Shown piece by piece: positions 1 through 64,000 of a stretch of DNA of 64,000 nucleotides. The first letter of the stretch is position 1; each line of letters opens with the position of its first letter. The notes beneath the pieces were generated by a model. The model was not told where the DNA came from and searched no databases. It saw nothing but the letters and a program-made list of their open reading frames with translations. The translations under genes were made by a program, and so were the position numbers. The DNA is from an uncultured archaeon (GTDB taxonomy: Archaea; Iainarchaeota; Iainarchaeia; Iainarchaeales; GCA-2688035): assembly GCA_964354805.1 (NCBI GenBank), contig CAYHBD010000008.1:29169-93168 (forward strand). Direction: 5' to 3'.

Positions 1-2
1 TT

Positions 3-197
3 GTATTCTACTCAATAATAGTATTAACCGTAACCGCGCTCTTCGCGGCATTCGTCATGGGAGTAATAAACCACGGAAAAGAAGCAAAAGGCGTAAAATT
101 CATCCCAATAATACTGGTAATTTCACTGATTCTGTTCTTCGGAATCAGAACATTCCTAAGCGCCGCGCTCGGCGGACTGATGAAAGGCGGGCTGTGA
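3..197 (+). CDS. Partial (3' end) type II secretion system F / PilC-TadC-like membrane protein
   Basis: Frame 3 is open from the window edge: VFYSIIVLTVTALFAAFVMGVINHGKEAKGVKFIPIILVISLILFFGIRTFLSAALGGLMKGGL*. Two TM helices around a G-x-I-x-x-G-K...G-x-K-F loop resemble archaeal T2SSF C-termini. Not in the ORF track. Confidence 0.55.
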   Translation, partial: VFYSIIVLTVTALFAAFVMGVINHGKEAKGVKFIPIILVISLILFFGIRTFLSAALGGLMKGGL

Positions 198-248
198 AAA
201 CTATTTCTTACCACTTCCAATCGCGGAATAATGAAAGACCGCTGCGAA

Positions 249-1475
249 CTAGTGATAAATAAAACGCCAAACAGCGATTGATGAAATAACACTTCCGATG
301 ATAAACGCAATTAGTGTTGCAATTGCCGCTCCTTCCAAAGAAAGAATTGGCACTAAAAAGGCATTCAAAATAAACGCAATTACAAGAACCGCAAGAGAAA
401 TGAACATTGCCTGCTTTTGTTTTTCAATTGCAATCAAGGCAATGCAGAGTATATAAAAAAGGCAAACAAAAATTGACGCAATGCCCAAAATAGAAAGCAC
501 TTGAGCACTTGAAACAAATTCAGCCCCAAAAAGCATTTCAACAATGGGCTTGCTGAAAAGAGAAACAAGCAATGCGCAAGGAACAGCAAATATTGCAAAA
601 TACTTCAGGGTTTTCTTGAAATGGTACCTGAATTCAGTTTTGTTTTTCTCAGAAAAGGAACTTGAAGCAAGCGGAAAAAACGCTGCGCCAAGCGAAACAG
701 AAAAATAATATGGCAGCCTGCTTATCTGCAATGCTGCATTGTAATAGCCCGCAAGGTCATTGCCCCCAAGAAGAGATTTCACCGCCAGCAAGCCAAGGGA
801 CAGCGAAAACTCCAAAGCGAAAGCAAAAAAAGTTATGGGAACAGCTAAATAAAGCAGACGCTTGCAGCTGAAGTGCTCGCTTGCTTTATTAAAGCTGGAA
901 AAAAACAAGCCAAATAGAAGAGCCGCTATTGAAGCCAAGGCAAAGCCTCCAATTGCGCCAAAAACCGAGAATCCTATCAAAACAAAGGATATTATGAGAA
1001 AAAATTTTGCCAGAGAGTAAACGATTGTAATAAGCGATTGCATTTTGTATTTCTTTAAGCCATTGAAATAGCCCAAAAAAACAGGGTAAAGAAAATAACC
1101 AGGAATAATTATTGAACTGAATCTTATAAAAGGCGTGAGAGAAGAATCATTCAACAAGGAAGCAATCAAGTCTGCGGCAAAAAAGTATGCAAAAAAAGCA
1201 ATTGCAGCTATAACGCTATTCAACTTTAAGGCAGCTCTTTTGATTGATTCCGCCTTTTCTTTGTGCTGCGAAACAAATTTGCTTACAGCACTATGCGTGC
1301 CGCTTATCAGTACAAGCGAAAGCAGCGTGATTAAAGAAATTACTATGGAATACAGGCCATAGTCGGCAGGCCCAAATGCCCTTGCCAAAAAAATGTTGAT
1401 GCCATAGCCAGAAAGCAAAAAAACGAGCTGGGCAAAAAACAAAGAAAAAGCACCAAACAAAAGAGGCCTCTTCAT
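249..1475 (-). CDS. Oligosaccharide flippase (Wzx/MOP family)
   Basis: About 12 TM helices, LARAFGPADYGLYS and GYYNAALQI motifs, glycosyltransferase context. Confidence 0.9.
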   Translation of the reverse strand: MKRPLLFGAFSLFFAQLVFLLSGYGINIFLARAFGPADYGLYSIVISLITLLSLVLISGTHSAVSKFVSQHKEKAESIKRAALKLNSVIAAIAFFAYFFAADLIASLLNDSSLTPFIRFSSIIIPGYFLYPVFLGYFNGLKKYKMQSLITIVYSLAKFFLIISFVLIGFSVFGAIGGFALASIAALLFGLFFSSFNKASEHFSCKRLLYLAVPITFFAFALEFSLSLGLLAVKSLLGGNDLAGYYNAALQISRLPYYFSVSLGAAFFPLASSSFSEKNKTEFRYHFKKTLKYFAIFAVPCALLVSLFSKPIVEMLFGAEFVSSAQVLSILGIASIFVCLFYILCIALIAIEKQKQAMFISLAVLVIAFILNAFLVPILSLEGAAIATLIAFIIGSVISSIAVWRFIYH

Positions 1476-1524
1476 CACTATTATGAAAATAGAAAAGAAA
1501 TAAAAGAAAGACGTGGCGCCTCAT

Positions 1525-2181
1525 TTAATAAGGAACAGAAACTTGATTTTTATCCTTTGGTTTATACACATTATATTTTATTATTGATTTCAAAGTATAG
1601 AATTCTTTAAAATGAAACCAGAGCCTATCATCTGTTCCGTTTTTTTGAAACATTATAAAATTTTTGATTGGAGTTTTGATTGAATGATAGTTAGACTTGT
1701 TTTTTCTTATCCAAGAAGCCACTAACTGAGTCGAACGCATCCACGCATCATCAAACAAAACATACCCCTTTTGATTGAGTAATAAATCAATATAATAAAA
1801 ATCAATGAAGATGTCATCAAATTTATGCCCTCCATCTATAAATGCAAAATCGAACTTGACTCTTTTGCAAAGGAGTTTTGGCAATGCATTATGGGAAAAA
1901 TCTTTTTCAAGTATTAGGCACTTGTCTAAATTCAGTTTTTTAATATTTTTCAGACCCAAATTGTTGAATTTATCCTCAAAAGGGTCTATAGAATAGTGTA
2001 TTGAGCGCGTGGCTGAAATAATGTATGCCGCTGAGCAGCCATATGCGAAACCGACCTCAAGCGTTTTCTTGATTTTCTTTTCTCTCAAAAAAAAGTATAT
2101 AAATTCAGCTGCTTTTTTAGCGAGCGGTATCTGCACAGTCTCTTTTGGGACTGCCAAGCGGTCGTAGAGGTCGGGTGCCAT
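1525..2181 (-). CDS. Class I SAM-dependent methyltransferase (Methyltransf_24-like)
   Basis: LEVGFAYGCS motif I, FDFAFIDGGH, YVLFDD. Confidence 0.85.
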   Translation of the reverse strand: MAPDLYDRLAVPKETVQIPLAKKAAEFIYFFLREKKIKKTLEVGFAYGCSAAYIISATRSIHYSIDPFEDKFNNLGLKNIKKLNLDKCLILEKDFSHNALPKLLCKRVKFDFAFIDGGHKFDDIFIDFYYIDLLLNQKGYVLFDDAWMRSTQLVASWIRKNKSNYHSIKTPIKNFIMFQKNGTDDRLWFHFKEFYTLKSIIKYNVYKPKDKNQVSVPY

Positions 2182-2312
2182 TTAATTACCTTAATGTACA
2201 AATATTATTTAAAAACTCTGCAAAATCAACCATTTGATCGTCTTTGGAGAAAAAACGTGGTTAAAAATTTATAAAAAACTTTTTAGTTCAAGTTATAGTA
2301 AGGAGATTACAA

Positions 2313-3098
2313 ATGATGAAAAGGGCACAGGATTTAATTGGAGTTGTCCAGCTTTACCGAAATTGGCCCGTCAGGATAATGGAATTCTTCAAATTGTACC
2401 CAAATAAAAATATAAAATACAATTTGCGGAATGGCCTTGTTTTCAATATAAGGGCTAACACTAGCGACACTCTTACTATAATCGAATGTTTTAGAAAAAA
2501 GGTTTATGATAGATACTTAAAAATAGGTTTAAGTGACAGTATAGTAGATATCGGTGGGAACATAGGTGCATTTTCAATCTATGCTGCAAGTATAGCAGAA
2601 AAGGGAACGGTTTATGCTTTCGAGCCTGTGGAAGAAAACTTCAATTTGCTTGAAAAGAATATTAAGGAGAATAATTTGCATAACATTAAAGTATTCAAAA
2701 ATGGTGTTGCTGGAAAAAATGGGGAAGGAAAACTATTCTTATCTAATAACAAAGGGGGCCACAGTATATATCCCCCAAAAAACGCGACAGGCAAAAGTGT
2801 CATTGTAAAATTTGTTTCTTTACAACAGATATTTAAAGAAAACAAAATTAAGTGCTGCGATTTCCTCAAAATCGATTGCGAAGGGGCTGAATATGACATC
2901 TTATTTAATTGCCAACAACATATTCTAAAAAAGGTCCGAAAAATTGCAATGGAATTCCATGATATTGACCGAAATTATAACCGCTTTCGATTAAAGCAAC
3001 ATCTAAAGAAAAGTGGGTTTAGTATAATTGCATTGGAGGAGCGCCCCCAATGCGAAACAGGGATGCTTTATGCTATTAGGGAAAAAAAGAAGGATTGA
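2313..3098 (+). CDS. FkbM family methyltransferase
   Basis: IVDIGGNIGAFS, AFEP, LKIDCEGAEYDIL. Confidence 0.92.
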   Translation: MMKRAQDLIGVVQLYRNWPVRIMEFFKLYPNKNIKYNLRNGLVFNIRANTSDTLTIIECFRKKVYDRYLKIGLSDSIVDIGGNIGAFSIYAASIAEKGTVYAFEPVEENFNLLEKNIKENNLHNIKVFKNGVAGKNGEGKLFLSNNKGGHSIYPPKNATGKSVIVKFVSLQQIFKENKIKCCDFLKIDCEGAEYDILFNCQQHILKKVRKIAMEFHDIDRNYNRFRLKQHLKKSGFSIIALEERPQCETGMLYAIREKKKD

Positions 3099-3945
3099 TT
3101 TTAGTATAGTTACGCCAGCAAAAAATGCCGAAAAAACAATTGGCAAATGCATGGAGAATTTGCTAAACCAAAACTACCCAAAGCAAAAATACGAAATAAT
3201 AGTTGTTGACAACAACTCAACAGACAAAACCACTGATGCGATAAAACAGTATCCTGTAAAATATTTACTGGAAAAAAAACCAGGCGCAGCAGCCACAAGA
3301 AACTTGGGAATCAAAAATGCTAATGGAAAAATAATTGCTTTTATTGACAGCGACAGATATGCTGATAAAAACTGGTTGGCAAAAGCAAAGGAGGAGTTTG
3401 ATAAAAAAAGAATAAACCTGCTCGCTGGTGAAGTAAAACCTGAAAAAGGAGCCTCAAGGGTAGAAAAAATTCTTGTTGATTGGGGCATGGACCAACAATG
3501 CAGCGTTGAGTCTGGTTATGCAGCAACATGCAACCTATTTGCAGAAAGAAGAACATTTAAAAAAGTCGGCCTTTTTGATGAAAAGGATTTATGGCTGGAT
3601 GCTGAGGATGTGGAATTTTGCCTTAGGGCTAAAGACCATGGTTTTAAGCTTGAATTCTCGCCTGAAGTTATTGTATACTACAAGCCAAGAACTCTGGGGG
3701 GTGCAATTAAAAGAGAATTTAGACGTGGAAGAGCCGCAGCCCATGTTAGGCGATTGGCAAAAAATAGGGCGTATCTAGCAAATATAACAAAGAAAAGAAA
3801 ACCGTTTAAGCATCTGAAACGGGTTCTAAGAAAAAAGAACAGAGACTTCCTTGACTTGCCAATTGTAATTTTTGTTTATTTTGCATTCCTATTTTCAAGC
3901 TTAGCAGGCGAGACCTACGAAAAATTGCATTCGCGATTGAAATAA
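3070..3945 (+). CDS. Glycosyltransferase family 2
   Basis: FSIVTPAKN, IIVVDNNSTD, AFIDSD, EDVEF; start codon uncertain. Confidence 0.9.
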   Translation: MLLGKKRRIDFSIVTPAKNAEKTIGKCMENLLNQNYPKQKYEIIVVDNNSTDKTTDAIKQYPVKYLLEKKPGAAATRNLGIKNANGKIIAFIDSDRYADKNWLAKAKEEFDKKRINLLAGEVKPEKGASRVEKILVDWGMDQQCSVESGYAATCNLFAERRTFKKVGLFDEKDLWLDAEDVEFCLRAKDHGFKLEFSPEVIVYYKPRTLGGAIKREFRRGRAAAHVRRLAKNRAYLANITKKRKPFKHLKRVLRKKNRDFLDLPIVIFVYFAFLFSSLAGETYEKLHSRLK

Positions 3946-3952
3946 AGATTAG

Positions 3953-5167
3953 TTATTGGGGTTCATTAAGTAAACTGCGATAAATTTTTCTGTATTTTGA
4001 AATTATGACTTTTGCACTACAGGTTCGCTTAGCAAAGACCCGCCCTTTTTTGCCCATTTTTTTCTGCAAGGAAATATCATTCAAAATAGTGGAAATTCTA
4101 TCAGCTAAGGCAAGCGGGTCGTTTGGTTTAACAAGAAAGCCATTCACACCATCTTCTACTAACTCGGGGATAGCACCAACTTGCGTTCCTATAACTGGCT
4201 TTTGGAGCGCCATTGCTTCAGCTAGAGTCCTACCAAAAGATTCCATAGTCAAAGAGGGAAGGACAACCACATCAGAATTCTTGTAAACCTCTTTCATTTC
4301 GAAGTGATTTATAGGCCCAAGAAAAAGCACATTGTTAGAAACACCGAAATTTACAGCCATTTTTTTATAGAAACTGTTTGGTGAGCCAGCAAGCAAAAGC
4401 TTGCATTTTCTTTCTGCCAATACTAAGGAAAATGCCTTTAGCAGTTGGGCTATGCCTTTCCATTCAACTAATCTGCCTGCAAAAAGAATATTTCCCGTCC
4501 CATACGGGATCTTCTTATCCAAAAGCCATTGATCATCAACAGGATTGTAAATTGTTTGACTGTGCTTGCCTGTGTGTTTTTCCAACAAGTCCGCCAAAAA
4601 ATTGCTTACACAAACAGTTTTTCTAAGCCTGTTGAATTGGGCTAATCCAAAATTTGCATTTTTTAAGTAAAAATAAGAATGGATAGGCCTGAGAAAATGG
4701 TTTGCTCTATTAACCATAAGACACCTAGACAGGTTTTTGGGCGTGCAACCAGTGCAAATGCTATAATCTTTGAGCAAAAATTTGTAGCCTTGTCCGCAAA
4801 AAGGCCAAAAATTACTTATAGTTGCAACACTTTTTTTCAGCAGGCTTCCCTCCAAAGTAAGCGGAAGAGTTGTTCTGCAATCCTGACTGTGGAATATATC
4901 AAAATCTTGAGCTTTTTTCTTCAAAGAACTTGCTACGTGCAATGCGAAATATTTTTCATTCAGACCATAAAAGTGGGGTTCAACACGCAATTCGTTTAAA
5001 TTTTTTATCTCAAACCCTTCAACATAATTTTTAGGTTTTTTCGTCGTTGTAAAGACTGTTACTTCGTCACCATGCTTTGCTAGCTCTTTAGCAAAGTAGT
5101 ATGTGTTGATTTCAATGCCGCCAATACATTCAGGGATAAAAAATTCACTTAGCAAGGCGACGTGCAT
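3953..5167 (-). CDS. Glycosyltransferase family 4
   Basis: FAGRLVEWKG, ESFGRTLAEAMA, VGAIPELV. Confidence 0.92.
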   Translation of the reverse strand: MHVALLSEFFIPECIGGIEINTYYFAKELAKHGDEVTVFTTTKKPKNYVEGFEIKNLNELRVEPHFYGLNEKYFALHVASSLKKKAQDFDIFHSQDCRTTLPLTLEGSLLKKSVATISNFWPFCGQGYKFLLKDYSICTGCTPKNLSRCLMVNRANHFLRPIHSYFYLKNANFGLAQFNRLRKTVCVSNFLADLLEKHTGKHSQTIYNPVDDQWLLDKKIPYGTGNILFAGRLVEWKGIAQLLKAFSLVLAERKCKLLLAGSPNSFYKKMAVNFGVSNNVLFLGPINHFEMKEVYKNSDVVVLPSLTMESFGRTLAEAMALQKPVIGTQVGAIPELVEDGVNGFLVKPNDPLALADRISTILNDISLQKKMGKKGRVFAKRTCSAKVIISKYRKIYRSLLNEPQ

Positions 5168-6074
5168 AAGGAAATACCTTCATACTAATTGATTCCCACA
5201 TATAACCTGCTTGCTGCAGAAGAAAGCTTGCTGAAAGCAGGACTAAGACAAGTGGAAAGTGTTTCTTGCGAATATTTTCTCTAAGGATATTTTTTGAAGA
5301 CCAAAGCCTTAGCGAAATGAACTTGCTTACGGATCCAACCTTTTTCCTAAAATGGTAGTTTGCCCTGCCCCTCTTAAACTGCCATCTAATAAAAGTAAGC
5401 AAGCTTGCTCTGGGCGTATGTAAAACAGTTGCATCAGGGCAGTATTTTATTTTAACGCCAGCCCTTGTCAATCTGACAGACAATTCAGCATCCTCCGCAC
5501 CATGCTTAAGAGATTCATCAAATAACCCAACTTCATCAAATACTCTTCTTTTTATTACAACATTGCCAGTGGCAAGGTGGTCTGTAAAACCGTTGCTTGA
5601 AACGTGCCACATTTTGTCAAAGCCAACAGAACCACCGCCAGGAAAACCCAAAGCGGAAATGGAGGTTCCGATAAAATTTGAATCAGGAACCATTGTGCCA
5701 CCTGTGGCAACATGAACATCATCGCCGATTGAATCCAACAGGTTTTCAAGCCAATCCTCTTTAGGCACGCAGTCTGAGTCAATAAAAGTAATGAACTTGC
5801 CTCTCGCGTTTTTTACACCCATATTTCTGTTAAAAGCAACGCCCTTGCCAGATGGAATCTTCACAATCCTGCAACCATCGAACAAAACAAGGTCTTCTGC
5901 TGGTACAGGCACTTCGCTTACAACAATTGTTTCATAGTTTTTGCTGGTTTTCTGAACCCTAAGTTTTTCCAGCAACTCTATAAGGCTGCCATCAATCTGG
6001 TTGGTTACCACAACTACTGAAACGGCAGGGCAGTAGTTTTTTACACCGATAACACTGTTGCTATTTGCTTTCAT
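5145..6074 (-). CDS. Glycosyltransferase family 2
   Basis: RNMGVKNARG, FIDSDC, GLFDESL..GAEDAEL. Confidence 0.9.
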   Translation of the reverse strand: MKANSNSVIGVKNYCPAVSVVVVTNQIDGSLIELLEKLRVQKTSKNYETIVVSEVPVPAEDLVLFDGCRIVKIPSGKGVAFNRNMGVKNARGKFITFIDSDCVPKEDWLENLLDSIGDDVHVATGGTMVPDSNFIGTSISALGFPGGGSVGFDKMWHVSSNGFTDHLATGNVVIKRRVFDEVGLFDESLKHGAEDAELSVRLTRAGVKIKYCPDATVLHTPRASLLTFIRWQFKRGRANYHFRKKVGSVSKFISLRLWSSKNILRENIRKKHFPLVLVLLSASFLLQQAGYMWESISMKVFPYARRLAK

Positions 6075-6162
6075 GAAACCCCCAAACCAATGCTTTTGCA
6101 ACATACCCCATTTATAAAATAAACCAAAGTAAGCTTCATAAATAAAATGGTTCTATGAGTTA

Positions 6163-7653
6163 ATGACTATTATGGGGGCATTATTTAAAACTGGCTTTTA
6201 TTTGAAGCTGTTTTTGATTGTAGCGATAGCAATTTTCTTCATTATGCAATTTAACAGATTGAGCAGTCCTTATGTTATTTCAGATGAAGCGTATTATGCC
6301 TTAAAAAGCTGGCTCATTTTCAAGGACCCTGCATCAATACTTTCAGAGGAAACATACGTAATATACCGCCCTGTAACCTATCCAATCTACCCCCCGTTAC
6401 TGCCTGCACTTTTCGCCCCATTAAATTTGCTCTTTGAACCGATGGCAGCATTTCGGTTGGGAGTCTTGCTGTTTTCACTAATTGCAATCTTTTTAACTTA
6501 CTTAATCGGCAAAAAATTGTTCAACCCAGAAGTAGGCACAATAAGCGCGGTTTTGCTTGCATTTTCAGCGACATTCTTTTACTTTAGCACAAGAGCATTT
6601 TTGGACATACCATTGCTTGCAATGGTTTTAATTGCTTTTCTTTTGGTGCTTGATTTAAACAGAAAAAAGATAGTGTTGCTTGCATTGGTTTTTGCAGGAA
6701 TATTCTTTTTGAAGACTGAGGGATTAATTACCATGCCTGCAATTGCTTTGGTAGCAGCTGTTAAATACAAGGAAAAAATAAATGTAAAAAAAATATTTCT
6801 CATCATCTGTGCATTATTGCTTCTTTTTATTCTTTTTATGCAAGTGGTTCCTGGTGGTCCTGGCGCCCCCAACCTTACATGGCTGCGGTATATCCAAAGC
6901 AACCCACTGATTTATTTCTGGCTCTTCGGGCAGCAGCTGATTGTTTATACTCTTGGATACGCGCTAATCCCGTTCCTGATACTTGGGTTCTATTGCCTTC
7001 ACAAAGAGGGAAAGGAAAAATTGGTCATACCGCTTGTTTTGATTTACGCCACAATCGCCCCCTTCTTCTTGTTTGACATAATTAACAGCAGGTATTTTAT
7101 TCCCGCAATCCCGGCGTTCTGTTTTGTTGCAGCATATGGAATCACTAAAATAAACCTGCCAAAATTAAAAAGCAACTATCTTTTGCATTTTGCCATAACT
7201 GCGATTATTTGTACTTTACTAATACAATTTTCAACATACTTGCGCTATGACAAATTTGATTGCAATGATTACACTGAATTACGCCAATGGCTTGAGCAGA
7301 ATATATCAAGTGAGGACAACATTGTTTTGTTTTCAAATTCTTATGACATACGGGGAATTGGCTTGCAGTCCTATCTTGTTTTAGATAAGTTTAATAAAGT
7401 GCCAATAAGGAATCCAGGAAAGCAAGAATTTGAATCACTGCTGCAAAATTGCAGGGGGAGCATATTTGCCATTTATGATGAATTTACCACACAAATTGGC
7501 TTACCGCCACATGCTGTTTGGGTATTCCTTGAAGAAGGCGGTGCAGAGGCTTACCTAAATAAAAAAGGCTTTCAAAAAGTGATTGAAATGAGACAAAAAG
7601 CAGCGCCGTGGGCTTGGAAGGGGCACTTTTATATCTTCAGAAAGAAGTGTTAG
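6163..7653 (+). CDS. GT-C fold membrane glycosyltransferase (PMT/ArnT-like)
   Basis: SDEAYY acidic motif after TM1, YPPL, many TM helices, RYFIPAIP. Confidence 0.8.
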   Translation: MTIMGALFKTGFYLKLFLIVAIAIFFIMQFNRLSSPYVISDEAYYALKSWLIFKDPASILSEETYVIYRPVTYPIYPPLLPALFAPLNLLFEPMAAFRLGVLLFSLIAIFLTYLIGKKLFNPEVGTISAVLLAFSATFFYFSTRAFLDIPLLAMVLIAFLLVLDLNRKKIVLLALVFAGIFFLKTEGLITMPAIALVAAVKYKEKINVKKIFLIICALLLLFILFMQVVPGGPGAPNLTWLRYIQSNPLIYFWLFGQQLIVYTLGYALIPFLILGFYCLHKEGKEKLVIPLVLIYATIAPFFLFDIINSRYFIPAIPAFCFVAAYGITKINLPKLKSNYLLHFAITAIICTLLIQFSTYLRYDKFDCNDYTELRQWLEQNISSEDNIVLFSNSYDIRGIGLQSYLVLDKFNKVPIRNPGKQEFESLLQNCRGSIFAIYDEFTTQIGLPPHAVWVFLEEGGAEAYLNKKGFQKVIEMRQKAAPWAWKGHFYIFRKKC

Positions 7654-7730
7654 AAACTATGCTAGAGCAGCTGCTCATAGAATAAAATAACAAAAAAGAG
7701 AAAAGAAAAAAAGGGTGCAAAAACTTAATT

Positions 7731-8198
7731 TTAAACCACTGTTCCTTGGCACGTAACTACAACTGATTTACCCGTGTAGCCAAAGGCATCAGTGTATGTT
7801 ATTGTTGCAGTTCCATTGTAAGCGTACCCTTTTGCGCAAGTTGATGCAGTGCCTCCAGATCCACAACCGACTGTTAGCTGTATCGCGTTCCCGCTTGTTA
7901 CAGTTCCAGATGTTGCCGGGTTAATTGTTGCCTTTGTCATACTGCCAGTCCTAGCTGTGGCTGTAATTATAATTGTTCCACCAGTAATATTCTGTAAATT
8001 AACTGTATTTGGTGATGCACCTGCCCCAACATTGTATGATTTCATCAACATCTTTGTTGGATCAGAGCTATTGCACGCCACTCCAGCTGTCGGGCTGCTT
8101 ACAATGAACACAAGTACTCCGACCACGATTGCTATGACTATCAGTGCCCATCCGTATGTCATTAGGTATTCCAATGCTGCTTGTCCTCTATTATTCAT
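7731..8198 (-). CDS. Archaeal type IV pilin (class III signal peptide)
   Basis: MNNRG/QAALEYLMTYGWALIVIAIVVGVL cleavage motif plus hydrophobic helix; T/G/S-rich beta domain; N-x-S/T sequons NSS, NIT, NGT. Confidence 0.9.
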   Translation of the reverse strand: MNNRGQAALEYLMTYGWALIVIAIVVGVLVFIVSSPTAGVACNSSDPTKMLMKSYNVGAGASPNTVNLQNITGGTIIITATARTGSMTKATINPATSGTVTSGNAIQLTVGCGSGGTASTCAKGYAYNGTATITYTDAFGYTGKSVVVTCQGTVV

Positions 8199-8621
8199 GC
8201 TTTCCCTCCTTTTCAAGTTTTTTTATTTTTTCCCAAAAATAAACATAAAACTATTTTGTTGGGAATTTTTGTTTGTATATAAGAAGCGTTTCTCCTTTAA
8301 AAAGCTTTGCCTGCCCTGCGGGAATATAAAAACCCCTGCAATTTGGGGGCAATTTTGCGCTTTTCGGCTGGTTTTCAAAAGAAACTGCCTTGCAAAAAAA
8401 GCTGGTTAGCAAAATAAGCGGCCTTTTTTGTTTTATTCAAAAACGAATGCGACCCTTTTCGTTCTTATAAAACGAAGGTTAAAACCAAGTTTTCATTTAC
8501 AGGCACGCTTTTGCAGTATTTGGGCAGGGCTTAATCGTTATATTACTCATTTAGTGTTATTATCAGCCTGTTTTATTATCAGCCTGTTTTAAATTTTTTT
8601 GAGTAATAATAGCACCGCCAG

Positions 8622-9110
8622 CTATTTTTTCCCAAATTTCCTGCACAGGGCTTTTTTCACCGGCTTTGCAACCATGCACTCTATTGAACCGCCCATTGAG
8701 GCGATTTCCTTTACAGCAGTGCTGTTCAGGTAAAAGTATTTCGGGTTTGTTACAACGAAGACTGTTTCAATGCTCGGGGCAAGCTTTCTGTTAATGATTG
8801 CCTGCTGGAACTCTGTTTCAAAATCAGAAAGCTCCCTCAGGCCCCTCAAAATCACTTTTGCTTTCTTTTTACGCAAAAAATCAACCAGCAGGCCGCTAAA
8901 GCCCTCAATGCTGATGCGCTGCATTCCCTTGGTGCACTCTTTTACAAGGGCAATCCTTTCCTTTAAGGAAAAAAGCGGCTTTTTCTTTGGGTTTGTTGTA
9001 ATTGCAATAATCACGTGGTCAAACAGCTGCAGGGCTCTTTCAATCACATCCAGGTGCCCCAAAGTAACAGGGTCAAAGGTTCCGGCGTAAACAGCGATTC
9101 TTTCACTCAT
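8622..9110 (-). CDS. coaD: Phosphopantetheine adenylyltransferase, bacterial type
   Basis: AVYAGTFDPVTLGHLDVIER, ILRGLR..SDFETE, LNSTAVKEIA. Confidence 0.93.
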   Translation of the reverse strand: MSERIAVYAGTFDPVTLGHLDVIERALQLFDHVIIAITTNPKKKPLFSLKERIALVKECTKGMQRISIEGFSGLLVDFLRKKKAKVILRGLRELSDFETEFQQAIINRKLAPSIETVFVVTNPKYFYLNSTAVKEIASMGGSIECMVAKPVKKALCRKFGKK

Positions 9111-9207
9111 CGGGAGACACCCAATCCCCTGCGTAAACAGCGGTTCTTTCACTCATAAAAAAGCCATGGTGGCATTAAATTTTAATTGAATTGGGGCTTT
9201 GGCGGGT

Positions 9208-9609
9208 TTAATGTCTTTTGAGCATTTCCGCTAACTCCCGCGGAAGGCTCTTTAAAGCACTTAATATATCCAACTGGACACTTATGCCCTTTTGCATTTG
9301 CACAACCATCAGCGCCTGGCTTGACCTCATTAAATCAGGAATTTCCAAGGCAGGGTTTTCCTGGAAAGCAGTGAATGAAATTGCCGGGTTGCCAAATTGT
9401 GCGACAAGCGCTTTTTCCAAATCCAGCACAAATGCCTTTATTTGCTTTTCATCCCCCTCCAATTGGACTTGGACTGTTTTTCCGTCAACATTAAAAACAG
9501 CGCCCTTGCCAAAAGGCGAATTAAGCAGGCGCTCCATTATAAACGCCCTGACTCCTTTCTCAGTAACAACTTCTTCCGCTTTAGCCTTAATTAAAAAGCT
9601 CCCTTTCAT
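9208..9609 (-). CDS. Acylphosphatase-like domain protein
   Basis: KGVRAFI...GAVFNVDGKTVQVQLEG resembles the acylphosphatase G-x-R / N-x-x-x-G-x-V-x-V-x-x-EG pattern; helical C-terminal tail. Confidence 0.5.
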   Translation of the reverse strand: MKGSFLIKAKAEEVVTEKGVRAFIMERLLNSPFGKGAVFNVDGKTVQVQLEGDEKQIKAFVLDLEKALVAQFGNPAISFTAFQENPALEIPDLMRSSQALMVVQMQKGISVQLDILSALKSLPRELAEMLKRH

Positions 9610-9714
9610 TCTCACACCAGCCAATATAATTATACCCAACCATAGTATAAAAGCCTTTCCAGGCAAGGGTTGAAATTAACCAGTTGTTTGAAGCAAAAAA
9701 AAAAACACTTGGAA

Positions 9715-10329
9715 CTAATTAGGCATTATGCCCTTGATTAATTGCCTTGCTTGCTTTCTTGTTGCGTGCAGGCTGCCGCTGTTATCAATTACGTAATGAG
9801 CTCTTTTAATCTTTTTCCCAAGGGTTTTTTTGCGGAAGCAAAAAAAGGCTTTTTTAATCTTTTTCCTATGGGGGATTTGGGCAGCATAGCGCAACAAAAA
9901 TTCCTTTTTGCTTACGCCTTTTTTTAGCGCCCTTTGCATGCACTGGCGCTTGCCTGCTTTAACAACAATTACTGCGTCAAAGCGGTTCTGCCATCCTGCT
10001 TCAAACAAGAGGGGCACGTCAACAATAACAAAATTTTCCTTTTTTTTCTTGAGTTTTTTAATGCCCTTTTCAATCTCTTTCCATACGAGCGGGTGCAGAA
10101 TCCGTTCCAGCTTTTTTCTTTTTCTGGGGGAAGGGAAAACAATTGCGGAAATTTTGCTTTTATTGAATGTGCCGAATCCCTCCAACAATTTTTTCCGGAC
10201 AGCTTTGCGCTTATGCAATTCGCTGACTATTGCATCGCACCCAATTCCCGCAATGCCCTGCTGCCTGAAGAGGCGCAGAACAGTGCTTTTGCCGCTGCAG
10301 ATTGAGCCTGTTAAAGCAATCAAGCGCAT
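9715..10329 (-). CDS. coaE: Dephospho-CoA kinase, bacterial type, carrying a 16-aa in-frame insertion
   Basis: IALTGSICSGKST, LERILHPLV, VDVPLLFE, YVIDNSGS. Confidence 0.92.
   Translation of the reverse strand: MRLIALTGSICSGKSTVLRLFRQQGIAGIGCDAIVSELHKRKAVRKKLLEGFGTFNKSKISAIVFPSPRKRKKLERILHPLVWKEIEKGIKKLKKKKENFVIVDVPLLFEAGWQNRFDAVIVVKAGKRQCMQRALKKGVSKKEFLLRYAAQIPHRKKIKKAFFCFRKKTLGKKIKRAHYVIDNSGSLHATRKQARQLIKGIMPN
9817..9852. repeat. Hairpin repeat family A, copy inside coaE
   Basis: cccaaggg-TTTTTTTGC-ggaa-GCAAAAAAA-ggcttt, flanked by a 15-bp direct repeat ttttaatctttttcc (9804-9818, 9852-9866). Confidence 0.75.
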
Positions 10330-10346
10330 GGTAATGGAAATGCATG

Positions 10347-10430
10347 GAAAGGAATTTAAGGAAAAAGGGAAACATCGGACAGCGAAAAGCAGGAAAAATT
10401 GGCTGAAAGGAATTTAAGGAAAAAGGGAAA
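10347..10430. repeat. Duplicated ~26-bp segment upstream of coaE (probable promoter duplication)
   Basis: gaaaggaatttaaggaaaaagggaaa-like sequence at about 10347 and 10405. Confidence 0.7.
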
Positions 10431-10568
10431 GCAGGAAGAGCGAAATAATTTTTGGAAAGCATTGCTGATTTGCTCTCAGCCGAGCGCAGAGAGCTGCAGC
10501 CAAAGGGATTTAAACTTAATTAAGTATTATATCTACTGAAAACGCTCTGATGGCAAGGGACGATTTGA

Positions 10569-11765
10569 TTGAGAATTGTTTTTGTAACTAGCTGGGCTCC
10601 GAGGCACTGCGGCATCGCAACTTATACTGCCGAGCTTGCCAGGGCTTTGAGGGAGCATGGGCACGAAGTCCATATTGTCACTTTTTCTGACGGCGGCAAA
10701 AAAGGCGAGAAATTCGTCCACCCGGTTTTAAAGGTCAACAAGCGGACCAGGCAACTGATTGACCCTTGCTGGGACGAAAAATTATACAATGCAATTAACA
10801 AAATCAAGCCTGATGTAGTGCACTTGCAGCACGAGTATGGCTTGTATAGATCAGATGACGATTTCAGTTCCGGCTTGTTCAGGCCGTTCTTCAGGTGGAG
10901 GGTTGAAGCTGCTTTCCCTGTTGTTGCAACATTCCACAGCGTTTACACTGCTTTGGACAGGATGGAAAGCTGTTACATGGATGTTGCATTAAAGCTGATT
11001 GACGCAGGAGTTGTTCACGAGGAATACCAGAAGATTTATTTGCCTGAAAACATTGGAAGAGTTGCACCGAATGTTTACGTTATACCGCACGGGGCAAAAG
11101 ACATAAAGCCGTACAAGAACGCAAAAGAAGAGCTTGGGTTAATGGGAAAAAAGGTTGTTGGATTGATCGGATGGTGGGAGCCGAACAAGGGCTTTGAAAG
11201 GGTTGTAAAAATCTGGCCTCAAATCAAGAAGCAGCTTGGAAAAAGGGCAGTTCTGGTTATAGCTGGGGATGCAAGGCCAGGAAGCAAAAGCGGGCAAATG
11301 TACAAGCCAAAATTAGTGCAGGCAATCAAGAGAAGCAGCGCGGCAAGCAGCATCAAATTGATTGTTGGCGCTTTCCCGCCACAGGAATATGACAAAATTC
11401 TTTCATCATTTGATTTAATGGTTTTGCCTTACAGCAGGGCATCGCAAAGCGGAAACCTTGCGCATTCGTTTGCATTGGGCGTTCCATGCATTGCAACGGC
11501 AATGGAAGGGCTTAAAGCAGAGATTGAGAACAGCAAGGGCGGGGTAACAGTGCCGCCTGATGATGACGTGGAATTAATGCACGCAATAGCCCACGTAATG
11601 AAACATGACGAGCTAAGGAAAAGGTATGCGGAAAATGCCGCAAAGCATGTAACAAAAGAGATAAAGTGGAGCATTGTTGCAAGAAAACACACGGCATTGT
11701 ATGAGAAATTGATTGCGGATTTGGCTGAGGAATGCAAGCCAAAAAAGAAAGAGTATTTGCTGTGA
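10569..11765 (+). CDS. Glycosyltransferase family 4 (mannosyltransferase-like)
   Basis: SWAPRHCGIATYT, HLQHEYGLY, VIPHG, SQSGNLAH; TTG start. Confidence 0.9.
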   Translation: MRIVFVTSWAPRHCGIATYTAELARALREHGHEVHIVTFSDGGKKGEKFVHPVLKVNKRTRQLIDPCWDEKLYNAINKIKPDVVHLQHEYGLYRSDDDFSSGLFRPFFRWRVEAAFPVVATFHSVYTALDRMESCYMDVALKLIDAGVVHEEYQKIYLPENIGRVAPNVYVIPHGAKDIKPYKNAKEELGLMGKKVVGLIGWWEPNKGFERVVKIWPQIKKQLGKRAVLVIAGDARPGSKSGQMYKPKLVQAIKRSSAASSIKLIVGAFPPQEYDKILSSFDLMVLPYSRASQSGNLAHSFALGVPCIATAMEGLKAEIENSKGGVTVPPDDDVELMHAIAHVMKHDELRKRYAENAAKHVTKEIKWSIVARKHTALYEKLIADLAEECKPKKKEYLL

Positions 11766-11945
11766 GAATTATAAATTATTTTTATAATGTGGGTTGGAGA
11801 AATTACGGCAATGCATTTGCTGCAAAAAAAAGCACATTAATTCAAATGTGCGGGAAAACGAGCATTTGCTGTAAAAGCGGGGTTTGCAACCGCATAGTAT
11901 TCGTGGTTTGCAATTTAAGGGGATTTGCTAAAAGAGGGGCATTTT

Positions 11946-13160
11946 ATGCGAAAAAATGATTGGGTTCATTTTCTGGGTTCCTTTCCGCCGAGGGAGTGCG
12001 GGATTGCAACATTTACAAAAGACCTTGTCACGGCAATTGACCAATGCAAAAACCCTGGTGTTGAATGCAGGATTGCTGCAATGAACGACAACCTTTACTC
12101 AACATACAATTACCCAAAGCAGGTAAACATCCAGATCCACGAAGACGACCAGGAATCCTATTTAAGGGCGGCTGACAAGCTGAACAAAAGCAGGAAAACG
12201 CAGCTTGTATGCATCCAGCACGAATTCGGCCTGTTCGGCGGCAGCTTCGGCGAATACCTGATTCCGTTCCTTGAGGAATTGCAGAAACCAATTGTTACAA
12301 CTTTCCACAGCGTTCTGCCGGGCGTGCCGAAAATTGAAAGGCACAGGAAATATGTCGTGAAAAAAATCTGCCAGAACAGCGAAAAGGTTGTTGTAATAAG
12401 CGGTTTCGGAAAAGACATCCTGATGCAAAAATACGGCATACCGGAAGAAAAAATTGCGGTCATTCCGCACGGCGTTCCCTCTATTCCATTCAGGCAGGAG
12501 GAGAAAGCGAAAAAGGAGCTTGGCTTTGAGGGAAGAAAAATTTTAAGCACTTTTGGCTTGATGAGCAAAAGAAAAGGAATCCACTATGTTATCAAGGCAT
12601 TGCCAAAAATAATAGAACAAAACCCGGCGGCATTGTATCTGGTTATTGGGGAAACACACCCGCAGGTTAGAAAGCACGAGGGGGAAAAATACAGGAACTA
12701 CTTAAAAAAAATTGTTGGAAAGCTGAACCTGAAAAACCACGTAATGTTTGAAAACAGATACTTAACGCTGCAGGAAATATGCAAATACATCCAAGCAACA
12801 GACGTATACATAACTCCGTATTATGACCCTTACCAGATAAGCAGCGGAACACTGGCTTACGCTGTTGCTTCCGGGACTGCGTGCGTTTCCACTCCGTATT
12901 TGTATGCGAAGGATGTTTTGAGGCATGGGAGGGGCATTCTTGTCCCATTCCAGAGCAGCAGGGCAATTGTCAATTCTGTAAACAGGGTTTTGAGCGACAG
13001 GCAATTCAGGCTGTCGATTGAAAGGAAGGCGTTCAATTACACGCAGGGCTGGCAGTGGCCCAACATTGCTGAAAGCTATCTGCAATTGTTTGAGGAAATA
13101 TTGGGAGGCAATAAATTAAGGGCAGCACAAGCGCAAAAAAACTCGGTTGCAATTGCATAG
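11946..13160 (+). CDS. Glycosyltransferase family 4 (mannosyltransferase-like), paralog of the preceding gene
   Basis: SFPPRECGIATFT, IQHEFGLFGG, QISSGTLAYA. Confidence 0.92.
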   Translation: MRKNDWVHFLGSFPPRECGIATFTKDLVTAIDQCKNPGVECRIAAMNDNLYSTYNYPKQVNIQIHEDDQESYLRAADKLNKSRKTQLVCIQHEFGLFGGSFGEYLIPFLEELQKPIVTTFHSVLPGVPKIERHRKYVVKKICQNSEKVVVISGFGKDILMQKYGIPEEKIAVIPHGVPSIPFRQEEKAKKELGFEGRKILSTFGLMSKRKGIHYVIKALPKIIEQNPAALYLVIGETHPQVRKHEGEKYRNYLKKIVGKLNLKNHVMFENRYLTLQEICKYIQATDVYITPYYDPYQISSGTLAYAVASGTACVSTPYLYAKDVLRHGRGILVPFQSSRAIVNSVNRVLSDRQFRLSIERKAFNYTQGWQWPNIAESYLQLFEEILGGNKLRAAQAQKNSVAIA

Positions 13161-13178
13161 CAATTGCCCATTTTCCCA

Positions 13179-13231
13179 CGCAATGCCAAGCTAAAGAATA
13201 TTTGTTTTTTGTTTCATTGCTTGGCATTGCG
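13179..13231. repeat. Palindromic repeat family B (13-bp terminal inverted repeat, 27-nt spacer)
   Basis: cgcaatgccaagc...gcttggcattgcg; near-identical inverted copy at 37570-37620. Confidence 0.8.
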
Positions 13232-13422
13232 CCAAGGCTTTTTATGCTGAAAGCATAAAAAGGCTTTGCGGCTGTTTGAAGAAATTCCGGAAAAGGGCGG
13301 CTAATTGCCCTAATTAGTTCTTGTTTGAAGAGATTTGTGGTATTTTTGCGGCTACTGCTCTGCGGGTTAGTTTTGCAGAAGCAAAACCCTTTTCACAAGG
13401 CTTTTGCGAAGCAAAAAGGCTT
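13232..13422. repeat. Cluster of hairpin repeat family A copies
   Basis: ccaaggcTTTTTATGCT-gaa-AGCATAAAAAggcttt (13232-13267); GTTTTGC-agaa-GCAAAAC (about 13370-13387); caaggcTTTTGC-gaa-GCAAAAaggctt (13396-13422). Confidence 0.7.
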
Positions 13423-13466
13423 AGTTTTTTAAACAAGTTAACTGTTTATATTTTGAGGTTTGCTGA

Positions 13467-14165
13467 ATGCCGGATCCAGAGAGAACAAAAACAGGGGTGC
13501 CTGGCCTTGACGATATTTTGTATGGGGGCATTCCGCGGAACAACCTGGTTGTAATAAGCGGGGATCCCGGCAGCGGGAAAACCTGCCTGTGCCTGGAGTT
13601 TCTATACTACGGTGCAGTGAAATACGGCGAATCTGGCGTGTATGTTTCATTGGAGGAAAGCGAGGAGGAAATAATTGGCTTTGCTGAATTGTTCGGCTGG
13701 GATGTCAAAGGCTTGATTGAGCAAAAGCTGTTGAGCATTGTTACAGTTGAATTGTACGATTTCGACAAATTGAAGAACACTGTTGAAGACGAAATTGCAA
13801 GGCTTCAGGCAAAGCGCTTGGTGATTGACCCAGGCGTTGTTTTTAGATTATATTTTGACAGGGAGCTTGATGCAAGGAAAAGGATTCTTTCGCTCGGGAG
13901 AATGCTTAAGAGGATTGGCTGCACTGCGGTAATCACAAATGAAATAAGCCTGGAGAAAGCTAGTTCCTTGTTTGGATTGGAGGAATACGTTGCCGATGGG
14001 GTAATATTGCTTTACCACACGAAACTTGAGGACAGGTTTATCAGGTCGATTGGAATCCTGAAAATGAGGGGCACTAAAATAAGCGAAAGGCTGCACCCGA
14101 TCAGGATAACCAAGGACGGGATAAAGATTCTGTCCAAACAGGAACTGTTTGAAGAAGTGAAATAA
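13467..14165 (+). CDS. KaiC/RAD55 family RecA-superfamily ATPase
   Basis: TGVPGLD, GDPGSGKT Walker A, YVSLEES, EEYVADGVI, ILKMRGT. Confidence 0.9.
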   Translation: MPDPERTKTGVPGLDDILYGGIPRNNLVVISGDPGSGKTCLCLEFLYYGAVKYGESGVYVSLEESEEEIIGFAELFGWDVKGLIEQKLLSIVTVELYDFDKLKNTVEDEIARLQAKRLVIDPGVVFRLYFDRELDARKRILSLGRMLKRIGCTAVITNEISLEKASSLFGLEEYVADGVILLYHTKLEDRFIRSIGILKMRGTKISERLHPIRITKDGIKILSKQELFEEVK

Positions 14166-14278
14166 CTGGGAAGGAAAAAATGGACTGTAAAAAACAGGGG
14201 TCGTTTGAAGAAGTGAAGTGAAAGCATGGCGAAATTGGAGTGTTTTAAAAAACGGGGATTTTTGAGGAAGTAAAGTAA
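14136..14278 (+). repeat. Three stacked diverged copies of the KaiC-gene 3' end (FEEVK*)
   Basis: tttgaagaagtgaaataa / tttgaagaagtgaagtga / tttgaggaagtaaagtaa, ending at 14165, 14221 and 14278. Confidence 0.8.
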
Positions 14279-14303
14279 TTGCATTACAAGCGGCTGATGG
14301 ATA

Positions 14304-14996
14304 ATGGCTGAAATGAAAAAAGATTGGGGGCAGCGGAAAAGCCCTGCAGCGGAAATAGGGGGAATGAAAAAAGCAGGGCAAGAGAGCAGCAAAAGCAAGT
14401 CTGATGAAATAGATGAATTAATGCGCTTCCTGCAGCCCGGCAGGGAGGTTGGCTTGGCGATTCTCAGGGCTTTGGAGGAATTTCCTGAAAAATACGTTGT
14501 TTTAATGGTCGCAAACAGAAAAAAGTATCCCGTGCTCGCGGAGCAGTTAATCAAATACTTTGTCGGAAAAAAAGCTGAAGGCATTTTCATTACAACAAAC
14601 AAGCCCGCAGTTGACCTTGTTGAAGGGCTGAGAAAAGAAAAAGTTGATTTGGGCAAGGTGAACTTAATTGACACAGTCAGCAAAAGAAGCGGAGAAGGGG
14701 AAGTTGACGCCCACAACATAATTTACATTGATTCTCCGGAAAACCTAACCGAACTGGATTCTGCAATCAACGACTGCATTGAAAAAGTGCAGGGCAAAAA
14801 CAGGTTTTTTGTCTTGGACAGCATGTCAACATTGCTTGTATACAACACCGAAAGGACAGTGGAAAAATTCATGCACAGCCTGAGCGGAAAAGCAAGGGCA
14901 AAGCAATTCAAAACAGTTTTCACGCTTGCAAGCGAAACAAGGCAGGAAACCCTGAACATCCTCTCGCAATTCTGCGACAAGGTAATAGAAATTTAA
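14304..14996 (+). CDS. Inactivated KaiC/RecA-like domain protein (DUF835-like)
   Basis: GIFITTNKP, LIDTVS, IDSPENLTEL, FVLDSMSTLLVYN; no Walker A; adjacent to KaiC. Confidence 0.65.
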   Translation: MAEMKKDWGQRKSPAAEIGGMKKAGQESSKSKSDEIDELMRFLQPGREVGLAILRALEEFPEKYVVLMVANRKKYPVLAEQLIKYFVGKKAEGIFITTNKPAVDLVEGLRKEKVDLGKVNLIDTVSKRSGEGEVDAHNIIYIDSPENLTELDSAINDCIEKVQGKNRFFVLDSMSTLLVYNTERTVEKFMHSLSGKARAKQFKTVFTLASETRQETLNILSQFCDKVIEI

Positions 14997-15051
14997 CAGC
15001 CGGCGCCAATGCCAACAACAGGCAACTTATTGAAATCCCGCAGCAAGTACC

Positions 15052-16341
15052 TCAAATTGACAAAAGAACTTTTTTTCCTGTTGCATCAGCAAGAACAGCC
15101 TGCAGTCGCTGCTGCAATGCAATCTGCTGCTGCTGCATATTTTTCAGCTGAGCCTTTTTCTCATGCAACTGCCCTTGCATTTGCTCTGCATCTTTCTTTG
15201 ATTGGTTCAATTCATTCAGCATGTTTCTCTCTTTCTGCTCCGCAGGCAGCTGCTGCAATTTTTTTTCAATAGCAGCAAGCTGGGCATCCAGCTGGTTAAA
15301 GCGCCAAAAAACCCTGTCAAAAAAATTGAATGCAATCAGCTCGTGCAATGCAGCCAGGCGCTTTTCCCTTTCTTTATCCTTCAACTCAATCGTGCCCTGC
15401 TCAATTGCCTTTTCAGCCTCCGCCAGCAACTGCTTTAATTTAATCGCCTTGGGGTCGGCCCTCAATGCATCAAAAGGGTTTGTCAAAATCTCGCGCAGAA
15501 AAACAGACAACTCTCTCTCAAGCGAAAGCTTCCCTGCACTAACTGCCTTCTGCATCCTGTGCAACGGCCTTTCAACCTTGCTGAACAAATCAATTGTTTC
15601 GGTTTTCGCGCCCTGCTTTGAACGCAGCAATTCAGCTTTTTCGCCGTTCAAAGCATTAATCTGCGCGAATTCATCACTCTGCTGCAGGCGCTGCAATGCC
15701 TGCTGCTGCCCAGCAATTTCCTGCTCCAGCCCGGCAATGCTGTTCTGCAATTCCTCAATCTCCTTCCGTGTTTTCTCAATGGCATCGGCTTTAGCCACCA
15801 AATCCTTTACAGCGGTGCTTACACTCTGCTGCAGAAAAACAGAGTTTGCACCTGAAAAATCGGTTTGCAGGCCGGAAAAGCACTCGCTTAGCTGCCTGAA
15901 AGTGTCGCCAAGGTTTTTTACCTGCTGCTTAAAAGAAATCGAGGTATAAGCAATGTTTTTTCCAAACAGGCCTATTTCCCTCTGCAACAATGCACTTGCA
16001 TCAATGCAGTACTGCCTTACAACAGCAGGCTCGCTTGCTGCAGGAGGCTGCAGTTTCTCAACCAAAGCCGCAAGCTGCCTCTCCGCATTGCTCTTTGCAG
16101 TGCTCACAATCTGCTGCAAGCGCTTGTTATCGCTCTGGGCATCGGCTTTGCGCAGTTCTCCAAGCAATGACTGCAATTGCCTGAGCAGATGCTTTATTTC
16201 AGCCAGCTTGCCTGCAACAGCCAAATCCAATTGCCTGCTCTGCCCTGCAACGCTGTCCGAAAAAAATTGCTGAACCAGGTCCAAACGCAGCTCAATTGGC
16301 TTCTCTTCCTTCTTTCCAAAAATTTTATCAAAAACGCCCAT
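15052..16341 (-). CDS. Coiled-coil hypothetical protein
   Basis: About 430 aa, Q/E/K/L-rich heptads, starts MGVFDKIFGKK. Confidence 0.75.
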   Translation of the reverse strand: MGVFDKIFGKKEEKPIELRLDLVQQFFSDSVAGQSRQLDLAVAGKLAEIKHLLRQLQSLLGELRKADAQSDNKRLQQIVSTAKSNAERQLAALVEKLQPPAASEPAVVRQYCIDASALLQREIGLFGKNIAYTSISFKQQVKNLGDTFRQLSECFSGLQTDFSGANSVFLQQSVSTAVKDLVAKADAIEKTRKEIEELQNSIAGLEQEIAGQQQALQRLQQSDEFAQINALNGEKAELLRSKQGAKTETIDLFSKVERPLHRMQKAVSAGKLSLERELSVFLREILTNPFDALRADPKAIKLKQLLAEAEKAIEQGTIELKDKEREKRLAALHELIAFNFFDRVFWRFNQLDAQLAAIEKKLQQLPAEQKERNMLNELNQSKKDAEQMQGQLHEKKAQLKNMQQQQIALQQRLQAVLADATGKKVLLSI

Positions 16342-16547
16342 GGCAAATAAATTACTCAAAAAAAGGGAATTTAAAGGAATAGCAATCTTGCCGGAAAAAC
16401 AAAAAAGCGAAAGTGAAAAAAAGCCTCCTTGCAAAACCAAAGGTTTTGCGAGGCATCGTAAAGCTTCGCTTTACAATGTTGGAAAAAACCAGCGGAACCC
16501 CGCTCTATGGAAAGCTGTTTAAATAATGCAGGACAAATCTAATTAAC

Positions 16548-17216
16548 ATGGCAGAATTGTTTGACTTCAACGAAATGGTGACAAGGCACATTGAAAGGGA
16601 AAACAGGCCGAAGAGCATTGGAAAATATTATCCGAGCGAAATAGGCGGCTGCATGCGAAAGGTGTGGTACAGCTACAAGTATCCGCAGCAGGTGCAGCCT
16701 GAGCTGCTGAAAATTTTTGAAGTGGGCAACATGCTGCACGGCTTTGTTGTTGAAGTGCTGCAAAGCGAAAAAAACCCGGAAGTGCAGCTGTTGCAAAGCG
16801 AGTTCCCGCTGAAAATAACCCAGCCTGAATTCACCATAAGCGGCAGGGTTGATGACCTGCTGCTGGTAAAGGCAAGCGGAAAAACAATTGTGGTGGAAGT
16901 GAAGTCAACAAAAAGCATTGAATTCGTAAAGGAAGCAAACGAAAGCCACGTAATGCAGCTGCAGCTATACATGCACGCAACAGGAACACACAACGGCATA
17001 ATACTGTACATTGACAAGGGAAACCTGCAAAGCAAACAATTTGAAATAGATTACAGCCGGGAAGAGATTGAAAAAATACTGCAGCGCTTCGGGCAGCTGC
17101 ACCACCTGCTCAAATCAAGCCTGCTGCCGCTGGCTGAAGCAAAAAAAAGCGAAGACAAGCAATGGATGTGCAGATACTGCGAATACACTGAAAAATGCGA
17201 AAGGAACGAGGAATAA
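16548..17216 (+). CDS. cas4: Solo Cas4-like PD-(D/E)XK exonuclease with Fe-S cysteines
   Basis: YPSEIGGCMRK, SGRVDD, VEVKS, QLQLY, CRYCEYTEKC; no other cas genes in the window. Confidence 0.85.
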   Translation: MAELFDFNEMVTRHIERENRPKSIGKYYPSEIGGCMRKVWYSYKYPQQVQPELLKIFEVGNMLHGFVVEVLQSEKNPEVQLLQSEFPLKITQPEFTISGRVDDLLLVKASGKTIVVEVKSTKSIEFVKEANESHVMQLQLYMHATGTHNGIILYIDKGNLQSKQFEIDYSREEIEKILQRFGQLHHLLKSSLLPLAEAKKSEDKQWMCRYCEYTEKCERNEE

Positions 17217-17292
17217 AATCAGTTTTGTATAAGTCTTACTTTCTTATTTTCAGAAAAGTTTATAATATGTTTGAAGCAGTATTTATATTGAG

Positions 17293-17580
17293 GTGATTAT
17301 TTTGGCTGAAGTGGAATTAACAAAAATGAGTTCAAGGGGCCAGATAGTTATCCCCTTAGAGATACGGGAAGAGATGCACTTGAGAGAAGGGACTGCTTTT
17401 GCTGTTACTGGAAAGGGAGATACCTTGCTGCTAAAAATGGTAAAAACACCTTCAAAAGAAGAGATACTGGCGGGATGGGAAAGGATTACTGCAAAAGCAA
17501 GAGAGCAGGCGAAAAAACACGGGATAAAACAAAGCGATGTTGAGAAAATAATCCACGGGGCAAGGGGCATCAAAGGATGA
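17293..17580 (+). CDS. AbrB/MazE/SpoVT family antitoxin
   Basis: TKMSSRGQIVIPLEIREEMHL; overlaps the PIN gene (ATGA). Confidence 0.88.
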   Translation: MIILAEVELTKMSSRGQIVIPLEIREEMHLREGTAFAVTGKGDTLLLKMVKTPSKEEILAGWERITAKAREQAKKHGIKQSDVEKIIHGARGIKG

Positions 17581-17999
17581 TAAAAATCGTTCTCGACACC
17601 AATGTACTGATATCAGCAACGTTCTGGAGAGGCCCCTCCAATGAAATAACGTTATTGGCTTCAAAGCAAAAGATAAGCTGCTTTACCTCAATTGAAATAA
17701 TAGAAGAGTACGCGAGAATACTGAAAAGAGACTTCAAACAGGAAGACAATGAAATAGAAGAAAAAGTAAACGCAATTCTCTTGTTCTCACAAATCGTGAA
17801 GCCAATTATAAGAATAAATGCCGTCAAAGATGACCCCGCAGACAACAAGATATTGGAGGCAGCATTGGCTGCCAACGCAGACTACATTGTGAGCGGTGAC
17901 AGGCATTTAATCAAACTTGAAGAATTTAAAGAAACAAAAATACTGAAGGCAAAACAGTTCCTAGAACAACTGGGAAAAAGAGGGAGAAACGAAGCATAA
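17577..17999 (+). CDS. PIN domain toxin (VapC-like)
   Basis: IVLDTNVLISA, DPADNKILEAA, YIVSGDRHL. Confidence 0.92.
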   Translation: MIKIVLDTNVLISATFWRGPSNEITLLASKQKISCFTSIEIIEEYARILKRDFKQEDNEIEEKVNAILLFSQIVKPIIRINAVKDDPADNKILEAALAANADYIVSGDRHLIKLEEFKETKILKAKQFLEQLGKRGRNEA

Positions 18000-18150
18000 A
18001 GCCGGCCAACGCAGGAAAAAGAGTTTGTCCTAAGGAAAAAATCTTTGAAAAGACGAGTTGCGCAGTTTATTTGGCTTTGCCCTTGGCTGCCGGAAAGGAT
18101 TCCAAAAAAGGGTTTTGTATTTTATTAAGTTTGCTGGTTAGTTGATTGCT

Positions 18151-18750
18151 ATGGAGTTTGAATTCGGGCGCAACAAAATTGTTTTTGAAAAAGAGTTTTC
18201 AAGCCTTGACAAATTAGTGCTGCGTTTTGTAAAAATTCTTGACGCGCTTGAAGTGGATTATGTAATAATTTCCGGCTACATTGCGATTTTGTTCGGCAGG
18301 AGCAGGAACACGGAGGATGTTGACCTGTTCATTGAAGAAATGGCGTTTGAAAAATTTCTGCGCTTTTGGAATGAACTGGAAAAACAAGGGTTCGAATGCC
18401 TGAACACTTCAAGCGCAAAAGAGGCGTTTGAAGATTATTTGAACGAGAAGCTGGCGGTCAGGTTTGCTGAGAAGGGAATGGTTCAGCCAAACTTTGAGGT
18501 AAAATTCCCGAAAACAGATTTGAACCAATATTCCCTCAAAAACAAAATAATTGTCGAAATAGGCAAGGAAAAGCTCAACACCTCAAAAATGGAATTGCAG
18601 ATAGCATTCAAGCTGTATTTGGGCTCCGGCAAGGACATTGAGGATGCGATTCACTTGTGGGAAATGTTTAAAGGCAGGTTGAACATGGAATTATTCAATG
18701 GCTTTGTGAAACGGCTCGGAGTTGAAAGAAAGGTTAAATTACTGGAGTGA
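18151..18750 (+). CDS. Nucleotidyltransferase-fold protein (AbiEii/MNT-like)
   Basis: YVIISGYIAILFGRSRNTEDVDLF; K...KDIEDA C-terminal motif. Confidence 0.7.
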   Translation: MEFEFGRNKIVFEKEFSSLDKLVLRFVKILDALEVDYVIISGYIAILFGRSRNTEDVDLFIEEMAFEKFLRFWNELEKQGFECLNTSSAKEAFEDYLNEKLAVRFAEKGMVQPNFEVKFPKTDLNQYSLKNKIIVEIGKEKLNTSKMELQIAFKLYLGSGKDIEDAIHLWEMFKGRLNMELFNGFVKRLGVERKVKLLE

Positions 18751-18754
18751 AATT

Positions 18755-18910
18755 ATGGAAAAGCTTCCAAAAATCGATTTGAAAGAATTGAAAAAAGAAA
18801 TGGAGCTCAACAAGCAGCAGAGGCTCGAATTTGTAAGGCAATATGCTGAATGGCTGAAAAAAACCCCGAACAAAGTGTGGAGCAAACAGCAGGCAAAATA
18901 CTTAAAATAA
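18755..18910 (+). CDS. Small basic partner of the nucleotidyltransferase
   Basis: GGAGTGA RBS; about 51-aa helical ORF directly downstream. Confidence 0.6.
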   Translation: MEKLPKIDLKELKKEMELNKQQRLEFVRQYAEWLKKTPNKVWSKQQAKYLK

Positions 18911-18982
18911 AAGCAGTGCAACACCCCTAAGCCCTGTGAAAAACCAATATTCTTATATATCTTTTTGTTATATATTTGATAG

Positions 18983-19258
18983 GTGATGTTTTTGAGTGAA
19001 ACTTTGGTTAGGCTGGAGGGCGCGCCGGAAATTGTTTTGGAAAAACTGACCAGGCTTGGCTTGTTTAAAACAAAGACAGAGGCAATTAGGGCCGCTATTA
19101 TGGATTTGGGAAAGGACTACAAGGTGTTCAACAGCATGCGGGATTTGGAGGACGAGCTTGTTGTTCGCAAAGTTGCCAGGATTCATAAAGAGATTAAGAG
19201 CGGCAAGTGCAAGGTCTTCACCGAAGAAGAGGTTAAGAAAAAATACGGCTTTAAGTGA
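18983..19258 (+). CDS. Ribbon-helix-helix type antitoxin
   Basis: LEKLTRLGLFKTKTEAIRAAI; overlaps the downstream toxin. Confidence 0.7.
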   Translation: MMFLSETLVRLEGAPEIVLEKLTRLGLFKTKTEAIRAAIMDLGKDYKVFNSMRDLEDELVVRKVARIHKEIKSGKCKVFTEEEVKKKYGFK

Positions 19259-19527
19259 TTTCCTTGTTTCGCTTGGATTATGGCAAAGGCTGGGATAAAT
19301 TCTTCACCAAAATGGACAAGTCAGAGCAGGCAAGAATCTGGAAGAAAATCCAGCAACTTAAAACCATTGCAAAAGCAAGGCATTTAGGGAGAGGCTTGCC
19401 GTACTTTGTTGTGGAATCAGGCCAGCACAGAATCTGCTTCATCGAAGAAGGGCAAACCCGCACAATTGTTTTTGCTGGAAACCACAAGCAATACCAGAAA
19501 TGGTACACGGCTTTGGAAAACTTGTGA
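19255..19527 (+). CDS. RelE-superfamily toxin
   Basis: Size, position, KMDKSEQARIWKKI, RICF...IVFAGNHK. Confidence 0.65.
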   Translation: MISLFRLDYGKGWDKFFTKMDKSEQARIWKKIQQLKTIAKARHLGRGLPYFVVESGQHRICFIEEGQTRTIVFAGNHKQYQKWYTALENL

Positions 19528-19717
19528 TGCCCTGCAACTTCCTTTAATTCTTTATATGACCCATAATTATTGCCGATGCTGAACTGACAATGACGCAGAG
19601 CGCAAGCCGTGAAGAAACATGGGCGGACTGCGGCTATAAAGGACTTAAAATTAATAAAATATTAATATTTAGTCATTTATAGATGGATTTTTAAAGCTTT
19701 CAGGCTTTAATTTAAGT

Positions 19718-21052
19718 ATGGTTTCAAGATTAGATGTTTTTTTGATTGTTGGTCTTTATCCCGGGCTTTCTTGTGCTGATATTGTTAAAAAGATAGGCAA
19801 GGCCCAAACCTCTTACAATTCAGCATACAATCTTCTTCAGGAACTAAAAACCGAAGGGTTAGTTATTGAGGAGAAAGGGGGCTTTAGCGCTTCAAAAACA
19901 AAAAAGGTGCACATGCTTCTTAGCTTGGTTTACTTTTGCTTCAAAAACGGGATTGATTACAACAAAGTTATTTCAGAAAAAACCGCTGAGTTCGTTAAAA
20001 TGGGCTTGGAAAAAGGCCAAATCGATGGATTGCCGTTTGACGCAAAAACAGTCAGGAAAATTATTGTCCAGCTTTCGAAAAGCGGGTTTGCTATTGTTGA
20101 GTCAAGAAAGCCTTTTTCGTGCAAAATTGTGCCCTCGCAATTCACTCAATTGCTTGCAGAATACTTTTTTGGAGAAACTAGGGTTAAATGCCCTTTGCTA
20201 TTGGATTGCCTGAATGAAGAGTTTGTTAACAGCAGCCTTGAAAAGCAGTTTTCCTCATACAAAAGCCTTGAAAAAGAAAAATTCGCCTTTGATGAAATAG
20301 GGTTCATTTACATAAGCCTTTCCCTTGAAGGCAACACCCTTACATTGTCAGAAACTGAAAAGATAATCAAACAAAACATTGCCCCTGCGTCCAAATCCTT
20401 CAAAGATGTGCAACAGGTGCTGGATTATAAAAAAGCGCTTGACGGGTTTATTTTATCCAACAATGCAATCACACTCGAGTCAATACTTGAATTTCACAGG
20501 GTGGCAATGAATTCCTTAGTTGCGGGGGCAGGCAGCTTTAGAACGCAAAATGTCAGGATAAAAGGCAACCCCAACTTTAAAACAGCTGACTGGAAAGAGG
20601 TGCCTGAGCTATTAAGGGATTTTTTCAAAAACGCGAACATCCAAGAAACTTTTGGAAAAAGTTTCATCAAAAAGCCTTTTGCTGTTGCAAAAGCCTTGGG
20701 AAAAATAGCTTTGCAAAAAAAAGTGGCAATAAATAAACGTTATATGCCACAAGAAAAGAAAAAATTTTCTGCTGCTGAAATAGTTGAACGAGCCGCCTTT
20801 TTGCATAACGAATTCCAGCGCATCCACCCATTCATTGACGGAAACAGCAGGACATCAAGGGCAATATTCCTAAAAGCACTAACCCAAAACAATTTTCCTT
20901 TGATAAAAATACCTGTGGGCTTTTCCGACCAATACATGAAACTTACAAAACTAAGCGAAAAAAGAGACGACCAAAAATTTGCCCTCCTGATGAAACAGAT
21001 AGCCTTGGAAAACCTAAAACACCTAATAAAAAAACTCGAATACGAATTCTGA
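19718..21052 (+). CDS. Fic family protein with N-terminal winged-helix region
   Basis: SLSLEGNTLT, GSFRTQNV, IHPFIDGNSRTSR. Confidence 0.9.
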   Translation: MVSRLDVFLIVGLYPGLSCADIVKKIGKAQTSYNSAYNLLQELKTEGLVIEEKGGFSASKTKKVHMLLSLVYFCFKNGIDYNKVISEKTAEFVKMGLEKGQIDGLPFDAKTVRKIIVQLSKSGFAIVESRKPFSCKIVPSQFTQLLAEYFFGETRVKCPLLLDCLNEEFVNSSLEKQFSSYKSLEKEKFAFDEIGFIYISLSLEGNTLTLSETEKIIKQNIAPASKSFKDVQQVLDYKKALDGFILSNNAITLESILEFHRVAMNSLVAGAGSFRTQNVRIKGNPNFKTADWKEVPELLRDFFKNANIQETFGKSFIKKPFAVAKALGKIALQKKVAINKRYMPQEKKKFSAAEIVERAAFLHNEFQRIHPFIDGNSRTSRAIFLKALTQNNFPLIKIPVGFSDQYMKLTKLSEKRDDQKFALLMKQIALENLKHLIKKLEYEF

Positions 21053-21107
21053 AGACGGTCATAATAGAGGACTAATTGACCGATATGATAATATTTACGA
21101 GAAATAA
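21053..21107 (+). pseudogene. Decayed 3' fragment of a RelE-like toxin
   Basis: Reads KTVIIED/frameshift/DRYDNIYEK*, compared with KIIFKDFDHHDNIYG* of 21477-21743. Confidence 0.4.
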
Positions 21108-21234
21108 CCACAGCAAACAAAAACCGAACTGTAAGAAAAAACGAGAAAGCTGAAGGTGGAAAACAAGCGGTAATGCGAAAAGTATTTATATACATGGCAT
21201 ATATATTAGGTATATTAAAAGTGCAGGTGGTATC

Positions 21235-21474
21235 ATGGTGCAAGCTATGGTGGAAATTCCAAAAGAAGCCAACCAGATCTTGAATATTGTGAAAGCAAAG
21301 CATAATTTGAAGACAAAGAGTGATGCGATTTCTCTTGTCGTTATAGAGTATGGTTCAAGGCTACTTGAACCTAAACTAAGACCGGAATACTTGGAAAAGC
21401 TATCCAAACTAAACAAAGAAAAGGGAATCCATTTCAAGAACCTCGGTGGACTCAGAAAACTGATTGAGGCATAA
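21235..21474 (+). CDS. DUF2683-like antitoxin
   Basis: MVQAMVEI..EANQILNIVKAKHNLKTKSDAI...LRPEYLEKL. Confidence 0.8.
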   Translation: MVQAMVEIPKEANQILNIVKAKHNLKTKSDAISLVVIEYGSRLLEPKLRPEYLEKLSKLNKEKGIHFKNLGGLRKLIEA

Positions 21475-21476
21475 AG

Positions 21477-21743
21477 ATGCGCTCTTACGAAATACTTCCC
21501 TCGCTGATAAAGTCACTACGCAAATTGTCCAAAAGAAACAAAGCACTTTACGAACAAGTTATGAAAAAGATTGGCGAAGTGACCTGCACACCCGACGTGG
21601 AACACTACAAAAATTTGAGGTACGACATGAAAGATTCAAAACGCGTTCATATCGGGCACTTCGTACTCGTTTTCGAATACCGAAAAGCAGAAGACAAAAT
21701 TATTTTCAAGGACTTCGACCACCACGACAACATTTACGGATAA
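21477..21743 (+). CDS. RelE/StbE/YafQ-like toxin
   Basis: HYKNLRYDMK..KRVHIGHFVLVF...DFDHHDNIY. Confidence 0.85.
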   Translation: MRSYEILPSLIKSLRKLSKRNKALYEQVMKKIGEVTCTPDVEHYKNLRYDMKDSKRVHIGHFVLVFEYRKAEDKIIFKDFDHHDNIYG

Positions 21744-21745
21744 AA

Positions 21746-21830
21746 AAAGCCTTTTTGCTTCCACAAAAAAGCCTTGGGAAAAAAAAAGCAATTGCTTCAC
21801 AACAGCCTCTTTTGCTGTTGCAAAAGCCCT
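21746..21830. repeat. Two hairpin family A copies between convergent genes
   Basis: aaagcctttttgcttccacaaaaaagccttggg (21746-21778); gcctcTTTTGC-tgtt-GCAAAAgcc (about 21805-21828). Confidence 0.7.
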
Positions 21831-21851
21831 TTTTGCATTGCCAATTTTGGA

Positions 21852-24800
21852 TTATTTTTCTTCCAGCAACTTGTTTGTTTTGGCAAGCTTGGCTTCAATC
21901 TTGCCCTTTATCTCAAGGAACTGCTTCTGCTTCATAACACCTTTTTGGTGCATTTTTTCAAACTGCTTCAATGTGCTTCCGAGCTCCTTCTTTTCCGTTT
22001 CAAGCTCCTGCTTTGTTTTGATGAACTTTTCAAGCTCAAGGAGATTTTTATTGAGTTCCTTTTCAAATTCGCTGAAAATCTCTTCGGTTGCCAGCCCGTT
22101 TTCCTTCACTTTTTTCATTGCAGCAAGGCTTTCCAGCAGCTCTGCTTTCTCTTTCAGCGCCTGCTCCCTTGTCTTGGGGATGGTTCTCTTAAGCCCTTCA
22201 ATTTCCTTTTTCTGCTCCTCAATCTTTCTTTCAAGCGCGTCAACTTTGAGTTCAAGGGCGGTTTCCTTTTTTTCCACTATTGTTCCAAGGATTGTTTTAG
22301 GCATTGGCTGCGGCTTTTCAATTTGCCTTGACAAAATTGCGGTTTCTATTTTTTTCTTCCACTTGTCTGTCTTGGCAAGCTCCTTGAGTTCGAAAATGAA
22401 GGTTTCCTCTTCATCTTTGTCCATTGGCTTTACAGAAATGCTAAATGTGCTGTCTGCAATATCTATGTTTTTGATTTCAAACAGCCCTGCCTGCCTTTTA
22501 TTCTGCTGCGTGGCCTTCAACGAGGAAAGAATTTTTCGCAGCTCCCTTGCAAACACTATCATAACTAAAATTAAGGCAATAAATGCCGCGGCAATTATGC
22601 CAAAGGTAATAAAATCTGGTGAAACAGCCAGTGGTGCGGCAATTCCGGTTTCCTTCGGCATTTCATACACAATAGTCAATAATTCGAACAGCATCTTGCT
22701 CTCGTTCAGCCCGGCAAAGTTGATTTTGTCATTGTTGTAAATCGCAAGCACAAGGCTCTGAACACCCTTCCTGTACGATGCATTAACATTGAATGTAATC
22801 CTTTTCTGTTCGCCGGCCTTGATTAAAAAATCGTGCTTTTCTTTTTCTATCTGCCAGTCTAAAGGCACGATGAGAGAAACGCCTATGTTCATGTCCTGTT
22901 TGCCCCTGTTGAGCAGCAAAACATCAACAGAGCCTGCGCCTTCCATGAAAATCTTTGAAGTGCGGATATCCAACACGACAATTTCGCTTTGAAGCTCCCC
23001 TAATACCCTAAAGATTAATTTTGCTTCTTTGGAATCCTCTTTGCTTGAAATCCTTACCGTTACTATGTGATCCCCAAATTCGACGGTTGATGGCACACTT
23101 ACCTTTAAAACAAAGGATGACTCCTCGTTCGGGTTCAGCTCTGTTTTTTCCTGTTCCAAACCGTAAATGAACGGCCCGTCAAGCGAGAGCGCAAGGCCTG
23201 TAAGCTTGCCATTGCCTATGTTCTTTATCCTGATTTCAATGAATCCAATACTGCCTCTCATGATGGCCTTTTCGCTCGGCATCTCTATAATTGAAATTAT
23301 TCCCTTCCCGCCACCAGGCAGGACCGCGAATCCCCCTCCACCGCCACCTGCTGCTCCCCCGCCGCCGGGCGGCTGGGGTGTCTCTGGGCCCTCTTCTGTT
23401 GCAGTGAACTGCTTTGAGGCTGCGCTTGTTTCACTGCCATAATAAACTTTTACCTTGAACCAGTAGGTTTCCAGGTTATTTGCGTTAAGCGTCAAATCGG
23501 GATTCCAGCTCTGGTCTGCAAGAATTGATTTTGCGCCGGATGCGTAGTCAATATCATCTCCTCCGCCGCACTGGTTTGTCTGCTCTGAAACAATGCAGTA
23601 TTCGTACTGGTATTCCTGGCTGGTTGTTCCCTCGTTTGTTATTGTAACGTTCGCGGTGATTGTCGGAACAGTTGTGTCTGTGATTGCATTTATTTTGACT
23701 TCAGGCGGGTTTCCGGTTAGCTCCCACCAGTCGCTTGGCTTTACAGTTGAGCCATTGACGGTAACAGAAGCAATAGTTTCCCACATTCCCGCGGTCTGCC
23801 CGCTTGTTGAACTGAAACTGTATGTGTATATCCCTGTTTCCGAAAAATTCATGTCAACATTTTCCACAATTTTGTTCCTTGACGGGTCATAACTTGTTAT
23901 TTTCGGGGTTGAATCCGCATTCTTCGGGCTTCCGTTGAAATCAAACACCCACAACTTTGCATAATAGATTGCGCCTGGCTCGATTTTTTGAAAATCGCTC
24001 AGTATTGCAGTGAACTTTTGTATCTGGCTTGTGTGAATATTGTGCACTGTATCATTTACATCGTTTAGAATTGCCTGCATTGTTGAAAGTGCAGAAACAA
24101 TAGTTTGCTGGCTTGTGTTTATGTCTGTCACAACGCCCTTTATTGTGGTGATGTCTGTTTGAATGCTTGAAACTGTTGTGTTTATGTCGCTTGTTGCCCT
24201 GTTTATGTCTGTGACAGCGGTGTTGATATCTGTCACTATTATTTTTGTGCTCTGCACAATTGCATTTATGTCAACTATCCTTGAATTCACGTCTGAAATC
24301 ATCGACTGCGTGGCTGCAGCGCTTTGCTTCAAAGAATCTGTGTCAGAAAGAATTATTTGGGTTGCCTGGTTTAAGTCCAGAACGCGTGAACTAATTGCCG
24401 TAGAGGTGCTGTTTATGTCCAAAACAGTTGAAGAAACAGTGTTTACTGTGGAGTTTATGTCTGAAACGCCGGATTCAAGCGAATCAGTATAGCCTTGGAT
24501 GGTTATAAGCCTGTTGCACACATCATTTCCTCCAGGAGAAGTGCAGTTTAGCTCGTTTAAGATAAGTAAAAGGTTTTCGTCTATTGCAGTATGGGCTGTT
24601 TCAAGCGTGTCAACATAGCCGATTATTTGCAGCAAAGAAAGCGCGGTTTGGGAATTGAAATCGTTCAATGCTGCGTTTATGTCTGAAAGCCTTTGGCAAA
24701 CGCTTTCTGCGGGAAAACTTGAACAATCCAGCATGCTTTCTACATCGTTCAAGCCTGTTCTAACCAGTTGAATGTTCTCGTCAACAAGGATTATTTTCTC

Positions 24801-27800
24801 CTTTATAAAATTGCTCGTGGTGTTTATGTCTGTTACTGTCAGCAGGATGCTGTTTGACGTTGAATTTATTGTGCTGACTGTTGCGCTGATTGAATTTGCG
24901 GTTGAATTTATGTCATTGGTTGTTGCGCGGATTCCCATGACTGCGGAATTCAAATCCAGGAGCCTTAATGAAAGCGCGTCAAGCTTTCCACAGATACTGA
25001 GTGATGGCACAAAAGAGCAAGCGTTCAGGGTGTTGTTTATGTCAACCACTGTCGAATTTACGGTATTAATCCCTGAGTTGACATCAGATATGGATGAGCT
25101 AAGCTGGCTCAGCAGGCTGTTTGAACCCGCAACAGCATTGTTGATATCTATTGAATAACCGAGCACCTGCAAAAGTGTTGAATTGAGGTCTGTTATTGAA
25201 GCTGTGGTTATCAGGTTTGTTTTTATGAAATAAACATTTGCATCAATTCCCTGCAAGAGGGTGTTCATGTCAGTAAGGCTTGCTTGAACAGTGTCAATTT
25301 TTGAGTTGATTGCGTTAACAGTTGAATTGATGTCTCTTACAATTGAGTCAATAGAACTCGTAGTCGCATTAATGTCCTGCACGAGGAAGAATATCTGGTA
25401 AAGCGTGTAATTCTGGTCTGCTGTCAAGCCACCGCTTACGGTTCCACCAGAAGCTGTTGCCGAAGACTGGTTGACATCAAAGGATGCTGCGCACTGGAAC
25501 CGGTTTGTTCCAATGTTCTGGTCTATAATGAGATTGTAGCCTCCGCCTGTTGAAGGCGCGATGAAGAAATTGTAATACCAGCCGGATTCGAACTCATTCA
25601 GGGTGTAGGATGACAGCAGGCTGAAAGCCGGATTGTAAAGCTTTACCTGCGGCGACAATCCGCTTAGCGGCGCTGCCGAAGGCCCGAGCATTAGTGCCGC
25701 GATTGAGACATTTGAATCAAGCATCCAGGAACCCGGAACAAACAATCTGCAGCTTGACTGGTTTGTGGAATAGCTTCTCAAAGCGGCAAGATCATCAAGC
25801 AAAAGCTCGTATGTCTCGTTCGTGTTGAGGTAAACCGCCCTGAAATCAGGAACCTTATGCAAAGTTTCAGTCTGGGCATAATATCCGTTTATGTCCAAAA
25901 TCCTCTGCCGGGCATTCGCGCATATTGTCTGCGCCGCTGGGGTGAGCAGGACACTGCAGTAGTTTTCCACTTCCGCCGAATAATAATTCGCATAATTGTA
26001 ATCATGTTCTATGTCGGTGAAATATTTGTTTCCCGAAATAATTGTTGCGGTTTTGGTTTCGTTCTGCAAAAAATCCTGACTAAGATAGATTACTGGGTTG
26101 CCATAGGCATCAAATGAGAGGCGGTAACTTTCATTGTTCAGGTCCGCAACCACAAAGATCTGCACAAGCGGAGTTTCCCCAATGGTTACGGACCGTATCT
26201 GGTCCGGGTCAACCGCCTCAGATAGCTGGTAATAAAGGATGTAATCTGAAATCGCATTTGGAACAAGGTTTTGCAATGTCGCGATTTGCGTGACAGCCTG
26301 CCTGTTTGCATCTGAAAACTGGAAATTATTTGTTATCAGCACGTCTGCGAGCACGGCACTTACCGCGAACGAGCTTGTTGTATACCCTGTGTTGGATGAT
26401 GTTGCCGCGGTTATTGTGGCAACATATATTCCATTGGCAGCATTCAAATCCAAAATTGTGGAATACGTGTATGTTCCGCTGCCGGCATTTGTCATTGAAA
26501 CATTGCTGACAAGCGTGTTTCCTGTCGGGGAAACTATTGAAATAGTGAGGTCTGCATCCGTGATTGCCAAGCCTGTTATGACATCGGATACAGCCGCTGA
26601 AAACACAATCAAATCCCCTGCCTTGTAGGCAGTCTGGTTCAATGTAACAATTATTGAAATAGGGGAAACCTTGAATGAAACCGTGCCATTTATGTCGTCG
26701 TTGTTGTAGTTTGCCTTGAAGAAGTATAACCCTGCTTCAGCAGTGTTTGGAACAGTGTATGAATATGAAAAATCGCCGTTTCCATCGGTTGTTGTCTGGT
26801 AGGTCAGAAGCGGAACCGTGGGCTCGCTGTTTTTGAAAAGCTGCACTATTATCGGCGCGTTTGCAAGCCGCGCGCTGTTCTTCATCATGAAACCATTAAG
26901 GTCAATTGTTTCAAGGCGCAGGTATTCCCTTGAGTCCCTTGAAAGAATCATGAATGCAGTGTTCTTCCAGTCCCTGAGCAAAAACTGGGTCTGGTAACGC
27001 GCATTCGTCAGGTCTGGAAAAACCACGCGGAAAAGCGTGTTGTAATCATCAGGGTTGTTGCTTGTGTACAACATATCAACGGTTATTTCAGTTGCTGAAA
27101 GCATTGGATTAACGACTTGTTCAGTCACAAAATCATAAGTCGGATTGGCTACCACTGTTGTGTCAAACCAGCGGTTATATATGTAATCCCTAATAACTGA
27201 ATATTCCCTGTCAGACTGGTAATATGGCGACCATGGCCTGGTTACGCCCAAAACACCAGGGCTGTAAGTGTAAATCAGGGTGGTTGTTGTTGCAGGAACA
27301 AGGCAAAAACTTTTCGATTCGGCTCTTGAAAAATCGCAGTGCCATGGCTGTGAATTCGGATGCTTTACTCCCTCATTTAGTTCGGTAAATGAGTCAACAA
27401 CCTGGGTGTAATCGCTATAGTGGCTGTAATCCCAGAGCGAATTATGCCTTGAATAAAGCGCAGCATCAATCCCAAGGTCGGTAATAGCTGTTGTTTTGTT
27501 TGGCCTGCCATCCATCACATGCTCGGCCCAGCTTGCTGTAATCGCGGCAGTCGGGTAAAGGGATGCCCTTGCAGGCCTGAAAGACGCGTATTTTTCGATA
27601 TTGTCAAGCGTGCTTGGGCAGAATACGCCCTCTGTTGCCGGGGCAAAGTTGTTTATCCAGCCAGGGCCCAAATCAAAGTCGCCGTACTGGTTTGCTGCAA
27701 AGTTCCAGTTGCACGGGCTTTGATAATAAGTCATGTTTTGGTCTGCCTTGCTCCAAAAGCCTGATTCATCATATGCTTTTTTGTTGAATGCAAAGCTTGG

Positions 27801-30800
27801 AGCCCATGCATAGCGGGTCTGCCCGGCAAGCTGCTCTGCGCCTGTTGTGGTGTATGCGTGAATCACAAAAGGAAAAGAGCTTGAAGTGAAAAACCATTTT
27901 CCCCAAAAGTATGTTGATTTTTGGGTAAACGTATAATCCAAAGAGCCATTGACTGACAATGAGCCGGAGGCAGCGTAGAGGTTGGAGGGATAGACAGGGT
28001 CAGGCCTTGCGTTTTCACCGACAATCACATTTACATCCCGCTGGAAAAGGAAAAAGGTTCCAAGCGAGCCAACGTTGGTAGTGAATTTTATCACAGAAGT
28101 GGCGCAAGAGATATTGTTTCTGTTGGAAGTCACCAAGTGCGTTGAAGAGCTTGAAATAAGATTGCTTAAATCGCTTAGGAAATCGTCAAAACCCTTGTAG
28201 CCATATTCTTCGGAAGGGCAGACATCCAAAATGTAAGAACTGAGTTTTGCTGATGTTCCGTACTGTGCGTTCAGGGCAAGAGGCGGAAGCCACCTGTTTT
28301 CCCTGTTGTCCGGAATGAAAAGGTTTGGCTTCAAATAAAACTTTGCAATCAGGTTCGGGTCAACATACTTGTTCAAGCCGGTTCCGTAAATGCTTTCCTT
28401 CGGGAACGCGTTCACGTAACCATTGTTCCCAACCGAGGGAATTGATGTGTTCAGGTCGGAATCGCAGGAAATGAAATCAGTTGTGTACGCGCTTGTAAAG
28501 GTTGTTGCGCCGGTTGCATCTGTAGGGCCAACCGGCCGCCATGAAAAATACGGCCAGACCTTGTGCACTGTGCAGCCTTTGCCTGGCTTTGCGTTTGAGG
28601 AACTCACGTTAACAAAATGCTCTCCGTTGTAATCAATAGTGAACATCAATGGCAATGGGGTCGGTGTCAATACCGCGGTTTTTTTGTCAGCAGAAATTGT
28701 TGCGGGAACATATGCGTCCATTAGTTCTTTCCTGCCGCTCCAGTTGAACCAGTCGTTGTTGTATGTTCCCTGCGGAACCAAAGAATAGGTTCCCCAAAAA
28801 TAATATGGGTGATAATTTTGGCTTATTCCAGTAGTCATTACAACAAGCGGAGCGTCAAGCTTTGTTTTTACCCTCACTCTCCCATTGTTGTTGAAAAAAT
28901 ACCAGGTGGACATTATTTTTCTCGTCTGGGCAGAGCCCAGATGCGGTGTCGCAGTAATGTTGGCTGTGTTCATGTCCATTCTTGCGAAAATTTTTTGGTT
29001 GGCGCTTCTCTGATAGCATCTTGAGGCAAAGACATTCACTGCTGTTCCACAAGTGCTTCCGCTTGCACAAAGCCCTTCAGCGGTTGTTCCAGCGCCTGTC
29101 CCTGTAGTCTGGGCATTCATGTAACCCAAATTCAGGGTGTAGTGAGTTGTTGAAGCAAACCAGCTTTGATCGTTGCCGTCAAGCTTGAACCTCACTGTTT
29201 CTGTTGCACCGCCTTCTCCAATATTAGCCCAGCTGAACCAGCTCTGGCTGTTTACATCAATAGAGTCTGTTCCGGCAGCGCAACTGCCTGAAACATTATA
29301 AACAGCCAAGTCTGAATAGCCTGGAGCAATCATGCTGACTGCCGGCGCGTTATAATAAAGTCTGTACTGCTTTGTTTGGTCTTTTGCAAAATTGTCCTGT
29401 ATGAAAAGAGCATAGTTTGTGTCCACAAAGCAGGTGTTTGTGTTTGCGTCAACCTGCCACAGGCCGGCAGGGCTGCTTGAGGCAGGCAAGCCAATTATGT
29501 TGTTTGATTCATCTGTTACAATCAAGTCAGTGCAATCAGGCCTTATGCCCCCGGTCAAATTAACGTCAAACCAGAACACTTCCGCGTTCCTGTCAAACAA
29601 GCCAGGCTCTGTTGCATTAAAGTCAACCCTGTTGGAATAGGCGTTTCCGTCAATTGTATCTCCCGCCACATTTTCTGACACGCTTATAATCATCGGGTTT
29701 GCGATTGCGTTTGTGTCCTGCTCAACATACTGCCAGTGCCTGTTTCCGTCAACCCCGGAGCCCTTTGGCTTGAACAAAAAATATGACTCGTGCCACTGCC
29801 GTAATGCCGGATTAACATTGTTGAAGTCAAGGGTTGCATCAACATGGTCGTAAATGTAAGAGGTCGCGGCAGCAGTGTTGCTGAAAAAAGTTGTCCGTCC
29901 CCAGTGGTTGCTCCATACTTCGTTTTGGTCTGCGCCAAATCGCGTGGCAAAGCCAAGCACCTGGTTGTAACCGCTGTTGTGGTCTGAAAGCCATGCCCAG
30001 TTGTCTGTTCCGAATGTTTTTGTTATCGGAAAATTGTCCCATTTTTTTGGCGTTACCAGTGCATAAGTGGTTGTTCCTGACAGATACACTCCATTTTGAG
30101 TATGCCCTAAAGTAGCATGGTTTAAGTCAAGGTTTTCATAAAGGCAATACCTGTTTAGAATATGCCAGCCGAATAAGTTATTCGTGTAAAGAGTTGAAGG
30201 GCAGTGACCTGGTGCTAGGCTGCCGTCAATTGTGTCAATGGCCCCGTACATAAACCTCAAATAATTGTATGGCGTTGGGTTTGGCTGGGCTGTTACTGTT
30301 GTGACGTAGGCAGTCATTATTCTCGGGTCCATGAATTGCGAGCTTGCGGTTTCTGTTGCCGTGAACTCGCTGAAGGCATTTATTGTGCTGAATCTAAGAT
30401 AGCTGGTGTTAAATCGGTTGTCATCGGTGTTAATGACCATTCCATTTCTGTCAACCGCCTTGAAATTAAAACTTGCATATTCATTGCTGTAAAAAACGTT
30501 TTTTGTCGGGTTCATTACAAAAGAATAAAGGTTTGTGTTGCCCCTAACCCAAAGGTTAGCGTCAGGAAAAGATTGAACGTCTACATCGTTTTTTGAAATC
30601 TTCTGGATTCTGCCGTTTGAATAAACGGGGTAAATGAATCCATTGACATCATTATCAATCCAGAGAGTTTGCGGGCTTCCATGCGTCGCTCCAGTTCCAT
30701 AAGCAGCAGTGCTTGCAGGAGCCCAGGAGCGCCAGTTAACCCAGCCGATTGTTCCATCGGATTTTCTTATCTGGATTATTGGTGCGCCCGCAATTCCTGT

Positions 30801-31970
30801 ACCTGTGCCAAGAACCGGCGCCTGCACTACTGCATAACAGTTTTCCGAATCGCACCGAATATTGTTATACTGACCATAAACATACAGGCTGTTGATTCTC
30901 TGGCTTCTCCACAACAATGCTCCTGTGTTCCTGTCAAGCGCGTAAACTGAGCCGCCGAAAAAAAGCCCGAGAGCAGTATTGTTCAAGCCTTTTGCAACAT
31001 ACACTGCATTCGCATCGCAATCCAAGCCCAAAACAGCCAGAACAGGGCCATTTACGTCATCAGGGTCTGAATTCCAATACTGCCCGCCCTTAATAAAATC
31101 GTAGGCTGAAACATTGCCGTCCGCAAAGCCAACGAAAACCCTGTTGTTGTCCGGGCTGATGCAAATGTCGTTTGCAATTGAAGCCTTTAGGGTTGGGGCA
31201 AAGTTTCCATCCCACAGAGGAGTTCCCTGAAGGTTTTTGTATTTTCTTGGAGCAGTGCTTGCGGCATAGGTAATGAATGCATTGCCATCAGAGGATATTT
31301 TTATTGAATAAGCAAGCACTGCAGCAGTAGTAAAAGCCGTTGTTCCTGAACAATCGGCCATTAAAGTCCTTTGCAAATTATTGGCAGCAGCGCCAAAAAC
31401 AGAATAAACATAGGTTCCGTCACTGGCAATGTCATTGGCACCGGCAGTAGTAATAGTAATATTGCAGTCCCTGTTTCCATTAACCATGCTGAATTTTTCA
31501 ACCCCGCCATTTGGAGCAGTGTACGCAGAGGCAACAAAACAGGAAGTCCCATCGCAGGTTATTCCGTTTTTTGAAACGGGGTATTGCCCGCCGCCGGTCC
31601 AATACAATGCAGATTTTATTTTTGTTCCAACCTTGAATTGCTGTTTGCCTGGTGATAGCCTGAAATCGTACGGAACATTCCAGTCATAGGAAAAATTTCC
31701 AGACCCATCTGTCGGAATGTCTACTATCGGAAAGCCCCATTGCTCGTTGTAGCCGTCCCACCAGGCACTGGCGGACTCGAGATAATTTGCCAGCACAATA
31801 TTTGAGTCGGGAGTGAAGCCTATTCCGGTTATTGTTACAGTGTCAGAGATGAATGTTTCGTTCGAGTCAACAGAAAGGGTTGCAGCAAAGGAAAAACTTA
31901 AAAAAAAAGACAGCAAAAGGAAAAGCAGACTGGTTTTTAAAAATAGCCTATAACGTTGCCTGTAACTCAT
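21852..31970 (-). CDS. Giant (~3370 aa) membrane-anchored cell-surface protein
   Basis: Sec signal peptide, PQQ-like propeller motifs (YALDRNTGALLW), Ig-like segments, DINxT coiled-coil stalk, Pro/Gly linker, CARDB-like domains, one TM helix, cytoplasmic coiled coil; alternative TTG start at 31985. Confidence 0.85.
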   Translation of the reverse strand: MSYRQRYRLFLKTSLLFLLLSFFLSFSFAATLSVDSNETFISDTVTITGIGFTPDSNIVLANYLESASAWWDGYNEQWGFPIVDIPTDGSGNFSYDWNVPYDFRLSPGKQQFKVGTKIKSALYWTGGGQYPVSKNGITCDGTSCFVASAYTAPNGGVEKFSMVNGNRDCNITITTAGANDIASDGTYVYSVFGAAANNLQRTLMADCSGTTAFTTAAVLAYSIKISSDGNAFITYAASTAPRKYKNLQGTPLWDGNFAPTLKASIANDICISPDNNRVFVGFADGNVSAYDFIKGGQYWNSDPDDVNGPVLAVLGLDCDANAVYVAKGLNNTALGLFFGGSVYALDRNTGALLWRSQRINSLYVYGQYNNIRCDSENCYAVVQAPVLGTGTGIAGAPIIQIRKSDGTIGWVNWRSWAPASTAAYGTGATHGSPQTLWIDNDVNGFIYPVYSNGRIQKISKNDVDVQSFPDANLWVRGNTNLYSFVMNPTKNVFYSNEYASFNFKAVDRNGMVINTDDNRFNTSYLRFSTINAFSEFTATETASSQFMDPRIMTAYVTTVTAQPNPTPYNYLRFMYGAIDTIDGSLAPGHCPSTLYTNNLFGWHILNRYCLYENLDLNHATLGHTQNGVYLSGTTTYALVTPKKWDNFPITKTFGTDNWAWLSDHNSGYNQVLGFATRFGADQNEVWSNHWGRTTFFSNTAAATSYIYDHVDATLDFNNVNPALRQWHESYFLFKPKGSGVDGNRHWQYVEQDTNAIANPMIISVSENVAGDTIDGNAYSNRVDFNATEPGLFDRNAEVFWFDVNLTGGIRPDCTDLIVTDESNNIIGLPASSSPAGLWQVDANTNTCFVDTNYALFIQDNFAKDQTKQYRLYYNAPAVSMIAPGYSDLAVYNVSGSCAAGTDSIDVNSQSWFSWANIGEGGATETVRFKLDGNDQSWFASTTHYTLNLGYMNAQTTGTGAGTTAEGLCASGSTCGTAVNVFASRCYQRSANQKIFARMDMNTANITATPHLGSAQTRKIMSTWYFFNNNGRVRVKTKLDAPLVVMTTGISQNYHPYYFWGTYSLVPQGTYNNDWFNWSGRKELMDAYVPATISADKKTAVLTPTPLPLMFTIDYNGEHFVNVSSSNAKPGKGCTVHKVWPYFSWRPVGPTDATGATTFTSAYTTDFISCDSDLNTSIPSVGNNGYVNAFPKESIYGTGLNKYVDPNLIAKFYLKPNLFIPDNRENRWLPPLALNAQYGTSAKLSSYILDVCPSEEYGYKGFDDFLSDLSNLISSSSTHLVTSNRNNISCATSVIKFTTNVGSLGTFFLFQRDVNVIVGENARPDPVYPSNLYAASGSLSVNGSLDYTFTQKSTYFWGKWFFTSSSFPFVIHAYTTTGAEQLAGQTRYAWAPSFAFNKKAYDESGFWSKADQNMTYYQSPCNWNFAANQYGDFDLGPGWINNFAPATEGVFCPSTLDNIEKYASFRPARASLYPTAAITASWAEHVMDGRPNKTTAITDLGIDAALYSRHNSLWDYSHYSDYTQVVDSFTELNEGVKHPNSQPWHCDFSRAESKSFCLVPATTTTLIYTYSPGVLGVTRPWSPYYQSDREYSVIRDYIYNRWFDTTVVANPTYDFVTEQVVNPMLSATEITVDMLYTSNNPDDYNTLFRVVFPDLTNARYQTQFLLRDWKNTAFMILSRDSREYLRLETIDLNGFMMKNSARLANAPIIVQLFKNSEPTVPLLTYQTTTDGNGDFSYSYTVPNTAEAGLYFFKANYNNDDINGTVSFKVSPISIIVTLNQTAYKAGDLIVFSAAVSDVITGLAITDADLTISIVSPTGNTLVSNVSMTNAGSGTYTYSTILDLNAANGIYVATITAATSSNTGYTTSSFAVSAVLADVLITNNFQFSDANRQAVTQIATLQNLVPNAISDYILYYQLSEAVDPDQIRSVTIGETPLVQIFVVADLNNESYRLSFDAYGNPVIYLSQDFLQNETKTATIISGNKYFTDIEHDYNYANYYSAEVENYCSVLLTPAAQTICANARQRILDINGYYAQTETLHKVPDFRAVYLNTNETYELLLDDLAALRSYSTNQSSCRLFVPGSWMLDSNVSIAALMLGPSAAPLSGLSPQVKLYNPAFSLLSSYTLNEFESGWYYNFFIAPSTGGGYNLIIDQNIGTNRFQCAASFDVNQSSATASGGTVSGGLTADQNYTLYQIFFLVQDINATTSSIDSIVRDINSTVNAINSKIDTVQASLTDMNTLLQGIDANVYFIKTNLITTASITDLNSTLLQVLGYSIDINNAVAGSNSLLSQLSSSISDVNSGINTVNSTVVDINNTLNACSFVPSLSICGKLDALSLRLLDLNSAVMGIRATTNDINSTANSISATVSTINSTSNSILLTVTDINTTSNFIKEKIILVDENIQLVRTGLNDVESMLDCSSFPAESVCQRLSDINAALNDFNSQTALSLLQIIGYVDTLETAHTAIDENLLLILNELNCTSPGGNDVCNRLITIQGYTDSLESGVSDINSTVNTVSSTVLDINSTSTAISSRVLDLNQATQIILSDTDSLKQSAAATQSMISDVNSRIVDINAIVQSTKIIVTDINTAVTDINRATSDINTTVSSIQTDITTIKGVVTDINTSQQTIVSALSTMQAILNDVNDTVHNIHTSQIQKFTAILSDFQKIEPGAIYYAKLWVFDFNGSPKNADSTPKITSYDPSRNKIVENVDMNFSETGIYTYSFSSTSGQTAGMWETIASVTVNGSTVKPSDWWELTGNPPEVKINAITDTTVPTITANVTITNEGTTSQEYQYEYCIVSEQTNQCGGGDDIDYASGAKSILADQSWNPDLTLNANNLETYWFKVKVYYGSETSAASKQFTATEEGPETPQPPGGGGAAGGGGGGFAVLPGGGKGIISIIEMPSEKAIMRGSIGFIEIRIKNIGNGKLTGLALSLDGPFIYGLEQEKTELNPNEESSFVLKVSVPSTVEFGDHIVTVRISSKEDSKEAKLIFRVLGELQSEIVVLDIRTSKIFMEGAGSVDVLLLNRGKQDMNIGVSLIVPLDWQIEKEKHDFLIKAGEQKRITFNVNASYRKGVQSLVLAIYNNDKINFAGLNESKMLFELLTIVYEMPKETGIAAPLAVSPDFITFGIIAAAFIALILVMIVFARELRKILSSLKATQQNKRQAGLFEIKNIDIADSTFSISVKPMDKDEEETFIFELKELAKTDKWKKKIETAILSRQIEKPQPMPKTILGTIVEKKETALELKVDALERKIEEQKKEIEGLKRTIPKTREQALKEKAELLESLAAMKKVKENGLATEEIFSEFEKELNKNLLELEKFIKTKQELETEKKELGSTLKQFEKMHQKGVMKQKQFLEIKGKIEAKLAKTNKLLEEK

Positions 31971-32040
31971 TTCCCTTGCCCCCAATTACAACAAAATAAT
32001 AAATAGTATATATACTGTTCTTTGAGTATAAAAATATTCT

Positions 32041-32072
32041 GTGGATATAAAAAAAGCGTGGATATAAAAAAA
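32041..32072 (-). promoter_or_regulatory. Tandem 15-bp duplication with a TATA-like core upstream of the giant gene
   Basis: gtggatataaaaaaa twice (minus strand tttttttatatccac). Confidence 0.4.
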
Positions 32073-32259
32073 ACTGTTGAATATCTCCCGTAATGTTTAT
32101 TTGGTTGGGAACATTTGCTCATTTGGGGGGCGAGCATACATGCTCCCGTCCCTTCCCTGATTGCTTGCTATGCTCTCATTTGCCCTTGCTCTTTTTCCCT
32201 CTGCTTTTTGCTCGACCTTCACCTTATTTGCCCTTGCTCTTCTTCCCCTTTCCTCTCGC

Positions 32260-32425
32260 TACAGCCAGGAAGAAGTGGAAAAAATACTGCAGTGCTTTGG
32301 GCAACTGCACAGCCTGCTCAAAGCAGGCCTGCTGCCGCTGGCTGAAGCAAAAAAAAAGCGAAAACAAGCAATGGATGTGCAGATACTGCGAATACACGGA
32401 AAAATGTGGGAGAAACGAAGCGTAA
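32260..32425 (+). pseudogene. Diverged 3' fragment (54 codons) of the cas4-like gene
   Basis: YSQEEVEKILQCFGQLHSLLKAGLLPLAEAKK/+1 A/SENKQWMCRYCEYTEKCGRNEA*. Confidence 0.92.
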
Positions 32426-32438
32426 GAAAAAACAGCTT

Positions 32439-32681
32439 CTACTCTTTCTCAAAAACCTTTTTGCCGGCAAAAACCACAATAAACAAAACAATTATTGCGG
32501 CAAAAAGCAAATACATTGCAATGGGAAAAGCAGAACACCCTTCACTGCCACAAGAACCAACTGGAGCTGCAACGGCAAGAGCAGCAACAGGGGAACCGGG
32601 AGCAGCAAATTGCAAACCAAACAAAACAATCAAAACAACGCAAACTGCAAGCATTGAGTAAAAAAACTTTTTTGGGTCCAT
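32439..32681 (-). CDS. Small two-TM membrane protein
   Basis: Two hydrophobic helices separated by a loop with a Cys pair. Confidence 0.6.
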   Translation of the reverse strand: MDPKKFFYSMLAVCVVLIVLFGLQFAAPGSPVAALAVAAPVGSCGSEGCSAFPIAMYLLFAAIIVLFIVVFAGKKVFEKE

Positions 32682-32808
32682 TTCAACCAATAAAAGAAAT
32701 AAGAGGACAATTTTTTATTCCTTTCTTTTCCCGTCTGGAATTGCAAAGCCCTGCCAGCAGCAGCTATTTTTTTCATGACCTTTGCTTACCATGCCGAAAT
32801 TGCCTGCT

Positions 32809-35499
32809 TTATTTTTTCTTTCCCTTGGGCTTTGCTTTAGGCTGCTTTGCCTGCTTTTCCTTTACCGCTGCCTGGGCGGCAGCCAGCCTTGCAATCGGAA
32901 TCCTGAAGGGAGAGCAGCTTACATTGCTCAACCCGATTTTGTGGCAGAACTCAACAGAAGCCGGTTCGCCGCCGTGCTCGCCGCAGATGCCGATGTCCAA
33001 ATCCTTTTTCACGGAACGGGCTTTCTCAATGCACATTACCATCAGCTTGCCAACGCCCTGCTGGTCAATTGTCTGGAAAGGGTCTTCCAGCAAAGCGCCT
33101 TTTTCAACATAAATCGGAATGAACTTTCCCGCATCATCCCTTGAAAAGCCGAGGGTTGTCTGCGTCAAATCATTTGTTCCAAAGGAAAAGAAGTCCGCTT
33201 CCGCAGCAAGCTCATCTGCAATCAGCACTGCCCTTGGGAACTCGATCATTGTCCCGATTTTGTAGGGAATCTTTTTCTCTGCAATGCCAAGCTCTTTTGC
33301 AACATTTTGGATTATTTCTTTTATTAATTTGAATTCCGGCACTGTAATCACATTCGGAACCTCAATTTCGGGCACTGGTTTGAAACCTTCCTCTTTTGCC
33401 TCAATTGCCGCCTCAAAAATTGCCCTTGCCTGCATCTCGCTGATTTCAGGGTAAACAATGCCAAGCCTGCAGCCCCTGAAGCCAAGCATTGGATTGAATT
33501 CGTGCAAAGAGCAAATGACCTGATTTATTTTCTCAACGGAAACACCTGTGTCCACAGCCAAGGCTTCAATATCCTTTTCTTCCTTCGGCAGAAACTCGTG
33601 CAACGGCGGGTCCAAAAACCTTATTATAATCGGCAACCCGCTCATGACCTTGAACAAGCCCTTGAAGTCCTCTTTTTGATAAGGCAGCAATTTCGCCAAA
33701 GCCTTCTTTCTGCCCTCGGTGTCCTCTGCAATAATCATTTCCCTCATTGCCTTAATCCTGTCCCCTTCAAAAAACATGTGCTCTGTCCTGCACAATCCAA
33801 TTCCCTCAGCGCCGAAGTTTTTCGCAACCTGGGCATCTTTTGGAGTATCGGCATTTGTCCTGATGCCCAAGCGCCTGAATTCATCAGCCCATTTCATTAA
33901 TATTCCAAAGTCTCCGCCAATTGAAGGCTCAACCAATGGGATCTGTCCACCAAACACTTCGCCTGTTCCCCCATCCAAAGAAATCCAGTCAAGCTCTTTA
34001 AATGAAAGCTCGCCTTCCTTTGTTTTAACAGTAAAAAACAGCTCTTTCTCATTAATGCTCAAATCACCGCAGCCTGCAACACAGCACTTGCCCATCCCTC
34101 TTGCAACAACAGCAGCATGGGATGTTAAGCCGCCCCTTGCAGTAAGGATTCCCTGTGCAACATGCATTCCCTCGATGTCATCAGGGCTTGTCTCCAAGCG
34201 CACAAGAATAACTTTCTCATGAGAATCAGCATCAACCATTTCCTTTGCCCTTTCAGCAGTGAAAACAATTTTTCCAACAGCCGCCCCTGGGGAAGCAGGC
34301 AGGCCCTTTGCAACAACGCTTGCCTCTCTTCTTGCAATAGGGTCAAGCTGCTTGTGCAGCAGCTGGTTCAACTGGTCTGGCTTAACCATCAGAACAGCCT
34401 GCTCTTTTGAAATCAAGCCCTCTTTATGCATGTCAACAGCAATTTTGACAGCAGCCTGTGCTGTCCTCTTGCCTGAACGGGTCTGCAGCAGATACAAAGT
34501 TCTGTTCTCTATGGTGAACTCAAAGTCCTGCAAATCATTGTAGTGCTTTTCCAGGGTTTCATAAACATCTAGCAACTGCTGGTAAACATCAGGCATTACT
34601 TTGCCCAATTCATCAATCGGCTTTGGTGTTCTAATGCCAGCAACAACGTCTTCGCCCTGCGCATTAATCAAAAACTCGCCGTAATGCTCTTTTTTTCCTG
34701 TTGCAGGATTCCTGGTGAAAGAAACCCCTGTTCCACTGGTTTCACCCATGTTTCCAAAAACCATGCTCTGGACAGTAACTCCTGTTCCCGCATCTCCCCT
34801 TAAATTGTTTATTCTCCTGTAAGAAACAGCCCTTGGTGTATTCCATGAACTGAATACGGCGTCAATCCCCATTTTCAGCTGCTCCAAAGGATCGGTTGGA
34901 AACATTTTGCCTTTTTCGCGCTTAACCAGCGCTTTATATTCTTCAATAACTTCTTTCAAATCACCGGCTGAAAGCTCTGTATCAAAATGCACTCCCTTTG
35001 TATCCTTCTTTTTGTGCAAAATTTCCTCAAAGCGCGCGTGCTCAACACCCATTACAACGTTTCCAAACATTTGGATAAAGCGCCTGTAGCTGTCCAAGGC
35101 CCCTCGCTCGTTTTTTGTTTTTTTTGCAAAAGCAACAACTGTTTCATCATTCATTCCAAGGTTCAGCACAGTATCCATCATTCCGGGCATGCTGACATAA
35201 GAGCCGGAACGAACTGAAACAAAAAGCGGGTCTTTTGGGTCACCGAATTTTTTCCCGAGCTTTTTCTCCAGCTTTGCCAAATGCTGCTTTACCTCTGCTT
35301 CCAAGCCGGCTGGCCATTTTTTGCCCAAACTATAATAATCCCTGCATGCTTCAGTAGTAATCTGGAACCCTGGCGGAACAGGCAACCCAATCGCAGTCAT
35401 TTCGCAAAGCTGCGCGCCCTTGTTTCCCAAAAGGAACTGCCCTTCTTCAGTGTTCCCGACCTTTACCTCTTCAAAGGAATAAACGTATTTCTTTACCAT
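32809..35499 (-). CDS. ppdK: Pyruvate, phosphate dikinase
   Basis: SMPGMMDTVLN, GGLTSHAAVVARG, GIGLCRTEHMF, FSFGTNDLTQ, GICGEHGG. Confidence 0.97.
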   Translation of the reverse strand: MVKKYVYSFEEVKVGNTEEGQFLLGNKGAQLCEMTAIGLPVPPGFQITTEACRDYYSLGKKWPAGLEAEVKQHLAKLEKKLGKKFGDPKDPLFVSVRSGSYVSMPGMMDTVLNLGMNDETVVAFAKKTKNERGALDSYRRFIQMFGNVVMGVEHARFEEILHKKKDTKGVHFDTELSAGDLKEVIEEYKALVKREKGKMFPTDPLEQLKMGIDAVFSSWNTPRAVSYRRINNLRGDAGTGVTVQSMVFGNMGETSGTGVSFTRNPATGKKEHYGEFLINAQGEDVVAGIRTPKPIDELGKVMPDVYQQLLDVYETLEKHYNDLQDFEFTIENRTLYLLQTRSGKRTAQAAVKIAVDMHKEGLISKEQAVLMVKPDQLNQLLHKQLDPIARREASVVAKGLPASPGAAVGKIVFTAERAKEMVDADSHEKVILVRLETSPDDIEGMHVAQGILTARGGLTSHAAVVARGMGKCCVAGCGDLSINEKELFFTVKTKEGELSFKELDWISLDGGTGEVFGGQIPLVEPSIGGDFGILMKWADEFRRLGIRTNADTPKDAQVAKNFGAEGIGLCRTEHMFFEGDRIKAMREMIIAEDTEGRKKALAKLLPYQKEDFKGLFKVMSGLPIIIRFLDPPLHEFLPKEEKDIEALAVDTGVSVEKINQVICSLHEFNPMLGFRGCRLGIVYPEISEMQARAIFEAAIEAKEEGFKPVPEIEVPNVITVPEFKLIKEIIQNVAKELGIAEKKIPYKIGTMIEFPRAVLIADELAAEADFFSFGTNDLTQTTLGFSRDDAGKFIPIYVEKGALLEDPFQTIDQQGVGKLMVMCIEKARSVKKDLDIGICGEHGGEPASVEFCHKIGLSNVSCSPFRIPIARLAAAQAAVKEKQAKQPKAKPKGKKK

Positions 35500-35658
35500 T
35501 GGCTCACCCTACTAAAAAAAGATCTTATAAACAGCTGATAAATTCCAGCAGGAAAAGGGTTTTAAAGCTTTCCAGCAGAAGGTTTGCAATCAGCTATTTT
35601 TGGCAACCTTGCAATATGTTTTTATAATGCATCAGGCATGTTTTTTGTGTGAGTGAAA

Positions 35659-35868
35659 ATGAAAGTAACTTATGACGGAAAGGCTGATGCAATGTACATT
35701 GCATTGGAAGACCTGAAGCCAAAGGGTGTAAAGCAGACAATTGCTTTGAATGATGACATAATCGTGGACTTTGATGCGAACAAAAAAATTGTTGGGATAG
35801 AGATTCTCAGCGCGTCAAAAAACATTACCAAGAGGGAATTATGTGCGGTTGAAAAAGTGCGCGCTTAA
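35659..35868 (+). CDS. DUF2283 domain protein
   Basis: YDGKADAMYI...IIVDFD....VGIEILSAS. Confidence 0.88.
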   Translation: MKVTYDGKADAMYIALEDLKPKGVKQTIALNDDIIVDFDANKKIVGIEILSASKNITKRELCAVEKVRA

Positions 35869-36077
35869 TCAAAATAAACGCTGATTATGACAATCTCGCT
35901 TTCTTCTTCTACAAACACAACATGCCAAGTCTTGTCAAGTTTCTTGGTTGCGATCTTCCTGTTTTCAAAAGAAGTCCGGACATAATTCGGGGCACGTATA
36001 ATATCCTTAACTGTTTCCTCATCAATGCCCCTCTGCAGCATCCTTTCTTTAACATGCTTTGAGAAAACAAATTGCAT
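35865..36077 (-). CDS. DUF4258 domain protein (putative toxin)
   Basis: FSKHVKERMLQRGI...VVF.EE...IVIISVY. Confidence 0.85.
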   Translation of the reverse strand: MQFVFSKHVKERMLQRGIDEETVKDIIRAPNYVRTSFENRKIATKKLDKTWHVVFVEEESEIVIISVYFD

Positions 36078-36198
36078 AAGAGAAACTGTGTTAAAAACAG
36101 CTTTTAATCCGTTTCGGCACTAAAAGCGCGGCAAAAAAATAAGCTTAGCTCTATTTCATGTCCTCAAAGAAAGAGGCTTTGTTTCCGGCAACCCTGGG

Positions 36199-36588
36199 CT
36201 ATTTCATGTCTTCGAAGAACGACAGCTTTATTTCCATTCCCTCGGCTGCTTTTCCCTTCACAAGCGTTCCTGTTGTCGGGTTCCTCGGGTTGATTGAAAT
36301 GTGCATTGAGCCCCACAAATCGTCAAAGTTCTGCTTGAAGCTGCCACTCGCCCTGAAAACAGCAATGTCTCGCAGCTTCATTGTTTTGTATTTGTTTTTT
36401 TCCATGTAATTTATTTCCCCTTCCTTTACTTTGCCGTTCACTTCCACAACAGTTGCTTCTTTCACCTTGTGCAGCTGCATTCCCTCTTTTATAGCGGAAA
36501 GAATGCCGTCATTCTCAGAAAGCGCCAGGGTAAGCATTTTGCGCTCGGCTTTTTTATTGAACAGAATACTGTCAAAAACTGGGGCCAT
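36199..36588 (-). CDS. PPC/DUF296-like protein
   Basis: L.L.ENDGIL..I...MHISI...TTGTL..G resembles the PPC fold; divergent. Confidence 0.55.
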   Translation of the reverse strand: MAPVFDSILFNKKAERKMLTLALSENDGILSAIKEGMQLHKVKEATVVEVNGKVKEGEINYMEKNKYKTMKLRDIAVFRASGSFKQNFDDLWGSMHISINPRNPTTGTLVKGKAAEGMEIKLSFFEDMK

Positions 36589-36721
36589 ACTAATTTTTTT
36601 GATGATTTAAATTTAAAAAACAATGCCCTGCAATCGGAAAAAAGGATTAAAACCAGGCTGGCGGAATCGAAGCAAAAAAGCTTAATAACCGCAGCAGCCA
36701 CAATTTAATTGGGCTGAAAAG

Positions 36722-37405
36722 ATGGGAAGAGCGCAAAGAAAAGCGAAACTGGCAAAGCGCAGAACTAAGCCAATTATTGTAAATTTGGGAAACATTGGAT
36801 TTCCTGGAGAGCCTGCTGCAGCGGAAACGATAAGGCTTGCCAAAAGGGTGCCTGGCTTGAGAGTCATAGGCATAGACAGAAGGCGACTCCCAAGCATGGG
36901 TGCGCAGCCTGGGAAAAAAAATTGGCGGGACAAAAAAATGCCCCATGGATATTATGGCCGCCGGATAAAGAACTGGCAACAGGTTCAGGCTGACTTTAGA
37001 AGAGGGCTTGAACAATTGAGGGATAACTCTGTTTCACATATAACTTCAAAGCTTGGGTTAGGGCACTACACTGCTGCTGCAAAGGAACTGAAAAAAGCCG
37101 AGTTGTACGAGGTTTCCCCCAATATTTTCCTTCAAAGACAAAAATATTATGAAAGGCTAAAACCTTTCGTGAAAAAGCACACTGCGGAAGTGCTGCAAAT
37201 CGCTTACAGAAAACTTAAGAGCGGCGGAAGAGTAAAGTTGGTTGTGGGCGAGCCTGTGCTGGAAACTGTGAAAGCTGCTTTAGCCGAAACCCCTTTCAAT
37301 CAAGAAAAAATTGAGATAAGGAAAATGCCCTCAAAAAGATATGTTGGAACTATTGAGATGAGGCAGTACGAGTACCCAATGTATAGAGTGACAATTCAAA
37401 AATAG
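36722..37405 (+). CDS. Divergent class I methyltransferase-fold protein with basic N-terminal leader
   Basis: IVNLG, VIGID, ADF...LRDNSVSHI, AYRKLKSGGRV. Confidence 0.55.
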   Translation: MGRAQRKAKLAKRRTKPIIVNLGNIGFPGEPAAAETIRLAKRVPGLRVIGIDRRRLPSMGAQPGKKNWRDKKMPHGYYGRRIKNWQQVQADFRRGLEQLRDNSVSHITSKLGLGHYTAAAKELKKAELYEVSPNIFLQRQKYYERLKPFVKKHTAEVLQIAYRKLKSGGRVKLVVGEPVLETVKAALAETPFNQEKIEIRKMPSKRYVGTIEMRQYEYPMYRVTIQK

Positions 37406-37415
37406 CTGCTTTATT

Positions 37416-37470
37416 GCATTTTGCGCTCGGCTTTTTTATTGAACAGGATACTGCCAAAAACTGGTGCCAT
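37416..37470 (-). pseudogene. Copy of the first 18 codons of the DUF296-like gene
   Basis: 52/55 identical to 36534-36588 (MAPVFGSILFNKKAERKMQ*). Confidence 0.88.
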
Positions 37471-37512
37471 GAATAATTTTCACGCCATAAAAATTTAAAA
37501 AACCATTGCAGC

Positions 37513-37620
37513 CACAGCGCTCAAGTAGCGAAAACAAAAAATGAATATTCTGATGCTTGGCATTGTGGGCACAACGCCAAGCAATGAAACAAAACAAATA
37601 TTCTTTAGCTTGGCATTGGG
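37513..37620. repeat. Two tandem copies of palindromic repeat family B
   Basis: 37570-37620 is near-identical (inverted) to 13179-13231; 37513-37567 is a degenerate copy. Confidence 0.75.
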
Positions 37621-37721
37621 GGAAAAGAAAAAATTGAAATTTGATTTATCGCAATAAGTCAGGCAACGCAAAAAAAGTTTAATAAACAGTAACAGACACA
37701 ATTTAATTGAAGGGGCAAAAT

Positions 37722-38393
37722 ATGAAAAGACCGCCGAAAAAAAGAACACCAGCCTGGGCAAAAAAGCCGGAAGGAGAGAGATTAAAGGGCAGTGACTGGG
37801 CTCTTTGGGAGAGGGCGGAAAGGCTGCGGCTGCTTAAAAGAGCAAGGAGCACAACGGGCGTTGGCCCTGTTCGCGGCATGGAAAGGAACCTTAGCGATTA
37901 CAGCCTGCTGTTTGGAGTGAGGTTTAAGGCATTGATTGGAACAAAAGCCACCTTCCTGCAAGGGCGGCCAAAACCAAGAAATGTTGCAGTGCTTGGATTG
38001 GGGGAAGGGCATGGAACTGCAATGAGGGAAATAAAAAGAGCATTCGGCGAAAGGGTTTTTGTGTGCACATTGGATGTTGCAAGAAGAATAAGCAAAAGAG
38101 ACGTGGATGAACCCAGGGTTGGGGACTTTGAGACATTCCCAAACGGGCGCTTTGGCAGAAAATTTGACTTCATTTTCTCGGTTTTCGGACCAACATACTA
38201 CAGCCAGAGACCGCTTTACTTAATTGAGAAAGCCACTGCATTGCTTGAAAAGGACGGGCGCTTTTTCTTCCAAGTCGACAAAATCAATGTGCCTTATGAG
38301 AGTGATGTAATAAAGATTGCTGAAAGAACAGGCTGCACTTACAGGCACGCAGAAACAGGGGACTACTATACATTCGAATTCAAGAAAAAATAG
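37722..38393 (+). CDS. Class I SAM methyltransferase-like protein with basic N-terminal leader
   Basis: VLGLGEGHG, TLDV, GDFE, KFDFIFS, LLEKDGRFFF. Confidence 0.7.
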   Translation: MKRPPKKRTPAWAKKPEGERLKGSDWALWERAERLRLLKRARSTTGVGPVRGMERNLSDYSLLFGVRFKALIGTKATFLQGRPKPRNVAVLGLGEGHGTAMREIKRAFGERVFVCTLDVARRISKRDVDEPRVGDFETFPNGRFGRKFDFIFSVFGPTYYSQRPLYLIEKATALLEKDGRFFFQVDKINVPYESDVIKIAERTGCTYRHAETGDYYTFEFKKK

Positions 38394-38394
38394 C

Positions 38395-39099
38395 TTACTT
38401 TTTGATTACATCCTTCCTTAGCGGCTTTCTCCCGCAGGTTTCCCTTTCAGGGCAGTAACCCAGGCGCTCGCAGATTGGACCGCTGTTTTCAAACAATAGG
38501 GGCGCAGCCTGCTTGCATAACCTGAACATTTCCTCTGCCAATGCCCTTATTTCCCACTGGGCTCTTGCACACAAGCGCCTTTCGAAAAAATTGTAAAGAG
38601 AGCGCGTGTTCATTGTCACAATAATGCGGGTTTCGCATGCATTGGGCAGAACAAACCTGGCATCCTCTGCAGGCGCTGTTTTCAGCAATTCATTGTATGC
38701 TCTCTTGCTTTGCTCTATTGATTCATTGAAAACTTTCATCGCTTCCTTGTTCCCCTTTATTATCGGCGGGATAATGAAGTTGAAGCCTGTTTCCTTTACA
38801 TAGCGTTGCGATTGCTGCGAAAAACTCGCGATTCTGTGTCTTACAAGCTGGTGGGAGCAGGCCCTGGAAATTCCCTCTATTGCAAAAGTGAAGGAAGAAT
38901 GCTCCAAGGGGGAGAGATGGCCTTCCTCAGTAAGCCTTTTGAGCAGCTTTTTAGCGTAATCAGGGCCTACCTTCTTTTTCAGTTCATCAATAGTAATGCC
39001 TGCATAGCACAAGTGGGCTGCCGTCGCAGGCAGCAGGTCAGGCTGCGGTGTTACAGCAATCAATTCAACCTTAAGCTTTGCCTCAGCCAACAAAAACAC
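38395..39099 (-). CDS. thyX: FAD-dependent thymidylate synthase
   Basis: GHLSPLEH, HQLVRHRIASFSQQSQRY, EDARFVLP, AQWEIR. Confidence 0.96.
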   Translation of the reverse strand: MFLLAEAKLKVELIAVTPQPDLLPATAAHLCYAGITIDELKKKVGPDYAKKLLKRLTEEGHLSPLEHSSFTFAIEGISRACSHQLVRHRIASFSQQSQRYVKETGFNFIIPPIIKGNKEAMKVFNESIEQSKRAYNELLKTAPAEDARFVLPNACETRIIVTMNTRSLYNFFERRLCARAQWEIRALAEEMFRLCKQAAPLLFENSGPICERLGYCPERETCGRKPLRKDVIKK

Positions 39100-39155
39100 C
39101 CAATAAAAAGTGGCGGAATTTAATTAAATAACCTTTCTTTGCTTCCCTTTTTACC

Positions 39156-39752
39156 ATGCCAGAGATAAAAGCAGTAATTTTTGACGCAGGCGGAGTGATT
39201 CAGAAAGGAACGGCAAGGCACTATTATGCAGCAGTCTGGAAAAGGTTGTGTTTCAATCCAGCAATCAAAAAAGCAGGCAGGATTCCGCTCTACAAGCAAA
39301 TGAATTCGGGAAAAATCAGCCCAAAGGAAATGCTTGAAAAAATCTACCCAAAAGCAAGCAAAAAACAAAAGAGGGAAATTTTGCTGCTTTGGAAAAAAGC
39401 ATGGCCAACAGACAAAGCAATGGTTGCATTAGTGAAAAAGCTGCGGAAGCAATACATTGTTTCAATGATTTCAAACAGCGACCCAATCCACGAGAAAAGA
39501 GTGCGAAAAGAGGGCGTCCTGCAATTGTTCAAAAAGCCATTGCTAAGCCACAAGGTTGGCCTCATAAAGCCGGATAAAAAAATTTTCGTTCTCGCGCTGA
39601 AAAGGCTTGGCTTGAAAGCGCCTGAATGCGTTTTCATTGATGACACAAAAAGAAACACGGCGGCTGCAAAAAAGCTCGGATTCAAAGCGATTCATTTCAA
39701 GAACAGGTGGCAATGCGAAAGGGAATTAAAAAGCTTGGGCATTAAATTCTAA
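39156..39752 (+). CDS. HAD family phosphatase
   Basis: VIFDAGGV, ISNS, KPDKKIF, FIDD. Confidence 0.88.
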   Translation: MPEIKAVIFDAGGVIQKGTARHYYAAVWKRLCFNPAIKKAGRIPLYKQMNSGKISPKEMLEKIYPKASKKQKREILLLWKKAWPTDKAMVALVKKLRKQYIVSMISNSDPIHEKRVRKEGVLQLFKKPLLSHKVGLIKPDKKIFVLALKRLGLKAPECVFIDDTKRNTAAAKKLGFKAIHFKNRWQCERELKSLGIKF

Positions 39753-39756
39753 TTGA

Positions 39757-40398
39757 ATGCAAACAAAATTAATGAAAGAAATAGAGAAGATTGCAAGAAC
39801 CTATTTCCCAAGGCAAGGACACCACGGGTTTGACCACACGCTCAGAGTGCGCAGGCTTGCAATGCAAATAGGCAAAGCTGAAGGGGCAGATTTGCAGATA
39901 GTTGAGGCAGCAGCCTTGCTGCACGACATAGCAAGGGAGAAAGAGGACAAGGGAGAAATAGGATGCCATGCAGCGCACGGCTCGGCAGAGGCAGCAAAAA
40001 TTCTCGCAGAATGCGGCTTTCCAAAAGAAAAAATTCAGGCAGTACAGCACTGCATTGCAGTCCACAGGGCAAGCAAGCACTTGAAAGCTGAAACAATTGA
40101 AGCAAAAATACTGCAGGATGCCGACAGGCTGGATGTAATCGGAGCAATAGGGGTTGCAAGGGTTTTCCACAGGAGCGGCGCAATGGGCAGAGAAATGTAT
40201 AATCCAACAGGAAACCCAAACACAGAATACTGGGGCCAACACGAAGCAGCGATAAACAACCTGATTAGGAAAAGCATCAATCTCCTCAAGCCAGAGAACT
40301 TCAATACAAAAACAGCGCAGAGAATTGCAAAAGGAAGGCATGGCTTCCTGAAAGAATTCGTTGAAAGGTTCATTGCGGAATGGAACGGTGAAAAATGA
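39757..40398 (+). CDS. HD domain phosphohydrolase
   Basis: HGFDHTLRV, ALLHDI, QDADRLDVIGAIG. Confidence 0.92.
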   Translation: MQTKLMKEIEKIARTYFPRQGHHGFDHTLRVRRLAMQIGKAEGADLQIVEAAALLHDIAREKEDKGEIGCHAAHGSAEAAKILAECGFPKEKIQAVQHCIAVHRASKHLKAETIEAKILQDADRLDVIGAIGVARVFHRSGAMGREMYNPTGNPNTEYWGQHEAAINNLIRKSINLLKPENFNTKTAQRIAKGRHGFLKEFVERFIAEWNGEK

Positions 40399-41040
40399 AT
40401 GCACGCAAGAATTCCGCCGCCGCGATACAAAAACCTGCCGAGACATGGGAAATATGCAGGCACACCAATGAGGCTGGACCCGGCTGAAAGGAAAATGATT
40501 GGGGTAACCGGCCCTATAAGAAAATATGTTGACAGATTCCAGGCAGAAAGCCAGCTGCAGAGGGCGAGGAAAATTGTTGCAAACATAAAAAAATTCAAAA
40601 AGGTCAGGCTGCATTTGGTTCAAGCAAAACGCTTGTGGGCGAAAAGAAGCGCAACCGACATCATAACATCGAGGAAAGTTTATGTTGTTGCCCCAACCGA
40701 AACAATCGACGCAAAGATGCCAGTGCTGAGGGGCTGCACTGACCTGGCGGTGGCAGTAACAGCTGCCTTGAGGGCAATCGGCTTGAAGGCATGGATTGCA
40801 AGAATGGGCGCGCACACTTACACAAAGTTTGTTTACAGAAAGAAGGTTTTCATCGCGGACGCATATGAGCTAAAAAGGGTAGGCCCAAGAAGGGCGCGCA
40901 AAAGGCACTCTGTGAGAAGAATGGGCAGGCCTGACAGGATCATTGAAAACAGTCACAGGACGGACAAATCTTTTGCTGAAGGGAAAAGCCTTGCGGAGAT
41001 TGGAATAAAATCATTCAATGATTTCTGCAAATATTACTGA
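40399..41040 (+). CDS. Transglutaminase-like (Cys-His-Asp) protein with basic leader
   Basis: GCTDLAVAVTAALRAIGLKA...AHTY...FIAD. Confidence 0.6.
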   Translation: MHARIPPPRYKNLPRHGKYAGTPMRLDPAERKMIGVTGPIRKYVDRFQAESQLQRARKIVANIKKFKKVRLHLVQAKRLWAKRSATDIITSRKVYVVAPTETIDAKMPVLRGCTDLAVAVTAALRAIGLKAWIARMGAHTYTKFVYRKKVFIADAYELKRVGPRRARKRHSVRRMGRPDRIIENSHRTDKSFAEGKSLAEIGIKSFNDFCKYY

Positions 41041-41067
41041 GTTAGAGAGCGGAATGGTGAGCAACGC

Positions 41068-41595
41068 ATGCGCAAAGCAGCAGCAGAACCAATAGTAAAG
41101 CCAAGGCAGACACTGCGGGATGTTTTTAGGAGGGACGCGTTCAGCAGGAGCAAGAGAAAGGGGCTTACCGGAAAGAAAACATTTGAGAGAAAGGTTGATG
41201 CAATGATTGCCCAGATTGAAAAGCATTCAGCACAGAACCCGCTTCGAATTGGAAGGCAGAGGGGCCCGATAAAAACAGAACAACAGGCGCTTGCAATAAG
41301 GGACATTATCCAGGCTGCACTCTTTAGAAGAAAACTGCTGCGCAAACCAAGGGCAGCAGCAATGCTCGCCGAAAGAATGAAAAGCACAAAATACGCCGCA
41401 TACTTTGCACGCATTGCCAAAGAAGCGGCAAAAAGAGCGGAGAGAAAAAAGATGAAAAAAATAATTGCAGCAAAAAAACCAAGGGGGCCGGAGCAAGAAA
41501 AACAAACCAAAATAATTGCAGCAATCGCTGCAAGAAGACGGGGCATCATGGAAGCGGGCAGGCAGTGGGCTGCGAAAGGGAAAAAACAATATTGA
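41068..41595 (+). CDS. Very basic helical hypothetical protein
   Basis: GGTGA RBS, 175-aa K/R/A-rich ORF. Confidence 0.6.
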   Translation: MRKAAAEPIVKPRQTLRDVFRRDAFSRSKRKGLTGKKTFERKVDAMIAQIEKHSAQNPLRIGRQRGPIKTEQQALAIRDIIQAALFRRKLLRKPRAAAMLAERMKSTKYAAYFARIAKEAAKRAERKKMKKIIAAKKPRGPEQEKQTKIIAAIAARRRGIMEAGRQWAAKGKKQY

Positions 41596-41740
41596 CGAAT
41601 TTCACTGAAAGAACGAAAATAGGGTAAACGAATTTCACCCAATTTGATTGGTTTAAAAAGGCAGTTCCTTTTTTGCGTTGGCCTCAATTGCAACCAAGAA
41701 CCAGATTGTATTTTAATCAATTAAAGCAATATTTTAAATC

Positions 41741-42616
41741 ATGAGCTTAAGGAAAATGCCGGAAAAAGGAGGCAGGGCAGAGAAAGCCTATTGGAGAAGG
41801 GCAAGAGCTGATTTCAAGAGGCGCTTTCCGGAAGCAGCACTGCAAAGAGACACGGTTGAAAAAATAGCCAAGCAATTAATTCCCTTGCTGAACCAGTGGA
41901 AAAAAGCGAAGAAAAATGCGGCAAATTCTTGGCAACAGCTTGAAAACTACCTGCTGAACACCCCGCCCGAAAAAACCAACCAAAAGCGATTTAAGAGGCT
42001 TCTGGATAGCGCGCAAATGCGAAGTATTCGGGCGATTGGAAACGAGCAGAGCTTTTTTGAAGCAAGGGAAACCCTGAAGCGCTATCTCATGGGCATAACC
42101 GATTTCGAAGCACAGCAAACAACAGCAGCATTAGAATACGGCAAATTCAGCATTGTGGTTGAAAAAGAGTTTTACGGAAACATCAGAAGGTTGGCTGATA
42201 CAAGGCTTTTGAAGGCGTTTGCAGATCGGATAGCAAGAATGAACATATCGAAAGATGTGAGATACAATGTCCTCAGGCAAAACGTTTCAGACCTGCTGAA
42301 AGCATCTGAATACACAAACAGGGGTATTAATGAATATTTGGGCAACCTAAGATACGCGTATGATTTTGGGCACATAAAACGGGAAAGATATTATGTAAAT
42401 CTCCTTATGAGCGAGATTACAATTACACAACACGCGGGCAACATTGCGGAAGCAGAGGAAAGCCTGTACAGCTACCTGCGCAGGTATGCAAAAAATGCGC
42501 GGTTGAGCCTCTTCCTTGCCACGCTTGCAAGGGAAAGAAAAGCGGAAAGAGGGCATTTCGCAAAAAAAGAAAAAAACTTGATAGCCGAGATTTCAAAATT
42601 CAAAGGGGCCTATTAA
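41741..42616 (+). CDS. Basic helical hypothetical protein
   Basis: 291-aa ORF with an AT-rich upstream region. Confidence 0.7.
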   Translation: MSLRKMPEKGGRAEKAYWRRARADFKRRFPEAALQRDTVEKIAKQLIPLLNQWKKAKKNAANSWQQLENYLLNTPPEKTNQKRFKRLLDSAQMRSIRAIGNEQSFFEARETLKRYLMGITDFEAQQTTAALEYGKFSIVVEKEFYGNIRRLADTRLLKAFADRIARMNISKDVRYNVLRQNVSDLLKASEYTNRGINEYLGNLRYAYDFGHIKRERYYVNLLMSEITITQHAGNIAEAEESLYSYLRRYAKNARLSLFLATLARERKAERGHFAKKEKNLIAEISKFKGAY

Positions 42617-42648
42617 ACGAATTTCGTCCAATTTGGTTAGTTTTTAAA
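42617..42648 (+). promoter_or_regulatory. Putative lysC promoter: palindrome plus TATA-like box
   Basis: ACGAA-T-TTCGT (42617-42627), then TTTTTAAA (42641-42648) about 25 bp before the ATG. Confidence 0.45.
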
Positions 42649-42672
42649 TCATTTCCGCACCATAGGTTCTGA

Positions 42673-44046
42673 ATGCTTACTGTAATGAAGTTCGGCGGAA
42701 GCATTCTGTGCAAGGAAAGCGAATTGCACACTTTGGCTGATGTTGTGAAAAAGCGTGCCAAAAAGGAAAAAATTGTTATTGTTGCATCCGCGCTAAAGGG
42801 GATAACTGATTCTCTCATTAATGCAGCAGGCGCATGCCTTGAGAGCAGCGATGGCATTGAAAGTGCTATTGCAGCAATCAGGGAAAAGCATTTTGAAATA
42901 ATTAAAGGAATCAAAGACAGCAAAATAAGGGAAAATGTGGAGAAAACACTGCTCAAAAAGCTTACTCTGCTTGAAAGGGCATTGTACGGAATCTCCTATC
43001 TGAAAGAGTTGTCGCCGCGCTCGCTTGACCTGGTGCAGACGCTTGGGGAAAGGCTGAGCGTGCTGCTGTTGGAAGCTTATCTGCAGGATAATGGAATAGG
43101 CGCGGTTGCGCTTGATGATGCCTGCATTGTAACAAACAGCAGTTTTGGACAAGGGCTGCCGATGATGCAGGAAACAAAAGAAGAGCTTGGAAAAAGAGTA
43201 GGAGAAATTCTGCAGAAAAGCGTTGTTATTTTGCCGGGCTTTTTTGGAACGGATAAAAAGGGGAACATTGTGAGCTTTGGAAGGGGCGGCAGCGATTTCT
43301 CGGCTGCAATTATTGCTGCAGCGCTTGAAGCAGATGCGCTTGAGCTTTGGAAGGATGTGGACGGCTTTTTGAGTGCCGACCCGAAGATTGTAAACGGCGC
43401 AAGGCTTTTGTCTAACCTGAGCTATGACGAGGCGGAAGAGCTTGGTTATTTCGGAGCAAAAATAATGTACCCAAAAACAGTCCTGCCCCTGCGGGAAAAG
43501 GGCATTCCGATAATTGTGAAAAACATTCTGGCGCCGGAAAAAATCGGCACTGTTGTTAGCAAGGAAAAACACAGGCATGAAACAATAATCAAGTCAATCG
43601 CTGTCAAAAGAAGCATTGCCTGCGTTACACTAAGAAGCCCGGCTTTTGTTGGGCAGGCAGGCGTATTGCACAAGATTTTTTCGGCAATGGCAAACGCCTG
43701 CGTTAACGTTGACCTTGTTACAACAAGCGAAACAGGGGTTTCTTTCACAATAGATGAAAGCGATTTGCAGGCAGCGAAAGAAGCTGTTCCCTCAATAGAT
43801 TTGGTTTTGGAAGAGATAAACTTTGACCGAGATGTTGCAATGGTTGGCGTTGTTGGAGAAGGCCTCAAGAGAACGCCGGGAGTGGCGGCAAAAATATTCA
43901 ACTGCCTGGGAAAACACGGCATAAACGCTGAAATGATTAGCTCGGGGAGCAGCGAAATAAGCCTTTCATTCATAATAAGGGAAAGCGATTTGGAAAAAAC
44001 AGTGAAAGTGCTGCACGATGAATTAAGGGGGCATGACCTGAAATGA
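42673..44046 (+). CDS. lysC: Aspartate kinase
   Basis: VMKFGGS, GRGGSDFSA, WKDVDG..SADP, two ACT domains. Confidence 0.95.
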   Translation: MLTVMKFGGSILCKESELHTLADVVKKRAKKEKIVIVASALKGITDSLINAAGACLESSDGIESAIAAIREKHFEIIKGIKDSKIRENVEKTLLKKLTLLERALYGISYLKELSPRSLDLVQTLGERLSVLLLEAYLQDNGIGAVALDDACIVTNSSFGQGLPMMQETKEELGKRVGEILQKSVVILPGFFGTDKKGNIVSFGRGGSDFSAAIIAAALEADALELWKDVDGFLSADPKIVNGARLLSNLSYDEAEELGYFGAKIMYPKTVLPLREKGIPIIVKNILAPEKIGTVVSKEKHRHETIIKSIAVKRSIACVTLRSPAFVGQAGVLHKIFSAMANACVNVDLVTTSETGVSFTIDESDLQAAKEAVPSIDLVLEEINFDRDVAMVGVVGEGLKRTPGVAAKIFNCLGKHGINAEMISSGSSEISLSFIIRESDLEKTVKVLHDELRGHDLK

Positions 44047-44092
44047 AAAACACAAAAGTCGGCATCCTTGGAAATGCCGAGGGGGCAACAGC

Positions 44093-45145
44093 ATGAAAAA
44101 GATAAAGGTTGGCGTTCTTGGGGCAACAGGCATGGTTGGGCAGCGCTTTGTGCAGCTGCTTGAGCAGCATCCCTGGTTTGAGGTAAGCGAGGTTGCGGCA
44201 AGCGAGAGAAGCGCCGGAAAAAGCTATTCTGATGCGCTTGAAGGCAGATGGAAGCAGCCCGTGCCAGTGCCGGAAAGAGTTGCAGGCATGACAGTAAAGG
44301 AATGCAAGCCAGGATTGGATTGCGAGCTTGTTTTTGGAGCATTGGACAGCAACGTTGCAGGGCCGATTGAAGAGGATTTTGCAAAAGCAGGGTATGCAGT
44401 TAGCAGCAACAGCAAAAACCACAGAATGGATGCAGATGTTCCACTGCTGATTCCGGAAATAAATTCCGAACACATTGCGCTAATTGATTTGCAGAGAAAG
44501 CACTGGGGCGGAAAGGGATTCATTGTAACAAACCCGAACTGCACTCTCACAGGGCCTACAATGGCAATGAAAGCATTGGATGATGCTTTCGGCATTGAAA
44601 AAGCAATGATTGTTTCAATGCAGGCAATAAGCGGGGCAGGCTATCCCGGGGTTGCCTCATGGGACATTGTGGATAACATACTTCCATTCATTTCAGGGGA
44701 AGAGGAAAAAGTGGAAACAGAGCCACTGAAAATTCTGGGAAAATTTAAGGGAGACAAGATTGAGTTTGCCCCAATTAAAATAAGCGCTGCTTGCAACAGG
44801 GTTGCGGTAAGGGACGGCCATACCTGCTGTGTTTCGGTTCAATTGCGGAAGAAAGCAGGCATTGAGGAAGCAATTGGCGCAATGCAGCAATTCAGGGGAG
44901 AACCGCAAGCGCTTAAATTGCCGAGCGCTCCAGCACAGCCGATCGTTGTAAGAAAAGAGCAGGACAGGCCACAGCCATTGCTTGACAGGGAAGAAGGAAA
45001 AGGGATGAGCGCTGTTGTAGGCAGGGTTAGGCATTGCAATGTTTTTGACCTGAAATTCACTGTTTTAAGCCACAACACGATCAGGGGAGCAGCAGGCTGC
45101 GCAATACTGAATGCGGAACTATTAAAAGCAAAAAAGTACATCTAG
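44093..45145 (+). CDS. asd: Aspartate-semialdehyde dehydrogenase (archaeal/fungal type)
   Basis: VLGATGMVGQ, TNPNCT, QAISGAG, SHNTIRGAAG. Confidence 0.96.
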   Translation: MKKIKVGVLGATGMVGQRFVQLLEQHPWFEVSEVAASERSAGKSYSDALEGRWKQPVPVPERVAGMTVKECKPGLDCELVFGALDSNVAGPIEEDFAKAGYAVSSNSKNHRMDADVPLLIPEINSEHIALIDLQRKHWGGKGFIVTNPNCTLTGPTMAMKALDDAFGIEKAMIVSMQAISGAGYPGVASWDIVDNILPFISGEEEKVETEPLKILGKFKGDKIEFAPIKISAACNRVAVRDGHTCCVSVQLRKKAGIEEAIGAMQQFRGEPQALKLPSAPAQPIVVRKEQDRPQPLLDREEGKGMSAVVGRVRHCNVFDLKFTVLSHNTIRGAAGCAILNAELLKAKKYI

Positions 45146-45157
45146 CTTTTTGGAATT

Positions 45158-45361
45158 TTAATTTTTTGCCGGCCAGGCTTTTTCAAGATTTTTTAATCCC
45201 TGCAGGTAATGCTCTTTTGTCATCTGGTTTTTTACTCCCTGCTCTGCAAGTTTGTCCATCATTTCACTTATTGTTATGCCTGCTTTTTCTGCAGCTCTGC
45301 CTATGCTTATTTTTCCGTTTTTGTATTGTTCAATTGCCTTTTGCAGCCTTCCTTTTTCCAT
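45158..45361 (-). CDS. UPF0175-like antitoxin, possibly 5'-truncated
   Basis: AIEQYKNGKISIGRAAEKAGI; no adjacent PIN toxin. Confidence 0.7.
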   Translation of the reverse strand: MEKGRLQKAIEQYKNGKISIGRAAEKAGITISEMMDKLAEQGVKNQMTKEHYLQGLKNLEKAWPAKN

Positions 45362-45461
45362 AATATATTAACTTCTTAGCATCATCAATTAAATTTTACT
45401 TTAAGCCCCTTATTTGCCAAATTGGTTATCTTAAAAAGGATTTAACTATCTAATTTTGATT

Positions 45462-46208
45462 ATGGGCATTATTGCGTTAACAGGCCATTTTGAAAGGCAA
45501 AAAGTGAAAAGGATTGCTGAAAAAGCAAAGCGGATTCTGCAGCTGCTTGGGGCACAATGCATTGCAGCTGACATAAAGAAAAAGAAATTCAATGCAAAAA
45601 ACGTTTCACTTGTTATAGCAGTCGGCGGCGACGGAACCCTGCTGCGAACAGTCAGGGAGCTAAGGGAACAAAAGCCGGTTGCTGGAATTGCCGCAGGAGA
45701 GCAGTGCGCTTTAATGCAAATAAAGCCAATGCAAATGCGGAAAGCGCTGCAGAAAATTGTTGAAGGAAAATATGCGGTGCAAAAAAGGCTGCGCTTGCAG
45801 GCAAGCGCGGATGGAAAAAAATTGCCGCCAGCATTGAATGAGGTAATGCTTTTGAACAAGAAAAGCGGTGCAATAATTGATTATTGCCTGCGGGTGAATG
45901 TAAAAAAAATTTACTATTGCAGGGCTGACGGCTGCATTGTTGCCACTCCCACTGGAAGCAGCGGGCATGCTTTCAGCGCAGGCGGAAAAAAACTCCCTGC
46001 AGGGAGCAGCAAAATTGCAATAGTGCCAAGCAATCCATTGAACAGGACTGTGAAAGCAATTTATGTGAATGGGAGCAGCAGAATTGCTTTGGGCGGATTC
46101 AATTCAAAACAAGGCTGTGAAGTGGTTTTGGACGGGCAGCCGCGCTTTTCAGTGAAAAAAAAGCTGCTGGTGAAAAGGGGAAAAGACGCGATTTTTTTGA
46201 AGATTTGA
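45462..46208 (+). CDS. nadK: NAD kinase
   Basis: VGGDGTLL, ALNE, ADG.IVATPTGSSGHAFSAGG. Confidence 0.9.
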   Translation: MGIIALTGHFERQKVKRIAEKAKRILQLLGAQCIAADIKKKKFNAKNVSLVIAVGGDGTLLRTVRELREQKPVAGIAAGEQCALMQIKPMQMRKALQKIVEGKYAVQKRLRLQASADGKKLPPALNEVMLLNKKSGAIIDYCLRVNVKKIYYCRADGCIVATPTGSSGHAFSAGGKKLPAGSSKIAIVPSNPLNRTVKAIYVNGSSRIALGGFNSKQGCEVVLDGQPRFSVKKKLLVKRGKDAIFLKI

Positions 46209-46237
46209 AAGAAATTGGGGAATTAATCCATTAAAAA

Positions 46238-46663
46238 TTAAACTCCACTTATTTGAAGGCCATTGCATTTTATACTTCGCTTTGTTTGAGCAGGGACGCT
46301 TAAAACACGGGTTTCTTTTGTTTTAATGTCAACCTCCACAAAATACACCCCAACCGGGCCTTTTTCATAGCAATCTTTAAAGGATTCATCGGTTTTAAGG
46401 CAAACAAACACCCCCGTGATATACGTGCTAGTTCCCTCTACTCCAAGTGGCTCATCCTGGGGGGAGGGAATCATTAATTTTATGCTCTCTTCCAAACAGG
46501 TTTTTGAATCAGAGTCAATCCACACTTCATAAATATGCTTTTCAGTGGCTGCCAATGCAAGCGAATTGATTTCATCTTTATTAACTTGTTGAGCACACCC
46601 ACTCATTACAACAACCAAAAGCAAAGAGCAAATTAACAAAATTGTTTTTTCCATTTTTTTCAC
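46238..46663 (-). CDS. Putative lipoprotein
   Basis: Basic N-terminus, hydrophobic stretch, MSG-C lipobox. Confidence 0.65.
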   Translation of the reverse strand: MKKMEKTILLICSLLLVVVMSGCAQQVNKDEINSLALAATEKHIYEVWIDSDSKTCLEESIKLMIPSPQDEPLGVEGTSTYITGVFVCLKTDESFKDCYEKGPVGVYFVEVDIKTKETRVLSVPAQTKRSIKCNGLQISGV

Positions 46664-46749
46664 ATAATCCTTGTAGATTTAACTTATATTTAAATCATTT
46701 CAAGAGATATTATTAAATAAGTTAAATTGAACTAATCTGTTTGGCTGAT

Positions 46750-47817
46750 ATGATGGAAATAGAGGCATACTTAGAGAAGAAAAAGCCCCTGATTGACAGG
46801 GAAATTGAAAAAGTGCTGCCCAGGGAAATTTCGCAGAAATGGCTGGAGCACGCGCTTGGAAAAGCCGCATTTGTATATGATGCTGAAACAATCGGCAAGA
46901 GCATGGCTGAGCCAATCTGGGAATACCTGGACAGGGGTGGAAAAAGATGGAGACCTGCCTTGGTGATGCTTTGCTGTGAAGCTGTTGGTGGAAAAGAAAA
47001 AGAAGCGCTGGCTTTTGCCCCCTTGATTGAATTAGTGCATAACGGGACAATAATGATTGACGACATTGAGGATGATTCAAAGGAGAGAAGGGGAAAGCCG
47101 TGCACGCACTTATTGTATGGCACAGATATTGCGTGCAATGATTCAAACGCTCTTTACTTCCTTGGATTGATTGCACTTTACAGAAACACACATAAACTTG
47201 GACAAGAAAAGCTGAACAGGATTTACAACCTTTATGCAGAGGAAATGCTACGCGTTTGCACTGGCCAATCAATGGATATTTTATGGCACAAGGGAAAAAA
47301 GGCAGACATAACAGAGCAGCATTACTTGCAAATGGTTGTTTACAAAACAGGCGTGCTTGCAAGGTTTGCCGCAAAGCTCGGCGCAATTCTTGGTAGTGCT
47401 ACACAGAAGCAGATTGATGCAGTGGGTAAATTCGGGGAAGCCCTTGGGGTTGGCTTCCAAATCCAGGATGATATTCTGGAGCTGACTGACGAAGAATTCA
47501 AGAAGGGAAAGGGCAGCGCTGGCGGGGACATTCACGAGGGAAAGAGGACACTGCTTGTGATAAAAACACTGGAGAAAGCAAGCGCTGCTGACAGAAAGCG
47601 GTTGCTTGAAATACTTGATTCGCATCCAACAGATGCTGAAACAATAAATGAGGCAATTGTGCTGATAAAAAAATACGGCGCGATCGAGTACGCTGCAAAG
47701 AAAGCAAATGCAATTGTTGAAAGCGCTTGGAAAAAAATTGATTCAGCACTGCCAGAAAGCAAAGCAAAGGAACTGCTACATAACTTGGCTTTGTATTGCA
47801 CCGCAAGGAAAATATGA
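46750..47817 (+). CDS. trans-prenyl diphosphate synthase (GGPP synthase-like)
   Basis: GGKRWRP, DDIEDDSKERRG, GQSMD, KTG, FQIQDD, DIHEGKRT. Confidence 0.93.
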   Translation: MMEIEAYLEKKKPLIDREIEKVLPREISQKWLEHALGKAAFVYDAETIGKSMAEPIWEYLDRGGKRWRPALVMLCCEAVGGKEKEALAFAPLIELVHNGTIMIDDIEDDSKERRGKPCTHLLYGTDIACNDSNALYFLGLIALYRNTHKLGQEKLNRIYNLYAEEMLRVCTGQSMDILWHKGKKADITEQHYLQMVVYKTGVLARFAAKLGAILGSATQKQIDAVGKFGEALGVGFQIQDDILELTDEEFKKGKGSAGGDIHEGKRTLLVIKTLEKASAADRKRLLEILDSHPTDAETINEAIVLIKKYGAIEYAAKKANAIVESAWKKIDSALPESKAKELLHNLALYCTARKI

Positions 47818-47878
47818 CCGAGTTTTAATTGTCGGGTTTTTATATTTCTTTTTGCATAATAAGTTATTGGTGTGAATT

Positions 47879-48034
47879 ATGCTGAATTTCGATGTTGTGA
47901 TTGAAAAGGACAGCAAAACCGGGCAGGTTTATGCGTCTGTTCCTTCACTGCCTGGCTGCTATTCCTATGCGGATACTATTGACGAACTGTTGCGAAACAT
48001 AAAGGAAGCAATAGGGCTGCATTTGAGCGGTTAA
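47879..48034 (+). pseudogene. HicB-like antitoxin, short or truncated, without hicA
   Basis: MLNFDVVIEKD...YASVPSLPGCYSYADTIDELLRNIKEAIGLHLSG* (51 aa, below the ORF-track cutoff). Confidence 0.7.
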
Positions 48035-48081
48035 AAATATATTTAAATAATAGTTGTATATACTTATATAAGTGGTGTTTT

Positions 48082-48351
48082 GTGGCCAGAACTGTTACTG
48101 CGGTATTGCATTACCCGCGTTTGGATACTGTGCTTATGGTGGAGGATGCCATAAAGGGTGCTGATGACTATTTGACAAAGATGCAGTTGTGGAAAAGCCT
48201 GCCAAAGCAGGTGCAGTACCAGACTTTCCAGCTTATTTTGGATTACTTGCTAAAATCAAACAAAATAGTGATTGCAAAGGACAAAAAAATAGTCTGGATT
48301 GGCACAAACGCAAAGCTGGATGCCCTCCTCAAAAATTCAAAGGCGTTGTAA
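48082..48351 (+). CDS. Small winged-helix protein, putative antitoxin
   Basis: HYPRLDTVLMVE...QLWKSLPK...ILDYL; abuts the RelE-like ORF. Confidence 0.6.
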   Translation: MARTVTAVLHYPRLDTVLMVEDAIKGADDYLTKMQLWKSLPKQVQYQTFQLILDYLLKSNKIVIAKDKKIVWIGTNAKLDALLKNSKAL

Positions 48352-48696
48352 ATGTTCAAGGTTGTCGCAAGCCCGGATTTTTCAGAAGAATTTGAAAAGC
48401 TAAAACAGAGGGCAAACCAGGGGGATGGGGAAAGCGTTCTTCTGGTAAAGCTTATTGAGAACGGCATTGAAAAACTGAAATTCAATTACAATTACGGCAA
48501 CCACATTTCGAAAAAGAAAATTCCAGCAGAATACATTGAAAAGTATAGCGTGAAAAACCTCTGGAAACTTAACCTAAGCTCTTACTGGCGCATGATTTAC
48601 ACAATAAGAGGAGACGAAATAGAAGTGATATCAATTATCCTCGAAGTCATAGACCACAAAGAATACGACAGAAAATTCGGATACAAAACAAGCTAG
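48352..48696 (+). CDS. RelE-superfamily toxin
   Basis: NLWKLNL...WRMIYTI...ILEVIDHKEYDRKFGY. Confidence 0.7.
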   Translation: MFKVVASPDFSEEFEKLKQRANQGDGESVLLVKLIENGIEKLKFNYNYGNHISKKKIPAEYIEKYSVKNLWKLNLSSYWRMIYTIRGDEIEVISIILEVIDHKEYDRKFGYKTS

Positions 48697-48723
48697 GCCA
48701 TACTTTTTTTAAAATAAGAAAAG

Positions 48724-49629
48724 GTGAATCGCATCTCTTCCAAGCTGGCAAATGGCAAACGCATTGCAGTCATCGGCTCTGGCCCAGCCGGAATGCATGC
48801 AGCGCTGCTGCTTGCACAAGAGGGCTTTGCCGTTGAATTGTTTGAAAAAGAGAAGCAGCTTGGGGGCATGCTGCGCTACTGCATTCCGAAATTCAGGTTT
48901 GGCAGGCAGGGCATAGACCAAAAGATCGAGAAATTGAGGGAGCTTGGGGTAAAAATCCATGCCGGGAAAGCTGTTGGAAACAAGCTGCCGCTGCAGGAAA
49001 TTGTGGAAAGATTTGATGCTGTTTTGCTTGCGTGCGGGGAGCAGAAGGAAAAAAGGCTTGCGCTGCAGGGAGAGGGGTTAAGGGGGGTAATTTATTGGGG
49101 TGTTTTTCTGAGGGAGTACAATGAGGGCAGGGCAAAGAAATTGGACGGAAAACAGGCTATTATTTTGGGCGGCGGAGACACTGCAATTGACTGCGCAAGG
49201 GTTGCAAAAAGGCTTGGCGCAGAAGCGGTTATTGCTTACAGGAGAAGCAGGGAGGGAATGCCTGCCGAAAAGCGCGAAATTGAGGCAGCGGAAAAAGAGG
49301 GGGTGCAATTTCACTTCCATTTAAGCCTGGTGAAATTCAAGGGAGAGAAAAGGCTGGAAGCCATTGTTTTTGAAAAAACAGCGGGAGAGGGCAGGGAGAT
49401 GCGCTCCACAGGGGAATTTGCAGAGGAAAAAGCAGATATTGCCATAATTGCTGCAGGGCAGGAGCCGGATTTGAGCTTTTTGCAGGGCAGCAAATGGAAA
49501 AGCCTGCAGGAATTGCCTGAAAAAATAGTGCTTGCAGGGGACATTGCAAACAGGGAAAAACGCATCGCGGCAGCAATTCAATCGGCTGCTGCAGCAGTTG
49601 AAAAAATAAAGAAAATAGCGGTTAATTAA
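48724..49629 (+). CDS. FAD/NAD(P)-dependent oxidoreductase (GltD/NfnB core without the Fe-S domain)
   Basis: IAVIGSGPAG, GGMLRYCIP, ILGGGDTAIDCAR, YRRS...MPA, AGDI. Confidence 0.85.
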   Translation: MNRISSKLANGKRIAVIGSGPAGMHAALLLAQEGFAVELFEKEKQLGGMLRYCIPKFRFGRQGIDQKIEKLRELGVKIHAGKAVGNKLPLQEIVERFDAVLLACGEQKEKRLALQGEGLRGVIYWGVFLREYNEGRAKKLDGKQAIILGGGDTAIDCARVAKRLGAEAVIAYRRSREGMPAEKREIEAAEKEGVQFHFHLSLVKFKGEKRLEAIVFEKTAGEGREMRSTGEFAEEKADIAIIAAGQEPDLSFLQGSKWKSLQELPEKIVLAGDIANREKRIAAAIQSAAAAVEKIKKIAVN

Positions 49630-49855
49630 GTCAATTGACGAACTTCGGTTTGACAAAAACCATAACCTTTTTATTTGGCTGGGAAGACTATAATTTAATC
49701 GGGGGCAAAATTTCTTTTGAATTTTTACTTAAATTGGCATTTAAAATGCAGTGAAATTTACTAAAACCAAAAATTGCATTTAACAAAAAGGGTGAAAATT
49801 TGCCGAACACCAAAATTTCACACAAGAAGGCTTAATTTGAACAGGAGTGAGGAAA

Positions 49856-51154
49856 TTGCCGAGCAGCGAATTGCACGGGTTTTACAAGAAAAGCCAGCAG
49901 GAAAGGCTTGCAATAGTAAAGGAATTCGCCTCCCTGAGCGAGGAAGACATTGCATTGCTGCAGCGCAGCGGGGCAATGGGCTTTGAGATAGCTGACAGGA
50001 CAAGCGAAAACGTTATTGGCACGCAGCAGCTGCCGCTTGGCATTGCAACAAACTTCACCATTAATGGAAAAGATTATTTGGTGCCAATGAGCATTGAAGA
50101 GCCAAGCGTTGTAGCAGCAGCAAGCAAAATAGCAGGGCTGGCAAGGCAAACAGGGGGCTTTAAAGCCGAAACAGACGAGCCAATAATGATTGGGCAAATT
50201 CAATTAGTAAAAGTAAAAAATTTTGAAAAAGCGAAAAAGGAAATTCTGAAAAAAAAGCGGGAATTGATTGAAAAAGCAAATGCCTTTGACCCAGTGCTTG
50301 TAAAATTCGGCGGGGGGGCAAAAGGCCTTGAAATAAGGGGCATTAAAACCAAAAGAGGGCAAATGCTCATAGTGCACTTGCTTGTGGATGTAAGAGATGC
50401 AATGGGGGCAAATGCAGTGAACGGAATGGTTGAAGTAATAGCGCCGGAAATCGCGGCACTTGCAGGCGGAGAACAAAGGCTGTTTATTATATCAAATCTG
50501 GCGATTCACAGAAAAGCAAGGGCAAAAATGGTTATTACGCCAAAAGCGCTTGAAGAGAGCTTTGCAGGAAAAGGGATTGATTTGAAGGGAGAGGAAATAA
50601 TTGAAAGAATACTTGATGTTTACGAACTGGCTGCATGCGACCAGTTCAGGGCAACCACGCACAACAAGGGAATAATGAACGCAATTGACTCAATTGCAAT
50701 AGCAACAGGCCAGGACTGGAGGGCGCTTGAGAGCGGAGCGCACAGCTTTGCAGCATTCGGAAGAAAATATGGCCCGCTCACAAAATACTATAAGGACAAA
50801 GAAGGAAATTTAGTGGGAGAGATAGAATTGCCGCTTGCTGTTGGCCTGGTTGGAGGGGCAGTGAAAACAAGCCCTGTTGCGCAGGTTGCATTGAAAATCC
50901 TTGGAGTGAAAACAGCACAGGAACTTGCAATGGTTATGGCATCAGCCGCATTAGCAGAGAACTTGGGCAGCCTGCGGGAGATTGCAGCAAGGGGCATCAG
51001 GCACGGGCACATGGAACTGCACGCAAAAAACATTGCAGTCATTGCAGGGGCAAAAGGAAAAGAAATTGACGCGGTTGCACTACAAATCAGTAGGGAAGGA
51101 AAAATAACCGTGGACAGGGCAAAGGAGATTCTTGCAGAGATTAGGGGGCACTAA
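49856..51154 (+). CDS. hmgA: HMG-CoA reductase, class II
   Basis: [33 protein letters not shown]; TTG start after GGAGTGA (alternative GTG at 49847). Confidence 0.95.
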
Positions 51155-51155
51155 G

Positions 51156-52226
51156 ATGGCAGTAAACAAAAACTTTGTCGGCATAGTTGGCTACGGGGTT
51201 TACGTGCCACGCTACAGGATAACGCTTGAGGAAATCGCCAAAACCTGGAGAAAGGACGGCAAGGCAATAAGCGATTCATTGGGCGTAAAGGAAAAGGCTG
51301 TTGCTGGCTTTGACGAAGACAGCTGCACAATTGCTGTTGAAGCGGCAAGAAAGGCAATAAAGCAATGGGGCAACGACTCGCAAAAAATAGGCGCTGTTTA
51401 CGTTGGCTCGGAATCGCATCCTTACGCTGTAAAGCCGACTGCATCAATTGTTGCAGATGCAATAGATACAGGCCCTGAATTAACAGCAGCTGATCTGCAA
51501 TTTGCATGCAAGGCAGGCACAGCAGGAATGCAAATTTGCATGGGCCTTGTTTTGAGCGAAGTGCCTGACTGGATTGATTATGGCCTGGCAATTGGCGCTG
51601 ACACTGCACAAGGCAGGCCAGGCGATGCATTGGAATACACTGCAGCAAGCGGCGGAGCTGCATTCATTATCGGAAAGAACCCAAAAGAAGTGATTGCATC
51701 AATTGACGAAACATTCTCCTATACAACTGACACGCCTGACTTTTGGAGAAGGCAGCACGCGGAATTCCCAAGGCACGGCGGCAGATTTACCGGGGAACCG
51801 GCTTACTTTAAGCACGTAATAAATGCTGCGGAAGGCATTATGGCAAAGGCAAAAATGAAGGCAACAGACTTTGATTACGCGGTTTTCCACCAGCCGAACG
51901 GAAAATTCCCCGAGAGGGCAGCCAAAATGCTGGGCTTTGAGCGGGAAAAAATAAAACAGGGAATGCTCACTCCATTGATCGGAAACACTTACTCTGGCAG
52001 CACAATGATCGGCCTGGCATCAATCCTCGACATTGCAAAGCCGGGAGAAAAAATCCTTGCAGTAAGCTTTGGCTCAGGAGCGGGAAGCGACGCATTTACA
52101 ATAACAGTGCAGGAACCGATTGAAAAAAAGAGGCAGAAAATCCCGGTACTTGAAATGATTAAGGAAAAAGAATACATCAGCTATGCGGAATACGCAAAAT
52201 TCAGGAGAAAGCTGAAGACACTGTGA
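51156..52226 (+). CDS. HMG-CoA synthase, archaeal type
   Basis: [40 protein letters not shown]. Confidence 0.95.
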
Positions 52227-52231
52227 TTGGC

Positions 52232-52522
52232 ATGGTAAGAACCCCAAAATGGAAGAAAAAACGCCCACCGTGGTTTTCAACATATGGAAAAGGCGGGGGA
52301 AGGTATGGGAAAAAAACATTTAAACAGGAAACAAAAATAGCGGACTTTGAATTGCATAAAAAAATAATTGACAATAATCCTGCATTAAAAAGTTTTTATT
52401 TGCAAAAATTGGTAGAGGTTAACGCATCCGGAGAAAAGGGAATTAGCGCACAGGAGACTGCTGTTGCATTAACCAAACAATTTGCGGATGAGAAAAAAAT
52501 CTCTTGGAGGCTTCAAAAATGA
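52232..52522 (+). CDS. Small hypothetical protein with basic leader, inserted between HMGS and thiolase
   Basis: MVRTPKWKKKRPPWF; stop overlaps the thiolase ATG. Confidence 0.6.
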   Translation: MVRTPKWKKKRPPWFSTYGKGGGRYGKKTFKQETKIADFELHKKIIDNNPALKSFYLQKLVEVNASGEKGISAQETAVALTKQFADEKKISWRLQK

Positions 52523-53682
52523 GAAGCGTTTCAATAATCGGCTATGGTTGTACACAATTCGGCGAACACTGGGAAAAAAGCTTCAGGGAACTGATTGCTG
52601 AAGCCGGAACAATGGCAGTGCAGAACGCAGGCCTTACCGGAAAAGACATTCAGGCAATCTACGGCGGGTGCATGGCTTCAGGCAGGTTCATTGGGCAGGA
52701 GCACATTGGCGCCCTGATTGCAGACCAGCTTGGCCTGAACCCGATTCCGGCAACAAGGGTTGAGGCTGCATGCGCTTCAGGCGGGGTTGCATTAAGGAAC
52801 GCTTTCCTTGCGGTTGCATCAGAAGCTTACGATGTTGTTGCAGTTGGAGGCATTGAAAAAATGACTGAAATCAGTGTAAGCGAAGCAGCGATTGCATTGG
52901 GCGGGGCAGGCGACCAGGAAACAGAACTGTTCCACGGAGCAAGCTTCCCGGCGCTGTACGCTTTGATGGCAAGAAGGCACATGCACGAATTCGGAACAAC
53001 AGAAGAGCAGATGGCAATGTGCAGTGTTCAAGCACATAAAAATGGAATGCACAATCCAAATTCACAGTTCCACAAAGAAATAACTATTGAAGAGGTAATG
53101 GAATCAGGGTATGTTGCTTCGCCATTAAAATTGCTTGACTGCAGTCCGATAACTGATGGGGCAGCTGCATTAATTTTGTGCTCAACAGAGAAAGCGAAAA
53201 AAATGGGGTTCAGCAATGCAATTGAAATCATTGGTAGTGCACAGGCATCGGACAGCCTTGCATTAACAGGCAGAAAGAGCTTAACTGAAATGACTGCAAC
53301 AAAAGTGGCGGCCAGGGATGCTTATGCCCAAACAGGCTTAAAGCCAAGCGACATTGATTTTGCCGAAGTACACGATTGCTTCTCAATAGCAAACATAATG
53401 GCAATTGAAGATTTGGGTTTCTTCAAAAAGGGTGAAGGGGGAAAGGCAGTTGAAGCAGGCAAAACAGCACTTAACAGTGAAATCAGTGTGAATCCAAGCG
53501 GTGGCTTAAAGTGTGGACACCCAGTTGGAGCAACAGGAATAAAACAAGCAGTTGAAATAGTTGAACAATTGCTTGGAAAGGGTGGTAAAAGGCAAGTGCA
53601 CGATGCAAAAATTGGTTTGGCACACAACGTTGGCGGAAGCGGCGCAACGGCAGTAGTGCACATCTTTAAGGTGGTTCAATAA
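52519..53682 (+). CDS. Acetyl-CoA acetyltransferase (archaeal thiolase)
   Basis: EAACASG, DCSPITDGAAA, EVHDCF, GHPVGATG, HNVGG. Confidence 0.95.
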   Translation: MRSVSIIGYGCTQFGEHWEKSFRELIAEAGTMAVQNAGLTGKDIQAIYGGCMASGRFIGQEHIGALIADQLGLNPIPATRVEAACASGGVALRNAFLAVASEAYDVVAVGGIEKMTEISVSEAAIALGGAGDQETELFHGASFPALYALMARRHMHEFGTTEEQMAMCSVQAHKNGMHNPNSQFHKEITIEEVMESGYVASPLKLLDCSPITDGAAALILCSTEKAKKMGFSNAIEIIGSAQASDSLALTGRKSLTEMTATKVAARDAYAQTGLKPSDIDFAEVHDCFSIANIMAIEDLGFFKKGEGGKAVEAGKTALNSEISVNPSGGLKCGHPVGATGIKQAVEIVEQLLGKGGKRQVHDAKIGLAHNVGGSGATAVVHIFKVVQ

Positions 53683-54086
53683 TGAGCAATGGAGCGCTTC
53701 CATTAATCTGGAGAAAGTTCCCGGAAAGGTATCTGCTCAGGGGCAACAAATGCACAAACTGCGGAACAGCATTCTTTCCGGCAAGGAAAATGTGCCCAAA
53801 CTGCAGGAGAAAAGGAAAGTTGGTTGAAGAGGACATGCCGAAAGAGGGGGAAATAATTACCTTCACCGAAGTGTTCACAGCCCCGGCTGGCTTTGAGATT
53901 GAAACACCATACTTCATTGCAATAATTGAATTAACAAACGGCGCAAAAGTGCTCTCGCAAATAGTTGATTCACCGCGGGAAAAGGTCAGGATTGGATCAA
54001 AAGTGCAAAATGTTTTCAGAAAAATCTCAGACATCGACCCAGAAGGGCCGATTGCATACGGATACAAGTTCAAAGTTGTTGGATAA
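53682..54086 (+). CDS. DUF35 Zn-ribbon/OB-fold thiolase-HMGS scaffold
   Basis: CTNCG..FFPAR.MCPNC, IAYGYKF. Confidence 0.93.
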   Translation: MSNGALPLIWRKFPERYLLRGNKCTNCGTAFFPARKMCPNCRRKGKLVEEDMPKEGEIITFTEVFTAPAGFEIETPYFIAIIELTNGAKVLSQIVDSPREKVRIGSKVQNVFRKISDIDPEGPIAYGYKFKVVG

Positions 54087-54153
54087 GAAAGAACAAATGC
54101 CAAGAGCATACGGGTATAAATTCAAGTGAGGGAATAATTTTTATTGATGCAAA

Positions 54154-54786
54154 ATGCCTGAGATAAAGCACACAGGGTTACGCAGAATAGTTGGGAGAAC
54201 TTTGCGGGCATACGGCGGGCTTAAAACAGAACACACTGTGACAAGGGCTGTTGTTTCTGATTACCTGCTTGAAAAGCTGTTGTTCAAGGACCCAAATTTG
54301 CCCCCTGGAAAGCTTGGGCAGGCAAAAAGGCTTGCAGAGCACAGCGCGCGAATAAGCGAAGCAATTTCTTCCGCTCAAACCAAACAGCAAATTCCGGCAA
54401 AGAATGCAACAAAAATACTGCAAATAACCATGAACGAAATGCCAAAATATTTGGAAAGAAACAAAGAAAAATTAGGAAAAGAGGGAACTGCACAGTTTGC
54501 TGCCATTCAAAAAAAACTTATGGACAAGTTAATAAAAGTCGAGGATTTACCCGATGAACAGGCGGTTGAGCTTTCACTGCCCTTCCTTAAAATCGCGAAC
54601 ACTGTCCACCTTGACGCAATGCGTAGCCTGCTCGGAGAAAAAAAAATTCAGGCTATACACAAGGGCAATTGTGGGGGCAATGAAAACAGTAATGGAGAGG
54701 AAAAAGAAATGAAAACAGGGGGGGCAATATCTGCGATGGCAGAAGGGCTGATTGCATATTGTTATAAATTCAAAATTGTGGAATAA
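54154..54786 (+). CDS. Hypothetical protein with basic leader; probable +1 frameshift in an A9 run
   Basis: Current frame runs into a DUF35 3' echo; an A8 reading gives GEKKFRLYTRAIVGAMKTVMERKKK*. Confidence 0.6.
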   Translation: MPEIKHTGLRRIVGRTLRAYGGLKTEHTVTRAVVSDYLLEKLLFKDPNLPPGKLGQAKRLAEHSARISEAISSAQTKQQIPAKNATKILQITMNEMPKYLERNKEKLGKEGTAQFAAIQKKLMDKLIKVEDLPDEQAVELSLPFLKIANTVHLDAMRSLLGEKKIQAIHKGNCGGNENSNGEEKEMKTGGAISAMAEGLIAYCYKFKIVE

Positions 54787-54802
54787 ATTTAGGTGGTGAA
54801 AG

Positions 54803-56140
54803 ATGCCGAAACCGCTTACTGTTAGAAAACGCGTTTTTTCTGCAATGGGCTTGGGAAAAGGCCCGCTTGCGGTAGAAACAAGGCATGACATCCAAAGATA
54901 CTTTGAGCCATATGCTGGCAGGCGATATCCAACCGGCAGGTCAAGCGATGCTTCCAGGGTTCCGATTGAATTTGGTGCAAGGCAATGGGGGCACGCTGAA
55001 TTTCTGCGGAATGCTTTGAAAAGCCCCGGGCTTGCAAGGGAAATTGCAAGAGACCCTATTGCAAGGGTTGAATTCGAAAAATCTCTGTTTGACGCAATCC
55101 AGGAAAGGGCGCTCAAGGCTTACTCGGAAGAATGGCGCAACCTGAGCCCCAAAGCGATTTCCGCGCTAATAGGCAGGGCAAAGGCAACCGGAACCAAGCC
55201 AACGCCGCAAATCGCAAACGAATACAATGCAGGCATGGTTGCAAGGGAAGCAATGTCAGGGCTGGGCAAAGGGAAAAACCTCACAATTGTTGACCTGGGT
55301 TGCGGTGGCGGCGGCACAATAGTTCCAATAATTGAGTCAATTCCAAAAGAGTTCAGGCACAGAATCAGGGTTGTTTTGGTTGATGTGATGCAAAAAGGGC
55401 TGGATAGCAGCAGGAAAAAACTTTTGAGGCGCGGGCTGAATGGAAAGGGGCAGATCATTCCCATAAAAGAAAACATTTCCAAGCTAATGCACAACAACAA
55501 GGTTGCACATCTTTTTGGAACCGCAGACATTGTGACAACTGGAGCTGCGTTGCACCATGTTGCGGCAATAGAGCCGACTTTTGAGGGAGTAAAAAGGCTT
55601 CTGAAAAAGAATGGCGCGTTTATTTTCTGGGACTGGGGGCACGCTGCATGGAGAGCACCGAGGCTGGTAATTGCACCAGAGGGGGCAAGAGTGGACAAAT
55701 TCGGGAGATTCTATGAAAAAGGGCTGCGGACAGTTGAAGCAGAAAAAAGAACTGCCTTTGTTTCAAGAAGTGGAATCAGCGGGGTCTCAAAAGGCTGGGT
55801 TCCGACAGAGCACCAAACAGCAAGGGAAATGCTTTCAACATGGGTTTCACTGCTGAATTTTCCGGCTGAAAGAAAAGCGGAATTTTTGCAGTGGTTTGAC
55901 AGAAAGGCAGCAAGGGGCGAACCGATAGAGTTTGCCGAATACCTGAAAAGGCTTGAAGGCAGAAGGCTGGAGAAAGGCAAGCCCCACGCGGAAATAAAAT
56001 ACTGGGAAGGCCACAGGCCCCCGGAACTATACCACGACGCAATGAGGGCAGTCGGCTTAATTGGCGAAGGAGAAAGGCCATTTACAATCTATTCAACGCA
56101 AAACCCTTTGTTATACCAAATGAAGCTGAGAAAAAGGTGA
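54803..56140 (+). CDS. Class I SAM methyltransferase with long basic N-terminal region
   Basis: IVDLGCGGG, VLVDV, ADIV..AALHHV, RLLKKNGAFIFWD. Confidence 0.8.
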   Translation: MPKPLTVRKRVFSAMGLGKGPLAVETRHDIQRYFEPYAGRRYPTGRSSDASRVPIEFGARQWGHAEFLRNALKSPGLAREIARDPIARVEFEKSLFDAIQERALKAYSEEWRNLSPKAISALIGRAKATGTKPTPQIANEYNAGMVAREAMSGLGKGKNLTIVDLGCGGGGTIVPIIESIPKEFRHRIRVVLVDVMQKGLDSSRKKLLRRGLNGKGQIIPIKENISKLMHNNKVAHLFGTADIVTTGAALHHVAAIEPTFEGVKRLLKKNGAFIFWDWGHAAWRAPRLVIAPEGARVDKFGRFYEKGLRTVEAEKRTAFVSRSGISGVSKGWVPTEHQTAREMLSTWVSLLNFPAERKAEFLQWFDRKAARGEPIEFAEYLKRLEGRRLEKGKPHAEIKYWEGHRPPELYHDAMRAVGLIGEGERPFTIYSTQNPLLYQMKLRKR

Positions 56141-56149
56141 GGTGAAATT

Positions 56150-57034
56150 ATGTTAAAACAAACAAAAAAGCCGATAAAATATTCTGCAAGAAAAAGATGG
56201 CCTGGAAGGGCAAAAATAATGGGCAGATATATGCGAGTTGTTTTCAGGCAGTTTGAAAAAAGCGGCGAAATTAGCTCTGCACACAATATTGGGCACGTGC
56301 AAAGGGTAAGCATGTACGCGACAAAATATGCTGAATTTATGGGCGCAAAACCGGCAATACAGCAGCAAACAAGGATTGCAGGAATTAGCCACGACAGAAT
56401 AAGAGACAAGACAGAGCAATACAGCCACGAGGAAACCAGCGGAAGATTCATGGGGGAAAAGTTTGCGAAACGCTATGGAAAACGCCCTACAAAAAGAATG
56501 ACTGACGCAATAGTAAAACACGGCGGACTGCCAGAGCTGAACAGGGTTGGAAAAAACATTGCAAGGGACGCGGTTGTTTTTGCAGACAAATTCTTTGAAG
56601 CGAACGGAGCATATATTGCTTTCAGGCGCGCAATGTTCATGGGTGAAAGGGTTGACAGAAGAAAAGAAATGCAGGAGAAACACTTAACGCCAGAACAAGC
56701 TGCGGTTGATTTCACGGTTGATGAGAGCATTAAGAGGATAAAAGCGTTCTCAGACCTGAGCAAAATACCAAAACACTTGTACCCCTTTGTGGAATACCAA
56801 GTGACTTGGCAAAAAAGATTGCTTGAGGGGCTGCAAAAAAGAGAACCTGGAATTGTAAATCTCGCGCAGACATTGTTCAAAGAAGGGCTAAAAGCAAAGC
56901 CGAAACCATTGGATGAAGCAATAAAATCATACAGACCAATCACAAAAGAAGATGCAGCATTCAAAGCAGAAACAATGCGATATTTTAATGGAGAATTATG
57001 GGAAATTTTCAAGCAATTGGTTAAAAAGCCATGA
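56150..57034 (+). CDS. HD domain protein with basic leader
   Basis: AHNIGHVQRV, ISHD, HEE, ADKF.EANGA. Confidence 0.75.
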   Translation: MLKQTKKPIKYSARKRWPGRAKIMGRYMRVVFRQFEKSGEISSAHNIGHVQRVSMYATKYAEFMGAKPAIQQQTRIAGISHDRIRDKTEQYSHEETSGRFMGEKFAKRYGKRPTKRMTDAIVKHGGLPELNRVGKNIARDAVVFADKFFEANGAYIAFRRAMFMGERVDRRKEMQEKHLTPEQAAVDFTVDESIKRIKAFSDLSKIPKHLYPFVEYQVTWQKRLLEGLQKREPGIVNLAQTLFKEGLKAKPKPLDEAIKSYRPITKEDAAFKAETMRYFNGELWEIFKQLVKKP

Positions 57035-57049
57035 AACGAGGCAAAAAAA

Positions 57050-57985
57050 ATGGCGGAAGGCAAAGGTTTCGGGAAAACAATTCTTTTCGGCGAGCACTTT
57101 GTGGTTTACGGCCTGCCTAGCATTGCTGCAGCATTGAGCGATTATACAACAGCTGATGTTGAAGCCGGCACAGGGCAGGGCACGCAGTTTGTTGACAAAC
57201 GGCCCGAAACTCCGGGCTACAAAGAAACAAAAAAAGGCGAAATAAGCAGGCAAATCGAAGCAATAAAAAAACATTTCAGACTTGATGAACAAAAGCCTTT
57301 GAAAATAACTTTGTCTGGCAACCTTGTTTGCGCTACTGGCATTGGAGCAAGCGCTGCGCTGGCGGCAAGCATTGCAAGGGCAATCAATCAAGAATTAAAG
57401 TTGAATTTGAATGACGAGCAAATAAACCAAGCAGCCTTTGTTGCAGAGCAGGCCGGCAGCGGAAACCCAAGCGGAATAGACAACACCTGCGCTGTTTACG
57501 GCGGTTTCATTAATTTTGAAAAAAACTTGCAAGGCGGACCAAACAAAATAGGGCTAATAAAAGTGAAAAGGCCTGTTGAAATCATTTTAGCAAACAGCGG
57601 CGTAACACACGAACTAAAAAGCGTTCTCGAAGATGTTAAAGCGCTGAAGGAAAAAAAGCCGAAAGAATTTGAAAAAATTTTCAAAGAGTATAGAAAGGTT
57701 TTTGATTCAGCGCTTGCCGCACTGAAAAAAGGCGACTGGAAAAAAGTCGGGAAATTGATGAACAAAAATCATGCCCTATTGCGGAAAATAACTGTGAGCT
57801 GCAAAGAGCTTGACGGAATGCAAAAAATAGCGTTAAAAGCAGGCGCACTGGGGGCAAAGCTGACTGGGACAGGGAGAGGCGGCTTATTAATCGCGTTAAC
57901 ATCAGGGGAAGAGCTGCAGGAAAAGGTTGCAAAAGAGCTTGAAAAAAACGGTTTTAAGTGCCAGAAAACAAGAATAGGGGCTTGA
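57050..57985 (+). CDS. mvk: Mevalonate kinase
   Basis: GKTILFGEHFVVYG, GIGASAA, NPSGID, GAKLTGTGRGG. Confidence 0.95.
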   Translation: MAEGKGFGKTILFGEHFVVYGLPSIAAALSDYTTADVEAGTGQGTQFVDKRPETPGYKETKKGEISRQIEAIKKHFRLDEQKPLKITLSGNLVCATGIGASAALAASIARAINQELKLNLNDEQINQAAFVAEQAGSGNPSGIDNTCAVYGGFINFEKNLQGGPNKIGLIKVKRPVEIILANSGVTHELKSVLEDVKALKEKKPKEFEKIFKEYRKVFDSALAALKKGDWKKVGKLMNKNHALLRKITVSCKELDGMQKIALKAGALGAKLTGTGRGGLLIALTSGEELQEKVAKELEKNGFKCQKTRIGA

Positions 57986-58000
57986 ATGTTTGGTGATTAA

Positions 58001-64000: not shown

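Follow-up and report, generated by a model that had tools for sequence, protein, structure and literature searches.

How accessory genes are gained and shuffled in DPANN archaea is poorly understood, given their tiny genomes, mostly uncultured lineages and few recognised mobile elements. One locus raises this question in concrete form: behind a solo cas4 gene lie 15 kb of accessory DNA, and beyond them the 3′ end of the same gene appears a second time. How did this DNA come to stand there? The locus lies in a 64,000-nt stretch of DNA (the window) from a ‘Ca. Iainarchaeum’-type DPANN metagenome-assembled genome (MAG; 1.38 Mb, 49 contigs, 88.5% complete). A preliminary description of the window had read the DNA as a single integrase-free island that restores the 3′ end of its target gene.

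A solo cas4 gene and the repeat of its 3′ end

The cas4-like gene (16548..17216, + strand) is intact and, by Pfam and NCBIfam profiles, encodes a PD-(D/E)XK nuclease of 222 aa, with matches above cut-off to PDDEXK_1 (45.6 bits) and Cas_Cas4 (30.2 bits; cut-off 22.7) and a match below cut-off to TIGR00372 (57.6 against 65). It is a single-copy core gene present in 21 of the 22 family genomes, and its C-terminal Fe-S-cluster cysteine triad (C46, C49, C55) is invariant across 30 orthologs. Most DPANN archaea encode a solo Cas4 without CRISPR-Cas (Hudaiberdiev 2017, PMC5704561), and no CRISPR link was found for the present gene, with no Cas1 in the genome (88.5% complete) and no array at 14–36 kb of the window; for want of Cas1, a casposon or CRISPR connection of the locus was rejected.

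The functional 3′ end of cas4, comprising its final 54 codons and the stop (17052..17216, + strand), recurs as a direct repeat at a spacing of 15,208 nt (32260..32425, + strand), and the tail recurrence and +1 frameshift given in the preliminary description are thereby confirmed. The distal copy is dead, being frameshifted by one additional A in a homopolymer tract (A9 from 32349; the proximal copy has A8 at 17141–17148); once this A is removed, 145 of 165 positions are identical, with perfect blocks of 34–35 nt, and the cysteine triad is retained here as well. Similarity starts abruptly at TACAGCC and ends at the stop codon, and whole-genome BLAST (1.38 Mb) revealed no further copies of the pair. 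Between the two copies dN/dS is 0.22 with all cysteines retained, a value that, on only 20 differences, is not significant against neutral drift. Attempts to tell the native from the imported tail by means of relatives failed, as both copies and the tail of the related metagenome contig L095 are roughly equidistant from one another (12–16%); the supposed restoration of the target gene’s 3′ end is plausible, yet unproven.

An insertion hotspot between cas4 and ppdK

Synteny of the order KaiC–KaiC–coiled-coil–cas4–ppdK is kept throughout the family, with ppdK (32809..35499, − strand) as the conserved right-hand neighbour of cas4. Downstream of ppdK lies a small membrane ORF (32439..32690, − strand), the native flank that the distal cas4 copy abuts at a stop-to-stop distance of 13 nt; in L176, a close relative with a ppdK product 96% identical over the last ~300 residues, a similar ORF of 87 aa lies behind ppdK. 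Across 21 loci, the gap between cas4 and ppdK measures 0–108 nt in five relatives, one of which has zero nt separating the two genes, 0.46–2.7 kb of unrelated cargo in 14, 12 kb in one, and 15.6 kb in the present genome. The five shortest are empty sites, so that the comparison proposed in the preliminary description yields both empty sites and different cargo, identifying the 15-kb interval as accessory DNA inserted behind cas4. The genome holds no second full-length cas4 from which the distal copy might derive; with empty sites present and such a paralog lacking, neither observation named beforehand as contradicting the preliminary reading was made. The cas4–ppdK junction is a hotspot of the flexible genome in this DPANN family.

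A third remnant makes the block composite

Behind cas4, the PIN gene closes with a stretch of 28 nt (17972..17999, + strand) that is a third cas4-tail remnant, identical at 24 of 28 positions to 32398–32425. This is the sole match in the genome at up to 6 mismatches on both strands, and 10 random genome-size sequences gave 0 matches at up to 4 mismatches. Because the PIN gene ends in a cas4 tail of its own, the block is composite, and the remnant marks a second, later insertion event. The idea of one 15-kb island was therefore abandoned: AbrB–PIN is a separate, later arrival with its own 28-nt remnant, and a different first cargo stands in L095.

In L095, cas4 is 93% identical in nucleotides to that of the present genome, and positions 1678–2514 match window positions 18113–18940 (the nucleotidyltransferase block) at 78% nucleotide identity, with a HAD gene in place of AbrB–PIN. 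The sequence right after the 28-nt remnant is common to the window and L095, whereas the preceding cargo differs; AbrB–PIN and HAD thus represent independent insertions at a single point. Sequence divergence adds a further hint. The last 51 nt of cas4 are 23.5% diverged from L095 against ~6% upstream (maximum chi-square p 0.001), and 9 mismatches over 28 positions (counted from the alignment) separate the 28-nt remnant from the present end of cas4; such high divergence of the tails fits their import. However, synonymous divergence in the 3′ part (0.35–0.39) is not clearly above that in the 5′ part (0.255), leaving a foreign origin of either 165-nt copy unproven. The nearest relative also shifts between the 5′ and 3′ parts of cas4, which is suggestive only.

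Cargo genes between the copies

The first cargo genes encode an AbrB/MazE-type antitoxin (17293..17580, + strand; TIGR01439 37.1 bits, above cut-off; Pfam MazE_antitoxin E 2.6e-5) and a PIN (VapC-like) toxin (17577..17999, + strand; PIN_3 79.6 bits, TIGR00305 64.5 bits), the latter owing its last 9 codons and stop to the displaced cas4 tail. Next come a putative nucleotidyltransferase with a weak match (18142..18750, + strand; DUF2204 E 0.007, below cut-off) and two overlapping small ORFs (18983..19527, + strand), possibly a RelB-like/RelE-like pair, whose profile matches lie far below cut-offs (RelB-like E 0.057, RelE/ParE E 0.003, Gp49 E 0.048). The Fic-domain protein behind them (19718..21052, + strand; Fic 58.8 bits) has its domain broken in frame by a hairpin mini-repeat (20636–20764) dispersed in copies genome-wide, the match extending over 136 residues for 90 profile positions. 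A DUF2683 antitoxin-like gene and a RelE/YafQ toxin gene (21235..21743, + strand) both score below Pfam cut-off (DUF2683 23.8 against 27 bits; RelE/YafQ below its own despite an E of 2.5e-16), and homologous pairs adjoin cas4 in the relatives L019 and L021.

The largest gene encodes a lineage-specific surface protein of 3377 aa (21852..31985, − strand; MG2 domain 58.7 bits), for whose first 2000 aa no homolog was found at E ≤ 1e-10 in 22 family genomes. The toxin–antitoxin part, whose modules the preliminary description suggested might stabilise the island, has a GC content of 39.2%, the 0.8th percentile of genome windows, and intergenic spacers in the block do not exceed ~275 nt. From the gene content first proposed, AbrB/MazE–PIN and Fic are solid and the giant surface gene encodes an MG2 domain, whereas the nucleotidyltransferase, RHH–RelE and DUF2683–RelE assignments all fall below cut-off.

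Recombinases, viruses and cassette signatures

Profile scans (Pfam and NCBIfam) of the main ORFs of 17217–32259 gave no match to a recombinase, transposase or cas1/cas2, and the same interval holds no tandem-repeat array, bearing out the preliminary description; integrase remnants, too, were sought within the block and none was detected. No Cas1, serine recombinase or TnpB was found in the genome (88.5% complete). The search for recombinases acting in trans, likewise proposed earlier, turned up a tyrosine recombinase of 435 aa on another contig, whose distribution in the family is patchy and multicopy; the genome also has a XerA. No integrase, Cas1, serine recombinase or TnpB was linked to the locus. 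No cas4-tail sequence that might serve as attP occurs outside the locus in this genome.

Elsewhere in DPANN, loci with a recombinase 2–8 kb downstream of cas4 lack att-like repeats, and the cas4-proximal enzyme of L048 is a true XerA. In Aenigmarchaeota, XerA-like recombinases lie directly downstream of cas4 in a conserved position and are therefore probably host genes. Several other origins were considered and rejected. An integron or CALIN cassette array does not fit, with no intI adjoining cas4 and no attC-type hairpins; intergenic folds are no more stable than shuffles, save for two weak cases (z ~ −2) without attC form. A conserved dif at the junction, as for an IMEX-like Xer/dif element, is unlikely, as empty sites leave just 0–108 nt. 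A viral origin was also set aside, Cas4, Fic and the nucleotidyltransferase having no relatives in IMG/VR.

Remnants in other lineages

Remnants of the cas4 tail, 37–150 nt long and all containing the stop codon, lie downstream of an intact cas4 in at least six other DPANN lineages (L028/G002, G165, G015, L117/L119, L121 and L065/L142/L145). All eight remnants fall within the last 165 nt of the 669-nt cas4, and five of them measure 28–60 nt; the L065 remnant matches its own cas4 over just 38 nt at 84%. The cargo is unrelated from lineage to lineage and can be as short as 57 nt; a common mobile cassette was ruled out, the HAD and PIN cargo genes being unrelated. No integrase lies between the cas4 copies in any remnant-bearing lineage (eight cases overall), nor in ~20 cargo sets behind cas4. 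Moreover, ppdK-tail remnants are absent from 45 loci, and none of the 60 longest direct repeats in the genome, one of which was inspected in detail, is a comparable gene-tail duplicate. Together, these two absences make the process look cas4-specific rather than general. The best other candidate, on contig C9, consists of two surface-protein ORFs with a near-identical 3′ end and is probably a common C-terminal domain of paralogs.

How the cargo may have arrived

Among the explanations weighed, displacement of the cas4 3′ end is the most likely mechanism for the observed anatomy, empty sites, nesting and recurrence in other lineages, and we favour it over an integrase since lost or acting in trans. 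Specifically, we tentatively propose, at a little short of an even chance, that accessory DNA was added behind cas4 in at least two steps by homology-anchored 3′-end displacement without a dedicated integrase. With each event a functional cas4 tail would arrive along with new cargo, and the tail in place until then would be shoved downstream and left dead. An older event would have produced the 165-nt copy at 32260–32425 beside the native flank, and a younger one would have introduced AbrB–PIN, leaving the 28-nt copy at 17972–17999 to supply the last PIN codons and stop. The donor would be DNA from related cells in which cas4 sequence is followed by different cargo; one end could enter by host homologous recombination within cas4, and the far end could be linked by an illegitimate join within the resident cas4 tail or immediately behind it, as in homology-facilitated illegitimate recombination. 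Alternatively, a circular fragment may have entered by single crossover. The toxin–antitoxin, Fic and surface-protein genes would then be cargo, and Cas4 the landing pad, not the machine; the preliminary description had left room for a role of Cas4 in processing incoming DNA, and nothing supports a tie between the protein and the insertions.

In favour of 3′-end displacement we count the empty sites, the third remnant, the L095 arrangement, the remnants in other lineages, the unrelated cargo and the divergence of the tails, as well as the dN/dS value with its retained cysteines and the lack of integron-like hairpins between cassettes. Against it stand the specificity for cas4, the 3′ dS, the failure to find a donor locus, and the confinement of all eight remnants to the last 165 nt of cas4, five of them at 28–60 nt, a typical att-site length, which random illegitimate joins would not predict. 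To our knowledge, neither recombination nor DNA uptake has been characterised in DPANN archaea, which also counts against the proposal.

That pattern suits site-specific integration, in which the cas4 tail would serve as attB for tyrosine-integrase elements carrying a replacement tail, repeated use yielding a nested array, with integrase modules lost later or with integrase-less satellites mobilised in trans in the manner of CIMEs. We regard this as possible but rather unlikely. Direct repeats of att-like length, which in several lineages always sit at the extreme 3′ end of a single conserved gene, the asymmetry of the locus without ppdK remnants, the perfect blocks inside the 165-nt repeat, and an off-contig tyrosine recombinase as patchy and multicopy as mobile elements would be all speak for it. 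Yet none of the eight cases shows an integrase within or next to the repeats, and neither do the ~20 cargo sets; the repeats range in length from 28 to 165 nt, and cargo can be as small as 57 nt; this genome offers no attP candidate; the cas4 loci that do have a recombinase lack such repeats; and viral relatives are wanting.

Foreign cas4 sequence would not be required if the tails had been duplicated in situ, that is, if cargo was inserted illegitimately, repair copied the resident cas4 tail through template switching or staggered breaks, and the copies diverged in place. A dS of 0.39 between the 165-nt copies is compatible with such an event about as old as the L095 split. AbrB–PIN, however, postdates that split, and its remnant differs at more positions than the ~6% divergence of the rest of the gene allows; furthermore, dN/dS is lower than expected from neutral drift of one copy, if not significantly so, and the L065 remnant resembles its own cas4 over only 38 nt at 84%, making this origin improbable. 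Still less probable, in our judgement, is that the solo-cas4 tail in DPANN is a dedicated landing site for integrase-less cassettes inserted by a host activity, such as XerA-like recombinases or Cas4 itself processing the ends of incoming DNA; if true, it would be a previously unrecognised cassette-capture system for defence, toxin–antitoxin and surface genes in small-genome archaea. Finally, a chimeric contig joining co-existing strains at the cas4 tail, as a 49-contig MAG and a G015 remnant on another contig than its cas4 (hinting at strain variants) might suggest, is scarcely credible, given that 88%-identical copies do not trigger assembler joins, that the independent contig L095 has cas4 followed by the same nucleotidyltransferase block, and that the same architecture appears in L065, L142 and L145, assembled independently of one another from a different lineage.

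Relation to known systems

Prophages such as phage 21 and e14 insert in Escherichia coli icd carrying a replacement 3′ end; such elements encode an integrase of their own next to the att site and recur as discrete units. The cas4 locus resembles them in that the insert is bordered by a partial second copy of the gene (its last ~50 codons), cas4 itself remains intact, the displaced tail lies by the native flank, and direct repeats of the target 3′ end are accompanied by an empty site in relatives. Unlike them, the cas4 block has no integrase, is composite, varies in repeat length, and is mosaic rather than recurring as a unit, the first module differing in L095. CIMEs, known from ICE/CIME accretion in streptococci, are integrase-less, att-flanked islands at a gene 3′ end that are mobilised in trans. 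The repeat-flanked insert without a recombinase and the tandem or nested accretion at one site recall them, but no genome searched yielded a cognate element with an integrase that uses the cas4 tail.

A mechanistic parallel comes from Rhs and T6SS effector–immunity loci, for which C-terminal or 3′-end displacement has been proposed via homology-facilitated illegitimate recombination (Kirchberger 2017, PMC5361080, citing Jackson 2009, de Vries & Wackernagel 2002 and Prudhomme 2002). As at those loci, displaced 3′ fragments with variable breakpoints trail behind an intact gene, incoming modules settle beside the gene while older ones move downstream, no integrase is present, and the mosaic arrays differ between close strains. 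In contrast, the anchor at the cas4 locus is no polymorphic toxin but a housekeeping-like nuclease, its cargo does not consist of cognate immunity genes, the displaced fragments are short, at 28–165 nt, and the host is a DPANN archaeon.

The footprint itself, the tail of one conserved gene copied and displaced with each arrival of recombinase-free cargo, is concrete and recurring, and screening thousands of MAGs for it could serve to measure gene flux and trace the responsible enzyme. It also bears on the neighbourhood of solo cas4, which in several DPANN genomes adjoins restriction–modification genes, an adjacency read as a functional link to defence (PMC5704561). The present data suggest a simpler reading, in which the adjacency may just reflect a pile-up of cargo at the hotspot behind cas4 and such defence genes may have come as passengers without any partnership with Cas4; in L065, for example, a type IIG restriction–modification enzyme and DndB directly follow the cas4 remnant.

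A repeated cas4 3′ end

The solo cas4-like gene (16548–17216, + strand) ends in one of two direct repeats 15,208 nt apart, the proximal copy at 17052–17216 and a dead distal copy at 32260–32425 (+). The recurrence of the cas4 3′ end 15.2 kb downstream with a +1 A, as described preliminarily, is borne out: once an extra A in a distal A-run (A9 from 32349) is dropped, the copies agree at 145 of 165 positions, with perfect blocks of 15, 35 and 34 nt. Aligned with their flanks, they begin abruptly at TACAGCC and end at the stop codon. A BLAST search with the interval through the complete assembly (1.38 Mb in 49 contigs) recovers no further copy, and the genome holds one full-length cas4 gene. Between the two 165-nt copies dN/dS is 0.22 and all cysteines are kept, hinting that both may have evolved as working genes, with 20 differences too few for proof. 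On its far side, the distal fragment ends 13 nt from the stop of a small membrane ORF (32439–32690, −), as in a normal convergent gene pair. This ORF follows ppdK (32809–35499, −), and a similar 87-aa ORF follows ppdK on a relative's contig, L176, where the last ~300 residues of ppdK share 96% protein identity with those of the window. The distal copy therefore abuts native flank.

Cargo between the copies

No match to a recombinase, transposase or cas1/cas2 turns up when the main ORFs of the interval are scanned against protein families, and a repeat search there finds no tandem-repeat array, in agreement with the preliminary description; the intergenic spacers are too short for a hidden gene of these kinds. 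Its gene list stands for the AbrB/MazE-type antitoxin, PIN and Fic, and in part for DUF2683 (below the Pfam cut-off) and RelE/YafQ (strong E-value yet below its own cut-off), while the nucleotidyltransferase (NTase) and ‘RHH-RelE’ fall below family cut-offs. The giant ORF encodes 3377 aa, including an MG2 domain, and its first 2000 aa lack a homolog in the 22 other family genomes. The toxin-antitoxin part has a GC content of 39.2%, where the genome averages 44.0%; this places it at the 0.8th percentile among 4.6-kb windows.

Short hairpin repeats of about 40–130 nt, resembling a MITE or REP element, are dispersed genome-wide (20636–20764, 21739–21828 and more than 30 copies on other contigs); one lies in frame within the Fic domain, adding about 35–45 residues, and others occupy the spacer that separates RelE from the giant gene. 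Immediately 5′ of the giant gene's start, a 17-nt A/T-rich unit (TGGATATAAAAAAA-like) is repeated in tandem about 3.4 times (32023–32084); these repeats probably contain reiterated TATA/BRE promoter elements.

A composite block

The preliminary picture of one 15-kb island gives way to a block that is the product of at least two insertions, as indicated by a third remnant and by the metagenome contig L095. The PIN ORF closes with 28 nt (17972–17999) that agree with the distal cas4 tail at 24 positions and specify identical terminal residues and stop. A search of both strands of the entire genome yields no other sequence with 6 or fewer mismatches to the distal tail, and ten random genome-size sequences contain no match at ≤4 mismatches. 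L095, whose cas4 is 93% identical to the window's at the nucleotide level, shares sequence with the window starting right after the 28-nt remnant, then the NTase block at 78%, and carries a HAD-family gene where the window has AbrB-PIN. The common ancestor therefore had the NTase block immediately behind its cas4 tail, each lineage later gaining different cargo at the same point.

The cas4-ppdK interval in relatives

Since the gap between cas4 and ppdK is 0, 43, 56, 95 and 108 nt in five relatives and cargo is lineage-specific elsewhere, both an empty site and different cargo, the comparison proposed at the outset, are present, marking the junction as an insertion hotspot. The gap measures 459–2707 nt at fourteen loci, about 12 kb at one and 15.6 kb in this genome. 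Cargo varies by lineage, comprising a DUF2683-RelE pair, an RHH-PIN pair, homologs of an uncharacterised ~290-aa protein (whose own copy in the window lies elsewhere, at 41741–42616), a polyprenyl synthase, a pilin-like protein, secreted proteins, or a 12-kb set of mostly unknown genes.

At one locus (L021, 489–1016) a DUF2683-RelE pair lies between the coiled-coil gene and cas4, so the cas4 5′ side is also able to receive cargo. In three relatives ppdK is split at residue 459 by about 1.2 kb (L016 13588–14834, L021 4411–5651, L023 13974–15157), probably by an intein; LAGLIDADG and intein-splicing domains occur in some ~1300-aa ppdK homologs from databases, and the window ppdK lacks the interruption.

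Tails and recombinases across DPANN

A Cas4 C-terminus profile searched against six-frame translations of about 170 loci and whole genomes uncovers further tails on the 3′ side of an intact cas4. A 37-nt remnant (95%) flanks the RHH-PIN pair in the same family (L028/G002); one of about 50 nt starts 57 nt past the cas4 stop (G165), and one of 75 nt sits on another contig (G015). Remnants of 55 nt (91%; L117/L119) and 60 nt (87%; L121) both bound a 69-aa gene and a HAD hydrolase, joined in L121 by a second PD-(D/E)XK gene, and a strongly diverged remnant of about 150 nt (L065/L142/L145) precedes genes for a type IIG RM enzyme and DndB. Every remnant extends to the stop codon, lengths spanning 28–165 nt, and no remnant-bearing locus has a recombinase between the copies. 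Their frequency is modest, at 4 of 27 cas4-bearing genomes of the order, and they are rare among about 57 cas4-bearing genomes in a 401-genome sample of another DPANN class.

The genome encodes two tyrosine recombinases, both on other contigs: XerA and a 435-aa enzyme whose patchy, multicopy distribution in the family is what one would expect of mobile-element integrases. Neither a serine recombinase nor TnpB is encoded, and the genome contains no cas4-tail sequence elsewhere that could serve as a candidate attP. An integrase profile built from family sequences and run on DPANN cas4 loci finds recombinases 2–8 kb downstream of cas4 at a few, one being XerA, with no att-like repeats there.

On a Woesearchaeota contig, a true XerA (L048 12610–13587) lies 2 kb from cas4. 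A ~310-aa Xer-like tyrosine recombinase lies directly 3′ of cas4 on the same strand in ~ten Aenigmarchaeota-type loci (L066 10697–11620, L078 10649–11608, L058 3654–4589 and seven more), scoring 118–127 bits against the XerA model, below cut-off; this may be a conserved cas4-xer pairing.

How cargo may be added

We tentatively favor integrase-independent, homology-anchored addition behind cas4, which would explain the lack of recombinases, unrelated cargo, variable breakpoints, tiny inserts and independent insertions in sister lineages. The event itself could be homology-facilitated illegitimate recombination or one crossover with a circular fragment, and either would leave a trail of cas4 tails of the ‘3′-end displacement’ kind put forward for Rhs and T6SS loci (PMC5361080). 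Integrases that have since been lost, or that act in trans, could instead have integrated the cargo site-specifically; this less likely reading explains confinement to the cas4 tail, the att-like repeat lengths and the absence of ppdK remnants.

In-place duplication of the cas4 tail is improbable and, if recent, disfavored because 9 of the last 28 nt of the present cas4 are mismatched to the AbrB-PIN remnant, too many for such an event; the differences fit an imported tail. When the tails are compared for a native copy, the proximal copy, distal copy and L095 tail come out roughly equidistant, 12–16% apart from one another, and the cas4 5′ parts differ by 5.6%. Window and L095 have zero mismatches in 17005–17082 and dense ones after, the last 51 nt of cas4 differing by 23.5% (max chi-square p 0.001). 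Synonymous divergence is 0.35–0.39 in the tail and 0.255 in the 5′ part, not a clear difference, and weaker constraint accounts for much of the tail's excess divergence. An assembly artefact is very improbable.

An island flanked by a partial copy of its target gene's 3′ end is a textbook arrangement, and islands lacking an integrase are common. Within the literature searched, the nested trail of tails is new, as is its repeated appearance behind the same conserved gene in different DPANN lineages. The published adjacency of DPANN solo-Cas4 to defence genes can also be read more simply in this light.

The cas4 gene and its neighbors

The cas4-like gene is single-copy, present in 21 of 22 family genomes, with orthologs (46–60% identity) on Aenigmarchaeota, Pacearchaeota, Woesearchaeota and Undinarchaeota contigs. 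As no Cas1 is found in the genome, it corresponds to the ‘solo-Cas4’ that earlier work describes as typical of DPANN (PMC5704561). Gene order is conserved family-wide: two KaiC-like genes, a 462-aa coiled-coil protein, cas4, then convergent ppdK. The block at 13467–17216, with its two KaiC/RadA-like ATPase genes, is shared throughout the family, and this conservation suggests a DNA-repair or maintenance module, not a defence role for this Cas4. The coiled-coil protein weakly matches an archaea-specific SMC-related protein. The second, distinct PD-(D/E)XK/Cas4-like gene in L121 (5286–5972; 228 aa), cargo between cas4 and the 60-nt remnant, fits a published remark that some DPANN have two solo-Cas4 proteins.

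Follow-up and report, generated by a model that had tools for sequence, protein, structure and literature searches.

Archaeal ribosomal proteins carry NLS-type basic motifs and N-terminal extensions (bioRxiv 10.1101/671966; see also PMC4490412). Eukaryotic lysyl-tRNA synthetase (LysRS) has an appended, disordered, basic N-terminal domain that interacts with tRNA (PMC6213541), and the unstructured, polybasic N-terminus of PTEN-L binds membranes (PMC4700475). We analyzed a window of 64,000 nt from an uncultured archaeon (Iainarchaeota, DPANN), in which nine ORFs with very basic, K/R/P-rich starts had been read, from the sequence alone, as a candidate effector class sharing a new targeting signal. 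These starts are referred to below as arms, and the genes are named by their first nucleotide.

The arms resemble the extensions of archaeal ribosomal proteins in being short, K/R-rich, acid-poor, and devoid of a hydrophobic core, but they are also Pro-rich, vary in length, and are found on enzymes and uncharacterized proteins, for which contact with RNA is suggested only by analogy. As in LysRS, a lineage-specific, disordered, polycationic addition precedes a catalytic body and is absent from orthologues of other lineages (compare the long and short HD proteins below); LysRS, however, has a known substrate link, while the structural neighbors of methyltransferase 54803 act on small molecules. 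The unstructured basic tail of PTEN-L, a eukaryotic lipid phosphatase, can bring the enzyme closer to a substrate embedded in the membrane; for the methyltransferase and the HD protein of the isoprenoid operon, a tail of this kind is, by analogy, a plausible model. With the n-regions of Sec, Tat, and class III (pilin) signal peptides the arms share a positive N-terminus; they lack the defining h-region, whether alone or after a twin-arginine consensus, and the cleavage motifs.

Gene Calls and Translation Starts

A sequence check recovered all nine ORFs, with N-terminal strings identical to those quoted in the sequence-only reading (Table 1), and eight of them look like real genes. A Shine-Dalgarno (SD) site is located 5-12 nt upstream of most of the nine. 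The starts of 54803, 56150, 41068, 40399, and 37722 are supported, because SD-like sites (GGTGA/GGTGGTGA) are found at the right spacing, -5 to -12; GGTGGTGA itself occupies -12 to -5 in 54803, and GGTGAGGTGA is found upstream of 56150. Since orthologues keep basic N-termini and SD sites are present upstream, the basic starts are taken as translated; the same two observations oppose true starts downstream of the basic segments. Translation of 37722 most likely begins at ATG 37722, which is preceded by GAAGGGG, and not at the alternative TTG 37707. A public gene call for 41741 begins at Met6 (41756), and a TATA-like AT-rich stretch lies upstream of this gene. Eight of the nine ORFs deviate from the genome mean by less than 1.5 sd in both GC and GC3. 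Arg is encoded mostly by AGR, and the bodies are, as had been claimed, Arg-rich in seven cases (R 8-13% versus a proteome mean of 4.8%).

The remaining ORF, 52232, may be a non-gene. No homologue was found in 22 family genomes, no good SD site is present upstream, GC is 0.373 (z -2.4), and the coding score is low (10). Its ends overlap the neighboring genes as GTGA and ATGA, and in relatives the spacer that it fills is 9-37 nt long.

Table 1. Basic-start ORFs and direct repeats in the window (positions from its first nucleotide)
Feature	Position	Strand	Remarks
Direct repeat, 91 nt	36534..36624 / 37416-37506	.	81% identity, spacing 882 nt; brackets 36722
Rossmann/methyltransferase-like protein, 227 aa	36722..37405	+	motifs VVHLGNVG, IGID, ISSE, KLKxGGK
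Methyltransferase-like protein, 223 aa	37722..38393	+	Methyltransf_23 E 0.012, below curated cut-off
Transglutaminase-like protein (Cys113-His139-Asp154), 213 aa	40399..41040	+	alignment, AF2 model, weak fold matches
K/R/A-rich protein, pI 11.6, 175 aa	41068..41595	+	basic over entire length; GGTGA at -12
Direct repeat, 35 nt	41625..41659 / 42614-42648	.	83% identity, spacing 989 nt; brackets 41741
Lineage-restricted protein without recognized fold, 291 aa	41741..42616	+	arm and conserved motif
Orphan ORF, 96-99 aa	52232..52522	+	fills HMG-CoA synthase/thiolase spacer
Direct repeat, 47 nt	54040-54086 / 54740-54786		81% identity, 700 nt apart; around 54154
Protein without recognized fold, 210 aa	54154..54786	+	between DUF35 and mvk in relatives (G012, G005, G030)
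Class I SAM methyltransferase, 445 aa	54803..56140	+	Pfam above cut-off; Iainarchaeota mevalonate-operon member
HD-domain protein, long subfamily, 294 aa	56150..57034	+	K/R/P arm of ~25 residues; within mevalonate operon

N-Terminal Charge and Composition of the Arms

The net charge of residues 2-26 (n25) was computed for ~1270 predicted proteins. Gene calls were longest ORFs, which overstates the N-terminal charge of some of the other proteins: the calls for AcnX swivel, L24e, and adenylosuccinate synthetase are too long, and these proteins start later. The distribution is unimodal (mean +1.5, sd 2.8, bimodality coefficient 0.29), and the nine ORFs, with n25 of +4 to +10, fall in the top 1-20% and are continuous with the rest, so the idea of leaders distinct from the proteome is not borne out. 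Charges of at least +6 are found in 7.6% of proteins and of at least +4 in 20%, which is all that 41068, 54154, and 54803 attain (+4). Thirty-seven other proteins have n25 of at least +8, ten of them ribosomal proteins, Pop5 (RNase P), or RpoA'' (RNA polymerase); the N-terminal charges of uL2, eS4, uL15, uL18, eS8, eL34, and eS27a (+8 to +11) equal or exceed those of the nine. An excess of N-terminal over interior charge affects all proteins (+1.1 at pI < 10, +1.7 at pI >= 10), Lys is enriched at positions 2-8 throughout the proteome, and lower-scoring genes are more basic (Spearman -0.19 between coding score and basicity). Half of the genes in the span (13 of 26) have n25 of at least +4, versus 20% genome-wide, which is the highest local density in the genome, although the span was picked post hoc. 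We conclude that the nine basic starts mark the upper end of a trend toward basic N-termini that runs through the whole proteome, itself very basic, of this tiny archaeon. Neither the ordinary HD gene (39757) nor the gene at 1525 begins with a basic segment, as had been noted.

In comparisons of homologues, which are related sequences and not independent samples, orthologues in six families likewise begin with a K/R/P-rich arm, the length of which varies. By family, residues 2-21 contain 12-26% K versus 10% in the proteome, 8-19% R versus 5.4%, and, in five of the six families each, 7.6-15.8% P versus 3.3% and 2.6-5% D+E versus 9.1%. From 33 to 41% of members start with Met-Pro in four families, versus 8% of the proteome; a single shared function could lie behind the arms of the six families and these Met-Pro starts. 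In most families the arm is a short, low-complexity segment of variable length ahead of a conserved motif, and it is predicted to be disordered where a model exists (40399), with the exception of the helix in 54803. Thus, like ribosomal-type arms, these segments are K/R-rich, acid-poor, non-hydrophobic, and poorly ordered, and their character is conserved while their sequence is not; no sequence motif common to the arms of the families was found. The carriers comprise three Rossmann/methyltransferase-like proteins, an HD hydrolase, a transglutaminase-like protein, and two families without a recognized fold: the arms were gained independently by unrelated families. To this extent the sequence-only reading, which had described basic leaders ahead of unrelated bodies, is supported: these starts are translated and keep their character among orthologues.

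Search for Export Signals

Hydrophobicity was calculated as a 19-residue Kyte-Doolittle mean, with values of at least 1.6 considered TM-like. In the first 60 residues of all nine ORFs the values were -0.25 to 0.57, which agrees with the absence of an h-region noted earlier. Because none of the nine has a hydrophobic segment in this region, the carriers are taken as cytoplasmic. A Sec-type signal peptide, in which a basic n-region leads into 7-15 hydrophobic residues (the h-region) and a c-region with the cleavage site, was found in none of the nine. The RR pairs present (KRRTKP in 36722, WRRARADF in 41741) have neither the S/T-R-R-x-F-L-K consensus of Tat signals nor an h-region. No secretion genes adjoining the nine were seen in the loci read. 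Since the bodies are, in addition, cytoplasmic-type enzyme folds, the proposed export or effector role is not supported; of the targeting idea, a nucleic-acid target is still a live option.

Mevalonate-Operon Members

The class I SAM assignment of 54803 holds by profile, SAM loop, and fold. The protein scores above the Pfam cut-offs of Methyltransf_12, _31, _11, and _25 and of Ubie_methyltran, its SAM loop (D164-L-G-C-G-G-G-G) is invariant or nearly so, and its nearest folds in a Foldseek search are NovO, CouO, and Coq5 (probability 1.0), as well as UbiG. Since these nearest structural neighbors are small-molecule C-methyltransferases, a membrane or metabolite role would fit better than nucleic-acid binding. 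Twenty-nine homologues have a conserved [KR][KR]xVFxAMG, and in the AF2 model (pLDDT 91) basic residues 4-14 are a helix of the conserved N-terminal domain. The basic stretch of this protein thus belongs to the fold and is not a detachable leader.

In 56150, H45, H81-D82, H124, and D146 (the H..HD..H..D pattern) are invariant in the alignment. Four of seven members of the family match PF01966 (best E 2.6e-10), 56150 itself giving no match, and the short subfamily carries this domain; together with the metal-ligand pattern, this confirms the HD body. The 41 long-form members have a mean n25 of +7.2, versus +0.1 in the remaining 68, which are mostly of the ~255-aa short form. The arm is kept in ~38 of the 41 long-form proteins, at identities as low as about 45%, and short-form proteins have none. 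Both subfamilies are found in mevalonate operons. The n25 of ~0 of the short form in the same operon context points to an independent gain of the arm in the HD family.

Other Arm Carriers

The arm of 36722 (~17 residues; n25 +8) directly precedes strand beta-1, and nine homologues in the order all have a K/R/P-rich start of 8-40 residues. There is no Pfam match, and the leads to methyltransferases are weak (a PDB profile at E 0.014 and the motif-like strings HLGNVG and IGID). For 37722, relatives show generic methyltransferase-domain similarity only, and these weak relatives also start basic.

In an alignment of 12 sequences, C113 and H139 of 40399 are invariant, and D154 is present in most members and replaced by Asn in two paralogues. 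The AF2 model (pLDDT 86 overall, 46-63 for residues 1-20) shows K/R/P-rich residues 1-27 as a coil before a confident fold. There is no Pfam match, and the best fold matches (cysteine protease 3isr, TGase, LapG, PNGase), which belong to the papain/transglutaminase-like superfamily, are weak (E ~1e-3, TM 0.45); the body is, as claimed earlier, probably transglutaminase-like. Members of this protein family, including tandem paralogues, are encoded in 10 of 22 family genomes. For 41068, no Pfam match and only partial, weak matches in 2-4 family genomes were obtained. In 41741, a K/R/P/G-rich arm is followed by a conserved (E/K)(K/R)YW..E..F(R/K) motif; among 1.8 billion proteins, this family amounts to ~17 cluster representatives, almost all with a basic start, and an Atlas search gave no lead.

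Synteny and Direct Repeats

The families of 54803, 56150, and 54154 are found inside the mevalonate operons of many Iainarchaeota, across genera, which is at odds with the rapidly exchanged cargo that they had been proposed to be. Those of 40399 and 41741 keep a syntenic position close to thyX and aspartokinase, and orthologues of 54154 and 41741, whose GC is native, fill the same slots in other genera. The description of the nine as inserted ORFs is therefore correct in part, since most hold the same slot in relatives. The contents of slots do differ among relatives, and the families are, as expected earlier, patchy among 60 relatives; the other variable slot-fillers have no such basic starts. 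We conclude that most arm carriers are settled in conserved operon slots and are not free cargo.

Direct repeats ("echoes" in the sequence-only reading) were confirmed around three of the nine genes, 36722, 41741, and 54154. The left 91-nt copy holds the 5' end of a minus-strand gene (36199-36588), and the right copy is a truncated echo of it. The 35-nt repeat contains a palindrome, CCAATTTGATTGG, and its second copy overlaps the stop codon of 41741. The last 15 codons of 54154 echo the 3' end of DUF35; orthologues are without the echo. Such repeats, together with the differing slot contents, would suit mobile single-gene cassettes; however, orthologues of 54154 and 41741 hold these slots in other genera, GC is native, and no recombinase was found near the repeat-flanked genes.

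Discussion

By analogy with known basic extensions, we consider it somewhat probable that the arms act as polycationic N-terminal tethers on cytoplasmic, lineage-restricted, mostly Arg-rich, high-pI proteins and carry no export signal. They would attach their carriers electrostatically to a polyanion: RNA, DNA, or the ribosome, like the equally basic arms on ribosomal proteins of this genome. For the methyltransferase and the HD protein of the mevalonate operon, the target could instead be an anionic membrane surface. A rather unlikely alternative is that the arms are low-complexity 5' expansions in fast-evolving accessory genes, tolerated, or favored for the purine-rich, weakly structured codons that they place behind the start and that aid initiation, the peptide itself being functionless. 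The proteome-wide excess of N-terminal Lys, with the same shift in all pI classes, the free variation of arm length and sequence among orthologues, the preference for AGR codons, and the negative correlation with coding score would all be expected in this case. Pro, however, whose codons are CCN, is 2-5 times as frequent in the arms as in the proteome and D/E are rarer, conserved motifs come directly after the arms, and in the HD family the arm separates long from short forms within one operon context. An annotation artefact, with true starts downstream and the basic segments untranslated or part of spurious ORFs, is the least probable explanation: it suits 52232 and draws on the probably unused TTG 37707, the public start of 41741 at Met6, and several over-extended calls elsewhere, but SD sites lie directly upstream of the annotated ATGs in five genes, six families conserve the basic segments as protein, and motifs span the junction of arm and body.

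DPANN archaea are typically host-associated, and a K/R/P start could send accessory proteins outside, to a host cell or a compartment, perhaps across cell-cell bridges or by penetrating cells in the manner of polyarginine peptides. Convergent arms on six unrelated, lineage-restricted families, frequent Met-Pro starts, the top density of basic starts in this span, the repeats around three genes, and the patchy distribution of the families agree with such a signal. We nevertheless regard it as very improbable: N-terminal charge is unimodal, ribosomal proteins are just as extreme, the arms have no shared motif, the basic stretch of 54803 is part of its fold, the families of 54803, 56150, and 54154 are conserved in an essential biosynthetic operon, other variable slot-fillers lack basic starts, and no secretion gene adjoins the loci read. 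The continuity of leader charge, which the sequence-only reading had itself named as decisive, goes against a discrete effector class with a shared signal. There is likewise little chance that a convergent, lineage-wide K/R/P code leads to one destination, be it the host cell, an RNA-rich condensate, or a membrane site of lipid synthesis; if real, such a code would add a previously undescribed type of archaeal sorting signal.

The idea of an effector signal does not hold and gives no reason to look for a new secretion route. Conserved polycationic arms are nevertheless found on many lineage-restricted DPANN proteins and should be retained and considered in gene calling and function prediction. 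In the HD family, armed and armless proteins that share an operon context can be compared cleanly. The families of 54803, 56150, and 54154, first read as cargo, are conserved, uncharacterized members of Iainarchaeota mevalonate operons and may take part in archaeal isoprenoid synthesis, either at steps still to be defined or as regulators.

Basic N-termini of the nine ORFs

All nine ORFs with K/R/P-rich N-termini that were quoted in the sequence-only reading were found in the sequence (Table). The net charge of residues 2-26 (n25) was +4 to +10, which ranks these proteins in the top 1-20% of the proteome (mean +1.5, sd 2.8), and whole-protein pI values were 9.4-11.6. The absence of an h-region claimed for the leaders was confirmed, with no hydrophobic stretch within the first 60 residues in any of the nine. 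The bodies, described as Arg-rich, are so in seven of the nine proteins (8-13% Arg versus 4.8% in the proteome). No paralogues of any of the nine were found within the genome; they are, therefore, not one expanded family.

SD-like sites were present at the usual upstream distance for five starts, and the one in front of the ATG at 37722 makes the TTG at 37707 an unlikely start. The region upstream of 41741 is AT-rich and TATA-like. ORF 52232 lacks a good SD site and has no homologue in the 22 family genomes searched; its GC content is 0.37, its ends overlap the neighbour genes as GTGA and ATGA, and we consider it doubtful as a gene. In four relatives, 9-37 nt separate the HMG-CoA synthase and thiolase genes; the spacer measures 290 nt in the window and 420 nt in another relative, G059, with a different, unrelated basic ORF in each of the two long spacers. 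Gene 41068 contains an internal 36-nt imperfect repeat (75% identity) that encodes a K/A/I-rich part.

Coordinates, SD-like sites and conserved motifs of the ORFs and other features (window coordinates unless a locus, L, or contig, C, is named)
Feature	Position	SD-like site	Motif after basic start
Methyltransferase-like ORF	36722		VVHLGNVG
Methyltransferase-like ORF	37722	GAAGGGG	
Transglutaminase-like ORF	40399	GGTGA	PRHAKxFxxPxRLSPxGRKQVGVT
ORF	41068	GGTGA	
ORF	41741		(K/R)YWxxE
ORF	52232		
ORF	54154		TGxRR..VG[KR]TLRxYGG
SAM methyltransferase (445 aa)	54803	GGTGGTGA	[KR][KR]xVFxAMG
HD protein	56150	GGTGAGGTGA	LSARxRWPxRAxIIxRYMR
Methyltransferase and HD protein	54803-57034; L070, L071, L072, L115-L120		
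Upstream element CACAATTTAATTG	36695-36713, 37693-37711		
Palindrome CCAATTTGATTGG	41635-41652		
Repeat within 41068	41438-41473, 41489-41524		
HMG-CoA synthase/thiolase spacer	52223-52522		
The same spacer in G059	L070:7062-7480		
Copies of the DUF35 3' end	54040-54086, 54099-54125, 54740-54786		
Slot methyltransferase, G013	L071:5786-7117		
Slot methyltransferase, G004	L072:4069-5409		
Acidic protein, G008	L076:7018-9198		
Aconitase-X swivel subunit	61024-61464		
Basic-start proteins of C33	C33:663-1331, 9549-9884, 12846-13415, 14224-14928		

Conservation and predicted structure of the arms

Whole-genome searches of 60 relatives revealed homologues for seven of the nine ORFs, and further protein searches added more. 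A word-indexed protein search with 40399 found one relative only, the others being recovered by the whole-genome searches; Atlas searches gave no usable match with 41741 and weak methyltransferase leads only with 36722. In orthologues of six families, the N-terminus has stayed basic, differs in length and sequence, and runs into a conserved motif. The proteome has 3.3% Pro, whereas residues 2-21 have 7.6-15.8% in five of the six families; the same residues are poor in D/E in five of six, and 33-41% of the members of four families start with Met-Pro (8% in the proteome). Judged by these sequence comparisons, the arms are real features. In the HD family, the mean n25 of 41 long-form proteins is +7.2, while the other 68 proteins, mostly a ca. 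255-aa short form matching Pfam HD, average +0.1. Thus, one subfamily acquired the arm and has kept it since.

Structure prediction for 54803 (pLDDT 91) placed residues 4-14 in a helix; residues 1-60 form part of a conserved helical region at the N-terminus, in which Y42, P43, P54, E56, and nearby W62 are invariant. In this model, the 'leader' belongs to the fold itself. Among solved structures, the fold is nearest to those of small-molecule C- and O-methyltransferases (NovO, CouO, Coq5, and UbiG). In the model of 40399 (pLDDT 86), residues 1-27 are unstructured, of low confidence, and lie ahead of a fold that matches transglutaminase-like cysteine proteases best, though weakly, in keeping with the invariant C113 and H139 and with D154, which most members conserve. 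Several relatives carry two or three paralogues of this family in tandem (L051, L052, L056; G021, G018, G001), and in two paralogues Asn replaces the presumed catalytic Asp.

Residence in conserved operons and local turnover

The carriers had been taken for rapidly exchanged cargo. Synteny in relatives, together with native GC and GC3 in eight of the nine, which rule out foreign origin by composition for these eight, shows instead that they are mostly residents of conserved slots. In five relatives (G013, G059, G004, G006, and G022) and in public contigs, DUF35 and mvk flank the 54803 methyltransferase, and homologues at only 30-48% identity are also found within mevalonate clusters. The position of the HD protein within mevalonate operons varies (UbiD-HD-AcnX, UbiX-HD-UbiD, mvk-HD-MDD, and PMK-HD-IDI2). 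In G012, G005, and G030, the DUF35-mvk interval holds the 54154 family, and in relatives the 40399 (often as tandem paralogues) and 41741 families are near thyX, HAD, HD, and aspartokinase genes.

In Iainarchaeota, the methyltransferase and the HD protein are conserved in mevalonate operons and uncharacterised. Their association with the operon is seen in genomes of both the UbiX/UbiD/AcnX (Aeropyrum-type) and PMK/MDD routes and is kept at only 30% identity. Each could regulate isoprenoid synthesis or act at an unknown step of it; a literature search found no paper on either protein in archaeal mevalonate clusters.

Turnover at the sites of basic-start genes is real. Of the genes said to be bracketed by echoes, direct repeats were confirmed around 36722 (91 nt), 41741 (35 nt), and 54154 (47 nt). 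The DUF35 3' end is present in three copies, the third of which supplies the last 15 codons and stop of 54154 and is closer to the DUF35 end of a relative (KFKIVE) than to that of its own genome. This echo is specific to this genome and missing from the 54154 orthologues in G012 and G005. In two genomes of one genus, the methyltransferases in the DUF35-mvk slot are 73% (G013) and 35% (G004) identical to that of the window, while their flanking genes show the same degree of similarity (58-85%); the slot occupant looks like it was replaced by recombination. The small genes in the spacers of the mevalonate operon differ among relatives, and only some of them are basic; since two of six variable slot-fillers of relatives have basic starts, the idea that a slot-filler means a basic leader fails. 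Between DUF35 and the methyltransferase, G008 encodes an acidic protein of 726 aa (pI 4.4) whose N-terminus, MHEKKAQGSLEYLLIIGSGILI, is pilin-like; a 55-aa very basic ORF lies between its thiolase and DUF35.

The upstream element lies 21-23 nt in front of the ATGs of 36722 and 37722, and the palindrome ca. 100 nt upstream of 41741. The CAATTTRATTG core found before these three genes occurs 17 times in the genome versus roughly four expected from base composition; with only these 17 copies and no consistent link to basic-start genes, it was rejected as a shared regulon motif.

The arms in the context of the proteome

The assembly (1.38 Mb, 44% GC, 49 contigs) yielded a set of ca. 1270 complete genes, predicted by our own simple codon-score caller with the longest-ORF rule. 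Non-standard genetic codes were ruled out, as long ORFs cover 90% under the standard code. No tRNAs or Rfam families were found within the window (C8:29169-93168), and close homologues carry the database names 'Candidatus Diapherotrites archaeon' and 'Micrarchaeota archaeon', in line with an Iainarchaeota (DPANN) lineage. The proteome is basic, with pI 8-10 for most proteins, 8.6% Lys, and 4.5% Arg.

The leaders do not form the discrete class that had been proposed: n25 is unimodal and right-skewed (bimodality coefficient 0.29), and is at least 8 in 37 proteins besides the nine. Ten of these are ribosomal proteins, Pop5 or RpoA'', 20 have no Pfam family, and seven belong to other Pfam families, some with starts over-extended by the longest-ORF rule. 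Basic starts are denser in the span than anywhere else in the genome: 13 of its 26 genes have n25 of at least 4, compared with 20% of genes overall (binomial p 7e-4, uncorrected for the span having been chosen post hoc). In the best-supported view, the arms are polycationic segments that extend cytoplasmic, lineage-restricted basic proteins at the N-terminus, and they represent the extreme of a trend seen throughout the proteome. They probably tether the proteins electrostatically to RNA/DNA or an anionic membrane, a binding partner that we infer. The closest published analogues include NLS-type basic motifs of archaeal ribosomal proteins (10.1101/671966), appended basic domains of enzymes (PMC6213541), and polybasic membrane-binding tails (PMC4700475); no paper on such arms in DPANN was found in a literature search.

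The main rival to a tethering role is a neutral or translational origin of the arms. Across all proteins, the N-terminus carries more positive charge than 25-residue windows of the interior (+1.5 versus +0.25), both at pI below 10 (+1.1 versus +0.05) and at pI 10 or above (+4.2 versus +2.5), and Lys is enriched at positions 2-8 generally. Body composition was dropped as the whole story because body charge explains little of N-terminal charge (Spearman 0.08, proteome); the mean n25 of the class with pI of 10 and above is, however, a counterpoint. A shared export or host-targeting signal is improbable; convergence of composition speaks for it, and nothing beyond that.

The aconitase-X swivel subunit is an example of a false basic leader made by a longest-ORF call, which prepends 15 residues of very basic character, MKNRIKRKKNKRGKL. 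With a Met at position 16 and the Pfam domain starting at residue 41, the true start is probably downstream. On contig C33 (29 kb) of the same genome, four Pfam-less proteins with N-terminal charge of at least +8 are encoded within 15 kb, possibly as part of a mobile element or of what is left of a virus.
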